Part shown: positions 1 through 64,000 of the stretch, piece after piece
Position numbering within the stretch: position 1 is the stretch's first letter
How the letters are laid out: each line of letters starts with the position of its first letter
DNA from: Penicillus capitatus
Taxonomy: Eukaryota > Plantae > Chlorophyta
Direction: 5' to 3'
Assembly: GCA_965649825.1 (NCBI GenBank)
Contig: OZ287701.1
Span: forward strand, 113,101-177,100
DNA length: 64,000 nt
Notes under the pieces: generated by a model
What the model saw: only the letters and a program-made list of their open reading frames with translations
The model's database searches: none
Told to the model about the DNA's origin: nothing
Position numbers and translations under genes: made by a program

Positions 1-1
1 C

Positions 2-448
2 CTCGGAGTTTCGGTCAACCACCTTACCGACAAGCAAAGCTGGGGATACCAGACGACGGGATTCCTTTATCGCTCGTACAAGCTGGATCGTTGTCGTTAC
101 TGGGAAGTCGCCATCATCGCGAGGAAGGCCGCCATCGCCTTTCTCGTGTTCTGCGCTCATCTCTTCGACAGCGCAGTGCCGATCACTGGCGTCGCGTGTA
201 TCATCACACTCGCCATTGCGGCGCAGATTCTGGTGCTGCCTTACCGACATCTCTTTCAAGATCTCAATAGAATCGAAGTGGCATCCCTGCTCGTGTCGCT
301 GATGACGACGTTGATCGCTTCAATGCTCAAGGACGAGAACTATCCGGAAAACTACACCCGCGACCTGCTCACGGTCGCGTGTCTTTTGCTGAACATCATC
401 ACCTTTTCTGTTTTCGTATTCTACATTCTCAAGTTCACAGCCGAGTAA
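2..448 (+). CDS. 3' end of a multi-pass membrane protein (TRP-like/DUF907-type C-terminal TM region), 5'-truncated by the window edge
   Basis: Frame open from base 2: LGVSVNHLTDKQSWGYQTTGFLYRSYKLDRCRYWEVAIIARKAAIAF... The GFLYxxY..YWE..xxxRK motif followed by several hydrophobic helices is typical of this algal/protist TM family. TAA at 446-448. Confidence 0.7.
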   Translation, partial: LGVSVNHLTDKQSWGYQTTGFLYRSYKLDRCRYWEVAIIARKAAIAFLVFCAHLFDSAVPITGVACIITLAIAAQILVLPYRHLFQDLNRIEVASLLVSLMTTLIASMLKDENYPENYTRDLLTVACLLLNIITFSVFVFYILKFTAE

Positions 449-1165
449 TTGAAGCACAGTCTCAGAGAGAAAGGAGAGCATTGCGCACCAGATGCCGGCG
501 TATTCCTCATTCTGGTGCAGTGGATCGTCTACGAGATCAAACATCAAATTGCCAAGTTGCGGAAGATCCCCGTAGAGTCTGAGATTCCTGAGTACTCGGC
601 CGTCGAGGGCTGAATAGAAGAAATAACTACACAACAAAGCTTTTTTCCTTTCCAAGCTGAGCTCCAAGACCGAGCTCAATGATTGAAGCTGTGACGTGAC
701 TTTCTTGATGTTCTCTGCTATGAAATTGACACACAGGTTTGCACATCCTTTGAAGAGTGCTACTTGTTCTGCGAAACAGTTTTTTAAGTTAACGTGACGA
801 AAATGCTGCCCCTCGCGTCGTCGGTGGAATTGGATGGAGACTTCAATATGACGCAGCCGCATTGCACCGCAAGCGGCATCATGAGGATGAAAGTCCCCAA
901 CAAGATTGAATGCAAGTGTGTGTCTATACTCTCTGTTAAGGCAACGGCGGCAAAGGGCAACTACATACAGCGCTGTCGCATAATCTCTATTTAGGTTAAT
1001 GAAATGCAGCGCTCTATCCACGACTCGCGCAGCTACTATGAACCGTAGGAGCTCTTTGAAGTGTTCTGTGCTTGTTCTTGCTGCCAACGGTGTCTCGCAG
1101 TTGATCAGGAGCGACTTTTGCTCCGTGGACATCGAGGTCGCGATGTCGTCGATTCCGATGAGCAC
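320..1165 (-). CDS. hypothetical protein (281-codon ORF, GTG start, 3' part antisense to the membrane protein gene)
   Basis: About 185 open codons lie outside the overlap, in relatively AT-rich DNA. No recognisable motif and no ATG at the start. Confidence 0.25.
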   Translation of the reverse strand: MLIGIDDIATSMSTEQKSLLINCETPLAARTSTEHFKELLRFIVAARVVDRALHFINLNRDYATALYVVALCRRCLNREYRHTLAFNLVGDFHPHDAACGAMRLRHIEVSIQFHRRREGQHFRHVNLKNCFAEQVALFKGCANLCVNFIAENIKKVTSQLQSLSSVLELSLERKKALLCSYFFYSALDGRVLRNLRLYGDLPQLGNLMFDLVDDPLHQNEEYAGIWCAMLSFLSETVLQLLGCELENVEYENRKGDDVQQKTRDREQVAGVVFRIVLVLEH

Positions 1166-1970
1166 AGCTTACATGCTTGTCGCGAAAGGCTCTAGAAGGC
1201 CATTGTGTACAGAATGGTTTTGAATATGAGAAACCTATGTGACGTCAGACGAGGTAGGTCAGTTCTGAGAGCGTCGTGAACAAACGTTTCTTAACAAACT
1301 ACATTTGTGGTGATCAAACAGATGTGTCAGTCTCCGTGGATGTTGTCCAGTTAAACATTGTCTACCAAGGCGATGATCAGAATCTAGTCGTTGCCCCAGT
1401 CAATTCAGCACTCTTCCCAATTCGTGAACAAATCTTTCTATTCCTCGCTGAAGCAGAGGCGATCTTTGTGATAAAACACTCTCCAAAGAGATCGCGTAAC
1501 AGACTGCGACAATACCTACCAGGCATGATCTGACAACGCTCCGAAGACGAACTGAACGCATAGAGCGAGCGCGAAGTCTGTTGATGCCGTGTTTGATACG
1601 AGAGTTAGAATTTTAGTCCACAACGATGCTGAGCATTACACAGTTCGACAGCATGATTGCAATGGAAATGTTCCAGATTGTTTCATGGCCGAGTGAACAA
1701 GAGAGACGAAATACGGTTCATGGAATCGCCCATATGTTCGTCCCGTGTCCACGCACAAAATGGCGATCATCAAACCTTGCAATGCAGTAGACCATCGTGC
1801 GACTGAACGAGCAAAACCCCTTTGGTTTCAAAAATTCATGACCGAGTGAACAGGCAAACGCAACGATCCAGGAAAACGCCGATGCGTGGCTACCGTGTCC
1901 ACAAACGAAAAAACAACAACCTCCGTGTTTGCAAATTGGTAACCCCCCGAAACAGAATTCAATTTTGAAT

Positions 1971-2618
1971 TCAGGTCGCCCAGAACGCACCCCGAAGTGC
2001 ATTACAGGTGCATTCACCTCCACTGTCATGCGTCAGAGATCTGCTGTTCCAGACTTGAGCATGGGCATAGAGAGGTTTTCCATGAAACGGAGATGGAAGT
2101 TTGAAGTCGACAGGCGCCTTGCCCGCTGGTCTGTACCAAATGGTATCGGTCAAATAGTCGATCTTGATAGCGATAGAATTCTTTGGACTAGAAGGATCAT
2201 CCACCAGCCTGTCGGTATATTTTCTGTTCCAGCCATACTTGTCCTTTATCTCGTCCCTTCCGTAGAATGCAGTCCAAGTATCGCTGTAGAAACCGACGCT
2301 CTTATCGTTAAAGCGGATACCACCGCCGTCAGCGCCACCAACGAAACTTGCGCCGATACCGCAGTGGACACAGTACGATACTTGAAACCATACGTCGTTT
2401 TCCAGCAAGTAACAGCTCTTGACGCTGTTGATATCATTATATCTGCCATCCGCTTTCAACGAGGTGGCAGTGCACGAATCGGCGACTGGGCTACCATAGT
2501 TCGACGTGTAGCTGTCGCAGTTGAAAGGAGTCGGGCAGCACTTCGCCGTCGAACTTGGCACGGTCGCCAACAGCAGAAAAAGTGCAGACAACAACGAGAT
2601 CTTCAAAGTTTTCTTCAT
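1971..2618 (-). CDS. secreted Cys-rich protein with SPRY/B30.2-like (ConA-like beta-sandwich) domain, paralogue A, 215 aa, intronless
   Basis: ATG at 2618. Signal peptide MKKTLKISLLSALFLLLATVPSSTA/KCC. SPRY-like strand motifs WFQV, CGIG, SVGFY, IAIKIDY..TIWYR, LYAHAQVW. TATAAAAG about 97 nt upstream. Frame is conserved in copy B despite about 50% aa divergence in the core. The fold assignment is inferred. Confidence 0.8.
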   Translation of the reverse strand: MKKTLKISLLSALFLLLATVPSSTAKCCPTPFNCDSYTSNYGSPVADSCTATSLKADGRYNDINSVKSCYLLENDVWFQVSYCVHCGIGASFVGGADGGGIRFNDKSVGFYSDTWTAFYGRDEIKDKYGWNRKYTDRLVDDPSSPKNSIAIKIDYLTDTIWYRPAGKAPVDFKLPSPFHGKPLYAHAQVWNSRSLTHDSGGECTCNALRGAFWAT

Positions 2619-2707
2619 TGTAAGCGAGACTCTTTGTCTGATTTGCTCGGCAGCACCAAAGACAAACGACGTAAACGAGGAAAAGCGTTGTGGCTGTAAC
2701 GCACGCG

Positions 2708-2715
2708 CTTTTATA
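2708..2715 (-). promoter_or_regulatory. TATA box of SPRY-like gene A
   Basis: TATAAAAG on the minus strand, 97 nt upstream of the ATG; identical in copy B (23186-23193). Confidence 0.6.
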
Positions 2716-2801
2716 TGCCACAGACAGGCAGCTGATCCGAATGGAACGTACAAACTCACAGCACGCAGCCACATATTTGCGAGGTAAGGGTTACTAAGAG
2801 A

Positions 2802-2921
2802 TGACGTAAACCAACTTTTTGCCAGAGAACGTGAAGCGAACATGAAACGACATACGTGTCCGTCGGCGCAAACAACGTTTTGCCAGAGAACCGGAAACGA
2901 ACAGGAAACAACATACGTGTC
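2802..2921. repeat. 61-bp imperfect tandem repeat (x2) upstream of SPRY-like gene A
   Basis: Two copies of GACACGTATGTYGTTTCMTGTTCGYTTC..GTTCTCTGGCAAAA (minus-strand reading), period 61; same in copy B at 22980-23099. Confidence 0.85.
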
Positions 2922-4874
2922 TGCCATGAAAAGAGGATGTCGTCTAGAGAAAGGAAGGAGGCGCGGCCGATATCCCATTCACGAGTTTGGTCGCGACAGT
3001 CAATTCTAACCATCTGCGAGGTCGAGGGAAGTCGAACTGCCCGATCCGAACCACGACTGCTTTCGAAACGCCCTCCCGTCGCGTCATGGAGAAAGCGATC
3101 TTGTGTCGACCGAGACACAAAACAAGCGTGCACAAGGTGAGCGACAAAGGGAGAACCTCTGTCGTCATCCGGAGTCCAACGTTTGTGTTTTTCTGAGCAA
3201 AGTAGGAGATCATGTCTTCTGACTTTTCTGATAGGGAGGCCGACAAAACTTCTGAGAAGGGCTTTTTTTCGAAGAAGATCTCTTTGTCAGATAGATGTCT
3301 ATCATTTTACGCAGCTTGTCGTGCAAGTTGTGTACGGCGTTAACTAGACGTGTGTACTACTTCTGTAGTCGATACCGAAAACAATGGAACGTACATCCCA
3401 TTACAGGTGTTTCCTGTTCTTTCTTTTTCCGAGCATCGACGACAATAGCATCGCAGCACTGTCAATCTGAACCGGTCGGTATTTCTGCTACTGTAAGGAA
3501 AGCCTCTGGAGCGCACTTTCATTTGATGCCTTGCATTGATTTCAGTCTCTTGCGATTTGACTTCGAACAACACTTCATGTTTACCAAGCTCATCCTGGAT
3601 GTTGTGAGGAGTAGTGGATTGGAGTAAAGGTGAAGGTAAACAAAACAGAAAAAAGATTAGAAGACCTTCAGTCGGTGAGCTAAAGAGCAGTGACCGTAAG
3701 AAACGATAGGTCAACAAGTCTGAAAGCCCTGACAGAGAGACGTGTTTCTTGCAGAGCGCCTTTCGTGTATCCAGCATTGCCGTAGGACTGGATTCCTCTA
3801 AGAATGCCCTCCATCGGAGAACAACGAACTGGCCATTGTCAAGTCATGTAATCGGATGCACTGGAGGAATTGCTCGTGTCTGTGATTTGCAAGAAACTCT
3901 CTATAGCTGTCACATCAAAAGCACTCTCATGTTTTAAGGCACCGGACTCCTGGCGCTAACGACGCCTTCAGATCAGATTTCTCTCCACACGGGCACTTGA
4001 TTCTGCTCCAAGATATCATTCGATAGAGGACATTGCTATCTCGGTCGTTCTTGCACCCCGTTAGACGATGGCATGAAATAGATGACATTAAGATAGCGCC
4101 GATGTCATTTTCTTCATCGCTTGAGCGTCTCTTTATCTTGTCTGCGCTTCGAATTCATTCATAACTTGGACTGTGCGTGCGAGAATCAAAGAGCACGTTC
4201 TGTGGCTATCACATCGCAGGCATTGTATCTGCAATGACGTCTTGTAAACGGCATGCTTGCGTCCTCCCTTTAGAAGTACTGTTACGGGGTTTTTCGATTG
4301 ACGTGACCTTGATTGGGTGACGAACACTACCACTCCACTTCCCTTTCTGTTAGGAATCTTGTAGACAACTTGTTATAAATAGACTCATAGCGTATGCGAA
4401 CGACGACGATAGAACATGCTCGGATGTGAACTTTGAGGACATGAGACATTTATAGTGTAAATGTCGCGTTAAAGTACTCAGGGAGGTTAAAGAATCCTAA
4501 CCATTGCCTCTAACAGTTGGGAATTGCATCGCGAGTTTGCATGCAACCGCTCTATTGTTATTCTGGAGGTTACAAGAAGGGTATCCATCCGTCACTTTCC
4601 GTGGCTCAGAGGCACTTCGGTTGTTATCGCGTGCAAAAGAATCGGGGTGGTTGTCCGCTTACGATTGGTAAAGCAACATCCTCACTTTCTTATCGACGTT
4701 TGCTCTGGAGCGAAAACATATACGGAAGTGCCTGTTTGCGTTTTGCATTTTAGCGCATAAGCACATACGACTCTATTTCAATCGCCTTCTACCTTATCTT
4801 CAAGTTTCGCGCAACTTGTCTGCAACGGCCGCCATTCGTCTTCGCGCACAGCTCGACAGCATCGCTAACGCACA

Positions 4875-7628
4875 ATGGATGGTCGATTCGAATACTCCCA
4901 AATCGTCACGTCCGAGAAAAATAGCGGTTCCGTTGAGGTCAATCGCACCAAACTCAAGAACTTTATGGCTAAATGACGCATCTGACCAGTTTCGGCTGAA
5001 GAATGCTCAGCTATGGAGGCACGAAGATCTCTTCCAGAGCGAAATCTTCGTTATGGGAAGGCTCAAGTGGTAAACCACATCAGGCTTTCTTTCTCTGGAT
5101 GAATGCATGTTCAACAGGAGAGTGGTTTTCTGTCGAACCTTTCCTATGGAAGTCAGCCGCGAGAAATTTCTCGTCCAGCTTCTCTACTGCAATGCGAGTG
5201 TGAACGTCGACCTGTCGGCCGAGTCCGGACCGGATAGCGAGTCGCGCAGGGAACTCGTCAGCAATGTTATTTACATAACTTAGACGATACAGCAGAACAG
5301 TTCTGTTTAAATACCCCGGTCATTGGTCTGTCACGTCGTTACGTAAGCCTCTTCTCAGGCCTCTCGTCATGCGTTCTCCAGTGATATTCTGCTGGCGTGG
5401 CGCCACAAGGACGGTTGGCGCAATAGCAGCGTCCTCTCGCCAGAAGACCCGAGGCAACAGCGGGCACCTTCACATGGGCGCACCCGCATTCCTGCTGACG
5501 CAAACTCCGAGGTACTCTCGCTTCACCGTTCTGCTGCTTCCCCTTGCAGCTCTGACACTGACAGGGTGAGCGGCGGCGGACAGCACAGGAGAAAACGCAG
5601 CGGAAGTCTTTGTCTCTCGCTGTCCCGAAGCACGGTCTTCAGTCTTCACGCACGGTCTTCAGTCTTCACGTCTCCCGAGGCGGTCAGCGAGTCCGACCTG
5701 CCCCCGACGCGGGGCAGCGCTCAGCGCCAGTCCCTCGGTTACGCACCACTCTGGGTCTCCGCTCAGACCCTGCGCTCGAACCCGCTCAAGCGCAGCGGAA
5801 GTCTTGAAATGCGGGCAGCGCGGCAGCGGACCCTTGGTGGACGGCGCAGAGGATGAAAACGAAAACGGCGCAGTGAGTCGGTGAAAGCCGCACTCACGTA
5901 GGCTCGCTCCGAAACCATGTGAACGTCGACCTGTCGGCCGAGTCCGGACCGGATAGCGAGTCGCGCAGGGAACTCGTCAGCAATGTTATTTACATAACTT
6001 AGACGATACAGCAGAACAGTTCTGTTTAAATACCCCGGTCATTGGTCTGTCACGTCGTTACGTAAGCCTCTTCTCAGGCCTCTCGTCATGCGTTCTCCAG
6101 TGATATTCTGCTGGCGTGGCGCCACAAGGACGGTTGGCGCAATAGCAGCGTCCTCTCGCCAGAAGACCCGAGGCAACAGCGGGCACCTTCACAGCGAGGA
6201 CAATCGCCTTCGATCTCTCCATCTCATTCCACAATCAGTTGAGTCCCAACCAAACCTTCGTGCAACAAAGTGCGATTCCTGATGCTGCAGCCGTTTTTTG
6301 ATCTCCGGGGTTCTGCATTTTAGAAAAATTCAGGCAGATCTTTCCTTTCTGCTCTCTATTTTTCAACATTGATGATTACCCAGACTACGACACCATCTTC
6401 AATCCCATAGCAGGCTTCGTAGTCGACAACACCCTTGTCCTGACCATCCTGCTGTCCAACATCAAGAGTGTCGTTGCAAGAGCAAGATCTCCTACCATCG
6501 GGGACGACATGGGGCTCATCTCTGTGGAGATTCTCTCAGAAGACAGCATAAGTGAGAATATGAGAGAGGGATGTCCGTTTGGTATCGCTTCTGTCAAGAG
6601 AAGGCGACATCATATTGCCAAACGCAAATCGGTTATCAGTACCCTCAAGGTGCTGTCAAATCTATCAGACCTCAAATCACTCTCTGTTCTTGGTGTCTCC
6701 AGATGCCAAACAGCCGTCTGTGGCTCTGTGAACGTACGGCACGAGGTGCTATCCCGCTGCAGACCTTGAACAAGATGCCAGTAAATACAAGATTTGGTGA
6801 CCTTCGGACAGACATGTTCAGAGAGCAACCGTGGCTGACCTTGTTTCGAGAACGTTGGCCTCCCGACGAATACTTTCCCTGCATTTCAGACAACGATGTC
6901 ACTGTTTTCTGCAAGCTTTATGATCCGGAAGCGAACGTGTTGACGTATGAGGGATCTCTGCAGATTTCCAGATCAGAGAGATGTCTGGGTTTCATCAACA
7001 GACTCGCAAATCTGGCAGAGGTCCCCGTCGGCATTGGATTCGATGTCTACATCGAAGAAGGCGATCTCAGTGTGAGACATATCTCGAATCTCTACGTTTC
7101 GATCCTCTTTGTGAGCAATGCACACGGGACATCTCACCCATCTCGCTGCTCACTGTCTGCAGACGGGTGTTGTTTCTGGATCGGTGGTTGTCGTGCGTCC
7201 GAGGCTTGACGGACAGGAAGTCTCTGAAGATACTGTCCGAGCTGAACTGATGGCCAAATACGCAGAAGGACTCGAGGTCTCTGAAGAAGAGGAGGAACAG
7301 GAAATGGCGAGAGATCCACGGACTCGAGAATCGCAGGTAAAGATCATTGACCCGCGACGGCTTCAATCACCTCTGTCTTCTGCACGGCAAGGTTGTAGAG
7401 GATGACATGTGTGTTCTGTGCATGGACGCCCCACGGACTTCTGGCTTTCTGCACGGCACAACGTACCATCCCGCCTTTTGCATGTTATCTCCCCGTGCTA
7501 CTGTTCTTGTGTTCAGTTCCCATCGTTGCGTCTGTGAACCCTGTGCTCTGAAGATCTCACAGCAGGCGCAGCCACGATGTCCCATCTGTCGTGCCGCCAT
7601 TCAGCACACCATCTTCAAGATGTTCTAA
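4875..7628 (+). CDS. MATH/TRAF + USP7-like UBL + C-terminal MDM2-type (C2H2C4) RING protein, copy 1; exon 3 interrupted by a TRIM
   Basis: 8-exon model MDGRFEYSQIV...FRLKN..EIFVMGRLKW (MATH), FCKLYDPEANVLTYEG (USP7/UBP12 UBL-type), CVLCMDAPRTSGFLHGTTSHRCVCEPC..CPICR..FKMF. Intron positions are shared with 61895-63647. No lesion other than the insertion. Confidence 0.8.
5199..5474. repeat. LTR of TRIM (left)
   Basis: No difference from the right LTR found by eye; TG...CA ends. Confidence 0.95.
5906..5917 (-). other. primer binding site (tRNA-iMet-like) of TRIM
   Basis: TGGTTTCGGAGC directly abuts the LTR and differs at two positions from the plant/algal iMet PBS TGGTATCAGAGC (one would be a G:U pair). 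Confidence 0.6.
5918..6193. repeat. LTR of TRIM (right)
   Basis: No difference from the left LTR found by eye; TG...CA ends. Confidence 0.95.
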
Positions 7629-8038
7629 AAACTCTGATTTGAATGCATTATTTACTCTTACGAACGACGATCGCAATGTGTGTTTTGTGTGTGTCTTCAC
7701 ACAGACAAACCTCTTATTTGCCTTTCCACGAATCGTATCCAAACATCTGCCGAGACGGCTGCAAGAATTTCATGACCGACATTCATACACGAGCAGCCTG
7801 TCACTGCATTTCTTTCGTCTTCCATTTCGCTGTCCTTAGACGTACATCTGTTTTCATCGAGGCGAGGGATTATCGCATGGGTGATTGGTTAGAGGGACGT
7901 CATTTAATCACTTTCCGATAAGTGGCGCGATCGGTTATCGCGACATTAACGCATTGCGCTGTTTCAACATCAAACGCCGAGCAGGATTGCCTTTCCATTG
8001 CTTCACATACGAATGATCTTCGTCGACAGTTTCACAGA

Positions 8039-9778
8039 ATGAGTAGCAGCAAACTGGAATACTCTGAAAGAGTGCTGTCGACTCCAGCCGGAGGGTCCAT
8101 TCAGGTATGTTAGGCGCGAGCATCTTCAGTGAGTCTGCTCTTCTCTGTACAGTTGCGTATCAGAGATTTCGGCAACCTGCGACATGGAGACATGTTCATG
8201 ACGGAGCCGTTCGAACTGGATGGCATCCAATGGTGACTTTTGTGTCCTTCTCTTCTCTGCCACCGTGGACATGTGTCTACAGGAAACTCATTCTGTTTCG
8301 TTTGTCAGAGCTGTCAACGGAATCGGACGCAGCGATCGAGCATCTCATGGCGCATGTGGTTCTGTGCAGCGATGTTTCTCTTCACTACAAGTACTGGATT
8401 TCGTTCCAGAATCACCTCGATCCATCCAGAAGTCACGTGGAAGCAGGTTCGATTGCGCCATTTGTCCAGAAACGAATTTCGCGTTCTCCTTCAGCCGAGT
8501 GGGACAGTCAATGTGTCCATGCCATGCAGTTGACGGCCGCGCATCGTGTCCAGTGTCGCATGCCATACGAAACGATTGTACATCCAGGATCCGGATTTCT
8601 CTCGGATGGAACACTGAAGGTTTCTGCAGAGATTAAACACATGGACAAGTTTATGCATCTACTGCAACCTACCAGAGATCCAGCATTCTGCAGCATTGAG
8701 TTTATCACGTCGACAACAATCCGTGACGGAATGAATGACCACATACATTTTGGAGTAGCTTCGAGTAAAAGACGAAGAAGAATGTTTATCACACATTCCG
8801 ACGCCACGATACAGTCTCTTCTGGATGTCTGTCCATCTCAAATGTCATGATGTGACGTCTGTGCCATTTTCAGGTGGCTGAATACCGTGCCTGGCTCTGT
8901 GATTGGTCTCCAAATGGCACGGTCTCCATTCGATCGTGCCTCAATCAGCTGTCAGAGACCATCACTTTTCGGGAGATTGCCAAAAATCATGATGCAGAGC
9001 ATCAATGGCTGCTGATCTTTATGGAATGTGACCTCAATGAAGCACGTCCGCTGACGAACGACCCGCCCTCTGTCATTTTCTGCAAGCTGTACGACCCAGA
9101 AGCGGCAACTTTGACGTACATCGGGCATATCTTGGTGCATCGAGGCCGTTGGTGTTTTGACCTTTTCTCTGACATCGCCGATCTCGCCGCCCTTCCTCCT
9201 GGACGGAAATTCAATCTCTACCTCGAGGTCCACGAACAGAACCGGAACGTCAAAGAGATCACAAATCTCTTCGAGTCTATCGGCAGCGTAGGTGATCCGT
9301 CTGCCAACGCACCGCAGCTAAGATCTCTGTAGAATGGTCTGGTCTCCGGTTCGGTCATCGTAATCCGACCCAGAAAGATCGAAGAGGAAGACGTATCCGA
9401 AGAAACGGTACAGAACGAGCTCTGCTTGATCTATGCAGACGAACTGGGTCTCGCCAGTGATGAAGAGGACAGAGATGACGTCGGGGAATCGCCAGCCGAG
9501 GTCTGCTCAATCCTGTCAGCTGTGATCTCGTGTTACAGTGTCGTGTCGAGGATGAGAGCATGTGTGTTGTCTGTTCGAGTCGTCCCAGGACAGCTGGCTT
9601 CGTTCACGGAACATCGTAGGCTCCGTCAAGCTCTCTGCAATAGATTTTCGGTCTGTTTTCTTTCAGGCTGCATCGTTGTGTGTGCGAGGACTGTGCAAAG
9701 GAGATCGAGCAGATGCCGGAGCCCAAATGCCCCGTCTGCGATGCAGCAATTGACCACATTATATTCAAGACGTATTGA
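8039..9778 (+). CDS. MATH/TRAF + USP7-like UBL + MDM2-type RING protein, copy 2 (divergent tandem paralogue)
   Basis: 7-exon model MSSSKLEYSERVL...EPFELDGIQW|KLILF, GFLSDGTLKVSAEI (MATH end), IFCKLYDPEAATLTYIGHI, CVVCSSRPRTAGFVHGTSLHRCVCEDC..CPVC..IFKTY*. Confidence 0.85.
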
Positions 9779-10191
9779 ACAGAGAATGAATGCCTTGTAC
9801 TCAGATATGGATACCTGATCCGATACAAATTGCACGGCGATGCGTCCACAGCTTCCAACCTATCTCTCGGACAGGTGTCCCTCCCTGGCCAGACAAAACA
9901 CATCCGACGATGCGACACGCTGCCGTTACCAGTAAACACATGCAGGAGAGGTGGGATTCTTCTTCTTGGACGCCTACCCTCGAATCTCTATGCAGAAAGG
10001 GCAACAGTAAACCAGCCTCCCACAGCGGTCTGCCAGATGCCGAGCGTTGCCTGCTTGTGACTTGGATGAAGGACTTCCTTGAGTCTTGTCTTATTTCTTC
10101 ACATGCTAAAAGCGTGTCTCTGTTTCCTGTTTTTTTGTAGGACTCGTCCATGGCGCGTTATGTTTGAGATCCTCCTCGATTCTCATAAAAA

Positions 10192-11748
10192 CTAAATGTG
10201 CATCATTCCCATTCGAAACAGTGCTTTTGTCCCAACGGTGTACATCGTCCAAGTGCAGCACGTCCACCAACAGAGGAATCCGCTAATGTCATACAGATAT
10301 CTTTCCTTTTCGGCATATGCCAAGAGGAGCAAGATGCCAAAGGCCAGAGAGCACGCAGACAACAACAGAGCTTGGATAGCCACTTTACACAAAAGGAACC
10401 AACACTTGGAGACGTGATGTGCCGTAATCGTCATCGCCGCATCGGAGTTCTGATCTCCTTGATGCAGCTGGACGGTATCATACCAAGCAAGCAGCCCCGT
10501 ATTGAGGTATCCTTGCATCAAGGGACGAAACAGAACGATCTGGGACATCCCTAGCATAAGCGCACACCATATCTGGCTGCTATTCAATCTCTCGTCGGCG
10601 ATGAAATTGAGAGGGGCGATCCACAGAATGCAATTGCACAGCAGCAAGATGTCTTGAGCATTGTGCACGGTACCAAACCACACAGGACATCTGAGCGAGA
10701 TCGATAGCCCTAGGGTGGATGACAGCATTAACTGAGATGACCTAAACGCCCAACCAACATCTCAGAACGCAGAATCCTCTCTGCGAACCGACCTGGTGCA
10801 GCGGATGGCTGGATTCAGAACGGCACAGCTAATGATACCAGCTATGATGGAGAGAACGATCTTGAGGTGTTGTCCTTCCAATCGAACACTATTCAGCATA
10901 TCTAACATACGACATCGTCAATCCATCATACAGACTGTGTGCTTTACTTGTGTAAGATGTGGCTTTGGTGCCTGACGGCGCTTGGGTGTGGATGTCGTGG
11001 ACGATCTTGTCGAGTTTCTGATTGAGATCGGCCGTCGCCTGTTCCAAATCGAAACAGAACCAGGTTGGCTCTGCGACACTGAGCAGGGCGAAGCTGACAA
11101 GGGCTCCCATCATGAACACCAGTGCCAGAAACCATCTCTCCCACTTGAGCGTGTGGATCGACATGAACTCTATCTGCACACTCCCCTGCTCCAGAATAGA
11201 TCAAAGCCCAGTCGACAGACCTTCAAAAGTGTGAAAAGAGTGACCACTATGGCCAGCACAGCGAACGGCTTCGTCATGAGATTGCTGTTCGTGAACAGCG
11301 TCGGCAGAAAGAGAGAAATGCATCCATGCATCATCATCAAGGCCAACATCGCCACCTAGTTCATTAGCTTCTTTACAGCTTCCGTCTCGCATCCAATTCA
11401 GAAATGCACCACAGAATCGTACTCTCGAAAGAACGTCCATTGCTTCACTGTGAATGGCGACAGTTCAATCTGCAAGATCTGCTGATCAGGCGAGTCGATA
11501 TTCAAGGCCCTGCGTTTCGCCCGGTGTCCTCTGCGACGTTCCTCGCCGCGCTGAAGCACTCGACTCCTCAGTGCCTCCTCCTCAACGTCGTAGTAAACGA
11601 GTCCCGTGAGTGATGACTGCGAGAGGGACCATCTAGCATCGCACACGCTCTTGCTCTATCGACCTGTTCCCGTAGCTCACCGTTTTCCAGAGATGAGTCG
11701 CAGGAGAGCAAACGAGAGGGCAAAGTACACGAGTTGACCCACAAACAT
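10192..11748 (-). CDS. TMEM161: TMEM161-family multi-pass membrane protein
   Basis: Exons give GLVYYDVEEEAL..., FFREYDSVV, LSIIAGIISCAVLNPAIRCTR, LWIAPL, FRPLMQGYLN, matching remembered TMEM161 motifs; ~50-nt GT-AG introns. Confidence 0.7.
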
Positions 11749-11802
11749 TGATAGGCGAAATGGGAATGACGCCCAGGGGAGATTGCATTTTCCAGGCATC
11801 CG

Positions 11803-12345
11803 ATGATGGAAGCTGTCGACAACGCCGCTTTCGACGTCCAGCAGATCCAGACGTTTCTCATTGGACTGGGCGGCGGCGGAGCGCTGGGCGTCATCACGGG
11901 CGCCGCGCTCAAAGTGAGATCCCTCGCCTCCTCACACACGCACTCATATCTGCAACATAGCACACAGCCAAACGTGTTGCCATTGCCTTGGGCACCGTCT
12001 TCATCTTCCTCCAAGTCGCATCTCCGATACGCAAAGACGTCACGGAACGTGGGCGGGTGGGTGACACCCGTTGCAGGTGACGCAGTTTTTTGGGTTTGTG
12101 GATGTGCGTTGGGATAAAGTGACGGAGAGCGCTTTGCCGATCTTCGATGCCAACGATGACGGGTTGAGTGCCCACCGAGGCGATACCGATTTCATTCAAT
12201 GTGTGATGGCAGGAAGTTGACGGAGGACGACGTACGTCACATCATTCAGCAAGGGATGATACTGGCACCCGACGTTCTCGTGCGTGGACTGCCAAACGTG
12301 GCCGGATTCACGACAGGAATGCTAGTGGCTTTTTGGTTTCTCTAA
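11803..12345 (+). CDS. FUNDC1: FUN14-domain mitochondrial outer-membrane protein
   Basis: GLGGGGALGVITGAALK|HTAKRVAIALGTVFIFLQ|VTQFFGFVDVRWDKV..DANDDGKL..GFTTGM; three short introns. Confidence 0.75.
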
Positions 12346-12490
12346 CCGTATCGGATGGACATGATCGCACAGGCCAGTCATTTTCTTCATATATGCTCAG
12401 ACAGTAACCGTCGCAACGTTTGCAACCTTACTCTTAGACATTCATACGGTATCGCTCGAGTCTTGTCCTCTCGCCAAAGGCATCGTCCAT

Positions 12491-13654
12491 CTAACGGTGT
12501 TGATGGAAGACATCCCAACTCTTGACATCGTTGTGCGAATGGGTGAATCCGAGAGATCGCTCTTCCCTCACACAATCTCGCTTTCTACAGTGAATGCCGA
12601 TGTGAGTTGCCAAGTAGATGTAGCGGAGGGGCGAGACCGCAGGGCAACGACATAGGCGCGTCTCCATTTGGTCGACTGATTGGGTCCAGAGCCATGGGCG
12701 ACACGCTCATTGTGTACCGTAATGTCGCCTCGATGGATCTCGGCGTAGAAGACAGGGTCGTGTTCCGGATCGAAGCTGGCAGACAGAACATGCGAGTCCT
12801 TCCGTGAGGGATCCACTGCAGAGGAGGCGCTTTTGATGGGATCAGTTTTTCGAGAGTCGTACCTGGTGTGTGTGGTCGCAGTTTAGCTTCTCGATGGCTT
12901 CCAGGGATAAAACGCATGCATCCGTTCTCTACGGTTGATGTGTCGACGGCCAGCCAACAGGTCGCTGTGTGTTGATCGGCATCCGTTATGGGCCAATAGG
13001 CAAGATCCTGATGCCAGGCAAAGATGGAATCACTCGTGTTCGGGCGTTTGGCCAAGATCTGATCGTAGTCGATCACCATGTTTCCCTCACACAACTGATC
13101 GGCAATATCCTTGCAGCGCTGCTCAAAGATGTTGCCCTGAATCGACGGCAGATACACACGAGGCAACATGACATTGTAGACGCTGAAGGCATCGGGAGCG
13201 CGATCTGTGGCACCGGACATGTCGCAGAGGTCTTTACCCGGCACATCGACCTCGCGCCTCATGAATTGACCGTAGAACTGAGTGCGCAACGACAACGTCA
13301 CATCAATCTGGAAGCGATTGAGCGACGAGGGCTACCGGTTCGATGACATCTCGCACTTCGCTCTCCGACAGAACACCCTTAAGATGAACGAATCTACAAA
13401 GAGTGAGATAAAGAGTGAGTGTTTCATGCTTAATGTCTGTGTACCCCTGTTCGCTAAACCGCTTCTTCTCAGCTTCCGTGACCGAGTAACGCATTGCCTG
13501 CAGCGCTTCCGCGCAACGACCCTGACTGCCAGTACTTAACAGCCGATAGCGTTTCGCAGGGTTCGCCACACCGGCGACGACACAGGAGGCATTTCGTGTT
13601 GCTGTGCCTTGGCAGAGGCGGTGCTCTGATCGGCAGTCCTCTCGTTTTAAGCAT
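12491..13654 (-). CDS. phytanoyl-CoA dioxygenase (PhyH)-family Fe(II)/2OG dioxygenase
   Basis: FAWHQDLAYW (HxD), TCWLAVD..ENGCMRFIPGSH, distal HNERVAHGSGPN..RRA; Arg-rich N-terminal extension. Confidence 0.85.
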
Positions 13655-13689
13655 CGTTCGTTTTCTGGTCTTAATCAGTCGGTAATGAG

Positions 13690-14187
13690 ATGGGTGGTCG
13701 ATTCTCTCGCGTCGCTGCTTCGGCTCCCCGTGTGAAGCCTCCTTCCACTCCGGCCAAGACAACCCCTCCGCCTGCGGAGCCTCTCGCTGCTGAGCGCAGC
13801 AATGTCGAATTCGTTCCTCCACGAGAGCCACTTGAAGAAAGGGACCTGGAATTTGAGAAACAGCTCTACGCGATGACCGATCGCATCGAAAGCGTCAACG
13901 TCGTGTTCGTTCCAGGCAGCGATCCAGTCTCGGCAGAAGCTAAACGCAAGAAGAGACGGGAGATGCGACAGAGGATGTTGCGCGGACGCCTGACGGTGGC
14001 GCATTTCAAAGAAATTCTCATTCAGCAGGACACTGTTCAAGACGCCCAGCGTGAAGCTTGGCTCGAACGCATGGCCCAGAGATACGAAGTCGATCGCGAT
14101 CTCTTGGCCCAGGTGCTGCGTTTCTATCGATTTCCGAAGATGACCAAGCGCTATGATGGATACCTCGTTGCCGATCCGTGGCTGTGA
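13690..14187 (+). CDS. NDUFAF4-like (UPF0240) complex I assembly factor, single exon
   Basis: 165-aa ORF with MG start (myristoylation-like) and GRLTVAHFKEIL..MAQRYEVD..LLAQVLRFYRFP, resembling the NDUFAF4 C-terminus. Confidence 0.6.
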   Translation: MGGRFSRVAASAPRVKPPSTPAKTTPPPAEPLAAERSNVEFVPPREPLEERDLEFEKQLYAMTDRIESVNVVFVPGSDPVSAEAKRKKRREMRQRMLRGRLTVAHFKEILIQQDTVQDAQREAWLERMAQRYEVDRDLLAQVLRFYRFPKMTKRYDGYLVADPWL

Positions 14188-14291
14188 CCATCTTCGCAAC
14201 GGTCACACATCTTCTTTGTGACGTCACATCAAACTGTACGGCACTTTTGTGAGATCTTGGAGTCTTAATTGTACGACACTTTGAGCCACGC

Positions 14292-15228
14292 ATGATCGCA
14301 TTAGCTGGGAGAGGAGCGAAGATCGCGCGGCCGAGATGCGGAGAAGGACGGCGACGAAGTCCCAGTCGAACGTCGGTGTCGAAGCGACGTGCCTTCGGCG
14401 TCGACGTGTCGCAGTTTGAGGGTATGATGGATGCAGAGACGAGCTACGCAGGTGTGACCGCTGTTAAACTTACCGCTTTCAAAAGAGTGATGTCTGGAGT
14501 GGTGTACGGTGGATTGGGTCTGCTCGCCACGAGCTTTGCCGCGACGTTTTTCGTGGCGCCCGCCTTTCATACGTCACTGAAGGAACCGGAGGAGTGGAAG
14601 GACATTTACCCACAGCTCGTTCAAAAATCCACGCCATCGATCACACCCCTCCAAGCGGCGGCTAAGCTCTCGAATCCTCAGTCACATCACCATGAGTGAG
14701 ATGACGTCTAAGGCGTCGTGACTGTAGGTGTGTCCTGTTGGACGTGAGTCTCGCCAGTCGTTATGAAAAGAATGCCGCGAAAGGTTCCATCAACATTCCA
14801 CTCTATCAACCCATTGAAGGCAGAGAAGGACTATGATATGATGTGACGTTACGAGATGTGTGAGCAGGATGGGATGTCGCATCCGTTGCCAGGAGAGCAG
14901 CTTTTACCTTCTTTGGCATTCCGGGAACGGAGCGCAATCCATCTTGGCTGTCCTCCATCGAGTCCACCATTCCCAAGACCCATGAGGTCATCGTGATGTG
15001 CGAACTGGGAGGAACGCTCGAGACGAAGGTCGGTATGGATACCGGATTTCAGTCAAGGTCCGTCTTAACAGATCAATTGATGCGGCCAATGCAACATCTA
15101 GCAATTCTAGATCACTTAAGGCCATCCATTTCATGCAGGAGGCTGGATATGATAATGTCGTCCATCTGAAGGGTGGCATTGGTGAATGGATACGAGAGGG
15201 ATTGCCAATGACCAAACCCATTCAGTAA
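14292..15228 (+). CDS. rhodanese-like domain protein, plastid-type (STR14-like)
   Basis: VLLDV..SINIPLYQPIEGWDVASVARRAAFTFFGIPGTERNP..VIVMCELGG..SRSLKAIHFMQEAGYDNVVHLKGGIGEW; three introns, one GC-AG. Confidence 0.85.
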
Positions 15229-15267
15229 TATCTGAATCTCATGCGTTCTGAAAAAACTCCCTCATAC

Positions 15268-16388
15268 TCAACGTGACGTTTGAAAGTGTTGTGTGTCTTG
15301 AAATCTAAGCAGAAGCGTTTCCACTTCGACCTCTTTTGTTAGAGGAATGATCCAATCTCGGTACAACGTTGCTGCGACATCGCCATAACCTGTATACCCA
15401 TTTGACACGCCTCGCCCCAAAAGAGTGAGAAGAGTGATGCCTGAATGTTTATCGTAGTGTTGGGCCTTAGATCGTACGCGTTGGATGATACGCTCTTCGA
15501 CATCTTCATGTGTCAGCTCCCTCATGATGCCCTCTCTATCAGCCGCCTTGACAAGCATCGTATAGCGTTCAGGATCGCTCCTAATTTGAGTGAGAAAAGT
15601 GTGATCGTGCGCGAAGTGGAGGACCTGAATTTTGCCTCGGCCACGTATTTTCCTAGATGAATGCGACGGGAGAGAGATTTTAGACATTGGACGTCGGCAA
15701 ACACCGTTGCCGCATAGTTTCCATCATCCCCTTGAGAGACACACCCTGCACCCACCATCCATTATCCGCCTGTCTAGATGCGGCACATATGTCTTGCTTG
15801 GTAGGATGAGGTGACGATAATCCTCGTAGATTTTCGGATTCACATTCACAAACCGCGATGATGCAGGAAGCTCCGAAGAAACGGTATCGTCTTCAGAAAG
15901 GCTCCTGAAGAATGGATGGTAGGCAATGCTGCGACAGAATGAAAGCTTCTCCTCGAGCTTCTCCTCTTCAGACAACACATACTCCAATAGACTCATGTCC
16001 TTTCCCCCTGGAAACCTCCACTATGAGGTAGGTCCAAGAGTGAGAGGGTGCCTGGATGTGTGAGAGTATCTGTTGTGTATGCGGCTGCGTTGATAGGATA
16101 GTGTGATCGCGCATAGAGGTGGAAGATAATGGTGTCCTCTTCCTTGACCAGTTCATTCCGAACGGCATCCAGCGACAGCATGGAGCCCTTTTTCATAACT
16201 GCCGATTTGCTACGGGAGCGGTCGTCGCTGACTGACACAACGCTGCGGCCTTTTGGCAGGACTCGAATTGGCGCTGTCGATTTCGAAGAGGCGTGGCGTC
16301 GTGACCGTTGTCGCGAAAAGAGACAAGTGGTTTGCGAACAACGCCACCTCACTCGGCACATTGACACATTGACGAGCTGCATCGTCAT
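15268..16388 (-). CDS. CM1: chorismate mutase (eukaryotic AroQ type), plastid-targeted
   Basis: [66 protein letters not shown]; Ser/Arg-rich transit peptide. Confidence 0.92.
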
Positions 16389-19300
16389 GCGCCGATGGTT
16401 TCCTCTCATCCGCAGGGCAGTCGATTCGACACGTCTCCTGTCTCCTTTGCTGCCGCATCTCGCACGCGGTCTACACGATGAGAGCGAAGTGGTGGGTGGA
16501 CTTAGGGATCTGTCACCATAACGAGGGGTCTGTTCTTTGTGAAGGTTTGGGCCAAGGAAGAGACACAGGAGCAGTGGAGAAATATTCTGGACGTTCCGAT
16601 GCCGTCTCTGGACGAAGATCCATTCCATCTGCTTCAACCGACACCGCCACGACGGTAGCTTCCCTACAGCTTCGCGACCAAAGGACCGTGATGGAACGTC
16701 TTGTGGTTCAGGAGCACGAAATGGGGCTATGCCGAGACAGAGCAGGTGGAGTTTGTCGACTTCCGTTTCTTAAGCTCGTGGGAAGAGGTCCGAAACGTCG
16801 TCGAGTCCATCGGCACGGCGTTTTCAGCCTATCATGCATCGGCCGCCTTTGCTCGGCTGCGATATCTGCCCCGTCCCGTCGACAGCGAACTGCTCCATGG
16901 CCTCGTCGAGAAGACAGAGCCTCTCATCCCTTCGATGACGCCACATCAACTGATGACCATTCTCTTCTCCGTTCTGCGTCTGGAGATGATCGAGGGTCGC
17001 GGATTTCTGGAGAAGCTGGCAGAGCAGCTGATGCAGATGGATGTGACACCTCGTGCGACGGGCGATGTGACGAAGCTCATGTTTGGTATCGGTCTGGGCA
17101 AACGTCACATCAGCTGGAGTCTCGATCCCATAAAGCACCAGCACTATTGGGTCTTCCCTTCCGAAACGAAGCTCATGATCTACTTGAGAGATATCCTGAA
17201 GAACAATGAGGAGCGACTGAGCCAGCTGACGGAAGTGGAATGCGCACAAGTTCTCTTTGCCCTTTCGCAATATCGCAGAGCATCCGATGGCGAAGGGCAC
17301 CTGCTGCATCGCATTTGCGACCTCTTGGCTGATCACCGCGCCATCAAGGAGCTCAACGAGACATACCACGTCCTGGTCATCACCAGTCTCGCGGCATTGG
17401 ATCTGCGACATCAGCTGCTGATCGATCGCGTGCTCTACCAGAATATCCGAAGCGGTGCCGTCAAGACATACATGGCTCAGGAGATCGTTACCATTCTTTA
17501 CTGTCTGGGCAGTCTACGGCACTGGAACCGGGACATCACCGAGTCTCTTCTGACAGAGCTCCTCAAACCGCATCATCTGAGTTCTCTCACAGAGCAGGGA
17601 GTGGCCAATGCGATCTATGGCGTTGCGCGAATGGGCGAGTTGAAGGGACTGGATAAGGAACCTTATATTCTGCCGCTGTTTACCGAAGCGGCCCGTCCGG
17701 AACGCATAAAACGTTACATCAGTATAGGCCTGACAGGGATTCTCTATGCAGCGGGATTAATGGGGTTCCCCTCCGGACAGTATCGACACCGACTCGTTCC
17801 TTTCCTCGAAGAGCTTACGGTTCCGACGCGAATGGTGGCGGTCTCGACTCATGGATTGGCAACGGCTTTGTGGGGAATGGGGAAAGTGGGATTAAAAGAC
17901 ATCCGCTTCATCGATCCCTTGCTCCAAGAGAGTCTGAAGCCAGGGAGATTGCAAGGCATGGAGAATCAAGGTCTCGGTCTGCTGGCTTACTGTTGTGGCC
18001 TCTTGAGGCATCGCAACCAACGTCTGATGGAAAAACTCGTGACAGAGGCCAACCGACCCGCACGGATGCAGAGCCTAACGTAAGATGTGCTCGCTCTGGC
18101 TGCCATCGTCTCTGCAAGAGTGGTCGGTGGTTTAGGGATCGGGATATCTCGCATTTGGCATATGGGATTGGTCGGACGAACTGTGTTCCACTCGCCGCCG
18201 TCATTCCTCTTATCCAGGTGAAAACGGCGATGATATGAAGAGTGTGCGGTATTGGTGCTCTGTTTCTTTGTTTCTGTGCAGGAGACGCTGAAACCTGAGA
18301 GGCTGGCGTCCTTGGAGGCGAAGCATATCTGTCAGGTTCTGCAGGCGGCGACGATGCTGGATTACAGACACTTGGGTAATCTACGCTTCCTGCTCAGAGC
18401 GGTGTACAAGAAACACAGAGAAAACAGAGTGGATCCTATCGAACTGCAAGAACTCCTTATCAGCTGCAGTCGCAAGCCGGCGCTCATTCAGTACACTGAA
18501 CTTTGACGGCGGTACCGCATCGATGTGCTCTGTGTCTTTGCAGATCTAGAGAAGCTCGGACTTTTGTGTACACGGCATTGAACGAAGAGATTCTGCAGCA
18601 AACCAGAGCACCGCAGCTGAGTTCATTGGGGACGATTATGTCGATGCACCTGCCCTTGCTCAAAATCAAACCTGAGCATTGCAAGAGATATGCGGATGAA
18701 GTGACCAAGGCAGAAAGACTGACAGAGTTCAATCCAGTAGATCTGACAGGCATCTACGGCACGTTGATCCGACTGGATGTCTGGTAGTGCTAATACCTAG
18801 GCAGATCTGCCTCCAGCGTTTTCTTTTTAGGGAGGAGACTAAGTTGATATCGATCTTGGAGGCGATCGAGAAGAAACCGCTGTCGCCTATTCGAAAGCCT
18901 ATCCAATTTGTCAATGCCACGGTCGCGACGAACCGCGTCCAAGAAACGCCGTTGCACGGGCAGCTACTGGAGCGACTGCTGTCACACATTCTCCGGACGC
19001 CCAATTTCTCCCTCTTCGAATCGACAGATTCCTTCGCCATGCTTATGGCTTTACTCGAATCCCGTCCCTTGCCTGAGTTTCGCCCAACGTGGGAAGAAGC
19101 GATGTGCCGTTTCGCAGGGATTGCCCAGAAGGGTCCTCTGTTTAACATGTCCATGATGCATCTGATGCGTTGCCTGCGGCACTATGTGAGAAGACAGGAG
19201 GAATTGTCTCCCCAGACAGATGTCGTCTCTTGGCTGCTGCCAGAGATCTTTGAAGAGAGAAGGATCCGTTCGGCATCGGATGACATGCTGGTCGATTTGG

Positions 19301-19566
19301 CCGAAGATGTTTCCCAATCGACACGTACGTCTCCCGTGCAGCAATCCGAGGCATTGGCCTCTTTGCATATGGTCATGGAACAGACGCAACGATTTAAGAA
19401 CCTCTCCGAGACGCATGCCGAGAAACTGGAGTTTCTCTTTCAGCAGTTTGCTCCACAGCTCACTATTGCCGGTCGACAGATGCCGCGCTCATCGGCTTCC
19501 TATTCCTACGAGAGTCACTTCATCGCCCGAGACCTGGAACGTCAGATTGGCCTCGCAGATGAGTGA
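16387..19566 (+). CDS. organelle-targeted OPR/FAST-like helical-repeat protein 1 (39-aa repeats), multi-exon
   Basis: Spliced model [18 protein letters not shown]...; repeats such as LTEQGVANAIYGVARMG..EAARPERI; ORFs 16701..18083, 18252..18506, 18503..18787 and 18787..19566 join through GT-AG introns. Confidence 0.75.
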
Positions 19567-19608
19567 GATGGCGGCGCCGAACAGCAGAACGCACTCTATT
19601 ACTCAAAT

Positions 19609-21783
19609 CTACATGAGATCTTTCAGAAAGTCTGCCGTTTCTTCCAGTTCTTTCCACGTGGATTGATTATCCGTAAAGGGAGGAGGAATGCAATGTACAA
19701 ACTCTTGAAATACGGAAAGGAGTTCGAGATGATCATTTCGATCTATGTGTGACATTTTTGAGTGATCCACACTTTGGCATGCCTCGCATCCGATGTGTAT
19801 AAGAGAGGAAAGCAGGGGCATGACACAAGGATAGGCATTCTGCAGCTTCTCCACAGCTTCCGGAATCTGATCCTTCTCCGTAGGAATGAAATCCAAATCA
19901 CAAATGCGTTGCAGAATGTGATCTTCACGCATTGTCTGAGCATGGAACACATCTGCGACGCTTGCCAATATCCTTGTCTCCCCATTGGGACAACCGAGTG
20001 TCTCCTGGACATACTCGATCGTCCGCCGGACATCTCTGAGAAACGTCACACGCTGTTCTCTCTGTGCTGTACCGGAGAGATGAGCGCACTGAAGCAAGAG
20101 ATGCACCACCTGTCACATCACAGTCATCAGCATCCACACACATCTCTGGCGAGATGCATCTACCAGTTGATGACAGGTTTCAGCGGCGGCGGCCACGTGA
20201 TTGATCATCTTGTAGAGGATGACTGCCAGTTCAAACGCCTTTCGATCGGCGCATTGACTGGCTGCTTGTTCAAAGATGTCCTTTTTATCATCGGCATTTT
20301 GGATGGAATGCTCCAAGACGTTGCCCGTTTGGAGCACGGACACATCGCAAGATCGTATGAGAAGATCTACCAACACGCGCGCCTTGTCTTCGTTCGAAAT
20401 CCGCTCTCCTCTGTGCCAGATCTTCTGTGTCAGGATATAGTAATGCCATGCCGTTTGGCTCTTGGAGGCGGCGAGACTGTGGCCGTAGTGCATGACGAGA
20501 TCGGCCACGTCTTCTGGCTTCAGCTGCTTGAGATCGGCCGCTTCTGGCAGCTCTAACAGTCCATGATGGTGCAAAGCAATCGCCATATGCACCACGTGCA
20601 CCACATAGGAGTGCGCCTCGACGTTTTGCGTCATCAAATAATACAAGGCACTTCCGAATTGCAGCCCGGAGAACAGCACCAGGGCATAGCGCATCGGATG
20701 GCGGCCGTTCTCCGTGTAGTACATCTCCTGGTAGGAAGAGAGCCTCGAACGCAGGCGTTTATAATCGAATGGCACCGAAGGGCCGCTGCCCGATCGAACG
20801 CAGCCCAGAGAAAACCAGAGAAACTCGTCCAGCGAATCCCAGCTCTGTGCCGATTCCGAGATCAGCGTATCGGCGACGTGGATCTGTCCGCAGAGAAAGG
20901 CAACCGACATCAGCATGTAACGGTACGCCGAACTGAGCTTCTTTCTGGCACCGTGGCGCATGAATTGGAGACAGGCCTGTTCGAGCTCCGAGAATCGACA
21001 GCAGGCAACGTAGGAAGGTCGTTGCATGAGTGTCCTCAGATAGTACTCTGGCGTTTCGCATCGACATCCTCCCGGGAAGACAGCCTTCGATGCAAACTCC
21101 GTTGCCGCTGCGTAGTCTCCACAACGAATCGAGATATAAACCAGGGCCCATGCTGGATAGGCTGTATCGTGAGGAACCAGTTTCTTGTGGACGTACATTC
21201 GAATGGCATCCTGTGTTCGGCCAGTGGGCATCCCGCAGTCGCGGGCCACTTTGTGGACATGGCTCAGGAATTTCTCCTCGAAGAAACGCTTGGCACCTTG
21301 GATAGGGTCCATGACGGGACGTGTGCGTTCGTTGCCTGGCACCACAGCGGCCAGGAGCTTCCAGAGAGATGCCATCTCGCATTCGGGATCGACGGCATCG
21401 ATGGCATTGCGAAGATCGGTGAGAAAATCGTCGTGATTGCGGTTCAGCTTCGCGACCGCTTCCGCAAAGAGCTGTGTGAGACGGCGCTCGGTGTCCGTCG
21501 TTGTCGAGAAGAGGTGTCCCTCGGCGATCCGTACGTGGACGCGTGTCCATATATTGGTTCGCACCTTCCCCTCAGCTTCAACGTCGCGTCGCGGAAGAGC
21601 GAGCGACTCGTGCGGATCGAACAGGAGTGTTCTCTTCTCGCCCGTCGTGACTCGACTGAGCTCGTTAGAGAGCGTATCGACATTCGTCGCACCATCGAGT
21701 GACGCCAGAATCGTCTGGCCTAACTCGAGCAGCTGCGAAGGCGTCCTTCCAATAACGCCAACTTGTCGTCCTTCGAACGCCAT
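19609..21783 (-). CDS. NUP93: nucleoporin Nup93/Nic96
   Basis: GAKRFFEEKF, WALVYISIRCG, EFLWFSL, LQFGSALYYL, HMAIALHHHGLL match the Nic96 family; ORFs 20113..21804 and 19609..20109 are joined by an intron. Confidence 0.85.
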
Positions 21784-22979
21784 GGCACAGAAATGACGGA
21801 ACAAATGCCGCTGCTATCTTAATGTCATCCATCATTCCATTCGTTTGACGGTGTGCAAGGACATCTAGACAGCAAATGACTCTATCGAGTGATGTCCTGA
21901 AGCAGAATCAAGGGCCATGTGGAGAGAAATCTGATCGGAAGGCGTCATTAGCGCCAGGAGTTCCGTGCCTTAAAACATGAGAGTGCTTTTGATGTGACAG
22001 CTGTAGAGAGTTTCTTGCAAATCACAGACACGAGCCATTCCTCCAGTGCATCCGAGTACATGACCTGACAATGGCCAGTTCGTTGTTCTCTGATGGAGGG
22101 CATTCTTAGAGGAATCCAGTCCACCAGGCAATGCTGGATACACGAAAGGCGCTTTGCAAGAAACACGTCTCTCTGTCAGGGCTTTCAGACTTGCTGACCT
22201 ATCGTTTCTTAAGGTCACTACTCTTTAGCTCACCGACTGAAGGTCTTGTAATCTTTTTTCTGGTTTGTTTACCTTCACCTTTACTCCAATCCACTGCTCC
22301 TTACAACATTAAGGATGAGCTTGGTAAACATGAAGTGTTGTTCGAAGTCAAATCGCAAGAGACTGAATTCAATGCAAGGCATCAAACACAACTAAGCCCT
22401 TGGAGGCTTTCCTTACAGTAGCAGAAACACCGACCGGTTCAGATTAACAGTGGTCGTGATGATGTTCTGGTTGAAGCTCGGAAAAAGAAAGAACAGGAAA
22501 CACCTGTAATGGGATGTACGTTTCATTGTTTTCAGTATTGATTACAGAAGTAGTACACACGTCTAGTTAACGCCCTACACAACTTGCACGACAAATTGCA
22601 TGAAATGATAGAGATCTATCTGACAAAGAGATCTTCATTGAAGGAAACCCCTTCTCAGAAGATTTCTCAGCCTTCCGGTCAGAAAGCATGATCTCCTGTT
22701 TTGCTCAGAGAAACACAAACGTTGGACTCCGGATGACGACAGAGGTTCTCCCTTTGTCGCTCACCTTGTGCACGCTTGTTTTGTGTCTCGGTCGACACAA
22801 GATCGCTTTCTCCATGACGCGACGGGAGGGCGTTTCGAACGCAGTCGTGGTTCGGATCGGGCAGTTCGACTTCCCTCGACCTCGCAGATGGTTAGAATTG
22901 ACTGTCGCGACCAAACTCGTGAATGGGATATCGGCCGCGCCTCCTTCCTTTCTCTAGACGACATCCTCTTTTCATGGCA

Positions 22980-23099
22980 GACACGTATGTTGTTTCCTGT
23001 TCGTTTCCGGTTCTCTGGCAAAACGTTGTTTGCGCCGACGGACACGTATGTCGTTTCATGTTCGCTTCACGTTCTCTGGCAAAAAGTTGGTTTACGTCA
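22980..23099. repeat. 61-bp imperfect tandem repeat (x2) upstream of SPRY-like gene B
   Basis: Units start at 22980 and 23041 (GACACGTATG...). Confidence 0.85.
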
Positions 23100-23282
23100 T
23101 CTCTTAGTAACCCTTACCTCGCAAATATGTGGCTGCGTGCTGTGAGTTTGTACGTTCCATTCGGATCAGCTGCCTGTCTGTGGCATATAAAAGCGCGTGC
23201 GTTACAGCCACAACGCTTTTCCTCGTTTACGTCGTTTGTCTTTGGTGCTGCCGAGCAAATCAGACAAAGAGTCTCGCTTACA

Positions 23283-23933
23283 ATGACGAAAACTTTGAAG
23301 ATCTCGTTGTTGTCTGCACTTTTTCTGCTGTTGGCGACCGTGCCAAGTTCGACGGCGAAGTGCTGCCCGACTCCTTTCAACTGCGACAGCTACACGTCGA
23401 ACTATGGTAGCCCAGTCGCCGATTCGTGCACTGCCACCTCGTTGAAAGCGGACGGATCGTGGAACCAGGTCAACACTGTCAAGTGTTGCTACGTGTTGGA
23501 CGAAGACACATGGTTTCAAGTAACGTGCGATAAAAACAAACAATGCGGTATCGGCGCAAGTATCACTGGCGACGCCAACGGTGGAATCCGGTTTAACGAA
23601 GAAAGCGTCGGCTTCTACTGGGGTGCGGAGACGAGTCATTACGGAAAGGATGAGATACCAGACGAGGATGGTTGGAACAAAAGCTTCGCCGACAGGCTGA
23701 AGGATGATACTTCCACTCCGCCGAATACTCTGGCTGTCAAGATTAACTATGTGAATAGTACCATTTGGTACAGGCAATCGGGCAAGGCGCCTATCGACTT
23801 CAAACTTCCATCTCCGTTTCATGGAAGACCTCTTTACGCCCATGCTCAAGTCTGGAACAGCAATTCTCTGACGCATAACAGTGGAGGTGATTGTACCTGT
23901 AATGCACTTCGGGGTGCGTTCTGGGCGACCTGA
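23283..23933 (+). CDS. secreted Cys-rich SPRY-like protein, paralogue B, 216 aa, intronless
   Basis: MTKTLKISLLSALFLLLATVPSSTAKCC...WFQV..CGIG..SVGFY..LAVKINY..TIWYR..LYAHAQVW; TATAAAAG at 23186-23193. Confidence 0.8.
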   Translation: MTKTLKISLLSALFLLLATVPSSTAKCCPTPFNCDSYTSNYGSPVADSCTATSLKADGSWNQVNTVKCCYVLDEDTWFQVTCDKNKQCGIGASITGDANGGIRFNEESVGFYWGAETSHYGKDEIPDEDGWNKSFADRLKDDTSTPPNTLAVKINYVNSTIWYRQSGKAPIDFKLPSPFHGRPLYAHAQVWNSNSLTHNSGGDCTCNALRGAFWAT

Positions 23934-26468
23934 ATTCAAAATTGAATTCTGTTTCGGGGGGTTACCAATTTGCAAACACGGAGGTTGTTGTTTTTTCGTT
24001 TGTGGACACGGTAGCCACGCATCGGCGTTTTCCTGGATCGTTGCGTTTGCCTGTTCACTCGGCCATGAATTTTGAAACCAAAGGGGTTTTGCTCAATCAG
24101 TCGCACGATGGTCTACTGCACTGCAAGGTTTGGCGATCGCCATTTTGTGTGTGGACACGGGACGAACATATGGGCGATTCCATGAACCGTATTTCGTCTC
24201 TCTTGTTCACTCGGCCATGAAACAATCTGGAACATTTCCATTGCGATTATGTTGTCGAACTGTGTAATGCTCAGCATCGTTGTGGACTAAAATTCTAACT
24301 CTCGTATCAAACACGGCATCAACAGACTTCGCGCTCGCTCTATGCGTTCAGTTCGTCTTCCGAGGGTTGTCAGATCATGCCTGGTAGGTATTGTCGCGTT
24401 GTCTGTTACGCCGATCTCTTTGGAGAGTGTTTTATCACAAAGATCAATACCTTTTTGGTGGCAAATAGAAAGATTCGTTTACGAATTGGGAAGAGAGCTG
24501 AATTGACTGAGGCAACGACTAGATTCTGATCATCGCCTTGGTAAACAATGTTTAAGTGGACAACATCCACAGAGACTGCCACATCTGTTTGATCACTACA
24601 AATGTAGTTTGTCGAAAAGCGTCTGTCTCGGCGCTCTCAGAACTGACCTGCCTCGTCTGACGTCACATAAGTTTCACATATTCAAAACCATTCTGTACAC
24701 AATGGCCTTTTCTAGAGCCTTTCACGACAAGCCTGCGGTCTGTGGCATGCCGGAGAAAAAAACAGAACGTCGGCAAGCAAATTGGTCATCTCAGGGCAGC
24801 TTTTTAAGACGGGCAAAGTGTATGATTATGGCTGGGATCACACGAGAAGCTCTGTCTGCAAAGTTTAATAGGTCTGTCTATCACTGTGGATGTCTTGTGC
24901 TCGATCTCAGGATGCTGCCGATAAGTTGTCCACGTTGATTGTTTCTTCTTCCATCCGCCACGGAATCCCTCACCTATGCCCTTTGCAGAGAGTCTTCTCG
25001 CATATCCAGAAAAGAATGCTGGAGTACCTTGACAGCACGGTGTTGGAAGGAGAAGCCGCCCTCTATTCGATCTTTTTTGTCCATATAGATGAACTGCGTC
25101 GACGTTTGAACGGCAAAGGGCGTTCTTTCTTCATCATCGATTCCGAGAATCGCGCCACGCAGGCATGTGGCCAGAGAGGACAGCAGTCGAAGCGAATCGA
25201 TGTGTGAGATGACAAGACAGCTTATCGCAGATTGTACTAACTCCTGGCAGCCTCATCGTCATACGAGTCTTGGTGAAAGATCCAGTCTGAGAAGTCGAAC
25301 AAGTCTTCCGAAACGCCGGGCTTTTTAGGAACTTTCAACGGGAGTTCTCGTTGTTGCTCCTCTCGAAGAAGACGTGGCTTCAGAGCTAGCCAAATCAAGT
25401 AGTCGAAGGAGAGAAACATCCCGAGCCGAATTCAGATGCATCACGTGCAAGCGACGACGAGCCGGCCGACAAACATAACGCATGCACGGATGAAGTCCAT
25501 GCCAGAATCAACAGATGAAGAGCACGCTGAAATAGAGGCATTGATCCAGAAGAGAGATAGCAACCCAGGATTTCCGATCAAATTCTAAATGAATACACAG
25601 AATTTCATATTCAAACGGGAATGGGACGGCTCCGACAGAGGCATCGATTAAAAAGATAAACGTAGCACTATCACAATACAAAAAATGTTACAAACGACAC
25701 GGCATGCATTTTGCTTAAACTATAGCAAACCTTTTTTAGGATGTGCTCCGACGCAATCGAACAACAAACGCGTTGACAGACAACAAGACTTGACTTGTCG
25801 TTTCTGTAGTCGGTTCTCTGAAATCTGTTTCCATCTGTTTTTGGAAAGAACCTAGTTGCACTTAAACAACTTGATTCAAGGATAGGATCTCGATGAGGTT
25901 AATTTTCATATCGATCTCGAAATATTTGGGACTTGGTGTATGTCGCACCAGCGCCTCTCGACTCCGTTCGATACAGTGTAGATGACGTTTTCATCACACC
26001 AGATGCACTTCACTCAGTGGTACATGAGAGAAGATTGCTAAGCACCACAGTTCATAGACTCCTTCATGATCTTCACAAATGCGGGCCTGGCATCAGCACT
26101 GCTCTAGTCAATCGCTGGTAGCATTCACTACGGCAGATGATGCCTTCCCCTTTCGCGGAATCGTCCATTTAGGCAGACTCATCGGGGAATGTCTCCATCT
26201 GTTCTTCATGTTGGATGATTGACTCCACAGGATAGCATCCATAACGAGTTCATCGCCCGCCGAGACGCCACGGGAGTCAGGTGATGGTCGGCGCCTTCAA
26301 AGCCGCTGTGCAGTGCAGACGTCTCGTTTCTACGCCTTGTCTCAACCGACAAGGTAGGCGGAATTGCGTACAGCCTTTCGAGGAAAAGCAAAACGTCTTG
26401 TCGGGTCGATCAGCAGCGGCGACACGTAGAGTACGCAACAGTCGTCACATCAAAACGATAGATATCTA

Positions 26469-27869
26469 TTACGATCCATCATCGACGGGTTCGATCCAAC
26501 CGTAAGGATCGTTGACACTCTCGTTCTGCAGTTGTGTAAGCCTCTCGTAGAGACGCATACCGACAGGCGTCGGTTGACCACTCTGTCCATATTCGCGACG
26601 TTGACCACGGTACGTCAAACTCCCAACCGTCGTCAACACGACGGCAGTGCCCGTCGTGAACACCTCATCCGCCTTCATGGCCTCTTCGGCCGAGATCGGC
26701 TCTTCGACGACATCGAACCCTTCATCGCGTACCATCTGTATAACGGAACGTCGCGTCACGCCCGGCAGAATCGTCCCTTGTAACGGCGGCGTCTTGATGA
26801 CGTTGCCTTGGACGACGAAGATATTGCAGGACGACACTTCTTCAAGAAAAGTGTTCTGAACAGCATCGAGGTAGACCACATCGTCATAGCCTTGACCTTT
26901 GGCTTTCATTTGCGTCAGCAAGACCTAAAGAATGAGTGAGATGAATAGAAAAGAGTGAGATGACAAAAGGGATGACTTGTGAGTAGTTTCCGGCGCATTT
27001 GGTGCTGCCCATGCCACCAGGTGCCGCTCGATGAAAACTCTCTTCGACGATGAGATCGATGGGTTTCAATTGCCCTCCCTACAAGACACGATGCTGTCTT
27101 TTCAAAAAGTGTGACCTTAGAGTACTTTAAAGTACGCGCCGACGGCGGCGCAGTAAACAACGAACGTGTACTGCGGTGCCGGTCCGAGTCCCAGAATCGG
27201 TCCGGAGCCGAGGAGGAGGGGACGGATGTACATCGATCCTTTCCCCAAAGGCGGCACCTGTTACAGCTCAGGCGCTCATATTGATGTGACAGGTCGACAG
27301 GTCTCGATGCACCATGTCTCGATTCTTCTGCACGACTTGCTTGACGGCATCGACAAAGAACGACCGCGACACTGGCAGCATGGACATACGCAGCGCCCCC
27401 TGTTCCATTCTCTCCGCATTGGCATCAGGGCGAAACAAAACGATACGACCCTTATGTGACATCTGAGCCTTCATGCCTTCAAAAATCGCCTGTCCGTAGT
27501 TAAGCACTTGAGCACTCGGCATCATCTGAAGCGGTCCATAAGGACAGAGCTCTCCACTGTAGACCCCCTGATCATCGGCCTTGGCCAAAAACATCGTCTG
27601 CAGACACCACACAGCGCCTTTCAGATATTCCAGTTGAGGCACAATCAAACAACATGTCCAACATGATCCAGACCGAATCCGAGCTTGTCCCAATCGCGTG
27701 CCGTCTCTGCCGGCGTAGCGGCGGCAGAAAGTCGACGGACAGCCGACAGCTTCTCTATAGCTTCTGTTGGACGTCGGCATCCTCGTGCCCGTCGTGTACA
27801 CTGTCGTTGACGTGGCCTGTCCACACCCAAGTCATGAGAAAGTGCTCTCGCCAAGTGGATTGGCACCAT
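26469..27869 (-). CDS. BCAT: branched-chain amino-acid aminotransferase, organellar
   Basis: LNYGQAIFEGMKA, LFRPDANAERM, YIRPLL, KCAGNY, EEVSSCNIF, ILPGVTRRS, EVFTTGTA; four introns. Confidence 0.95.
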
Positions 27870-27955
27870 AGACGTGACAGAGGTGGGTGCAGTAACGTAC
27901 GGCCCAATACGCAGCGCATCTGTCCGTTCGTTGTCGGTGGCCAGGAAGAAGCTAT

Positions 27956-28315
27956 TTGGCAGAAGTACACGTCGCAAGTCTCACGAATACAAATGTCACA
28001 TCACCGTGGCGTTGGCCGAAAGATTCCGACCGACTACGTTTTCTCCAAACCATGCACCGCTTCGATTCGTTCGATGTCACACCACCAGAGCGACCATGGA
28101 AGAAGATTTGTATGTCTGTTATACTGACCGTGATAGGGATAACCTTGCTCATTGGTGGATTTGACCTTCTCGCGGCCAAAGGCAACACGAATGGCATTGC
28201 CCTCTTGGTTCTGGGCGTCCTACTGTTGATACCTGGAAGCTATCACGTCCACATGGCTGTTCGAGCCTACCGTGGAGAACGGGGATACAGTTTTGAAGGC
28301 ATACCCGAAGTTTAG
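27956..28315 (+). CDS. TMEM230: TMEM230/UPF0414 (DUF872) two-TM protein
   Basis: PWKKICMSVIL..GITLL..LLVLGVLLLIPGSYH..AYRGERGYSFEGIP; the true start may be the downstream MHRFD. Confidence 0.75.
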   Translation: MAEVHVASLTNTNVTSPWRWPKDSDRLRFLQTMHRFDSFDVTPPERPWKKICMSVILTVIGITLLIGGFDLLAAKGNTNGIALLVLGVLLLIPGSYHVHMAVRAYRGERGYSFEGIPEV

Positions 28316-28339
28316 ACCAAACATCATGCATGCACCGCA

Positions 28340-30562
28340 TTAAACAGACGGAAATTGGCCAAAGACGGCATCCCATGTAATCTCGCCATCTGTTAGCTTT
28401 CTCAAGATGCCTGGCACATCGGCCTTGCCTAGACGGACCTGCTTCGTCGAATCTCTCTCCCTTAGTGTGACCGTCTCATCTTCCAAAACCTAAAAGACAA
28501 ATGGCGATGCGTGGAGAAAGAGTGAGATGGTTGTTGACTTGGAAATCGACAGTGATGGCGAAGGGAATGCCGATTTCGTCGGTTCGGGCATAACGCTTGC
28601 CGACAGTGGTGCCGCCTGTATCGACGAGATTGGAGACGTGGGCAGCAGTGAGGGCCTTCGATATCTGCTCGGCCACTTCATTGAGCTCTGCCTTCTGCAC
28701 CAATGAGAACACCGTTGTCTTGACGGGAGCTACCAAGGGATTGAACCCAAACACAGATCGCTGCTCATCGCCCTGAACGAACGCGTCATAGATAGTGTGA
28801 GAAATGAGTGAGAACCTCGCGAACGTAGAAGACATGCTCGAAAAGGGCATAGACAATGCGACCGATGCCAAACGATGGCTCGATGACGCTTGGGGTGATA
28901 TTGCGCCCCGTCATGCGTCGCTTTTCTTGAACGATGTCGACCATTGAGGCATCGAGTTCGAAAGATCGTCCCTCTTCTGTGATGGTCACCTTCTCGCCAG
29001 CTTCCAACGATGCCTGTCACATCACGCACTATACAGTAGGCACAGACGGCGGCGCCGCCACCTTCATCGAGAGCAGGTCTGCATCGCAGGTGGTCAGAAG
29101 GTGATCGCAGACGATCTTGGAATCGCGTTTGAATGTCTTGCCGATTTCTTTTTTGTTCGGACGTGCCTCAATCACTTCGACTTCTCTTGGCTCTGGGAAT
29201 TTCTCTAGGGCAACTAGTTCGGCACTACTCTTCTTGGAATGAGCTTTCAAATCGTAAGCGGCCCTGTCTGCCAGTCCCACACACTCGATCCATCCGTACG
29301 ACGTTTCCACTTCGCAATCCCAGCAGTCCTCAGCGTAGTGCGCCATCTCATGCTCCAGATGCTGACGAAAACGCAGTTTTGTCATATTGATGCCGATCTT
29401 TTCCATGAAGAGGTAAGTCCGGGCCATAAAGTATGCCAACGTCTCGTTTCCGATGATGCCCTTCTCGACAGCTTCCCCAAACGAAATCCGCTTCCATTTC
29501 CGCTCTTCAGATTTCTGCAGCTCCCTTGAGAAAAGCTGCGATTCCAGCTGAGCAATGGAAGCGAATTTGGGATGCGATTTGTCACTCGGATTCACAAAAT
29601 GCTCGATCTCTGCCTGGGTAAACTCTCGCACACGAATCAGTCCAGCACGTGGAGATATCTCATTCCTATACGACTGTCCAATTTGCGCCGCCGCGAACGG
29701 AAGCTTGTTGCCATTAAAGTACAGCAAATCTCTGCACGCATCCTCTCACACATATCACACAACAATCGAAGGCAGTCGTGTACTTAAAATTGATGAAGAT
29801 TCCTTGAGCCGTTTCGGGACGGAGATAGCCAACGGTATCCCCCTTTGGTCCGATGGATGTTCGGAACATGAGGTTGAAGGGAAAGGGAGGAGAGAGATCA
29901 TTCTTCGTCTCCGGCGCCTTGACATCGAATTTCTGCATGGCCTCGGACAGTTGCTCCTGCGTGAGTTCCTCGATATAAGGCATGAGCTTCTCCGCTTCTT
30001 TGTTTCCTCCTTGTATGGCCGTTTCGAGCGTTGCCTCCAGTAAATGATCGGCACGATGGCATTCCCCTGAGAAAAGTGTGAGATCATTTGGGGAGAGAAA
30101 GTGTGAGATACCGGTCTTGAGATCCGTGACCATGAAGTCGGTGAAGCGCTCGACATGACCCGAAGCTGCGAGCACAGGCTCCGGTGTGACTGCTGGGCAT
30201 TCAACCTCGAGCATCGACTCTTCCAGAATAAAATGCTTTCGCCAGAACTGCTGAATGTTTTGTTTAATGGCACAGCCAGGCGGGCCAAAGTCATAGAATC
30301 CGGCAACGCCGCCATAGATTTTGAATGAAGGCAAGAAGAAGAGCCGACGCTCGAGGACATTGGTGAGCAATGCTCGAAACGCCTCGCGGTCTTTGGGCAG
30401 AGCCATGACGCAGTTGCCCACACGATAGGGGTCACCGATCGACAAGGGACGAAATGACGAACGCCGGAATGCCGAGGAGAATGATCGAGAGACGGGCCAT
30501 ACATGCGAAGCATTAAAACACCACCTGTCAGGCACACGTACCTGCCCAACCCACTCACGCAT
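28340..30562 (-). CDS. GRS1: glycyl-tRNA synthetase (eukaryotic homodimeric type) with N-terminal extension
   Basis: IYGGVAGFYDFGPPG, ASGHVERFTD, YLRPETAQGIF, FAAAQIGQSYRNEISPR, EIEHF, IEPSFGIGRI, VGKRYARTDEIGIPFAITVDF; five introns; 5' end uncertain. Confidence 0.95.
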
Positions 30563-31689
30563 CGCCCCCTCTTACTCGACAGCATCAGGTATTCCACGCA
30601 TGCTTTGGCATCCGTTGTTCGAAATCTCACTCTATTTACATGTATAGCCATTGATGCTCATGCAGCGAAAGGTATCGGCTGCGCGTTATGACTGATGACA
30701 CTTTTCATGTGCTCTTTATGATGTGTTAAGATCGTCCACAACAGATAGGGTCTGCCGTTTGTATTCAAATTCCATCCCATCCAAATACTTTATACGGTAT
30801 CTAGGAGTGTTCACATAGATTGCATATCCACCCCCTCTGCAGATTCGCATCGCCCCATGGAAATATCTTTTCTCGTGCTATGAGCTACGGCACGGGAACA
30901 GTGTGGGTCAGGATGCGTCAACTGCCCCCTCCCGTGGCCAGTCCTCGGCAAACATTCTGTCAAAAGCATTTCTGGCATCATGCATGTCAGCTATAACCCT
31001 CTTCTAAATTCCCCTCTCCCATAACCACATCAACGGCAATATGAAACAGAAATGGCGGCTCGTACTTAACATCCAAAGCGAAGAACGATCGCGTCGTCAA
31101 ACACGCCTGTGTCATGATCGTCAAAATGAAGGCGACAGCAATGCGGTAGGATAGGAAAACGACGAGACCTGCTGACGCTTCAACCGGCATTCTATGGAAG
31201 AGATGGATGGATGGTCATGCCGACACCATGACAACAACAATAAGACCAAATAGCAAACAATACTCCCGATCGGTCGAATTGGCATGCGAATTGATAGAGG
31301 GAACGACGGACGACATATTTTCATGGCTTGAAGGTATGAAGGCCCATGGGTCAGCCTCCGTTGAAGGACGCCTAGAATTCTTTTTCCAATTCGTCATCTG
31401 TCGTCCCCCACTCCTAGGTCTGTCTAGTGCACAAAACAATACAATGACCACAACAGCATGCATCTGCCCGTGTTTATTTTTCGAAAAAATAGCTAAGCAA
31501 GCGAGAGTAGATCACAAACGGGCGCTGGTCATTCGTAGGACGCTACCACCGAGGGGAGAACAAAAACCAAAACACAAGAGCCATGCTATCTCATCGAAGA
31601 GACATGGTTGATATCTCTCACAAGATGAATGCTATAAAAAGACGTATGTATGTCACCGTCGTCACTTTCGGTGTTTAGATGCATCATCG

Positions 31690-33737
31690 TCAGGTCAGCG
31701 AAGCACTCTTGAAATCGTCTGAGCACGTAAAACGACGGGAAAATTTGTCACTGACCCGCGATCTGCGAAGATCTAAGGAATGCAGACTCGTCAGTCGTAC
31801 CAATGTCCGTGCACCACGATCGTCCATACATGTCTCCCTGAGATCCAGTGTCTTCAAACTCTGAAGCCTCGAGAGATGCTTGACGCCTCGACATCCGACT
31901 CGGGTGGTGCGCAGATCCAGACATGAGAGCTTTGAAAGATGTGTGAGATGCTGGGCGCCGTCGTTACACATATTGGGCGCCCATAGTTGCAGCGATGTCA
32001 AAGTATTGAGCGTTGAGAGATGCTTCACCCCTGCGCCCGTTGCTCGTGTCAGTCCCAGACAGGCCGTCTCCAACCGTGGCAATCTGCCGAGATACTTCAG
32101 CCCACGATCGCCGACTCGCGTCCTCGACAGATTGAGCGAACGAATCGACACGAGCGATGTCAATCGTGCCAGTCCTCTATCGGCCACGGCCGTCCCACGG
32201 AGATCCAGACTGCGCAGACAAGTGAGCTCAGCGAGACATCCCATAGCATCGTTGCCGATGACGGTCTCGCTGATGTTGAGATAGGTCAGATGGCGCAACG
32301 TTGACAGCGACTGCAGGGCTTCATCGTCCACACACGTCTTGCTGGCATCCAGCGATTTTAGCGCGCCGAGACGGGCGATGTGCTGCATACCGACATTGCC
32401 GATGTAGGTCGATGCCACGACGAGTCGCGTCAGGCTGACGAGGGCCTCCAGATGCGGCGCACCGTTGTCATTGATGTTCGTTCGTTCGAGATCCAAACTC
32501 AGCAGTTTCACAAAGCCCGTCATGCAGCGAATCCCTTTGTTCGTGATCTTCGTCCATCCCAAGTCGAGCGAGAGCAAACGGGTGAGTCCAGCGAGATGGA
32601 CCAGTGCCTGATCGGTGATGCCCGATTTGACGAAGCTCAGATGTCTGAGTCTCTGCAATCGCCGCAATCCTTCCCAACCGCGTCCCGTAATGCGCGTGTA
32701 AGCCAAATTGAGTGAGAAGAGATTCGGAAGACATGAGAGAGATGAGACGCCGATATCTGTGATGTCTGTACCGGAGAGATCGAGTGAACGGATCCAGATC
32801 AAATGCGTCAGGCATTTCATCGCGTTGTCATCCACGCCGACCATCAGATTCGACGTGGCCAGATCCAATGTCCGCAGTCTTGTCATTCCAGCAAGGTAAC
32901 GTAGACCGTCGACGGTTACCGGAACGGATCTGAGATCCAACGACGTTATTTTTTTGAGAGATGAGAGATGTTTGACGCCATCGTCGTGCACCCAGGTGTG
33001 CGCCAAATTGAGAACGGCCAATTTTTCGAGCATCGCAATCCACGAAATGCTGTCGTCGCCGATCTGTGTATGCTCCATATTGAGCGATGTCAAATTGGAC
33101 AACCTCGCCAGCTGTCGCAATTCGATGCTTCCAATCCGCGTCCCACCGACGTTCAGTGAAATGAGATTCGTGAGCTGAGCGAGATAGCTACACACCACCA
33201 CCAAAGATCGCCGTGAGCAGCAAGGACGTCAGAAGAGATCAGTCATTGCCTTATGGAGAAATCGCTGATGTGTGTGTTACTGATATCGAGTGCCGTGATG
33301 TTCTTCATAAGCAATAGATGTTCCGCATCGTCATCCTTGAGCTCACTCGCATGCAATCTAACGGTCACACCAATCTCACTCATATTAGCTGCCTTGCTGC
33401 GGCGTGGGCCTCACGTTCGGACATTTGCGAATTTTCTTGCCGTTTTCTCTATCAGCTCCGCAAACGATTTTCCAAATCGGAGTGAAAAATTCGAGAGATG
33501 GACGCGTTCCACGTGGAAGCTTATGGTCTCGCACCAGTACGTGTTCACGCAGCGCAGATGGAGTATGGTCTCCTTATCACACTTTGAGCAAATCTGCGAT
33601 ATCAAGTCGAAAGATAAGCGACCCCAGCGCGATGCCTCATCCGCCTGCACACAAGAGCGCGATGCATTCTTCCCTCGACAGGTGCCTTGACGGCCGACCG
33701 ACCGACCTCTCGAAACGAACCACTGGTCGATTCCCAT
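31690..33737 (-). CDS. F-box-like + ~20 x 24-aa leucine-rich repeat protein
   Basis: WGRLSFDLISQICSKCDKETILHLRCVNTYW (F-box-like), then regular LxxLxxLxxLxLxxTxIxDxG repeats in a 1.5-kb terminal exon; one GC-AG intron at 33188-33249. Confidence 0.85.
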
Positions 33738-33920
33738 CGGCCTCTGCTGTCGTGATAGCAGATGACCGTATCCAGAGACTCGGCAATAGACATCGCCAAA
33801 CGTTCGACGCGAAATGCGAGGTCGTGAAACGCGGTGCGTGCCACAGAGGAGCACTACGACAACAAAAAACGGTTACCCACACTGCCATGCTCTCCAAACA
33901 ACGTCCGGGCTCATCGACGG

Positions 33921-36900
33921 TTAGACTATTCTGTGCGATGATGCTCGTCCTCCATCTGAACCGACTTTTGGCAGCGGCAGGAAGGTGGCTGGTACAGGAG
34001 GCCTGACCATGCCTGCCAGAAAACGCAGCTCCTGCATCTCATAGGCTGTCAAATCATCCAGCCGAGCAGGCGATTGGCGTAGTTCATTCAGGATGCCATC
34101 CACAATGTCACCGTAGAAGAGCTGCAGTCGTGCCAGCGCTTTGAGGACGTAGAGCAACTGAAGGCTGCGCATGGACTGAAGTCGCTCTTTCTTTCGCATC
34201 TGCTCACTGAGTCCAGCAAACTGACAGGGATCCGCAATCTGCCACTCGGCAAAACTCTGCATCAACCGAACGAGATGTCTGTTGGAGTAGCCCTCGCATC
34301 TGGAATTCTTGACCACTTCCGACAGCAGAGGCATGACAGCAGCCTCCGCTTTGTGACGCAGATACGCCAGACCGTACACCAGATTACAGAGATCGGTATC
34401 GCTGGCATCCTGGAGACGCTCTGTCGTCAACTGCTCGCACAGAAGCGCCAACACAGATCGATCCCCATGCTTCATGCGGCCCATGACATAGGCAATCACA
34501 CCGACCTCCCACATTCCATAGTGATCCAAATTGGCCTCGTTGGAGACCTGCTGCATCAGGAGGTCGACATAGGGACGCTTCCAGCAGTTGAGCAGCGCGA
34601 GGTTGAGCAGAATGCAGGCAGTGTTGACAGACGAGAGTGTGACCTTTGGATGGAGGAAGGCATTGAGAAGAGTACCGGCGATCAGTTCATTCTTGTGCTT
34701 GCCAATGGACAGCCCTTTCAGGATCTTGACAACGTGATGCTCGCGGTAACGTCCAAGTCGCTCCGGTTTCATCATCTCTTCCACAAACGCATCGAATGCC
34801 GTTCGATGGAGTGTCTGGAGAAGAGCGAGATTATAGAAGATGCCAGTGATCTGCTGTGCGTTGTAGATCTTGAGTCGAGGCAGCCGTGAGCATTCAACGG
34901 CCAGACTGTAGAGCAGAGGGCGATTCTGGTTGCGTTCGGTTCTGTTCAGGGCAGACAGCGAAAAGTGTAACGCTGTGCCGGAGAGATTCGAAAACGACCC
35001 CAGGAGGATCACTCTTTCCAGCAGCTCCTCGACCAGCGTGGCCGGGATGGAGGTCTGCGGTATCGTGGAGAGATTGGCGATGGCTGTGATGCACTCCGAA
35101 AGCTCATCGGTGCGAAAGCCATCCAGTCGTGCATTCGTCAGGGCCTCTCCCAATCGCGTCTCGATCTTCTCCATCTTCTCGCTTCCCTCCATCGTTTCCA
35201 GACAGTGCAGAAAATCCAAGAACGAGCGATTCGGCAGCGTATCCATCTTTTCCAAGCACTGGAGCAGACACTCCTTGATCTTGCTAGGGATGGGATGACG
35301 CAGATCGACAAACGCCTTGACGATGCGTACCAGATCCGCCGTATGGTACGTCGCACATCGTCTCTCTTTCTGAATCTCCTCCAAAAGCGCCGGAAATCGA
35401 TCGCCAATAGGCGGCTGCAGTTTTCCCAGGGCACACAACGCCATACCCATTTCGTTATTGCTATACCCTTGCAGTCTCTTATCACTGAACACCTCCTCGA
35501 CGACAGCCATGATGTGCGCCGGATCTCCATGATACATATCCAACGAGAGCCCAAAGAGAAACAACACCAATGTGTGATTCGTAAACTCTGATAGGGACTC
35601 CGTTGCCTTCTCGAGCAAGTAGAGCACGACGGTGTCATGTCGGAAGGCGATCTGTGCCAGACTGAACATGATGTTCGTGATCTGAGGCGGGGTGAGATCG
35701 CGTGGCTTCTCTCTGTCTCGGATCAGGGCGTTGCATAGGGCGCAGACAAACGTTTTGTTTCTGTACTTTAGGCTGCCGACGGCGAAGAAGCAATTGGACA
35801 ATCCCATTCGTCTCAGAGTGATGATCGCTCCCGGCTCTTGCATCAAATGCGTTGCGATTTTGTCCAGAAGCTCCTGGTTGTGGTAACGCACGAGGCCCAT
35901 GGAGTAAAGCATACAGGTCCAGTCGAAAACGGTGAATCTCGATGGGTCTGTACGCAGCAGGTACGTCGCTGCGTTGGTCCAGAACGCATGATTCGTGATT
36001 CCAAAGTAGCCGAGACCGACGAGGGTCGATCGAATCGCCGTCGGATGCATCAGAGACAGAACGTGCTCATCAAACAAGATGCGAAACAGAGGCATCAGTT
36101 CTCGCGCATGTCTGACTCTGTCTTTCGTTTCGCTGAGGCATCGTAAGTAGATGGCCAGGAGACGGGGAGGGCAGTCATCGTGCCGTTCGGGATTGAGCAT
36201 TTCACGGGCGATACGTGGGGCTTCGTTCCACAGATCGACGCCGCCCTGCGTCAAGGCGAATGAAACATTGGCCAGTTCCCAATTGGTAAAGCGCTTCAGA
36301 TGGATGTCCTTTTCGGCCTCTTCGCCCAACTGCCGATACATGTTCCCATCCGTGATGCCCAGAATCGACATTGACAGGGACAACGCCGACAGATCATGTT
36401 CATTCATCTCGTTCAATCGCCGGAAGCTCTCGCGGAAGAGCACCTTCAAAAGAGTCGATTCCTGCGCAAACGCCTCGCCATTCGCGCTGAGGAGATTTCG
36501 CGTTTTGCCCACACGATGAATACGCGCCACCGAATGCAAGACATTCATCAGATGACGTGGAAGGAATCGGATGAGAAATGCGGCATCTCCTGTGGGTCCC
36601 AGCGCCTTTTCGGCCAGTCTTGCCTTGAGTGTGGGATGCAAGAGACTCAATCGCGCCACCGCTGTCCACACCGTTGCATAACCGACGTCATCCAAATCGT
36701 CCATGACATCGATTGTCCTCTGCACCAACTCCTCAAACGCCGATCGCGATGCGCTGTACCCGTCTGGCGTCGTCTTCAACGCATGCCACGTCATTTGCAC
36801 GAACATGGCGTCGGCTGGGGAGCTCGAGACGATACGATGGATATCACGCCAGCTTGTGGATTTGTAGAGCATCTGGTAGTACTTCATCAACTGAGGGTCG

Positions 36901-37049
36901 TCGGATGCATCGACCATTCGCTCGTGCTTCTGCGGCGCGCCATCTCGCAGGACGATCTCGCTGTAGCCCACAGGCTCATCTGTGACAGACCGTGAAGTGA
37001 AGCAACGCATCCATGACTGTCGGTAACGCCAAATGAGACGGGGGATCAT
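33921..37049 (-). CDS. organelle-targeted OPR/FAST-like helical-repeat protein 2, intronless
   Basis: 1080-codon ORF; probable start MIPRLIWRYRQSWMRCFTS (mitochondrial-like presequence); repeats such as FTNWELANVSFAL, LTPPQITNIMFSLAQI, YNAQQITGIFYNLALL. Confidence 0.85.
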   Translation of the reverse strand: MIPRLIWRYRQSWMRCFTSRSVTDEPVGYSEIVLRDGAPQKHERMVDASDDPQLMKYYQMLYKSTSWRDIHRIVSSSPADAMFVQMTWHALKTTPDGYSASRSAFEELVQRTIDVMDDLDDVGYATVWTAVARLSLLHPTLKARLAEKALGPTGDAAFLIRFLPRHLMNVLHSVARIHRVGKTRNLLSANGEAFAQESTLLKVLFRESFRRLNEMNEHDLSALSLSMSILGITDGNMYRQLGEEAEKDIHLKRFTNWELANVSFALTQGGVDLWNEAPRIAREMLNPERHDDCPPRLLAIYLRCLSETKDRVRHARELMPLFRILFDEHVLSLMHPTAIRSTLVGLGYFGITNHAFWTNAATYLLRTDPSRFTVFDWTCMLYSMGLVRYHNQELLDKIATHLMQEPGAIITLRRMGLSNCFFAVGSLKYRNKTFVCALCNALIRDREKPRDLTPPQITNIMFSLAQIAFRHDTVVLYLLEKATESLSEFTNHTLVLFLFGLSLDMYHGDPAHIMAVVEEVFSDKRLQGYSNNEMGMALCALGKLQPPIGDRFPALLEEIQKERRCATYHTADLVRIVKAFVDLRHPIPSKIKECLLQCLEKMDTLPNRSFLDFLHCLETMEGSEKMEKIETRLGEALTNARLDGFRTDELSECITAIANLSTIPQTSIPATLVEELLERVILLGSFSNLSGTALHFSLSALNRTERNQNRPLLYSLAVECSRLPRLKIYNAQQITGIFYNLALLQTLHRTAFDAFVEEMMKPERLGRYREHHVVKILKGLSIGKHKNELIAGTLLNAFLHPKVTLSSVNTACILLNLALLNCWKRPYVDLLMQQVSNEANLDHYGMWEVGVIAYVMGRMKHGDRSVLALLCEQLTTERLQDASDTDLCNLVYGLAYLRHKAEAAVMPLLSEVVKNSRCEGYSNRHLVRLMQSFAEWQIADPCQFAGLSEQMRKKERLQSMRSLQLLYVLKALARLQLFYGDIVDGILNELRQSPARLDDLTAYEMQELRFLAGMVRPPVPATFLPLPKVGSDGGRASSHRIV

Positions 37050-37078
37050 CGCCGAACGATGATGATCATCGCGTCGAG

Positions 37079-39118
37079 ATGATGATGCTACGTGAGTCCC
37101 TCTCTGCCTCCGTCGTTGCGACGAGGGGCTCGTCGCGTTGCGAGACTGTACCCTTTCGGTCATGCGTCCCGCGGCGGCGTATGGGGGGACGGCGTACCTG
37201 GCAGCAACGCATGGGTCCAGTCGATGCGAAACGCCATGTGGCGATCTGCCAGGCGGTGGCGAGACCGACGCGTGCGGGTCACGATTACGATGTGATCATC
37301 ATCGGCTGTGGCGTTGGAGGACACGGGGCGGCACTCCATGCCGTGGAGCAGGTGCAGCAATGGATGCATGTCTGTGGTCGATTGTATGTTCGTGCGTCAG
37401 GGGCTGAAGACAGCAGTGATTGAAGGACACGATATCGGAGGGACATGTGTCAACCGAGGCTGCGTTCCATCCAAGGCACTGCTCGCCGCATCCGGTCGGA
37501 TTCGGGATCTCAAAAACGAAATGCATCTCAAGTCCCTCGGCATCCAGGTGACATCCGAGCGTCCGGCAGAATACGGGAAGAGCGTGTAAGGGGGAATGCG
37601 GGTTTTAGGTCGGAGACGTGCAGTTCGATCGACAGGGCATTGCAGATCACGCCGAGAATTTGGCCAATACGATCCAGGGCAATCTGAAACGATCGTTGGA
37701 GGCATTGGGCGTCGATATCTTGAACGGCAATGCTCGATTCGTCGGGAAGAATCGATTGAGCTATGGACTGCCTGGTCGAGTGGATGTGGGAGGCGAAGTG
37801 ACAGCCGGCGACATCATCATCGCCACCGGTTCCGTTCCCTTTGTCCCGCCAGGTCACACATCTTATGTGTGAGAATACTATGACGGCGGACAGGTCGCAG
37901 GTATTCCGATCGATGGCAAGACCGTCTTCACGTCAGACCATGCTCTCAAACTCGATTGGCTGCCACCGTGGATTGCCATCATCGGCAGCGGCTACATCGG
38001 CCTCGAATTCTCCGACGTCTATACCGCCCTCGGCAGCGAAGTGACGTTTGTGGAGGTTCACTCTTTTGCTCTCTGTCTTTTGTGTGACCGACTGACCCTA
38101 CTGTCAAGGCATTGGATAAATTGATGCCTGGGTTTGACGGAGAGATCGCCAAGACGGCACAGCGACTGCTGATCAATCCTCGGTCGATTGACTATCATAC
38201 AGGTGTCTTGGCCACCAAGGTCACACCTGGCGTCCCAGGCAACGCGATTCTCACTCTTTTCCGTCAACGGACAGTGTGTTGGATACAGACGTCAAGCCGG
38301 TGTTGATCGAACTGACCGATTTCCATTCCAAAGAGAAAGTCGACATTCTGGAAGTCGATGCCTGTCTGGTGGCCACGGGAAGGGCACCGTATACGAATGG
38401 ACTCAATTTGGAGGCGGTCGGTGTGGAGACCGATCGTCGGGGGTTTGTCCCAGTGAACGAAAAAATGAATGTCCTCGATGTCGACGGAAAGCCCGTTCCG
38501 CATGTTTACTGTATCGGCGACGCCAACGGAAAATACATGCTCGCCCACGCCGCCAGCGCCCAGGTCACACATCTCGATCTCTCTACTAGGCAGTCACACG
38601 TGTGACGTACAGGGTATCTCGGCCGTGGAGAATATTGTCGGCCGACCGCACGTGCTGAACCATCTCTCCGTCCCGGCTGCCTGTTTCACGCATCCCGAGA
38701 TCTCTTTCGTGGGACTGACCGGAGAGCAGGCCAAAGAGAAATCAAAGGCCGAGGGTTTCCCTCTGGGCGTCGCAAAGACGTTCTTCCGGGCCAATACCAA
38801 AGTCTCATACTTAAGCATCGATCTCACACGTGTGACCACAGGCGTGTCGTCTAGGCATTGGCTGAGAAGGAAGGCGAAGGAATGGCCAAGATTATCTACC
38901 GAAAAGACACCGGAGAGATTCTGGGCGTCCATATCATTGGCCTGCACGCCGCCGATCTCATTCACGAAGCGTCCAATGCACTGGCGACGGGACAGAACGT
39001 CGAAGACATCCGATTCAATGTCCACGCACATCCGACGCTGTCCGAAGTCCTCGACGAGTTGTTCAAGCAATGCCATCTGAAAAAGATCGATGCCAAACAG
39101 CCAGTGATGTCAAAGTAG
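37079..39118 (+). CDS. LPD: dihydrolipoamide dehydrogenase (plastid/cyanobacterial-type E3)
   Basis: [68 protein letters not shown]; seven introns including one GC-AG. Confidence 0.95.
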
Positions 39119-39152
39119 ACCGATCGAGATCGGTGCGATTTTGGAAGGGTGC

Positions 39153-40289
39153 TTAAGTGGCCATGACAGAGAACAGTCCTACGGAGCCATCTTCACAGGC
39201 CGATGCGACTTTGGCACCGTCCGGGCGAAACTGCGCACACCAGATGGCATCTTTGTGGTCTTCGATGGACTGCAGCCGCTCTTTGGACGTCACATCCCAG
39301 AGATAGATGCGCCCGTGGGCAGTGCAGGATACGAAGTGTTGGCCGTCTGGGTGAAAAGACAGGTCAAGAAACATGGAAGGATCTTCATACGGTCCGGCAT
39401 CTTTGACAACGCGACTGTCGATCGACGCCATCACGGAACCGGACGTCACATCATACAGCGTCACACAGGCAGCATCTGATCCCGTTGCCAGAATCTCGGA
39501 ATCTAGGACAACGAACTGTCTTTTCATGCATACATCCAAGAGGGTGCATCACTCGGTGAAAAGACAGCTGTGCGTACAGGAGAGAGGTTATCCTTTAGGG
39601 TGTGCACGGCGGTTCCTGTCTCCACATCGAATACCACGACCAGGCCATTGTCACAGGTTCCGACGATGCGACGGCCGTCTGGGCTGAAACGACTGGCCAG
39701 GACAAAACTGTGACGCGGATGGCGTTGGGTCTCTTCCCGTACCTACGACATCCGCCACTGCGCACCCGTCACATCACATCATGATGTGACCTGCGGTAGT
39801 TTCAGCGTCATCTGTTTCTTGGTCTCTTCGCCAAGCGTATAGATAGAGATGGACGATGTCATTCCTCCAGCAACGGCCAAAATCACTTTCTCCGACAGCG
39901 GTGCGAAATCGATGCCCCAGTTCTCCGGGGCGGCTGCCTGAAAATGATGCAGCTTCTTTGTGGGATCCTGAATGTCCCAGACACGCACGCCGCCATCCAA
40001 GCAACTGGATGCTGCATAACGACCTTCTCGATGCACCGCTAAGTACACCGTACCCAATCCATGCGCTGTCCATCACACATAACCAAAGAGTGAGATCACG
40101 AGCATCGGGCGCCTCTGCCTTACAGACAAAGGTGTGCTTCTTGGTCAGGGTCCCTTTGCCATCGACTGCCCAGAGAACCACACTTTCATCGAGGGATCCC
40201 GTAAGGAGAGAGTGATCCGGACACCACGCCAAGGACCAGACGCTGCTCTCGTGGGCCTTGTCCAATATCTCCTCGCGCTGCAGTCGCAT
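39153..40289 (-). CDS. WDR61: WD40-repeat protein WDR61/SKI8/VIP3-like
   Basis: AHESSVWSLAW, TGSLDESV, HGLGTVYLAVHREGRYAASSCLDGGVRVWD, WGIDF, FSPDG, ATGSD; three introns. Confidence 0.85.
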
Positions 40290-40368
40290 ATTGGCGATCC
40301 GCACGTACCAACATCCATCTCGCGCATCTACGGTTCAATCGATCGACCGTTTACAGCGAACGAACGTT

Positions 40369-41790
40369 ATGTCCAGTGTTTTTGCGCTCCATCTCGGCGT
40401 CAAGCCACTCGTAAGGCGTCGCCTGGTGAAGCAGAGACGTCGCATCATGGCGTCGGCATCGACGACAGAACGCACGGGGACGACGCGCGTCGAACGCAAT
40501 CCTAACTTTGGCAAGCTTAAGGCTGGGTATCTCTTTCCCGAGATCCGTCGTCGACGTCAGGAACACCAAGAGCGCCACCCAGATGCGAAGGTCATCTCGC
40601 TCGGGGTGGGCGATACCACAGAGCCCATACCGCCATATATCGCCAGTGCTATGGCGGCGGCGGCGGAAGGCCTGGCGACACGCGAAGGTTACAGTGGGTA
40701 CGGTGCTGAACAGGGACGTCCTGATCTGAGGGAAGCGATTGCGAATGTCTTCTATCCGAATCTCCGCAGCGCCGATGAGATTTTTGTATCGGATGGATCA
40801 AAGTGTGATATTGGACGTCTACAAGTGATGCTCGGAGGCAATCGCAGTGTCGCCGTTCAGGATCCATCCTATCCAGTCTACGTCGACACCTCCGTCATGA
40901 CCGGATCGACGGGCGGCTATCACAACGATCAGCAACGGTTCGAGGGCATCGAGTATTTGTTGTGCACAGCGGAGAACGGATTTTTTCCCGATCTGAACAA
41001 AGTGTGAGAAATCTTGCGAGATTTAATGCGAAAGAGTGAGATGTAGATTCGCCCGACGGATATCGTGTTTTTCTGCTCGCCCAACAATCCGACGGGAGCA
41101 GCGGCGACGCGGGAGCAGCTGGAGCAGTTGGTGGGTCATTGCAAGAAACATGGGTCATTGCTGGTGTACGATGCAGCCTACGCCCTCTACATTCAAAATC
41201 CAGAATGTCCCAAAACAATCTACGAGATTGCGGGCGCTGAGGACGTGGCCATCGAAACGAATTCCTTCTCCAAGTACGCTGGATTCACTGGCGTGCGGCT
41301 GGGTTGGACAGTGGTGCCCAAAGCAATGACATTCGCCGATGGCACTTCAGTCCATCGAGATTTCACACGTGTGGCCACGACATGCTTCAACGGCGCATCC
41401 AACATTGCCCAGGCAGGCGGTCTGGCTGCTCTCAAAGTAAAAGAGTGACTAAAAGTGTAAAAGTGTGAGAGATGTGTGTAGCCGGAAGGATTTCAATCGA
41501 TGATGAACATGGTGCAGTTCTACAAAGAGAACGCCGCCCTCTTGCATCGGACGTTCGTCGATTTGGGCTTCTCCGTTTACGGAGGCACCGATGCGCCCTA
41601 CATCTGGGTCGGCTTTCCCGGACAGAAGTCATGGGACGTCTTTGCCGAGATCCTCGAGAAATGTCACATTGTGACGACGCCTGGGAGTGGCTTCGGTCCA
41701 GGAGGCGAAGGCTTTGTGCGGGTCAGTGCCTTTGGCAGTCGAGAAAACGTCGAAGAGGCCATCTCTCGCTTCAAAAACGTCTTCAAATGA
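40369..41790 (+). CDS. dapL: LL-diaminopimelate aminotransferase, plastid
   Basis: [76 protein letters not shown]. Confidence 0.96.
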
Positions 41791-41819
41791 TAGATAATGC
41801 ACCATAGACGCCGAGAGTT

Positions 41820-44800
41820 ATGCTTTTGCGACGATGCTATTTACCGCCACGTCTACTGCGCGCCGCGACGACGCCTCTGCGATGCCCCTCTGACGCAACG
41901 CCACACGCGAGCAGTCCTATCGATGCACCACCTCCTGTACTCAACCCACTCCTTCCGCCTTCCTATCATCGATGGGGTTCGTGCTGGACGATCTGGAGGA
42001 TGCCGTTGGGATATCGAGGCTTCGGCGTGTTTCCTTCTGCGAATGAGAGTGGCGAGCCGCCGCCGCCGCCGCCAGAGGAGCTGGGCAGAAGCTGGGAAGA
42101 TGTTCAATCGCTGCTATCAACCTGGAAGCAACAGAAGCCGATGATGGGCACCGTATCTGCCCTCTTTCAGTCAATGCCTTCTCTTGGACCTATACCCGAG
42201 AATATGGATCTCACTCCTCTCACACAATCCGTTTTGGAACTGCTGCCGCATTTGGATCCGCAGACGTTGTCCATGATATACTACTGGAGCTGCAAGTTCG
42301 GCCTCAACGATCTCGGTTTCATTCAGGACGTCAGTCGACAGATTCTCCAGATCCCGAACCTAACAGACGTCCAGCCAAAACACCTGGTGCTCATGATCTA
42401 CAGCTGTGGTTGGCTGGTTCGTCACGAAAAACGCCAAGGCACGTCGATACGCTACCCTGGGATGGCCGCCTTCGTCGATCACGTGGCACGGGCGCTGACA
42501 TCGCCCACTGTCGTCGTCCAGCTAACAGAGCAGGATCTGTCGAACAGTATCTACAGCTTGGGACTGCTCAACTATTCCGAAAACGAAGTCATCTATCCTT
42601 TGCTGAGTCGTATCGAACGGCCAACAGTGCTGCCGCGATTTCTGGAGCAGGAACTGGCCAATATGTTAGCAGGAATGTCATCGCTGGGCCTCAAAGGACA
42701 TCCAGCAGTGGCGGCTCTGTCATTGGAAGTGGTCGAACGCGAGCGACTGCGAATGTACAAGGAACCTGAGCTCTGCAGTCTCTTCCACAGTTTTGCCACA
42801 CTGGACTACCGAAACCCCCGAACGCTCGACATTCTGCTAAGGGAGACGGTGCGCTCGGGACGTATGACTGTCTACAAAGAGACCCAGCTGGCAAATCTGC
42901 TCTACTCTCTGGATCGACTCGACGTTCAGGATCCGCGCGCCTGGAGGATGCTATTGAGTGAGGTCACACTTCCGGAACGCCTGCCAAAATTCGAATCGTA
43001 TCAGTTGGCGAACATCATGTATGCCTTTGGCCGATGTGACTATCGCGATGCTCAGGCCATGCATCGACTGGTGCAGGAAGTGTCCCACGAAGGCAGAATC
43101 GGACAGTACTCTACGAGAGAGTGCTCACTGATTCTGTACGGTATGAGTCAGACGAGGCACAACGATCCATCCGTGCTGTCGATGTTCTCAAAGGAACTGT
43201 CCAAACCGGGACGACTGAAAGAAGCGGGACTGGCGCACAAGACGTTAAGTGGGACGCTGCTATCGTTGGCCAGATTGGGACATCGCGATCCCGATCTCAT
43301 CCAACGGTACTTTATGGAAGTCCTGGTCGGCAGAAACATGGCCGAGATGGATGGCGAGATCCTGGCACAGTACATTTTCTGCCTCGGCAAATTCAAGATC
43401 CCCTTTCGAGGACCGACCGAAGAAGTGGTCGCCGAGATACTGGAAGTTCCGGCGAAGCTAAAGAACCTGTCACATCGTGGACTGGGAATGCTGATCTATG
43501 GACTGGGTCAGATGGGTCATGAGATGACGCCCCATATGAAGCCTCTAACCGCCATACTGCAGGACGGCATTGGCACCGTCGAGCGATTCTCCGTGCAAGA
43601 TCTCGCGATGCTGATCTACAGTTTTGGCCAGATGCGTCTGGACGAGCCGGCATTGGTCGATCGTATACTGGACAGTTTTACTCGGCCGGATCGGCTGATG
43701 AAGACGACGACGCAGCACCTGTCCAATGTGATGTATGGACTGGCGATGCTGCAGCATCGCATCCATAACAGCGCTCTCGAAATACTGGAAGGCGAATTGG
43801 CGCGCGATTCCCGAGTGAAGAGCCTGACCTCTCAGGAACTGGCAAATCTGATCTTCAGCATCGGTATGCTGCAAATCGACGACCGTCCCGGAATCCAACG
43901 CCTCGTGGAGAAGCTCACCGACGAGGCGATTCTCCCAGAGCGTCTGACACAGTTTCGCGAAATGGAGCTGAACTGCGTCTTGACTGGCTTGAGTCATCTG
44001 CGCTACCGTGAGCCGACCATTCTCGTCCCTCTCCTGGAAGAGATCACACATCCTGCTCGACTCAAGCAGCTCAAGGATCAAGAAATCGCCAGCGTGGTCC
44101 ACGTGATGGCGCAGTTGGGCATCTGTCCTGACGAACTGTGTGAGAAGCTGCTGGATGAGGCACAGGCAGCCGAGCGTCTCAATCGTTACGATGCCAATTC
44201 GCTCGTTATGATCATCTACAGTCTTGGCCGACTGCAGAACCAGAACTACGTCGAGACCGTCCGTGCCTTCGCCGAGATTCTGTTGCAGTCGCCGACGGCC
44301 GAGAAGATGGGCGAACAGAATCTGGCGAATTTTCTCTACGGTGTGACGTACACCCGTTGCGACGTTCCGGAGATCGTCGAAAAAATCTTCCACGAGATTA
44401 CCAAGCATCATCGATTGCCTCGATTTCACGGCGGCGAGATTCTGAACATCATGAAATCGATTCTGCAGCTGAAGGCGCGTAACATTCCGATCGAAGGTCT
44501 GGATCACGTTGCCAGGATCTTTGCCATCGAGATGTGTGCCACGAGCCGCATCCCAAACTACTTGCCGTCTCAACACGCACAGGTGCTGCAGATGCTGAGC
44601 GCCTTGCGCAACAAAAACGTCGCTACCGTGTTCCCCATCCTCGAGGAGCTTCACAAAACCGAGAACCTGCATCGGCTCACGGCGCCCGATGTGGCACGGA
44701 TCGTCTTTTCCGTTGGCCCCCTTGCCTTCGTCAATCGCAAACTGCATCCCAAACTGGCCCTGGCGGTGAAGCCCATCCTCAAACAGGCGATCCTCTCCAA

Positions 44801-45182
44801 CGGCCCCAGCGAGATGCACTGCCAAAGCATCACGGAGTTGGTTGTCGGTATGTCGATGTTGGGTCTACAGGATACCTATCTCCTGGACAATATCGCCACG
44901 GAGATTATCAAGCCGACGCGATTGCGCAGCTTCCGTGCCTGGCATCTCAGTCGAATGTTCTATGCCGTTGGCCAGTTACGCTATCGCAATCTCGAATTGC
45001 TCAGGGCGCTGGCGGCGGAGCTGTCGCGATCGGATCGATCTCAGCGACTGGACTACCGTCACTGGTCCAATATCTTATCCGCCGTTCTGATGCTGCGATT
45101 CAAAGACGAGTCCTTTGCCAAAGTGATCGAGAAGCAGATTCATGTTCCAGAAACGACAGAGGCTGTACAATCATCTATGTAA
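41820..45182 (+). CDS. organelle-targeted OPR/FAST-like helical-repeat protein 3 (39-aa repeats), intronless, 1120 aa
   Basis: Single ORF; transit-like N-terminus MLLRRCYLPPRLLRAA; strict 39-aa period (LTEQDLSNSIYSLG / FLEQELANMLAGM / YKEPELCSLF / YKETQLANLLYSL...). Confidence 0.88.
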   Translation: MLLRRCYLPPRLLRAATTPLRCPSDATPHASSPIDAPPPVLNPLLPPSYHRWGSCWTIWRMPLGYRGFGVFPSANESGEPPPPPPEELGRSWEDVQSLLSTWKQQKPMMGTVSALFQSMPSLGPIPENMDLTPLTQSVLELLPHLDPQTLSMIYYWSCKFGLNDLGFIQDVSRQILQIPNLTDVQPKHLVLMIYSCGWLVRHEKRQGTSIRYPGMAAFVDHVARALTSPTVVVQLTEQDLSNSIYSLGLLNYSENEVIYPLLSRIERPTVLPRFLEQELANMLAGMSSLGLKGHPAVAALSLEVVERERLRMYKEPELCSLFHSFATLDYRNPRTLDILLRETVRSGRMTVYKETQLANLLYSLDRLDVQDPRAWRMLLSEVTLPERLPKFESYQLANIMYAFGRCDYRDAQAMHRLVQEVSHEGRIGQYSTRECSLILYGMSQTRHNDPSVLSMFSKELSKPGRLKEAGLAHKTLSGTLLSLARLGHRDPDLIQRYFMEVLVGRNMAEMDGEILAQYIFCLGKFKIPFRGPTEEVVAEILEVPAKLKNLSHRGLGMLIYGLGQMGHEMTPHMKPLTAILQDGIGTVERFSVQDLAMLIYSFGQMRLDEPALVDRILDSFTRPDRLMKTTTQHLSNVMYGLAMLQHRIHNSALEILEGELARDSRVKSLTSQELANLIFSIGMLQIDDRPGIQRLVEKLTDEAILPERLTQFREMELNCVLTGLSHLRYREPTILVPLLEEITHPARLKQLKDQEIASVVHVMAQLGICPDELCEKLLDEAQAAERLNRYDANSLVMIIYSLGRLQNQNYVETVRAFAEILLQSPTAEKMGEQNLANFLYGVTYTRCDVPEIVEKIFHEITKHHRLPRFHGGEILNIMKSILQLKARNIPIEGLDHVARIFAIEMCATSRIPNYLPSQHAQVLQMLSALRNKNVATVFPILEELHKTENLHRLTAPDVARIVFSVGPLAFVNRKLHPKLALAVKPILKQAILSNGPSEMHCQSITELVVGMSMLGLQDTYLLDNIATEIIKPTRLRSFRAWHLSRMFYAVGQLRYRNLELLRALAAELSRSDRSQRLDYRHWSNILSAVLMLRFKDESFAKVIEKQIHVPETTEAVQSSM

Positions 45183-45213
45183 TGCATGCATTTTGGAGTT
45201 AACGAAATTGGCC

Positions 45214-45868
45214 ATGCAATGCGCTGCGTCTCATCGTGGGCGACTCTGGCCGAAACCGCGCTACAGAGCTGTCCCGCGTCGGCAATGGAAACGCCTGCCG
45301 CGTGCGACACACCGTCCCGGTCATGTCTTCTTCGAAGACGAAGGAGGGATGGATGAGGCAGTGGTGTTGTTGCTGAAGACAGGAGGTATCGTACAGATCC
45401 CTCCACGTCTGTCGGCCTCGGATCTGAGGCAGCCCATTCAGCACATCCTTGAGAAGCATCCGTTGCCTCTGGCAGAAGAGCAAGCCATCTGCATGGCCGG
45501 TACTTTCTGGGTGGCTGCCTCCAACGGCGTCGATATTCAACGCAAGATTCATTTCCAAGTGAGCATCGTATCGAGATAAAGAGTGCGAAATGTGAGATGA
45601 TGTCACATCACGTCACATCATGCAGGGATTTTGCCAATCTCCTGAGGCGCTGGGCGAATGTGTGGAGGATGTGGTGCTGCACAGAGGCGGAGAGATTGTC
45701 GATCATGAGCATCTGACGAAAGACAATGGACTCCACCAGCGTCTTCGAATGACCGTGGCCGTGCCCTACCTCTTCGGCGTGCCTCCCGAATTCGAGACTC
45801 TAAAATCCGCGATCCAACTGGGTGGAGGTCTGCTACATCGAGTCTACGGACAATGGTATTTCTACTGA
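45214..45868 (+). CDS. conserved green-lineage uncharacterised protein, probably plastid-targeted
   Basis: MQCAASHRGRLWPKPRYRAVPRRQWKRLPRA (transit-like), one intron, and a C-terminus LRMTVAVPYLFGVPP..L..AIQLGGGLLHRVYGQW that resembles a plant protein family recalled from memory. Confidence 0.65.
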
Positions 45869-46072
45869 TGATACACATCCAACATCCCTTCCTATGTGTG
45901 CCTTGCACAACGTGTACAACTACTGCCTTCTTTATTCGTGAGAGTAGAGATGCTGCATGGATCGATCGATCGCTGGGTAAAATACTGTTGAGCGTTGCTG
46001 AATTTTTAAAGCTTTGCTTTGTCCAGCTGATTTGACAGGTCATATCAGAAAATGTCTCGTCCGATAAACATC

Positions 46073-46168
46073 ATCGATCGATTCGATTTGATTCGATTTG
46101 ATTCGATGCGTTTCGATTCGATTTGATTCGATTTGATTCGATGCGTTTCGATTCGATCGATTCGATCG
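46073..46168. repeat. TTCGA/TTTGA pentamer microsatellite with a 35-bp higher-order duplication
   Basis: (ATTCGATTTG ATTCGATTTG ATTCGATGCG TTTCG) x2 at 46081-46150, with flanking ATCG/TTCG units. Confidence 0.9.
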
Positions 46169-47066
46169 GTCCATCTCACATAGTGGATATCACAGTTGCA
46201 GATTTGAGCCAACGCAGCAAGGCGCGAATTCAAGTGCTTTTTTCTACTTTGGACGAATGACGGACCCAGGAGGATGCGGTATACGTCACGCTTGTCAGAC
46301 TGTCAGGAACAGCAACGAACAACAATAACAAGATCGAGAAACTGCATGCTTTTATCCAGACCCACAAGCCCTGACGTTTGGGTCCACGCACACACAAACA
46401 ACGCGACCCCACGTGTTATGCTTGCAGTCCTTATTATGGATGCCCCGCCACAATCTCATTTTTGTGCTGAATCACTCACACCCCACTACACACTCAGGCA
46501 TCGGGAGTACTTTCTGAAAGACAAAAATTGCGAGATCTGGCGATTTCTTTTGTTCATGATGGATAGATAGATAGAGACGAAAGAAAAGACCTAAGACTTG
46601 ATCCATTGATGTTGGGCGTGCCCCTGTCGCCAATGGATGCCCTTGATGAAATTCTTCTTAAGCCGTTTGGATTGCCTCTTTCAGCTCTAATCAAGAAAAG
46701 AGTATATTCAACACAGCCTCGTAAGTGGCCTGCTGATGAACATCGTCTCTATTTATCCTCTTTCGGAGCTGTACTGTGCAAGTCTGTGCACGAACAAACC
46801 CATGCACGAACAAACGAACAAACAATGAGACAGATAGAAAGTGTGAAAACAAGAATACAGCAAGAGGTACCGGAATCTTCAAGTCGCAGCAGCTCCATGT
46901 CAAGTAAAGGGATTCCTAAGGCTTCATCATAAATGGAGGATACAAGAAAGAAGGCGTTTCGAAAAAGCCATGGCAAAAGAGATGCTGCGAACGAACGAAC
47001 GTCTAGTATTCGACATGCGTATAAAAGAGTGCGATGTAAAAAGAGGCAATCCTCTAGAAGGCTGCA

Positions 47067-48439
47067 TCATTTCCACGCTCTGGAAAGCGAGGCTCTCAGT
47101 TCTCCACCGGATGCTCGGAACTTGATGGATCCAAAAGATCCGCTACCGCGATCCACGCGACAGCTTGGCGATTTTTTCAGCCGATTGTGACTGAAAAATT
47201 TGCGTGTCGCTGGACCGGAGGAGGCATGACGATGAGCAGGGAGATCCGCAGGGGATCGCGATGAAGAAAAATCGACAGAGGCGTGCTTGCTACCGAGACA
47301 TCCTCCAAAAGCGCCACGAAGTCGAACTCCAGTCGAACGGCTATTGCGGGAAAACGGAGAATCCACAGCTTTGCTCGGTTTGCATGAGCTCGAGATCGAG
47401 GGTCGATTGGATTTGGCGGCGGCGGCGGCGCCGGTGGATGAAAGCATGAGCTTTCCTCGTCTAGGCGTCGCCGTGGCAACGCTCCTCATCGGAGGCGTCA
47501 CAGGCGACAGGGCTCGTTCCATTTTCTACGCAACACACATTCTCAGATCCTATTCCCCATCTCACTAGCGTTACACTGTCATCTGGGTGTCGGGGAGTCT
47601 TGCGTCGAGGAGACACCTCTGGACGTTGTCTCTTATCACGGACATCGTGGGAAGATTGGCGATGACGCGAGGTTGTTGTCATGGACGACGTCGGCGCCGG
47701 CTTCGTAGTGGAGCCACGTGTGCCGCCTCTGCCACCTTCCATCGATGACGTTGGATGCACGCTACGAGAGGGCTTCTTCACACGAGCACTCTCACTCCCC
47801 TCGGATGAACTTTTGGGATCAGATGATGATAAACTACTACTGGGTACATCACTCTCTTCAACGTGCTCGGCCACCATCAAAGCTTCGCGCAAGATGTCAT
47901 CGTTTACCACCTGGGGACTGGGACTCACACGCGGGGCTTTGACTGTCTTATGTTGGGCTCTTCTTCGAGCATTGGTACCCTCATGAGCGTATCCAACATC
48001 TGCACCGCTCCTATCCTCTAAAACACACGAACATACACGATGCGTGGGAGGGGGTAGTTGCAGGTAGGCAGGCACCATGGATAATGTGTCGGGCAGGTGG
48101 TTGTCGCCGCTCTTGTTTCTTTCTTCTCATCTCTTCTTTGTACGTGCTCCAACGCTTCTGTAACTCCTCCAACTCTGCTGTTTGTGTAACATGCCATTCG
48201 TATTTGTCCCTCGCTGAAAAGCACTTAACCTAGAGACACGATGCGCGATGACCGCGGGCGTCGCGGTGGATGGAGGAGGGTATGACCAAGGAACGTTTTG
48301 GGAAATTTGCATAAGCAGTTGAATCCTCTGCCATACCGCTGACCGCTTCACAGATTTTTCCGAGTGCAGTGGCATCGCAGTTTTTGAGGAGCGTTAGGGG
48401 GTCGGCATAGCACCCGCTTCGCACGTCTGTTTCGCACAT
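47067..48439 (-). CDS. hypothetical low-complexity Ser/Arg-rich protein (multi-exon, ends uncertain)
   Basis: ORF pieces 48230..48556, 47461..48078 and 47067..47522 can be linked by plausible GT-AG introns; coiled-coil-like ELEELQKRWSTYKEEMRRKKQE. Confidence 0.4.
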
Positions 48440-49364
48440 CTGCGGGGCAAGCGCGTATAAATACAGAACCCTTCCGCGAAAAATAGGATTCAACAAAAAA
48501 GCTTTGGCTCCGTTGGGCGACGCTCCGGTGCGAGGCAACGAATGAAGTTGCGGCACAATGTAGATTTTGGAAAACGAGAACGGACTGGACGTGCGACTAA
48601 CGAACGACGGATGTCTTAAGATGCGCCGTCGATGAGGGCGTTGGTTCGTTGAAAGCTATCTCGCGCTAACCGAACAACACACGACGCAAAAGGGATTCAC
48701 AGAAAGAACGAAAACGGATAGAAATGCTGATGAATGGGCTGGGTATCTGCAACGACCGATGGACACGTCAGACAGCGCCTCCCCCTCCACATCATGAGCA
48801 CCACCACATAAGGCCCCTTCTTTAAATAGCCGTCCGTCCGTTTATGTACAAGATGCGTACGGCCTGCACGGCAGATGCCACGGAAACGAATCATGTAGGG
48901 AGGTAGATGCCTTTAAGGACTGGGTCAACCCCCGATCCTCTCTGACGCAGAGACTGTACCATACTGAGAATACCGCTTAGAGATAGACTGCTAGATACAT
49001 GTGTCCTTCGACGAAAGCTGCATTTTTGAAAGGTAGCTGCCGCGGCGCAAAAACAAAAGAAGATAAGACGTACCTACACGCGTCCAGCACCATGTCAAGA
49101 GTATTGCTGCCTTGTGGGCGTACCGTATTGAGTTAAGGACATGACGGGATGCTGCTGGTTGGCGCCAGTTACTCTTCTGAAGGCCTTTTCTGCACATAGC
49201 TAAACCGTTGCCGCTTGGGTTTGACAGTCATATACGTCATACCTTTGGCGTCTGCGCCATCTTTGCAATCCTAAACGCAGACGATACATCCGTTATGGCC
49301 TCAGACGTGGACAATGGGTCAACGTTTGAAAAGAGCGTGTGGACAGAAACGCGTTTGGATCGGT

Positions 49365-49682
49365 TTACCTTGGGGATCTGCGAACGAGTCTGCCGTGTTC
49401 GTAGACAAAGTGCGAATAGTCGACGCTCTCGGCTGTCGCTTCTGTCTCAGGCGTTCGTTCTCTAACCATACGCGACGGCGCCGTTCTCTTCCGTTGGACG
49501 CGTCTGTGGAGATAGCGCACGAAAACAAGGCTGACTGTCAAAACGCCGAAAACGACGGATGCAACGAGCAGCGTCTCCGATTTAGGAGGAGGGATAGACT
49601 GGACACGCTGCAAGAAAACCGAAAGGGGATCCGTTTTCTGAGGGTCGACAGGATTCGGAGTATCCCGAGGCCAAAACAACAT
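49365..49682 (-). CDS. small single-TM hypothetical protein
   Basis: 105-aa ATG ORF with one hydrophobic helix (LLVASVVFGVLTVSLVFV) followed by a basic cluster. Confidence 0.45.
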   Translation of the reverse strand: MLFWPRDTPNPVDPQKTDPLSVFLQRVQSIPPPKSETLLVASVVFGVLTVSLVFVRYLHRRVQRKRTAPSRMVRERTPETEATAESVDYSHFVYEHGRLVRRSPR

Positions 49683-49934
49683 GGCTAAAGCCGACTAACA
49701 GGGAAGGGATAATGATACAGAGCCTGCTGATGAACGCTTCGTTGATGTGACGTCTGTATAAAAATCCGACAGCCTTCTCTTTGCGGTCCACCCGCGTATC
49801 GCACGGAACAAATGCATTCGACAAAGAAGCTCGCCGTCAAATCCACGCCTCTCACTCCCCAGGTGTCCAACGCACGTCGTCGTCTGTCGGATCCCTGCCG
49901 CGTGCAGCATCGCGCTTGAGGCAGGGGGACCTTC

Positions 49935-51519
49935 ATGGGGACGCCGTTTGTGTGTAGTACCCCCGAAGGCGTTTCCCTCATAGAGGCGAGATGCGTCGCA
50001 CGACTGCCAGACGAGCAGAGGCGATTTCTGAATCCAATACCGCACCGCTGGATCATGAAGACGTCAGGTCGTGACCGATCGACCCTTCAGAAAGGCGGCC
50101 GTCGTGATCTCTTATGCTGCAGCAAGTTGCCGCTTATGTTGCGTGCTCTGGCTGGGGAGCCTGTGGAGCGACCTCCTGTTTGGATGATGCGTCAAGCTGG
50201 ACGATACATGAAAGTCATTCCTGACCCTTCCTCCCTCACTTCGCTACTGAACCGCGTCGTCAGGTGTATCAAGATCTCTGTGTCAAGCATCCGACCTTCC
50301 GAGAACGATCAGAGACTGTGGAACTGGCTGTTCGATGCATGACGAATCGGAATGTGGAACGAAGCGTGCGCTGTAGGTGGAGATCACGTTGCAGCCGTGG
50401 AAAGCGTTTCGCCCAGATGGGATCGTTCTCTTCTCCGATATTCTCACGCCGCTGCCCGGAATGAATATTCCGTTCGATATTGTCACGGGCAAAGGACCCA
50501 TTATTCATACACCCATTCGCACGATGGAGGTCCATCCGACCGTGGAGGGAGGGCTCAGACAGGCGATCGCCTTTCTGTGTTGGCCAGGACGTCGAGACCG
50601 TGAGAGCTTTGGACGCAGAGCGTTCCTGTCCTTTTGTCGGCGAAACGTTGAGAATTCTGAAGCAAGAGGTCAATAACGAAGCAGCCTTGTTGGGATTTGT
50701 GGGAGCACCGTACACGCTCGCTTCGTACATAGTGGAAGGCGGCTCATCCAAGCACTACATACATGTGAAGCAACTGGCATTTTCGCAACCACAGGTGCTG
50801 CACGCCTTGCTCAAAGTTTTGACGGGCAATGTCATCGAATACTGCAAATACCAAGTGAACGGATTGATCGAGCGCCCTCAGATGTGTTTCGTGAACGGTA
50901 CTTTAGGCCAAGAACGGCGCACAAGTGATTCAGGTTTTCGATTCTTGGGCTTCCTCTTTGTCTCCCCGCGATTTTGACGTCTTCTCTGGTCCGTACCTCA
51001 AAAGAGTCATCCAGGAGTTTAAGTCGTCTTATCCTGACGTTCCTGTGATCCTGTATATCAGTGGAAGCGGCGGGCTGCTTGAAAGAATGGCACAGTGAGA
51101 GCAGACGTGCACCTTACGGTTATGCTCATTCCTTGCTGCCAGATGTGGACCGGATGCGATTTCTGTGGATCATTCTGTCGATATGATGGACGCCATCAAC
51201 AGAATCGGCAGCAATTTTGCCGTCCAGGTGACCACGCTCCTGCCTTTCTGCCGCATCCGATGCCTTTACCTATTGCCAGGGAAATCTGGATCCAGGTGTG
51301 CTCTTCGGGTCGAAAGACGTCATCGAAGAACGCATCATCGACCTTGTAAAGCGCGTCAAAGCAACAGGCGTGGATCGTCATCTCTTGTGGATGGCCCGAT
51401 CTGTGTGTGACGTAGGGACGCGTCATGTGATGAATCTGGGCCACGGAGTGTGGGTCGGCACCCCAGAGGAGAATGTGGCGCACTACTTCGAAGTCTGCAG
51501 GACTGTTCACGAGCGATGA
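49935..51519 (+). CDS. hemE: uroporphyrinogen decarboxylase, plastid-type (5' end uncertain)
   Basis: [68 protein letters not shown]; about seven introns. Confidence 0.93.
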
Positions 51520-51547
51520 GAGAGACAAAACGCAGAGCGGAATCGCA

Positions 51548-52559
51548 CTACGAGGCAAAACCCTTTTTAATGCTCTTGGTCTCTTTGGACTCCCTTGTGC
51601 CTTTGGTGGCAACGCCGACGAAGCGATCGTCCTGTCCTTCCAGGGCAGTGTCACATCGAACACCCTCGAACATGTCTTTCGCATTCAGGCAGTCCACAAT
51701 CGACTGGTCTGCACACAGATAGCCCATATACCTCCAGATATAGACAGGCCTTGGATTCTGACCTTTTTCGATGAAGATGAGAATTCCTCCAGGTTTCAGG
51801 ACGGAGTGGATCTCCTGAACAGAAGGTCATCTCTAGTCCTTTAGTGGCTTGGAAGGGGTGTCACCTGAAGGAAAGCATTTCGGTCTTGGACGCCGGAGAA
51901 CTTTCCGAGCAAAACGACGGCATCGTATGTATCGTAGGGCCCAAGAGTGAACCCCGAGGTGGATTTCGGATCGGCAGATCTGCGCACGATGACGGGGATC
52001 TTTGCTGCAATTCCGGCATTTTCCAGGACACCTGCTAAGAACATGTGGCCAGTAGTATCCAGCCAAATACCTTGCCTGCTTTTTCAGACGACTGAGTAAC
52101 GGCCACTTGGATCGTTCCCTTCGGATAATAGTAGAGATCGCGAGTTCCGCCCCCGATCTGAAGGACAGAAGCACCTCCTTTCGGAACATAGTTCCCAATC
52201 ATCGAAGCCGTGATGACTTCCAACTGAAAGTACAGATATGCTCTCCACCCAACAAATCTAAAACAGAGACCTTCAAAAGGAGATCTTGCGAAGAGTCGGT
52301 ACGCGAGAGCGGTGACAGAAACCGTCGCTATCCCGTACAGAGCGAGATCGTCACCGAAGGCTGTTGCTCGAGTACAGATGCCAGTCCTGGCCTGCGATAA
52401 GGTGGCACCGTATGGAAGGTGAGCGCCATCGACAAGACGACGTCTTTGATTCGGTCGCTGTCGATTTCTCTGATCGGGACGACGCTCATCGCGATGCTCG
52501 TTTCGCCTCGATGCGCTGTCAAAGCAGACATCACTGGCTGCGTACAGTGCGAGACGCAT
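51548..52559 (-). CDS. class I SAM-dependent methyltransferase-like protein, plastid-type
   Basis: VLQIGGGTRDLYYYPKG, YDAVVLLG, EIHSVLKPGGILIFIE; three introns including one GC-AG. Confidence 0.7.
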
Positions 52560-52817
52560 GATCGGGTTTAGAAAGGCGCATCATGTGCATTTATAGACTC
52601 ACTCTCTATACATAGGTCATGTTCTAGTCATCCATGTCCCTCGAGAAAAAAAAACAACGGCCTTGGGAAGTGATACCATCATGTATGTACAGGAAATAAG
52701 TTTACGAAAGTTTTGAACATTGCATTGTTGAGGTCATAAACAAACAGAAACACTCGTCAACCAACTTCGAATGAATTGGTCACTATTAATGGAGTGGGGT
52801 GTTATTTAGAAGCGTCT

Positions 52818-55146
52818 TCAGTTTCCGGTGATGGAACGGCGATTCGTTGGCATTAACCAGAAAACGGAACGAAACATAATGCGACAAGCCAGTCGATGAA
52901 AGACGAAACAAATTAAGAAGCTTAGCACAAAAAGAGCGACGGAAAATGTCACCCAAAACCAGATTCTCTCCATAAAGTGATCAGAATGACTCGAAAGAGC
53001 ACAGCACATTGTGTTTGACTTTGAACTAATGTTTCCAAGTGGACAGACGACATTTCGCGTCAGTATTTTGGCGGCGTCATCGATGGGACGTGCTGCGTCC
53101 AGAACCTCTTTCATGTGACACAAATCGGCGGGTGGAACAGTAAAGTAGCCTCGTCTTGGCGGCGCCCTGACAACGCCACCACACGATTCAGCAGAATCAT
53201 ACTTGCAGATGAAGGAGGCTTCTTCTGTGCAGGGTTTGACGAAGAGATTCTTCATCACTCCCCTGGAATCGATAGCAACACAGGGCTCTCTTCCCTGCAT
53301 GAAAATTGGCTCGCGGACTCCCCAGTACTCAGACCCATCTTCCAGGACGGAATCTTCAGAATCGATCCAGGAGAAACGGCCACCCGTTTGTCGATGTGCA
53401 CCGACCCAGGATCCATCTGTCTGTGCGAGCCTCGCTAGAAACGCAAGCTCGTCTTCATCCACTATGCTCACTAACTGTCCACCGTCTTCCACGCACAGCT
53501 CCTTCGCTTCCTCCCAATTGACTTCTTCAACGAACACCTTGTAGGCCGAATCTCGAAATGTGAAACAGGAGTTTGCACGAATGTCTTCGGCGAGGACCGT
53601 ATCCGGACACTCAGACAGAGGATCTTGCGCCTCTCTGTAGATCTGTTGCTCGCAGGGAGTGATCTCTGCCGAGATGCACTGTCTGGAACGACGGATGATA
53701 TCGTGGAGGGCTTGGTCGCTGGTAACACCCCCGATCTCGAACTCGTGGAGCCCGACATCGTGTCCAGCCACACCGAGGAACACATCTGGCGATTCTTCTG
53801 TCCCTTCCGCGAAGAATGGTATCGCTACTGTTGTGAGTAGCCCCAGACCACTTGCATCGTCATAGGGCTCTACCCAGATAGGCATCTCGATCCTTCTACT
53901 GGCAAAGTAGAGATAGTAAGAATTCAGAGCGTCGAAGGTATTGGTGTTCGGTCTGATGAACGACCAGGCGCCATTGTTGGCGCAGGCCAGTTGTCTGGGG
54001 ATAGCGTCATCTGCATCTCTAGTCATGGAGTAGGTAAAGATTGATGCTCTGCTGCCTGTCCGCTCCTCCAGTCTATGCTGCATCGCGTTGACAGCAGCAG
54101 CCATCTCCGACGGTTTAATGCTCTTTCCATCGGGACCGGTGGTGTCCACTCCATCTGTCAAGAACAGAATAACCTTGTGACAATGCGAGCGTGACTCCTC
54201 TTCGTCGTCTGCGTTGGTCAGGATGCGGAAGGCCGCTTCAAAGGCGGCGGTAAAGTTCGTGTTCCCACCTGGTTTTACTTTGTCCACTCGAGTGCGGAGA
54301 TTCTCAAGATGTTCAGCACGAACTCGAATAAGATCAGACAGTGTCCACAGAGGCTCAGCTTCGTCGGAGAAGACGATGATATTCATGAAATCTACGATGG
54401 TAAACGTTCCCAGAATGTCCTTCACTGCCCGTGCTGTTACTTCCCACTTTGATTCCTTGTTGAACCACGCAACATCGTTCATCGAATCGGACTTATCCAC
54501 AACTAACACAATGTCCTTCGGCCCAGTACTGGCCCCAATGTACCATGGACGCTGTCGAGGATCGTAAGCAGGACACCCACCATAATACTCGTCCATCCTT
54601 CTGTCGTGAGGCAGAGGAAACGAAGGAAAGGCTCGAAGATGTCCATCTCGGGTACCTACGCCACGCCAATCGCTCTATGTTCGCAACTGCGTATGTCTTC
54701 TTGCCTATGTACGACGAACCGTATTCGTCGCCTCCGTAAATTTCATGGAAGGTTTCGTCGAGGTGCTTGTACGTACAGATGCTTTCCTTTAGACTCTTGC
54801 TTAGGTTTTCTGAAAACGCTTCCGGCGGTGTGATGACGTTGGACGTTGTGCTATCGATTCGACGTCCAGGTGTCGTGCACTTCTGTGGAGTCCCATAGTT
54901 TATCGAACAGTGCATACTGTGGTTGTCCGACGAACACGCATGTTTTGAACATTCGCATTCTCGCACGAGCTGAACACGTCTGCTGTGCAGTGCGGTGGCC
55001 TGTTCAGCGATTGCTTTTACGATGTTTTCCTGGGACGCGACGAAATCCGTAAACTCCTTCGGTGCTTCGATTCCGTGCGCTTCATCCGTAGAGATTGAAA
55101 AAAAGATGCAGAGGAGTGCAAAAGAGAGTATCCGACAGAAGTGCAT
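52818..55146 (-). CDS. alpha2delta/CACHD1-like Cache-vWA protein with C-type lectin domain, type I membrane protein
   Basis: Signal peptide; YDPRQRPWY; vWA DIVLVVDKSDSM, TNFTAAF, LFLTDG; WVEPYDDA..GHDV; CTLD WEEAKELC..GGQLVSI..WVGA..W..EP...CVAI....C..FICK; C-terminal TM. One GC-AG intron at 54656-54704. Confidence 0.88.
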
Positions 55147-57269
55147 ACTTAAGACAAAGGCGACGAAAGTACTAGATGTTCATCAACAAGTAGTCTTTTC
55201 TGTTGATAAATCGGATGACGGTTAAATACGGTGCCCCGTCGCTAAACAAATGCGACGCTTATCGGCCTCGTTTTGCCGTTGGTCGACGACTCATAGCCCA
55301 AGAGACAGTTAAGAAATAGAAACGGTTGAGTTTCTGTGAGATTTCCGTTCATCCTTAGTTCACAGTGGTGTGACTCTGCGATTTCTGATCAGAAAGCGCA
55401 CGAAAGCGTTCATGATTTGGTCTTCGATGAGCATGAAGAGCTTACTTGAATACAGGACGATGGTATTGGGATGACCTTATACATCCTTGAACGGTTTTTC
55501 GTGAAAATGCTCTGAAGATTCTGACGCATCTGTGTATAAGATGAGTTCGATGATGACGGCTAGATAGACGTTGTGTCGTGGCGCCTGCAAATTCATGTTT
55601 CGCCTTACACTCATCGTACGACCGCCATTTTACAAATAACGCACCTGTTCGCCGAGGATAGTCGCGAGACATCGGAGTGCGTGTTGAGTGAGAACGCTGT
55701 TTTCCATCACAGTTGCGTAAGGCACGTAAGCGCGCGTGATGCTTCGCTCAACGTCGTCGTCTGCAAAAGTGGCCACACGTCAAAGTCGAACGTCTTACAA
55801 AGAACAACAGAAAAGCAAAACTCAAGCCGTCCTCCACCTCTTATTCGGTTCTGGTGATGTGACTTTCGTAGGCAGGTGAGTCATCCTAGCGCCAGAACCA
55901 AAGAAAAGCGCCTCAGATGACTCAACCAGCGTCCCCCCACCGCATGGACCCCACGACAACAAGACAGTAGTCCCATCGCCAGGCGACAATCCACGTGCCC
56001 CTTCCTAACAAGGCAGTCCCGTCGCCGCCGCCGAAATCTCGGCGACAAGAACACCGTAGTTTTCGGCAAACTGTGACTGCGTTTTCTCTTTTCTCTTTGA
56101 TGCTGCGGCGTGCCTTTCGTCAGAAGTGTCCTTTGCATTCGAACGTAAGCTGAGGAGGCCTTTGTTGAATATTTGCTATTTGTCTACGTTTGCTCCATCT
56201 TTGGCGGCATTTGAATTTACCTCCAACCGTTGCGTTAGTGTGGACCGACGAGAAAAACAGTCGGCAAGATGGTCGCCAGAAGAAGGAAGAAAATTCAAGG
56301 ATAGGCGAGACCTCGACCGACAACTTGGCCTAAAGCCGTCCCATACGGCGCGCAATGTGAAGATCAAACGTGACTTGTAAAGAGGAAATGAAGGCTCCCA
56401 AGGTTTGCTATAAGGATACAAAACCCAATCTGTATGAAGTCGCGTTATGATCTGGTCCCATTGGATTAACTCGTCATTACAGCTTTGCCTGCACTGAAGC
56501 ACTGCAACGTGAGGACCGAGACAGACAAACTCAGAAAGTTCGTTACAATGGCAAATGTCTAATGTTTTCATGTTCTTAAGGACCACAGTCGCATCATCTA
56601 TCAAAATAACACAACAGCACTTGAATGGAATTTCGTCGTCCAAGCCTGGGCTTGTGTCGCCAGGGAGAATATCGATCTCTTCGAGTGTTCATTTTTCCTG
56701 CAGTGCGGTTCTCTGACGAACAAAGACCTCTTGTCCGCCTTTAAGGAAGTCAAAACGTGGCATTCGGAGGAGAGAGGAATGTACTGCCCGACAGGTACCA
56801 GGCTATGTGTTTGGATGACACGGATGCAGCAGGTTTCTTCGCCGAGTACAACTAACCCAGTAGAAGATTCAGCAGACGTGCACGCTCAGGCAGTAACTAG
56901 TTCATCCGTTTGCGAAGTCCCGCAGAAAGCACATACATTCATACTGATCTTGAATGAGACGGAATAAACCCCTAACTGAAGACGATTAAAATCGAGTGCC
57001 TGGTTTAGTGGAAAGGGACATCGAGTACGAACGGCGACGTAATTCTCTATCCTGAGCACCACTATGTGCGAGTGAAAGGAACGGCCACGGGGGCTATTCA
57101 GTTCATGGGTGGTTTTCCGCCTTATCCGATGAATCCTCATTTCATTCGAGCGTGAAGAACTTGTGATGACATGACCGTATCAGAACTACATCGGAGCGTT
57201 GGTTGCATGCATCTACCTCTGCACCGCGCGCTTTAAACCTTTTCCCAGTCGTGCGCCTTCGCGTTGGCA

Positions 57270-59544
57270 ATGTTTATTGCCGATAAAACTACGATATATT
57301 CGAAATTCGCGGCACGCGTTGTGCTGCTGTCGCTTATCCTTCTCTGTGCCTGTTACGGCCAGAAGACGGATGGGGACGACCAGCTGACGAAATTCATCAA
57401 ATCCCAGGAAGAAATCGTCGAGCGCCTCGCTCGGTTGGCGACTGAGTGGCACACTGACAGAATTCGTTCCGTTCGCGACTGCGAGTGCTCGAGGCATGCC
57501 TGCTCAAACGATTTTGCGAACGTTGAGTGTGTCACGAGCTTTGGCGGACTTGAAATGTGCAAATCGGAAGGCCGTCGCATTGACTACAACCGCTCCGTCT
57601 TTCGAACACCGAGAGCCATACATCCGGAGCATCTGAGTGACAGTCTCAAGGAGAGCATCTGCATCTACAGAAAGCTGGACGACGCTGCCAGAGAGTACGG
57701 CTCAGAGGAGCTCGGCTGGTTCTTCGTCGGTAGACACAGCTCGCCTCTCGTTCTCTTCTCTGCAGTGGACGATTGTAGGAACACGGGACGGTCATTTCCG
57801 GAACTTTCCTGGAGCGGCGGAAGAGCGAGGGTTGGAAAACGGAGAGGACCTGTGGAATCAGTGCAGACCCTACGACCCCCGAATCCGTCCGTGGTTCATC
57901 GGTGCGAGCACGGGACCGAAGGACATCGTATTGGTCGTGGACAAGTCTGCATCCATGTCGAATCGCATCGGGGATGAGAACAGGACAAAGTGGGATCTGG
58001 TTCTGGATGCCGTCGGCGACATCATCGACACGTTCACGTTCGCCGACTACGTCGCTATCGTCACCTTCTCGAACGAGGCCAGCACCGTCCCGAAGGGATC
58101 CGATCTCCTGAGAGGGAGGGCAGAAAATCTGTCACTGCTGAAAGAGGCGTTGCTCGAAGAGGCCCCGTCCGGCGAAACGAAGAATTTTACTGCTGCGTTC
58201 GAGAAGGCGTTCTCTCTGCTGTGGGAAGGATGCGACAACGAGCCGGCGCAGTGCTCGAACTGCGAGAAGATCATTCTCTTCCTGACGGATGGGTCTTCCG
58301 GAGAGGACGGGGAGAGCATCAAGCCTTCCGAAATGGCGACCACCATCCAGGAACTGCAGGAGAAGCTTAGCAAAGAGACCGATAGGCGTGCACTCATCTT
58401 CACCTATTCGATGTCGGACGAGGCCGATGACTTGATTCCCAGGCAGATCGCGTGTAGCAACGGTGGCGCCTGGGCCTTCATCGGACCCGAGACGAACACA
58501 CTGGACGCTCTCAATTCCTACTATCTCTTCGTGGCCGCAGGGAGACGCACCGAAGTGCCTTTCTGGATCGAACCGTACGAAGATGCCGGTGGCATGGGAC
58601 TCATCACCACCGTCGCCGTGCCATTCTATGCCCGCGGGACAAGAGACGTGCCGGACGTGTTCTTGGGAGTGGTCGGACACGACGTGCCACTGTGGGAGTT
58701 GGAGTTCGAGGGTGTGACGCAGGATAAAGTCTTCGCCGCCATCTTCAACCGAGCACAGCGTTGCACCCTCACGGACGCCATCACCCCATGTGCATTGCAG
58801 GTATTCCGCAACGCCTACGACAGAAGGGCATTGTGCCCCGATCCCATTCCGATCCTCTCCAACGCGTCGTCGCCGAAGGCCAAATCGCAGGAATCGGACA
58901 TCCAGTGCCACGCGTTTAGAGACAAGTACTACTGGCGATCGGTCGCGGAGGTCAAGTGGAGAAAGGCCGCGTCGAGATGCGAAGACAGGGGTGGCCAGCT
59001 CGCGGATGTCGAAGACAAAGAAGAGCTTGCCTTTCTGGCGAACCTGGCCTCGAACGATGGGACGTGGATCGGTGCCAAGCGAAGCAAGACCAGAGGCTTC
59101 GCCTGGCGCAACAAATCCCGGTCGAAGCTGCCAAAAGACTCGGAGTACTGGGGAGTGCAGGAGCCCGTCTCCGTCCTCGGCACAGAGAACTGCGTCGCCA
59201 TCGACAGCCGGGGCGTCACTGCGAATTTGAAGGCGATGCCGTGCAATCGTCGCGCCACCTACATATGCAAATTCGAGACCGATTCCCCCTGTCCTGCCGG
59301 CGTTGCTGACGCAGCGAAGAGAGGATTCCTCAACGTACCTCCTCTGAGCAAGTGCGTGGACGAGATCGAGGCCCTAGACGAGACCCGACCTGTGAAAGAC
59401 GTCAAGCAGCTGACCGTGGAGGACGTCATGTGCGACCTCGGAGAGGAACGGACCAGCGAAGAGCTGCTCTGCTGTGACGACAACGTCGAAAAAGAGGTCT
59501 CCTGCAAGAAGGGGAGACGGTCGTCCTCCGAAAAGAAATGCTAG
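57270..59544 (+). CDS. alpha2delta-like Cache-vWA + C-type lectin protein, paralogue 2 (no TM in the simplest model)
   Basis: Signal-like N-terminus; YDPRIRPWF, VVDKSASM, LFLTDG, WIEPYEDA, GHDV, WRKAASRC..GGQLA..WIGA..CVAID..C..YICK; intron at the same position as in paralogue 1. Confidence 0.88.
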
Positions 59545-61769
59545 CGAGGAACGTCGGTAGGAGTAACAGGAGGACTCTGCAAACGCTGCCCAGACGGTGG
59601 ACTGCAGACGTCACTGTGTGTGGCAGCAGCTGGGGGAAATCAAATACTTTGCATCGAATGTTGTGAAGCCTACAGGAGTTTCGTTATCGTAGTCCCTTCC
59701 ATGGCCGTGTCCTTTCTCGAATCTCTGCGTTTATGGTCTATGCTTGTCTGTCATTGCCATGTGTATCTTCCCATACACCTCGGAATGGTTGTTTCATTTA
59801 ACTGTTTGTCGAACTAAACAAGTTCTTAAACGTATCTAGAGTATCGGGCTGCAACGCGAACGACAGTGTCTTCAGGTAGCCGATGTCGTGAAGGGAACTC
59901 TGCTAATCTCTGCCCTTCATTTCGGCAGCAAATGCCGTAGCGATACCGGAGAACGCGAATGAAGGTAGAGCGACTCTTCGTTCCCCTCCTCGATCTCTTG
60001 ACAGTCCAAGGCCATTGTTTCCTTGTCATACGACACTCTGGAGAAAGTGGTGGACTACGTGTTCGTTCGTTTGTCGCCGGCGAATCGCAGAGAACCAGAG
60101 GTTCATTGGGCGTTGTGTGAACCAGAATCGTTTTGTTTGTAAACTGCAGCTCAATGCGGTTATCGTCAATTTCTGCATGAACACGAAGGTAGAGGCTCCT
60201 TGTGTGCACAAGTCCAGTTAGCTCCTCTCTGTCCTGCGATCTCAAGGTGAGCGTCGATACAGAAACTGTCGAAGTGACAGAACGGGTATGCTTTCTCTGC
60301 CCCAAGGCAATCTGCAGCAGCAAGATCCGTCAACGAAAAATCCAAGATCTACGTTCCCTTCCGTCGGGATCCTTTGAGTATGACTTGGAAGACATTCACG
60401 CACAATAGTTATGGTGCATTGAAAGAAATTGATCTGCAGACTTTGTATTGCTTACGACTCAGCAAGTCTGCACATTCTCCTTGAAGGCTTCATATCATTA
60501 TTCAATTTGGATGCTTTCATTCTCTCTCCGTAGCACGCCTGACCTTCGACAGTATATTACCGAAGATTTCGTCTCTCGGTCAACATCTCGATTAGACCCA
60601 GATGATGTGCTCCATATGAGTTATCCTTTAATGCTGTGTGCGTACTCCTGCATTTGTATCAATACACGGATAGCGACGCGGCCATAAGTTGCGAGTTAAA
60701 AATCGATCTAACATAAAGCAATGCCAAAGCGACCGTACCATCATAACACCATCTTTGCATGGGTGCTTGGATAGTGGCGATACACCTCATCCCGATTCTT
60801 GTCCGTCTATCTGACAGACATGACCGATCGGTCATCTTGCTACATCGAGCAGAGGTTTCGCGGTCTTCTTCGTGGCAGTGCTGTTTGTCATTCCGTCCAC
60901 TGCATCAAATTCCGCCCGACAAGCTAACGCCAGATGTGCGAAGTTTTTTTATCGACCTCTAAACAATCGATGAGTACTAGCGCCGGCAAAGAAATTCAAA
61001 GTTATGTGCAATGACAAAAAGTCGATCATCACCTTGTCGATCACCCTAAGAGACAGCACGTCTCCATAATACAGCCCAATTTTGACGAGCAATAGCATTC
61101 CGTGACCTGCATAACAAAATGTTGTCCAACAAGTGAGTATCGACCAGAGTTAGAAGCCATGGGTATCTCGTTCAGGCGACGGTTGGAAGATCGACAATGT
61201 TTCATAGAACGATACGAAAGAATGAGACGAGTGTTGTAACTCCATCGTAGTGTGGGACCGCGAGAGTCGCATCGATGGCAGAGGAGAATGAAGCGACGTC
61301 TATGCCAGCGAGGTAACATCTGATGCCCGATAATGCATTGAAAAGACGTCGCGGTGAAGAACAGACGCTATCATTGTACTCTCCTTGTAAACTATTGCTG
61401 TTTGACAATCCAGTCGTCTTGGAGTCTGATTACGACCGATATAAGCGTGTTTGTCCAAAAGACTTTGTCATTTCTTCCTCGCTCGAGCCTCTGTTCGTTT
61501 TCTTTGCGATTCATATTCAATGGTCGCCTTTACAGCGTGCGTGCGCGCGCGAATCGCAAACCATGTTCGCCATCTGTCGCATCTTAAGCGTTGTATGAAC
61601 AATGACCTCTTTCTTGTACAGCGTGTGATTGCGTTCTGTTTTTGAAAAGAACACTACAGGTTTTCTCGTGATTGACGCGACGTTGGCTCAGAGATGAACA
61701 CTTCTACCACTCCACTTCTCTTTCTTGTCGACGTCTGCCCCGAAGCGGGAATGATTACATAAGGGTCTG

Positions 61770-64000
61770 TTTTCTGGATTTCTGCAAAGACGCGCGACTC
61801 TTATCCAATTGCCTTCTGCCTTCAAGTTTCATAGGTTATATCCGCAACGGCTGACGTTCGTCTTCAACGCAGTTCGACGGTATTGCCTCGTACAATGGAT
61901 GGCCGACTCGAATACTCCCAAATTGTCACGTCGCACAAGGACGGTGGTTCCGTTGAGGTCCATCATACCAAACGCAACACCTTGGCCAAATGACGTTTCT
62001 GTTCAGTTTCTGCTAAACAATGTACAGCGATGGAGGCATGAAGATCTCTTCCATAGCGAGATTTTCGTCATTCACGGGCTCAAGTGGTAAAACATGTGTG
62101 GCGTTCTCCCCCCGGATGAATGCGTGTTCGACAGGAGAGTGGTTTTCTGTCGTACCTTTCCTCCAGAAGGTGGCCGCGAAAGATTTGCCGTACAGCTCCT
62201 CTATTGCAATGCGAAGACGATCACGTTCAATGTCTCCATATCATTCCGCAACCAGTCGAGTCCGGGCAAGACCTTCGTACAGCCAAGTGTGGTGCCCAGT
62301 GATGCCGTCATTATTCGACCATCGGGTTTCTGCATCTTAGTCAGGTTTTGTCGGACCATTCCTTTCTGCTCTGCGTGGTTCATCGATGACTACCCAGACT
62401 ACGAAACCATCCTCAGTCCCACAGCTGGCTTCGTAGTCGACAACACTCTTGTCGTGGGAATCCTTCTGTCCCACATCAAGGATGTCAGTGCAAGAGCAGG
62501 ATCTTCCACCATAGGAGACGACATGGGCCTCATCTCTGTGGAAATTCTCTCCGAAGACAGCATACGTAAGAACATGAAAGAGGGATGCCCGTTTGGTCTC
62601 GCTTCTGTCAAGAGAAGACGACATCACAATATCAAACGCAATTCGGTTGTTGGCAACTTCACGGTGCTGTTAAGACTATCAGACCTCAAATCACTCTCTG
62701 TTCTTGGTGTATCCAGATGCCAAACAGCCGCCTGTGGCTGTGCGAACGTACAGCACGAGGTGTTGTCCTGCTGCAGGGCTTGTACAATATGCCAGTCGGT
62801 ACAAAATTCGGTGACCTTCGTACAAAAGACATGTCCAGGGAGCAACCGTGGCTGACTTTGTTTCAAGAACGTCGGCTTCCCGACGAATACTTTCCCCATA
62901 TTTCAGACAACGATGTCATTGTTTTCTGCAAGCTTTATGATCCGGAAGAGAGCACGTTGACGTATGTGGGATTTCTGCAGATTTCCAGGTCAAAGAGATG
63001 TCTAGATTTCATCGCCAGAGTCGCCGATCTGGCAGAGGTCCCTGTCGGCATTGGATTCGATGTCTACATCGAGGAAGGCGATCTCGGCGTTCGACATCTC
63101 TCGAATCTCTATTCCTCTGTCCTCGATGTGCGTAATTAACACGGAACACCTCATCCATTCCGTTGATCGCTGTCTGTAGACCGGTATTGTTTCTGGATCA
63201 GTGGTTGTCTTACGTCCGAGATTTGACGGACAGGACGTCTCTGAAGAGACCGTCCGAAATGAACTGAAATCGCTGTACTTAGACAGACTCGAGGTCTCTA
63301 GCAGAGCGGAACAGAAAAGGGTGAGAGAAGATTCACAGACTCGAGTATCTCAGGTACGGATTGTCAGCCCATAACTGTTTCAATGATCTCTGTCTTCTGC
63401 ATGGCAAGGTTAACGAGAATGACATGTGTGTTGTCTGCTTGGACGCCCCACAGACCTCTGGATTTCTGCATGGAACAACGTACGATCCTGTCATCTGCAT
63501 CCTATCTCTCTATGCCACTGTTATTGTGTTCTCAGTTCCCATCGTTGCGTCTGTGAACCCTGTGCTCTGAAGATCTCACAGCAAGCGCAGCCGCGATGTC
63601 CCATTTGTCGCGCTGTCGTTCAGCACACCATCTTTAAGATGTTCTAGCAGTTCTGCTTTTAACGTATTTTCTTCTTTGTAACAACGATCGCGGTGTGTGC
63701 TTTGTGTGCATATTCTCATAGATAAAGAGCCTGTTTGACTTCGCATGAATCGTTTGGAAAGATCTGCTGAGACAGCTGCGACAAGTCCATGACCGACCTT
63801 TATGCGCGAGTGGCCTGTTAGTGTGTCCTTTTCATTTTTCTTTCGCTATCCGTAAACTCCCTTTCTCTTCGTTAATGCGAAGCTTTTTGTACATGTGATT
63901 GGTTTCGAGAGAGGTCATCTAATCACTTTCCGATTCGTAGCGGGATCGGTTATCACCGCATTAACGCGTTGCACAGTTTCGACACCGAACGTCGAGCAAG
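61770..64000 (+). repeat. direct segmental duplication of ~4750-7990 (minus the TRIM), running off the window end
   Basis: The 5' flank, coding exons, introns and 3' intergenic sequence (GTGATTGGTT..ATCACTTTCCGAT..GATCGGTTATC..ATTAACGC) all align with the left-hand locus. Confidence 0.88.
61895..63647 (+). CDS. MATH/TRAF + USP7-like UBL + MDM2-type RING protein, copy 3 (intact counterpart of copy 1)
   Basis: Same 8-exon structure as 4875-7628, uninterrupted at the TRIM site (CNAKTITF); ends ...CPICRAVVQHTIFKMF*. Confidence 0.87.

Follow-up and report, generated by a model that had tools for sequence, protein, structure and literature searches.

Divergent cores of a predicted secreted, SPRY-like gene pair between flanks homogenised by gene conversion in the alga Penicillus capitatus

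In a 64,000-nucleotide stretch of the Penicillus capitatus genome (contig OZ287701.1, positions 113,101 to 177,100), which we refer to as "the window", two copies of a small gene face each other in the arms of an inverted repeat, with nearly identical beginnings, similar ends and a strongly divergent central part, which raises the question of how such a divergent island persists next to sequence that is continually made alike. A first-pass annotation had proposed that gene conversion homogenises the flanks, while the ligand-binding region is kept or driven apart. The two arms (1163-4097 and 21813-24744) align over 2932 bp at 90.9% overall identity, and 17.7 kb separates them. The features that are discussed below are the following:

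1163..4097, minus strand: arm A, holding, in gene orientation, a copy of the Nic96-side intergenic region, the promoter/5' region, the predicted SPRY-fold gene A and its 3' flank.
1971..2618, minus strand: gene A, a single-exon CDS of 215 aa plus stop, with the signal peptide in codons 1-25 (2544-2618).
2124..2448, minus strand: the divergent core of gene A, codons ~59-168, i.e. the predicted SPRY-fold body; the outlier lineage of four copies.
2449..3188, minus strand: the A side of the most recent conversion tract, covering the upstream region, the 5' leader, the signal peptide and codons 1-58.
4098..21812, no strand: the unique spacer of 17.7 kb, syntenic in a related genome.
20116-21783, minus strand: Nic96, within the spacer and adjoining arm B.
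21813..24744, plus strand: arm B, whose inner part (21813-22907) is ancestral intergenic DNA beside Nic96, while the remainder bears gene B.
22713..23452, plus strand: the B side of the most recent conversion tract, with 2 differences from A in 740 bp.
22980..23092, plus strand: two 52-nt direct repeats with a period of 61, in the 5' region (A-side counterpart: 2809-2921).
23283..23933, plus strand: gene B, a single-exon CDS of 216 aa plus stop, with the signal peptide at 23283-23357 and the same architecture as gene A.
23453..23780, plus strand: the divergent core of gene B, at a nucleotide divergence of 29% from A and 19% from allele C.
23781..24100, plus strand: the 3' end of the CDS and the proximal 3' flank, a second conversion block, where patterns shared by A and B dominate again (A-side counterpart: ~1801-2123).

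The arms were rejected as terminal repeats of a mobile element, since the related genome has the spacer in synteny; that genome carries neither the SPRY-fold gene nor arm A, its synteny ending at 4103 on one side and its alignment on the B side reaching 22907 only. A 145-aa open reading frame in the inner arm was rejected as a second gene (it is poorly conserved, its ends are unstable, and the region has a further ~70% copy elsewhere); the region is more likely a dispersed repeat. Rfam and tRNA searches of the whole window returned no matches, and thus no ncRNA in the identical tract. The gene neighbourhood includes LRR and lectin genes, and NACHT genes occur in a relative.

The mosaic of identity that the first-pass annotation had described between A and B was borne out when each segment was measured again. 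Where it had counted by eye about two differences in some 740 bp, there are exactly two in 740, at B 22840 and at B 23287 (codon 2, K/T); inside this tract, the A coordinate equals 25901 minus the B coordinate. The core, described as giving about half-identical protein with small in-frame indels and rewired cysteines, diverges by 29% at the nucleotide level, has three in-frame indels and is 54.5% identical as protein, and the cysteine pattern KSCY..YCVHC in one copy corresponds to KCCY..TCDKNKQC in the other. Identity then rises again, as had been noted: the last ~47 codons are 89% identical at the protein level, and at the DNA level the 3' end and the outer arm are ~94% identical and the inner arm ~90%.

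Both genes are predicted to encode secreted, cysteine-rich proteins. The signal peptide (MKKTLKISLLSALFLLLATVPSSTA, followed by K) has classic n, h and c regions, which can be read directly from the sequence; in the product of gene A it precedes a Cys-rich N-terminal segment, the SPRY-fold body and a short disordered tail, and the mature protein contains 9 cysteines in A and 10 in B. An in-frame extension of 120 codons upstream of the signal-peptide methionine was rejected as coding and is read by us as probable leader or promoter DNA, because the few B-C differences that fall there mostly change amino acids (seven replacements in ~103 codons). The AF2 model (pLDDT 85.5, pTM 0.79) was compared with the PDB by Foldseek, where the top 50 listed matches are almost all SPRY/B30.2 structures (best E 5e-6, probability 1.00, TM 0.40-0.61); as modelled, the protein body is a divergent β-sandwich of the SPRY/B30.2 type. 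The SPRY/B30.2 fold serves as a protein-binding platform across eukaryotes, so a binding or recognition role is a reasonable expectation for proteins with this predicted fold.

At the sequence level, Pfam matches neither A nor B nor any of the 17 family members, and its SPRY model (PF00622) fails to hit them with the threshold relaxed to E 10; phmmer found no match in the PDB, and a profile-versus-PDB search gave weak matches only, among them the PRY-SPRY domain of TRIM15 at E 0.34, aligned through the C-terminal motif. The family is tiny and patchy, with 11 representatives among 1.84 billion sequences and named members from Caulerpa, Paulinella and an MMETSP transcriptome; going by its predicted fold, it is a new, sparsely distributed, SPRY-like family that is invisible to Pfam. 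The closest named relatives of both Nic96 (36% identity) and the SPRY-like protein (41%) come from Caulerpa lentillifera. Among the other relatives, P0007 and P0011 combine a signal peptide with tandem domains and a TM anchor, while in P0008 the domain is fused to a U-box.

Two further haplotype copies were recovered, i.e. copy C at the B locus and copy D at the A locus. The flanks of C are 98.3-98.7% identical to those of B, yet C is A-like in two blocks, and it differs by 10% from both A and B in B 22713-23452. The four-way site patterns of A, B, C and D show that the closest relative of each copy shifts in sharp blocks along the arm: A agrees with C at 41 of 43 sites in 22387-22710 and with B at 73 of 75 in 22713-23452, the core is mixed, and agreement is mostly between A and B again in 23782-24100; none of 5000 permutations of the variable sites reached the longest runs of A-B agreement. 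Such switching in blocks makes recurrent, short-tract (about 50-750 bp) non-allelic gene conversion between the arms a well-supported reading of these patterns, and it upholds the proposal that conversion homogenises the flanks. The pair of 52-nt repeats is the best-conserved non-coding stretch among A, B and C, is degraded in D and may be regarded as a candidate regulatory element. Copy D carries a frameshift, an early stop, the replacement W190C and a degraded promoter, and is probably a decaying copy, i.e. a pseudogene; with D decaying and the related genome lacking the gene, the gene appears to be dispensable in some backgrounds. The tree of the cores, (A,(B,D),C), does not group them by locus, the core of D being placed with B instead of its allele A. 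No third paralogue that could have donated a core is present in the window, a search of 5.8 billion proteins recovered A, B and C alone, and the JGI metagenomes yielded none.

Between pairs of cores, dS amounts to 0.26-0.59, whereas A and B are 0.05-0.10 apart in the converted parts. With two haplotypes per locus, allelic divergence in the core is ~19% (B-C) and ~33% (A-D), compared with 1.3-1.7% and ~4-12% in the flanks, and the core divergence between alleles of the same locus is about 10 times that of their unique flanks. Because dS itself is high and the alleles exceed their flanks by this factor, the core is, on the sequence evidence, an island of old divergence and not merely of fast amino-acid change; the predicted SPRY body persists as four deeply diverged lineages, and the lineage of a core is independent of its locus.

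Constraint and selection on the core were assessed with ω, the estimates resting on three intact sequences only and on tests that recombination biases. Core ω is 0.45-0.99 in pairwise comparisons and 0.79-0.88 by ML, indistinguishable from 1; for the family-variable sites it reaches 1.15 by ML, which is not significant; and in the mature protein outside the core it is ~0.7. When the core is divided on the predicted structure, strands give 0.37-0.60 and loops 0.44-1.33, the highest pairwise value (1.33) coming from the loops of A-C. Variation is spread over strands and loops, so that what had been called the ligand-binding region turns out to be most of the predicted SPRY-fold body, strands included. 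Every indel that separates A, B and C has a length divisible by 3, and of the 12 family positions that are invariant or nearly so, 9 are retained in all three; scaffold residues and reading frame are thus maintained in the three sequences compared. The combination that the first-pass annotation had regarded as contrary to its proposal, polymorphism without excess and a core dN/dS far below 1, is not what the data show, given the ML estimates of ω and the roughly 10-fold excess. Its statement that the core is kept or driven apart holds in part for being kept apart, given the high dS and the allelic excess, and is not supported for being driven by selection, with ω indistinguishable from 1. Diversifying or balancing selection on the core is plausible; an immune or mating role would be speculation by analogy.

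Our main reading, to which we assign a probability of about 0.45, is tentative: a lineage-specific, two-locus family with two haplotypes at each locus, whose flanks are swapped by conversion, while diverse SPRY bodies are retained for their binding specificity. The latest conversion tract, with its 2 differences in 740 bp, extends over promoter, leader and codons 1-58 and breaks off sharply. The SPRY body would set the binding specificity, and selection of a diversity-favouring or balancing kind would retain differing specificities; any conversion overwriting the body would for that reason be eliminated, while conversions of the regulatory and leader parts would be tolerated or favoured, and expression and export would stay alike. 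The accumulated divergence of ~20-30% may also act as a mismatch barrier that halts tracts at the edges of the core. Islands of divergence that persist despite conversion have been taken to point to selection (PMC3728101, PMC3924837), and hypervariable SPRY surfaces are found in the secreted SPRYSEC proteins of nematodes and in TRIM5alpha (PMC5071358).

The same structure could arise with no selection for diversity, if A and B were old, weakly constrained duplicates in which conversion acts on the parts that are still similar, while a body past ~15-20% divergence is shielded by the mismatch-repair barrier; paralogous differences that were moved between loci would then mimic extreme allelic divergence, and the family would be drifting to loss. 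We consider this doubtful, although much agrees with it: the ω of 0.8-0.9 cannot be told statistically from 1, the remainder of the mature protein is also at ~0.7, D is decaying through the four defects listed above, the related genome lacks the gene, and the grouping of the D core with B, and not with its allele A, means that transfer of a whole core between loci has occurred. What it does not account for is that the four copies hold at least four core lineages, each at least 0.26 apart in dS, next to unique flanks that differ by 1-4%; two ancestral paralogue types cannot explain B, C and D all being distant from one another, nor would weak constraint lead one to expect that A, B and C, at ~30% divergence, have retained their frame and scaffold residues and have their indels in frame.

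The divergence could instead be young and owe nothing to selection, were the core to mutate unusually fast, for instance because frequent breaks or conversion events are mended by error-prone repair. The joint rise of dS and dN with ω near 1 fits this idea, as does a transition:transversion ratio that drops from 2-3:1 in the flanks to ~1:1 in the core, but saturation and amino-acid-changing substitutions would be expected to lower the ratio as well, the boundaries of the core coincide with the ends of conversion tracts and with no sequence feature, the substitutions favour neither a strand nor a base in the manner of RIP (C-to-T) or DGR (A-specific), and the sole reverse transcriptase in the vicinity is that of an LTR retrotransposon on another haplotype, so that we find the idea quite improbable. 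Targeted mutagenesis of the RIP or DGR kind was rejected, as all six substitution classes are present and unbiased and the window contains no template repeat.

That collapsed repeats, polishing with multi-mapped reads or chimeric contigs created the identical tract or the haplotype copies is highly improbable: the window is indeed a haplotype mosaic relative to the ENA assembly, and the two assemblies may share reads, but two separate ENA contigs (labels 28x and 39x) reproduce the two arms base for base, each pair of copies, C and D included, has its own blocks of shared ancestry, adjoining segments at 4-10% divergence are resolved without trouble, and long reads far exceed 740 bp. The window is identical to one ENA contig to 11928, carries the variants of the other haplotype to 15251 and is then identical to the main ENA contig, which places a haplotype switch between 15251 and 16370. 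Because of this switch near 15.3-16.4 kb, the placement of A and B in cis may reflect a change of phase in the assembly, with A and B on different homologues; the true chromosome pairs may be A+B and D+C, or D+B and A+C.

The reading of conversion around retained SPRY bodies can be carried one step further, to an extracellular self/non-self or pathogen-recognition locus of the alga that is built on a secreted SPRY fold, where balancing selection would keep specificity alleles long-lived and conversion would unify regulation and export and reshuffle specificity cassettes between the two loci; we regard this extension as unlikely. Through this locus the SPRY fold would gain an uncharacterised branch that Pfam does not detect and that is apparently used extracellularly, with members scattered over distant algae and protists, and the locus offers a compact natural case (two loci, four sequenced copies) in which conversion meets deep divergence at a sharp boundary inside one small gene. 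Should the diversity prove to be selected, the pair would be one of few candidate recognition systems in an alga, and easy to work with (single exon, 650 bp); if not, it would be a clean case for measuring the divergence that limits conversion tracts.

Among known systems, the predicted fold of A and B matches that of the SPRY/B30.2 superfamily (SPSB2, GUSTAVUS, RanBPM, DDX1, the PRY-SPRY of TRIM proteins and the B30.2 of butyrophilin), and the U-box-fused relative P0008 echoes the architecture that combines an E3 ligase with SPRY; most of the characterised domains are cytosolic, whereas the version in A and B is predicted to be secreted, is cysteine-rich and is unmatched by the Pfam SPRY model. 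The SPRYSEC proteins of cyst nematodes share with A and B the signal peptide and the single SPRY-fold domain, as well as variability within a stable scaffold, duplication and recombination (PMC5071358), but they match standard SPRY models, form families of tens to hundreds of genes and have demonstrated positively selected sites, whereas here there are two loci only, no significant ω > 1 and an organism that is free-living by all signs. The likeness is at the level of the fold, and close kinship appears unlikely, because the family gives no Pfam SPRY signal. The B30.2 domains of TRIM5alpha and finTRIM have the same fold with a variable recognition surface, and in A and B, too, variation is greater in loops than in strands; those proteins are intracellular, have RING, B-box and coiled-coil partners and show ω > 1 in defined variable loops, while A and B are predicted to be secreted, have a single domain and an ω not different from 1. 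A divergent island inside homogenised tracts, with novel allele combinations arising by conversion, is known from the Tigriopus GOT1 paralogues and from the theory reviewed by Fawcett and Innan (PMC3728101, PMC3924837); what sets the present case apart is that the arms are inverted and 17.7 kb apart, that the island is hyper-divergent between alleles of the same locus and that core lineage is uncoupled from locus. Lastly, allelic divergence of a specificity region far above that of its linked flanks, as in MHC-, S-locus- and R-gene-like recognition loci, is also seen here, in two haplotypes per locus.

The repeat search has identified one large inverted repeat in the window, with arms at 1163-4097 and 21813-24744 (2932 bp and 90.9% overall identity by alignment, with 17.7 kb between them), and each arm carries one copy of the same gene:

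1971-2618, minus strand: gene A, one uninterrupted ORF, 215 aa
23283-23933, plus strand: gene B, one uninterrupted ORF, 216 aa

The mosaic of identity that the first-pass annotation described between the two copies is confirmed by the alignment: A and B are ~90% identical in the inner arm; of the 740 bp that B 22713-23452 shares with A 2449-3188, only two positions differ (B 22840 and B 23287); the following segment, B 23453-23780, which we refer to as the core, has 29% divergence from A and three in-frame indels; and from the end of the core to the outer end, the identity is ~94%. The protein identity is 98% in residues 1-58, 54.5% in the core and 89% in the tail, and the cysteine differences that had been noticed are also present, the mature proteins having 9 (A) and 10 (B) Cys. 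Each gene is preceded by a pair of 52-nt direct repeats at a spacing of 61 nt (2809-2921 and 22980-23092), every unit of which has an ACGT core; the pair lies in the best-conserved non-coding stretch of A, B and a further copy, C, and is a candidate regulatory element.

The product begins with a textbook signal peptide (MKKTLKISLLSALFLLLATVPSSTA, followed by K) and a Cys-rich segment, and has no match in Pfam or in a PDB sequence search. When 1.84 billion representatives were searched exhaustively with HMMER, only 11 relatives came up, with Caulerpa lentillifera, Paulinella micropora and an MMETSP transcriptome as named sources; for this product and for the Nic96 gene beside arm B, the nearest named relatives are from Caulerpa, at 36-41% identity. 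The 11 relatives define a module of ~165 aa with several invariant or near-invariant positions (among them G-I-G, the Arg of an IRFN motif, Y.D, LP and Q.WN), which occurs in four contexts: in tandem arrays, between a signal peptide and a TM anchor, in a fusion with a U-box, and within a 5676-aa protein. AlphaFold2, supplied with the family alignment, predicts an all-beta structure with good confidence (pLDDT 85.5, pTM 0.79), and the top 50 listed Foldseek matches in the PDB are nearly all SPRY/B30.2 domains (including SPSB2, GUSTAVUS, RanBPM, DDX1, TRIM65, TRIM21 and BTN3; all with probability 1.00). The predicted model thus has the SPRY fold, while curated profiles do not recognise the sequence; from the model and its matches, the product is predicted to be a divergent, secreted SPRY-fold protein.

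A search of 5.8 billion proteins brought up, besides A and B, a single close relative (63% identity), and one ENA assembly holds all three. Copy C is located on a 15x haplotig, adjoining the Nic96 gene at the exact position of B, with unique flanks that are 98.3-98.7% identical to the window; C and B are alleles of one locus. Copy D has been found at the A locus by walking the 723-kb main contig (locus L005 of that assembly, 9070-9707, minus strand); a 1-bp deletion shifts its frame, a TGA ends it nine codons early, Cys replaces a Trp that is invariant in the family, and its 5' region is degraded, being 27-70% identical to the other copies. It is probably a pseudogene allele that segregates opposite the intact one, and has been analysed unrepaired, in two in-frame parts kept apart. 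Part of the inner arm, ~560 bp long (the 145-aa ORF region; window 22098-22636 and 3270-3809) has an extra, ~70%-identical copy (locus L001, 9958-10515) on the alternative haplotig, situated just to the right of the B/C locus, where the alignment with the window ends; this suggests a dispersed repeat, as well as a structural difference between the haplotypes.

Three- and four-way comparisons of the copies have revealed that the nearest relative changes in sharp blocks along the arm:

22387-22710: A=C block, 41 of 43 informative sites
22713-23452: A=B block, 73 of 75 sites
23453-23780: core, copies all differ
23782-24100: mostly A=B block
24446-24650: second A=C block

Further blocks elsewhere pair B with D and C with D. 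Since the nearest relative switches in this way and the runs are longer than in any of 5000 permutations, recurrent non-allelic gene conversion, with tracts of roughly 50-750 bp, is well supported, and the earlier proposal that conversion homogenises the flanks stands.

Each of the six pairs has a dS of 0.26-0.59 in the core, compared with 0.05-0.10 for A-B elsewhere. B and C, at one locus, have 19% nucleotide divergence in the core and 1.3-1.7% in the unique flanks; for A and D, also at one locus, these values are ~33% and ~4-12%. Same-locus alleles differ in the core as much as paralogues, and the core tree, (A,(B,D),C), uncouples the core lineage from the locus; the core is an old divergence, and not merely a fast one.

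Estimates of ω
Core, pairwise: 0.45-0.99
Core, maximum likelihood (GY94), 4 copies: 0.79 (2ΔlnL against ω=1: 1.3)
Core, maximum likelihood (GY94), 3 intact copies: 0.88 (2ΔlnL against ω=1: 0.3)
Sites conserved in 14 distant relatives: 0.64, not significant
Sites variable in 14 distant relatives: 1.15, not significant
Predicted strands, pairwise: 0.37-0.60
Predicted loops, pairwise: 0.44-1.33

A core dN/dS well below 1 with no excess polymorphism, which the first-pass annotation had named as contradicting its interpretation, is not what we find; the driving apart by selection that it proposed stays a hypothesis, no tested ω being significantly different from 1.

The reading that we prefer, with a probability of roughly 0.45, is that of a secreted SPRY-fold binding protein, the body of which would be retained as several specificity lineages, while non-allelic conversion would homogenise and reshuffle the regulatory, leader and 3' parts; the divergence accumulated in the core would now strengthen the tract boundaries. 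An island of divergence amid converted sequence is a recognised hint of selection, and no proof of it (PMC3728101, PMC3924837). A neutral mosaic with a mismatch barrier, in a family drifting to loss, is a less likely alternative, with which the ω values and the defects of copy D are consistent; the indels among A, B and C are each a multiple of three and the scaffold residues are retained, and therefore these copies are constrained to stay folded proteins. Local hypermutation of the core is improbable: RIP- or DGR-like bias is absent from the substitution spectrum. An assembly artefact is the least probable, the sequences of A and B recurring exactly on separate contigs of the ENA assembly, with read sets that are not necessarily independent.

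The phase of the copies is a separate matter. Up to 11928, the window matches one haplotig at every base, the variants of that haplotype continue to 15251, and from 15252 to 33933 there is no difference from the main contig; the cis pairing of A with B may therefore be a phase switch across a haplotype-identical stretch, and the actual combinations could be D+B and A+C. The source sequence may, around 15252-16369 and its flanks, be a pseudo-haplotype with switched phase. A 995-bp element at 5199-6193 (within 5194-6198) has two 276-nt terminal direct repeats, 100% identical, each beginning with TGTGAA and ending with TTCACA, and a 5-bp target-site duplication, GCGAG, borders it; as neither the other haplotype nor a related genome has the element, a miniature LTR-type (TRIM-like) retroelement has inserted here recently and is heterozygous.

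The related genome, a second ENA assembly (ERZ26696514), holds a syntenic segment of ~82-86% DNA identity, its Nic96 being 91% identical as protein. Synteny extends from window 4103 to 22907, with the alignment ending there on both sides; arm A is missing from the syntenic segment, an unrelated gene occupies the place expected for gene B, and the family profile finds no SPRY-like domain among six-frame ORFs. Thus, inner arm B (21813-22907, the intergenic region on the Nic96 side) is ancestral, and the SPRY gene, like arm A in its entirety, is specific to this genome. In the relative, both ends of the syntenic segment have NACHT-NTPase genes (locus L008, 17186-20257; locus L007, 19127-21664), just past the arm positions here; in the window, an LRR protein is accompanied by two VWA plus C-type-lectin proteins, at the three positions below:

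31693-33204, minus strand
52821-54596, minus strand
57637-59541, plus strand

These genes are suggestive, at most, of a recognition-gene neighbourhood. The Nic96-containing segment occurs at least two times on a 599-kb contig of the related genome (ctg303700; L007 and L008), oppositely oriented with ~40 kb between the occurrences, and again on a 659-kb contig; the explanation is a large inverted segmental duplication, or else the assembler joined haplotypes.

The finding amounts to a Pfam-invisible family of secreted SPRY-fold proteins, with interlocus conversion around an island that is hyper-divergent between alleles too; balanced specificity alleles, if true, would raise the importance of the finding. 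In a search of the literature, we came across no description of algal secreted SPRY proteins. The distant family member P0008 (513 aa; JGI/Logan/MetaClust) combines a U-box (Pfam E 5e-12) with the SPRY-like module, an E3-ligase-plus-SPRY architecture that runs parallel to that of RING/SOCS-SPRY proteins. The closest functional analogues of the A/B protein would be the secreted SPRYSEC proteins of cyst nematodes and the TRIM5alpha-type B30.2 domains, both of which present hypervariable binding surfaces on a stable SPRY scaffold (PMC5071358).

Follow-up and report, generated by a model that had tools for sequence, protein, structure and literature searches.

Within the window (the whole stretch of green algal DNA that was analysed, 64,000 nucleotides in length), the interval 52818-59544 extends from the stop codon of one gene, designated A, to the stop codon of a second, designated B. 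The two encoded proteins share 47% identity, and each gene contains two exons. The following features were assigned.

52818..55146, minus strand: gene A, complete coding sequence (exon 1 55146..54705, GC-AG intron 54704..54656, exon 2 54655..52818), encoding a 759-aa type I membrane protein
55072..55146, minus strand: A, signal peptide, aa 1-25 (N-terminal hydrophobic stretch; AF2 helix 2-20 with low pLDDT)
54718..55071, minus strand: A, N-terminal long helix and Cys-rich element with CxCSxHxCS motif, aa 26-143 (AF2 helices 30-62 and 117-137, short strands 79-105; pLDDT about 90)
54522..54717, minus strand: A, N-terminal half of the Cache module, aa 144-192, split by the intron (Y178, R183 and W185, in register with alpha2delta-1 Y238, R243 and W245)
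54656..54704, minus strand: A, intron, 49 nt, phase 1, GC-AG
53943..54521, minus strand: A, VWA domain, aa 193-385 (MIDAS complete: D201, S203, S205, T280, D315; Pfam VWA 1.7e-13; dN/dS 0.08)
53733..53942, minus strand: A, C-terminal half of the Cache module, aa 386-455 (Y412, D414, A415, T423 and D447, aligned with alpha2delta-1 Y452, D454, A455, T463 and D493)
53574..53732, minus strand: A, helical disulfide-containing linker, aa 456-508 (AF2 helices 460-470 and 481-491)
[quoted passage not shown]
52818..53195, minus strand: A, Cys-rich stalk at aa 635-700, followed by a transmembrane helix at about aa 712-733, a cytoplasmic tail of 26 residues and the stop codon
55147..57269, no strand: spacer of 2,123 bp separating the start codons of the divergent genes A and B
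57270..59544, plus strand: gene B, complete coding sequence (exon 1 57270..57729, GT-AG intron 57730..57778, exon 2 57779..59544), encoding a 741-aa secreted protein without membrane anchor
57720..57915, plus strand: B, N-terminal half of the Cache module, across the intron (contains YDPRIRPWF)
57730..57778, plus strand: B, intron of 49 nt (phase 1, GT-AG), at the codon that the intron of A also interrupts
57916..58500, plus strand: B, VWA domain (complete MIDAS: DKSAS, T in GETKNF, LTDG)
58501..58707, plus strand: B, C-terminal half of the Cache module (WIEPYED ... GVVGHDV)
58906..59280, plus strand: B, CTLD (Pfam Lectin_C 1.1e-14; EPV and K/A replace EPN and ND)
59281..59544, plus strand: B, C-terminal Cys-rich region, terminating in ..SSSEKKC*, no hydrophobic segment

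A first-pass annotation had described an algal pair of divergent copies about 2.1 kb apart that share an intron position, and on each of these points it agrees with the gene models. The host is a green alga, the start codons are separated by the spacer given above, and both introns interrupt a common Gly codon in ..[IV]G/TRDGH.. (the stroke marks the junction). The splice junction of A, ..SSYIG/TRDGH.., agrees with homologues whose transcript-like sequence runs through this site without interruption, for example P0006 (..WTYLGTRDGHF..). In a related species, the L001 orthologue of A carries a 46-nt GT-AG intron in the same codon, and the intron position is kept across paralogues and species.

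Comparison of A with its L001 orthologue gave a dN/dS of 0.16 overall, with 0.11 for the C-terminal half of the Cache module and the lower or similar values listed above for the VWA domain and the CTLD, showing purifying selection on all domains. That A and B are decaying or mis-assembled copies devoid of function, for which the non-canonical GC donor of A and the transposable elements nearby in a related haplotype might be cited, is already contradicted by these ratios and hardly credible: neither reading frame is disrupted, the intron lies at a conserved position, and full-length homologues occur on transcript-like contigs of 2.3-2.7 kb. GC-AG introns are moreover a recognised minor spliceosomal class.

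The divergent arrangement itself did not hold up as a unit. Matches to the spacer were limited to 206 bp adjoining B in L002 and to about 530 bp adjoining A in L001, and the remainder had no counterpart in either. In a relative with 99.4% identity, the place upstream of B is taken by a retroelement instead of A, and in a second species the orthologues of A and B are about 175 kb apart. The pairing is not conserved among relatives.

In both proteins the Pfam VWA match (aa 195-387 in A; aa 202-396 in B, 2.2e-12) lies between YDPR..W and W.EPY. The motif preceding it reads YDPRQRPWY in A, its B equivalent being listed above, and those following it read WVEPYDD and GVAGHDV in A. The MIDAS of A comprises DKSDS, a Thr in GGNT-NF, and LTDG, which is shared with B. 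Every motif that had been claimed, namely the complete amino-acid motif split around the VWA domain and an intact MIDAS, is present in both paralogues. Of the architecture VWA_N/VWA/dCache with Lectin_C, Pfam recovered VWA and Lectin_C, and the Cache and VWA_N models remained below threshold on A and B (MCP-like_PDC_1 on B, E=0.07). Among the CTLD-bearing sequences scanned with Pfam, 12 match MCP-like_PDC_1, 5 dCache_1 and 3 VWA_N.

AF2 models were obtained with pLDDT 88.0 and pTM 0.85 for A and with pLDDT 87.5 and pTM 0.87 for B. In both, the last pocket strand is followed by a helical segment running into the CTLD, and one Cache (PDC) beta-module is visible; the only possible substitute for a second module in the predicted model is the small three-stranded Cys-rich element at aa 79-105. 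Of the earlier dCache assignment, the split amino-acid motif and the Cache fold were retained, and its doubleness is unconfirmed, since a single beta-module is visible in the models. The Lectin_C match and the AF2 model bear out the placement of a CTLD where alpha2delta carries further Cache domains. In the family alignment, the N-terminal Cys pattern of A is conserved, CTLD-less relatives included, and C474, C482 and R488 of the linker are nearly invariant. The predicted topology of A comprises a signal peptide and a single hydrophobic helix at the C-terminal end, that of B a signal peptide alone; the B-lineage relatives P0011, P0021, P0024 and P0026 end at the position of B.

Searches of the PDB with phmmer returned alpha2delta-1 at 4.7e-18 (whole protein) and 9.8e-19 (region) and CACHD1 at 5.5e-6. 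In the phmmer alignment, the motifs of A and B are in register with YDVRRRPWY, WTNVYLD and GVMGVDV of alpha2delta-1, and at the level of sequence this likeness is far beyond chance. Against alpha2delta-1, Foldseek gave an E value of 5.5e-24 for the model of A and of 2.3e-24 for that of B; the alignments span about 450 columns and extend beyond the VWA domain, with an RMSD of 3.4-4.9 Å for the best entries, the gabapentin complex 8fd7 among them; CACHD1 was matched at about 1e-18. As modelled, the ligand-binding module of A and B has the Cache (PDC) fold, and the homology to the Cache-VWA module of alpha2delta and CACHD1 that had been claimed is upheld by both searches.

Alpha2delta-1 (CACNA2D1), the best sequence and fold match, shares with A and B an N-terminal helical region, after which comes a ligand-binding Cache module divided by a VWA domain; also in common are the complete MIDAS and the amino-acid motif Y..R.W / Y.D / D together with T463 and A455. 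Unlike alpha2delta (about 1,000-1,100 aa), the shorter A and B have neither a second double-Cache domain nor the VGCC_alpha2 region, and a delta peptide and GPI anchor are likewise absent; their Cache module is followed by the CTLD and a Cys-rich stalk, and anchorage is by a transmembrane helix in A and absent in B. CACHD1 resembles A in combining a Cache-VWA ectodomain and a cytoplasmic tail in a membrane protein of type I, whereas it differs from A and B in having two double-Cache domains, with the amino-acid motif in the second, and no CTLD (PMC8915833). CACHD1 entries in the Foldseek listing include PDB 8s7c and 9eq6, and Frizzled and LRP6 are known binding partners of this protein.

Assignment of A and B as true CaV alpha2delta subunits (CACNA2D) was rejected: Pfam detects only VWA and Lectin_C, the CTLD follows a single Cache, and a GPI anchor is lacking. 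A looser analogy, in which they would serve as auxiliary subunits bound through the MIDAS to an algal four-domain CaV-like channel and would control its trafficking or gating, draws on the identity of the closest solved structures (alpha2delta-1 and CACHD1) and on the complete MIDAS. We consider it unlikely, given the alpha2delta parts that are missing or exchanged for a CTLD, the solubility of B and a number of paralogues per genome that would be unexpected for a channel subunit. Furthermore, about one third of the CTLD-bearing cluster representatives lack some MIDAS residues, and the scanned ORFs of the window include no channel gene.

The amino-acid pocket was compared using the 13 residues described as lining that of alpha2delta-1 (10.1101/2022.12.05.519047). 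The residues were mapped by sequence alignment, with two lining positions in a loop of uncertain alignment; A keeps 8 of the 13 unchanged, and B keeps 9. Among those kept is every polar contact for the amine and carboxylate of L-Leu or gabapentin, and the hydrophobic lining differs from that of alpha2delta-1 (equivalents of W207, V209, Y219, W225 and L456). The motif residues of A are Y178, R183, W185, Y186, Y412 and D447, with equivalents in B. In alpha2delta-1, R243A and D491A abolish the effect of gabapentin (PMC8915833). The same motif logic is found in the bacterial dCache_1AA chemoreceptors PctA, Tlp3 and Mlp37, where R and W hold the carboxylate and Y and D the amine (PMC8915833); these sensors are by description without VWA insertion and, unlike A and B, have a clear membrane-proximal second module and an attached cytoplasmic signalling domain.

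Conservation follows the pocket. Between A and B, identity is highest in the C-terminal half of the Cache module (66%), with 53% in the VWA domain and 48% in the CTLD. Clustered at 50% identity, the CTLD-bearing sequences among the best 150 hits form at least 37 groups, and in the 37 cluster representatives the amino-acid motif is retained far more often than the MIDAS or EPN/ND. Some paralogues carry Thr or Gln in place of the amine-binding Asp, which means that not all family members bind amino acids. In alpha2delta-1, bound L-Leu is perhaps a structural cofactor and not a signal. By analogy, the ligand of the Cache pocket of A and B could likewise be a structural cofactor.

The domain layout of A and B places them, by sequence, in the eukaryotic family in which a single Cache module is split by a VWA domain. 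Such proteins (dCache_1AA with VWA insertion) were described in 2022 from protists, invertebrates and Archaeplastida by Gumerov et al. (PMC8915833), whose main text makes no mention of a lectin fusion; compared with that family, A and B add a CTLD within the stalk. The CTLD-less relatives P0041, P0042 (chytrid) and P0043 (Neobodo) have the N-terminal Cys motif, linker, CC..C stalk and transmembrane helix as in A. [quoted passage not shown] In view of these two publications, novelty of the architecture is not supported. Direct homologues of A were found in Bryopsis (BSKO_07085, BSKO_06514 and BSKO_07372; 33-35% identity) and Porphyra (BU14_0692s0013; 25%). A genome paper denied C-type lectin domains in Bryopsis, which does carry them.

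The CTLD was examined at its calcium/sugar site. In the family alignment columns, EPN is replaced by EPI in A and EPV in B, and the ND of WND by FV and KA, respectively (L-F-V and L-K-A in full); P0019 has EPN and L-N-D in the same columns. Two of the five residues of calcium site 2 are left in A and B. The cysteines C535, C606, C623 and C631 are conserved, and Foldseek matched the domain of A to mincle and langerin (TM about 0.8) and that of B to langerin (TM 0.84). A and B thus share with calcium-dependent CRDs of the langerin, mincle and DC-SIGN type the fold, both conserved disulfides and a WIGL-like motif, but lack the EPN/QPD and WND ligands, which only a minority of paralogues has kept: P0019, P0020, P0025, P0033, P0012, P0184, P0200, P0221 and P0237 combine EPN or QPD with ND. 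Because most of the sugar- and calcium-site residues are replaced, the domains of A and B are, as far as their residues tell, C-type lectin-like and not demonstrable lectins, and the glycan input that had been attributed to them is not supported.

The first-pass annotation had proposed a cell-surface receptor joining amino-acid, metal-dependent adhesion and glycan inputs, and a pattern-recognition receptor of this kind would sense microbes or substrate. The family is multi-copy and diversifying, with several paralogues on each related long contig, a tandem pair in L003 and near-identical genomes that differ in copy arrangement, and the minority with EPN or QPD and ND would suit such a role. 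A transmembrane C-type lectin gene of Pyropia is up 1.72-fold early in oomycete infection (PMC6928737), a parallel at the level of lectin type. The degenerate calcium site 2 and the CTLD dN/dS, which is not that of a domain diversifying between orthologues, count against this reading, and no kinase or other signalling domain was found in A or B. The term receptor does not fit a protein such as A, with only a transmembrane helix and a short tail, nor B and its lineage, which are unanchored. We judge a pattern-recognition role improbable.

A structural role was also considered, in which A and B would be extracellular matrix, adhesion or wound-plug proteins whose VWA domain and CTLD cross-link matrix or cell surface and whose Cache pocket holds a structural ligand only. 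VWA and CTLD are commonly combined in adhesion, B is secreted, and the nearest named relatives of A and B are siphonous green algae (Bryopsis), a group in which wound repair uses lectins (10.1101/2023.11.22.568388). We nevertheless give this role little credence, since the best conserved functional signature of the family is a small-molecule pocket, which a purely structural role would not require, and the architecture also occurs in the non-siphonous Porphyra, Chloropicon and Rhodomonas (PMC11766507).

The family is real and under selection. From the sequence comparisons and models, A and B are most likely extracellular amino-acid-binding adaptors working via partner proteins, a reading we favour with modest confidence. 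The family to which they belong would be the ancient short relative of alpha2delta, and in A and B a CTLD is inserted into the Cys-rich stalk. The Cache pocket would bind a free alpha-amino acid or close derivative, the carboxylate held by R183, W185 and Y178 and the amine by Y412 and D447, with D414 and T423 close by; a side-chain preference other than Leu is expected because the hydrophobic lining differs. As neither protein has a signalling domain, a bound ligand would, as in alpha2delta, make the ectodomain more stable or alter its shape, and output would pass via partner proteins. One partner might be captured by the MIDAS metal ion, its acidic side chain completing the coordination, and a further interface would be the CTLD surface, which in A and B is no canonical calcium/sugar site. 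A is the membrane-tethered form, and B the same ectodomain in soluble form.

A more specific proposal is that the CTLD-bearing short alpha2delta-like proteins act as extracellular amino-acid-gated algal co-receptors, in which Cache occupancy by a free amino acid would control MIDAS docking to a membrane partner, for example a four-domain calcium channel. This is a speculative and rather improbable extension; if true, amino acids from microbes, wounding or host substrate would be coupled to calcium signalling, and the role of the alpha2delta pocket before its animal synaptic use would be revealed. What the amino-acid pocket naturally does in alpha2delta, an important drug target, is still debated. 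Short non-animal relatives with every polar pocket residue would offer a simpler system for questions of pocket sensing and of the MIDAS ligand. The CTLD-bearing subfamily among them is sizeable, evolves under purifying selection, has its pocket better conserved than its MIDAS or sugar site, and contains both membrane-bound and secreted forms.

[quoted passage not shown]

55146..54705, minus strand: gene A, exon 1
54655..52818, minus strand: gene A, exon 2 (product of 759 aa)
57270..57729, plus strand: gene B, exon 1
57779..59544, plus strand: gene B, exon 2 (product of 741 aa)

Each gene carries a single phase-1 intron of 49 nt in the Gly codon of ..[IV]G|TRDGH... The A intron (54656-54704) has GC-AG boundaries; that of its orthologue at locus L001 of a relative (about 9782-9827, 46 nt) is GT-AG and interrupts the same codon. 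The junction is read straight through in transcript-like full-length homologues, for example P0006. The first-pass annotation had described a divergent pair about 2.1 kb apart with a common intron position, and this was borne out: the start codons are separated by 2,123 bp and the Gly codon is the same in both genes. The two products share 46.8% identity over 712 residues, and no family copy besides A and B was found within the 64-kb window.

VWA and Lectin_C were found in both proteins by Pfam, and no Cache or VWA_N model scored above the Pfam threshold in A or B (MCP-like_PDC_1 in B, E=0.07). Using phmmer against the PDB, alpha2delta-1 was matched at 4.7e-18 with the whole protein and at 9.8e-19 with the region, and CACHD1 at 5.5e-6. 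In the alpha2delta-1 alignment, motifs were paired as follows.

YDPRQRPWY on YDVRRRPWY
DKSDS on DVSGS
LTDG on FTDG
WVEPYDD on WTNVYLD
GVAGHDV on GVMGVDV

As these motifs fall on their alpha2delta-1 counterparts, the split amino-acid motif and the metal-binding site of the VWA (MIDAS) annotated earlier are real and in register.

Confident AlphaFold models were obtained with family alignments as input (A: pLDDT 88.0, pTM 0.85; B: pLDDT 87.5, pTM 0.87). Alpha2delta-1 chains topped the Foldseek ranking against the PDB for A (7mix_D at 5.5e-24; 9vlg_A, 444 columns, 3.4 A) and for B (7mix_D at 2.3e-24; gabapentin complex 8fd7_D, 458 columns, 4.9 A), followed by CACHD1 at about 1e-18. Since about 450 aligned columns far exceed the VWA alone, the match takes in the Cache module and the helical N-terminus as well. 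Both models are helical from the last pocket strand to the start of the CTLD, and A and B are each predicted to hold one PDC module, not two. With alpha2delta-1 as the closest structural match, a role as a true channel auxiliary subunit was considered and is judged unlikely.

The L-Leu/gabapentin pocket of alpha2delta-1 is lined by 13 residues (10.1101/2022.12.05.519047), eight of which are identical in A by alignment; B retains these eight and W207 in addition.

Pocket residues of alpha2delta-1 and their counterparts in A and B
Y238: A Y178, identical, also in B
R243: A R183, identical, also in B
W245: A W185, identical, also in B
Y452: A Y412, identical, also in B
D454: A D414, identical, also in B
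A455: A A415, identical, also in B
T463: A T423, identical, also in B
D493: A D447, identical, also in B
W207: S in A, W in B
V209: Y in A, F in B
Y219: A in A, N in B
W225: L in A, E in B
L456: S in A, G in B

The differing positions cluster around the ligand side chain. The gabapentin effect on alpha2delta-1 is lost with R243A and D491A, according to Gumerov et al. 2022 (PMC8915833). Because the pocket is kept except around the side chain, and given the effect of these substitutions, the alignment argues for a putative ligand with alpha-amino and alpha-carboxyl groups and a side chain other than Leu. In the family alignment, the column of A D447, the amine-binding Asp, holds Thr in six paralogues (P0006-P0010 and P0033) and Gln in four (P0013, P0028, P0032 and P0034), all ten of which still have the pocket R, W and Y. 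Replacement of this Asp hints that ligands may have diversified among paralogues and suggests that the ligand of some copies may not be an amino acid.

The CTLDs of A and B have the expected fold, the two disulfides and a WIGL-like motif, and Foldseek matched these domains to mincle and langerin with a target TM-score of about 0.8. In the alignment columns where paralogues such as P0019 show EPN and L-N-D, the residues are EPI and L-F-V in A, EPV and L-K-A in B, leaving two of the five calcium site 2 ligands in each protein. By the definition of sugar-binding CTLDs established in the literature, both domains are lectin-like and lack a canonical sugar site. On these grounds the glycan input proposed in the first-pass annotation is not supported for A and B, and a glycan- and microbe-sensing receptor appears improbable.

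A has a signal peptide, one C-terminal hydrophobic helix and then a 26-residue tail without recognisable domain; B has a signal peptide only, with no such helix, and its ..SSSxKxC end is the same in B-lineage relatives from other genomes. From these features, A is predicted to be tethered and B to be secreted. A role in the matrix or in wound plugs, considered here with secretion of B in view, is doubtful. An extra B exon carrying a transmembrane helix was looked for and rejected: the one candidate intron (50 nt, before the stop) opens only a short frame that lacks a hydrophobic segment, and relatives end at the same place as B.

About 40 proteins with VWA and Lectin_C were retrieved by a word-indexed homologue search. 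These include several paralogues per contig on a few long ENA contigs (44-85% identity), proteins from Bryopsis sp. KO-2023 (33-35%), EukProt entries g7080, g7085 and g7093, and one protein from Porphyra umbilicalis (25%). CTLD-less relatives were retrieved from a chytrid, Neobodo designis, amphioxus and a starfish; as they have the same N-terminal CxCSxHxCS element, linker, CC..C stalk and transmembrane helix, the CTLD is an insertion into the stalk. The protein P0042 of the chytrid Nowakowskiella sp. JEL0078, a fungus, carries VWA_N, VWA and PDC domains and the motifs FEHRARPWY ... WTTPYED ... GVAASDI; the 2022 survey (PMC8915833) reported that fungi have no dCache_1AA protein.

When 1.84 billion cluster representatives were searched with a profile, 1,362 proteins were matched at E<=1e-30, and 37 of the best 150 matches extend through the CTLD. 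Following addition of A, these 38 sequences were scanned with Pfam, and Lectin_C was matched by 37, MCP-like_PDC_1 by 12, dCache_1 by five and VWA_N by three. In this wider CTLD-bearing set from the best 150 matches, the motif R and W are nearly always retained, MIDAS residues are lost in about a third, and EPN occurs together with ND in only four.

Between A and its L001 orthologue, dN/dS was 0.16 overall and distributed as follows.

VWA: 0.08
Cache C-terminal half: 0.11
CTLD: 0.12
stalk: 0.21
transmembrane helix plus tail: 0.15

For B against P0011 a value of about 0.09 was obtained, which is rough only, dS being saturated at 2.1. Comparison of A with B showed the highest conservation in the C-terminal half of the Cache module. 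Judged by this constraint, A and B are working genes, and a dead gene is extremely improbable. For the core that the family shares, the architecture, fold, pocket residues and constraint are established. Ligand, partner and biological role are inferred, and we lean slightly towards an extracellular adaptor: an amino acid would be bound in the Cache pocket, the MIDAS and the surface of the CTLD would hold partner proteins, and A and B would act through these partners.

Alpha2delta was formerly considered animal-specific (PMC4202318). Single-Cache proteins with VWA and the amino-acid motif were described from most eukaryotic groups, including Archaeplastida, by Gumerov et al. 2022 (PMC8915833), the main text of which does not mention a lectin fusion. 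One sentence of a 2024 review lists vWFA with HK-sensor and CLECT in Porphyra, Chloropicon, Ostreobium, Bryopsis and Rhodomonas (PMC11766507); with the same three-domain layout already in print, the architecture cannot be presented as new. The Bryopsis genome preprint identified no C-type lectin (10.1101/2023.11.22.568388); Pfam places Lectin_C within this architecture in P0036, P0038 and P0039 of Bryopsis sp. KO-2023 (BSKO_07085, BSKO_06514 and BSKO_07372). Literature searches found no analysis of the CTLD-bearing subfamily, so that A and B add new members to a layout already seen and uncharacterised. New here are the connection with the alpha2delta pocket, the degeneracy of the sugar site and the occurrence of tethered and secreted forms.

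Locus L002, from another genome (ENA ERZ25074695 ctg340429), is 99.4% identical to window 57064..64000. Gene A is absent there; upstream of B, the stretch L002:136-9367, at the place just before window 57064, carries an LTR retroelement (gag/protease, then RT/RNase H/integrase) and, after it, two ORFs of 618 and 322 aa. The 322-aa ORF has a Cas12f1-like TNB domain (29.9 bits) and resembles a TnpB/Fanzor-type gene. An A-like paralogue, convergent to B, was found about 8.5 kb downstream (L002:20373-21908, minus; VWA_2 and Lectin_C; 82% nucleotide identity to A). The equivalent position lies beyond the window end, and the window probably holds only part of a larger cluster of family genes. In a second species, the A orthologue is in synteny with the genes downstream of A and B is not beside it; on that contig a B relative lies at a distance of about 175 kb and forms a head-to-tail tandem (L003:6764-8419 and 10001-11665) with another paralogue, which shares 46% identity with A and with B alike. 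As the arrangement differs in L002 and in the second species, the divergent pairing is local, and a conserved bidirectional unit was ruled out. Other genes of the window are as follows.

20113-21804, minus strand: Nup93/Nic96
31690-33204, minus strand: LRR protein
33921-37163, minus strand: 1,080-aa ORF, no Pfam match
41820-45182, plus strand: FAST/DUF6832 (OPR-like) protein
about 49935-51519, plus strand: multi-exon uroporphyrinogen decarboxylase (URO-D)

Matches to the pieces of URO-D came from Bryopsis sp. KO-2023 and Ostreobium quekettii (both 69%) and from Chromochloris (68%), which places the alga among the chlorophytes. A homologue search with the Nic96 ORF yielded two hits only. Scans for tRNAs and tandem repeats gave nothing relevant. 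Window 61717-64000 is a segmental duplicate of 4682-7983 (74-80% nucleotide identity); since the L002 copy carries a USP7_ICP0_bdg domain, the duplicated stretch includes a USP7-like gene. At 46074-46166 the pentanucleotide TCGAT is repeated about 19 times as a microsatellite.
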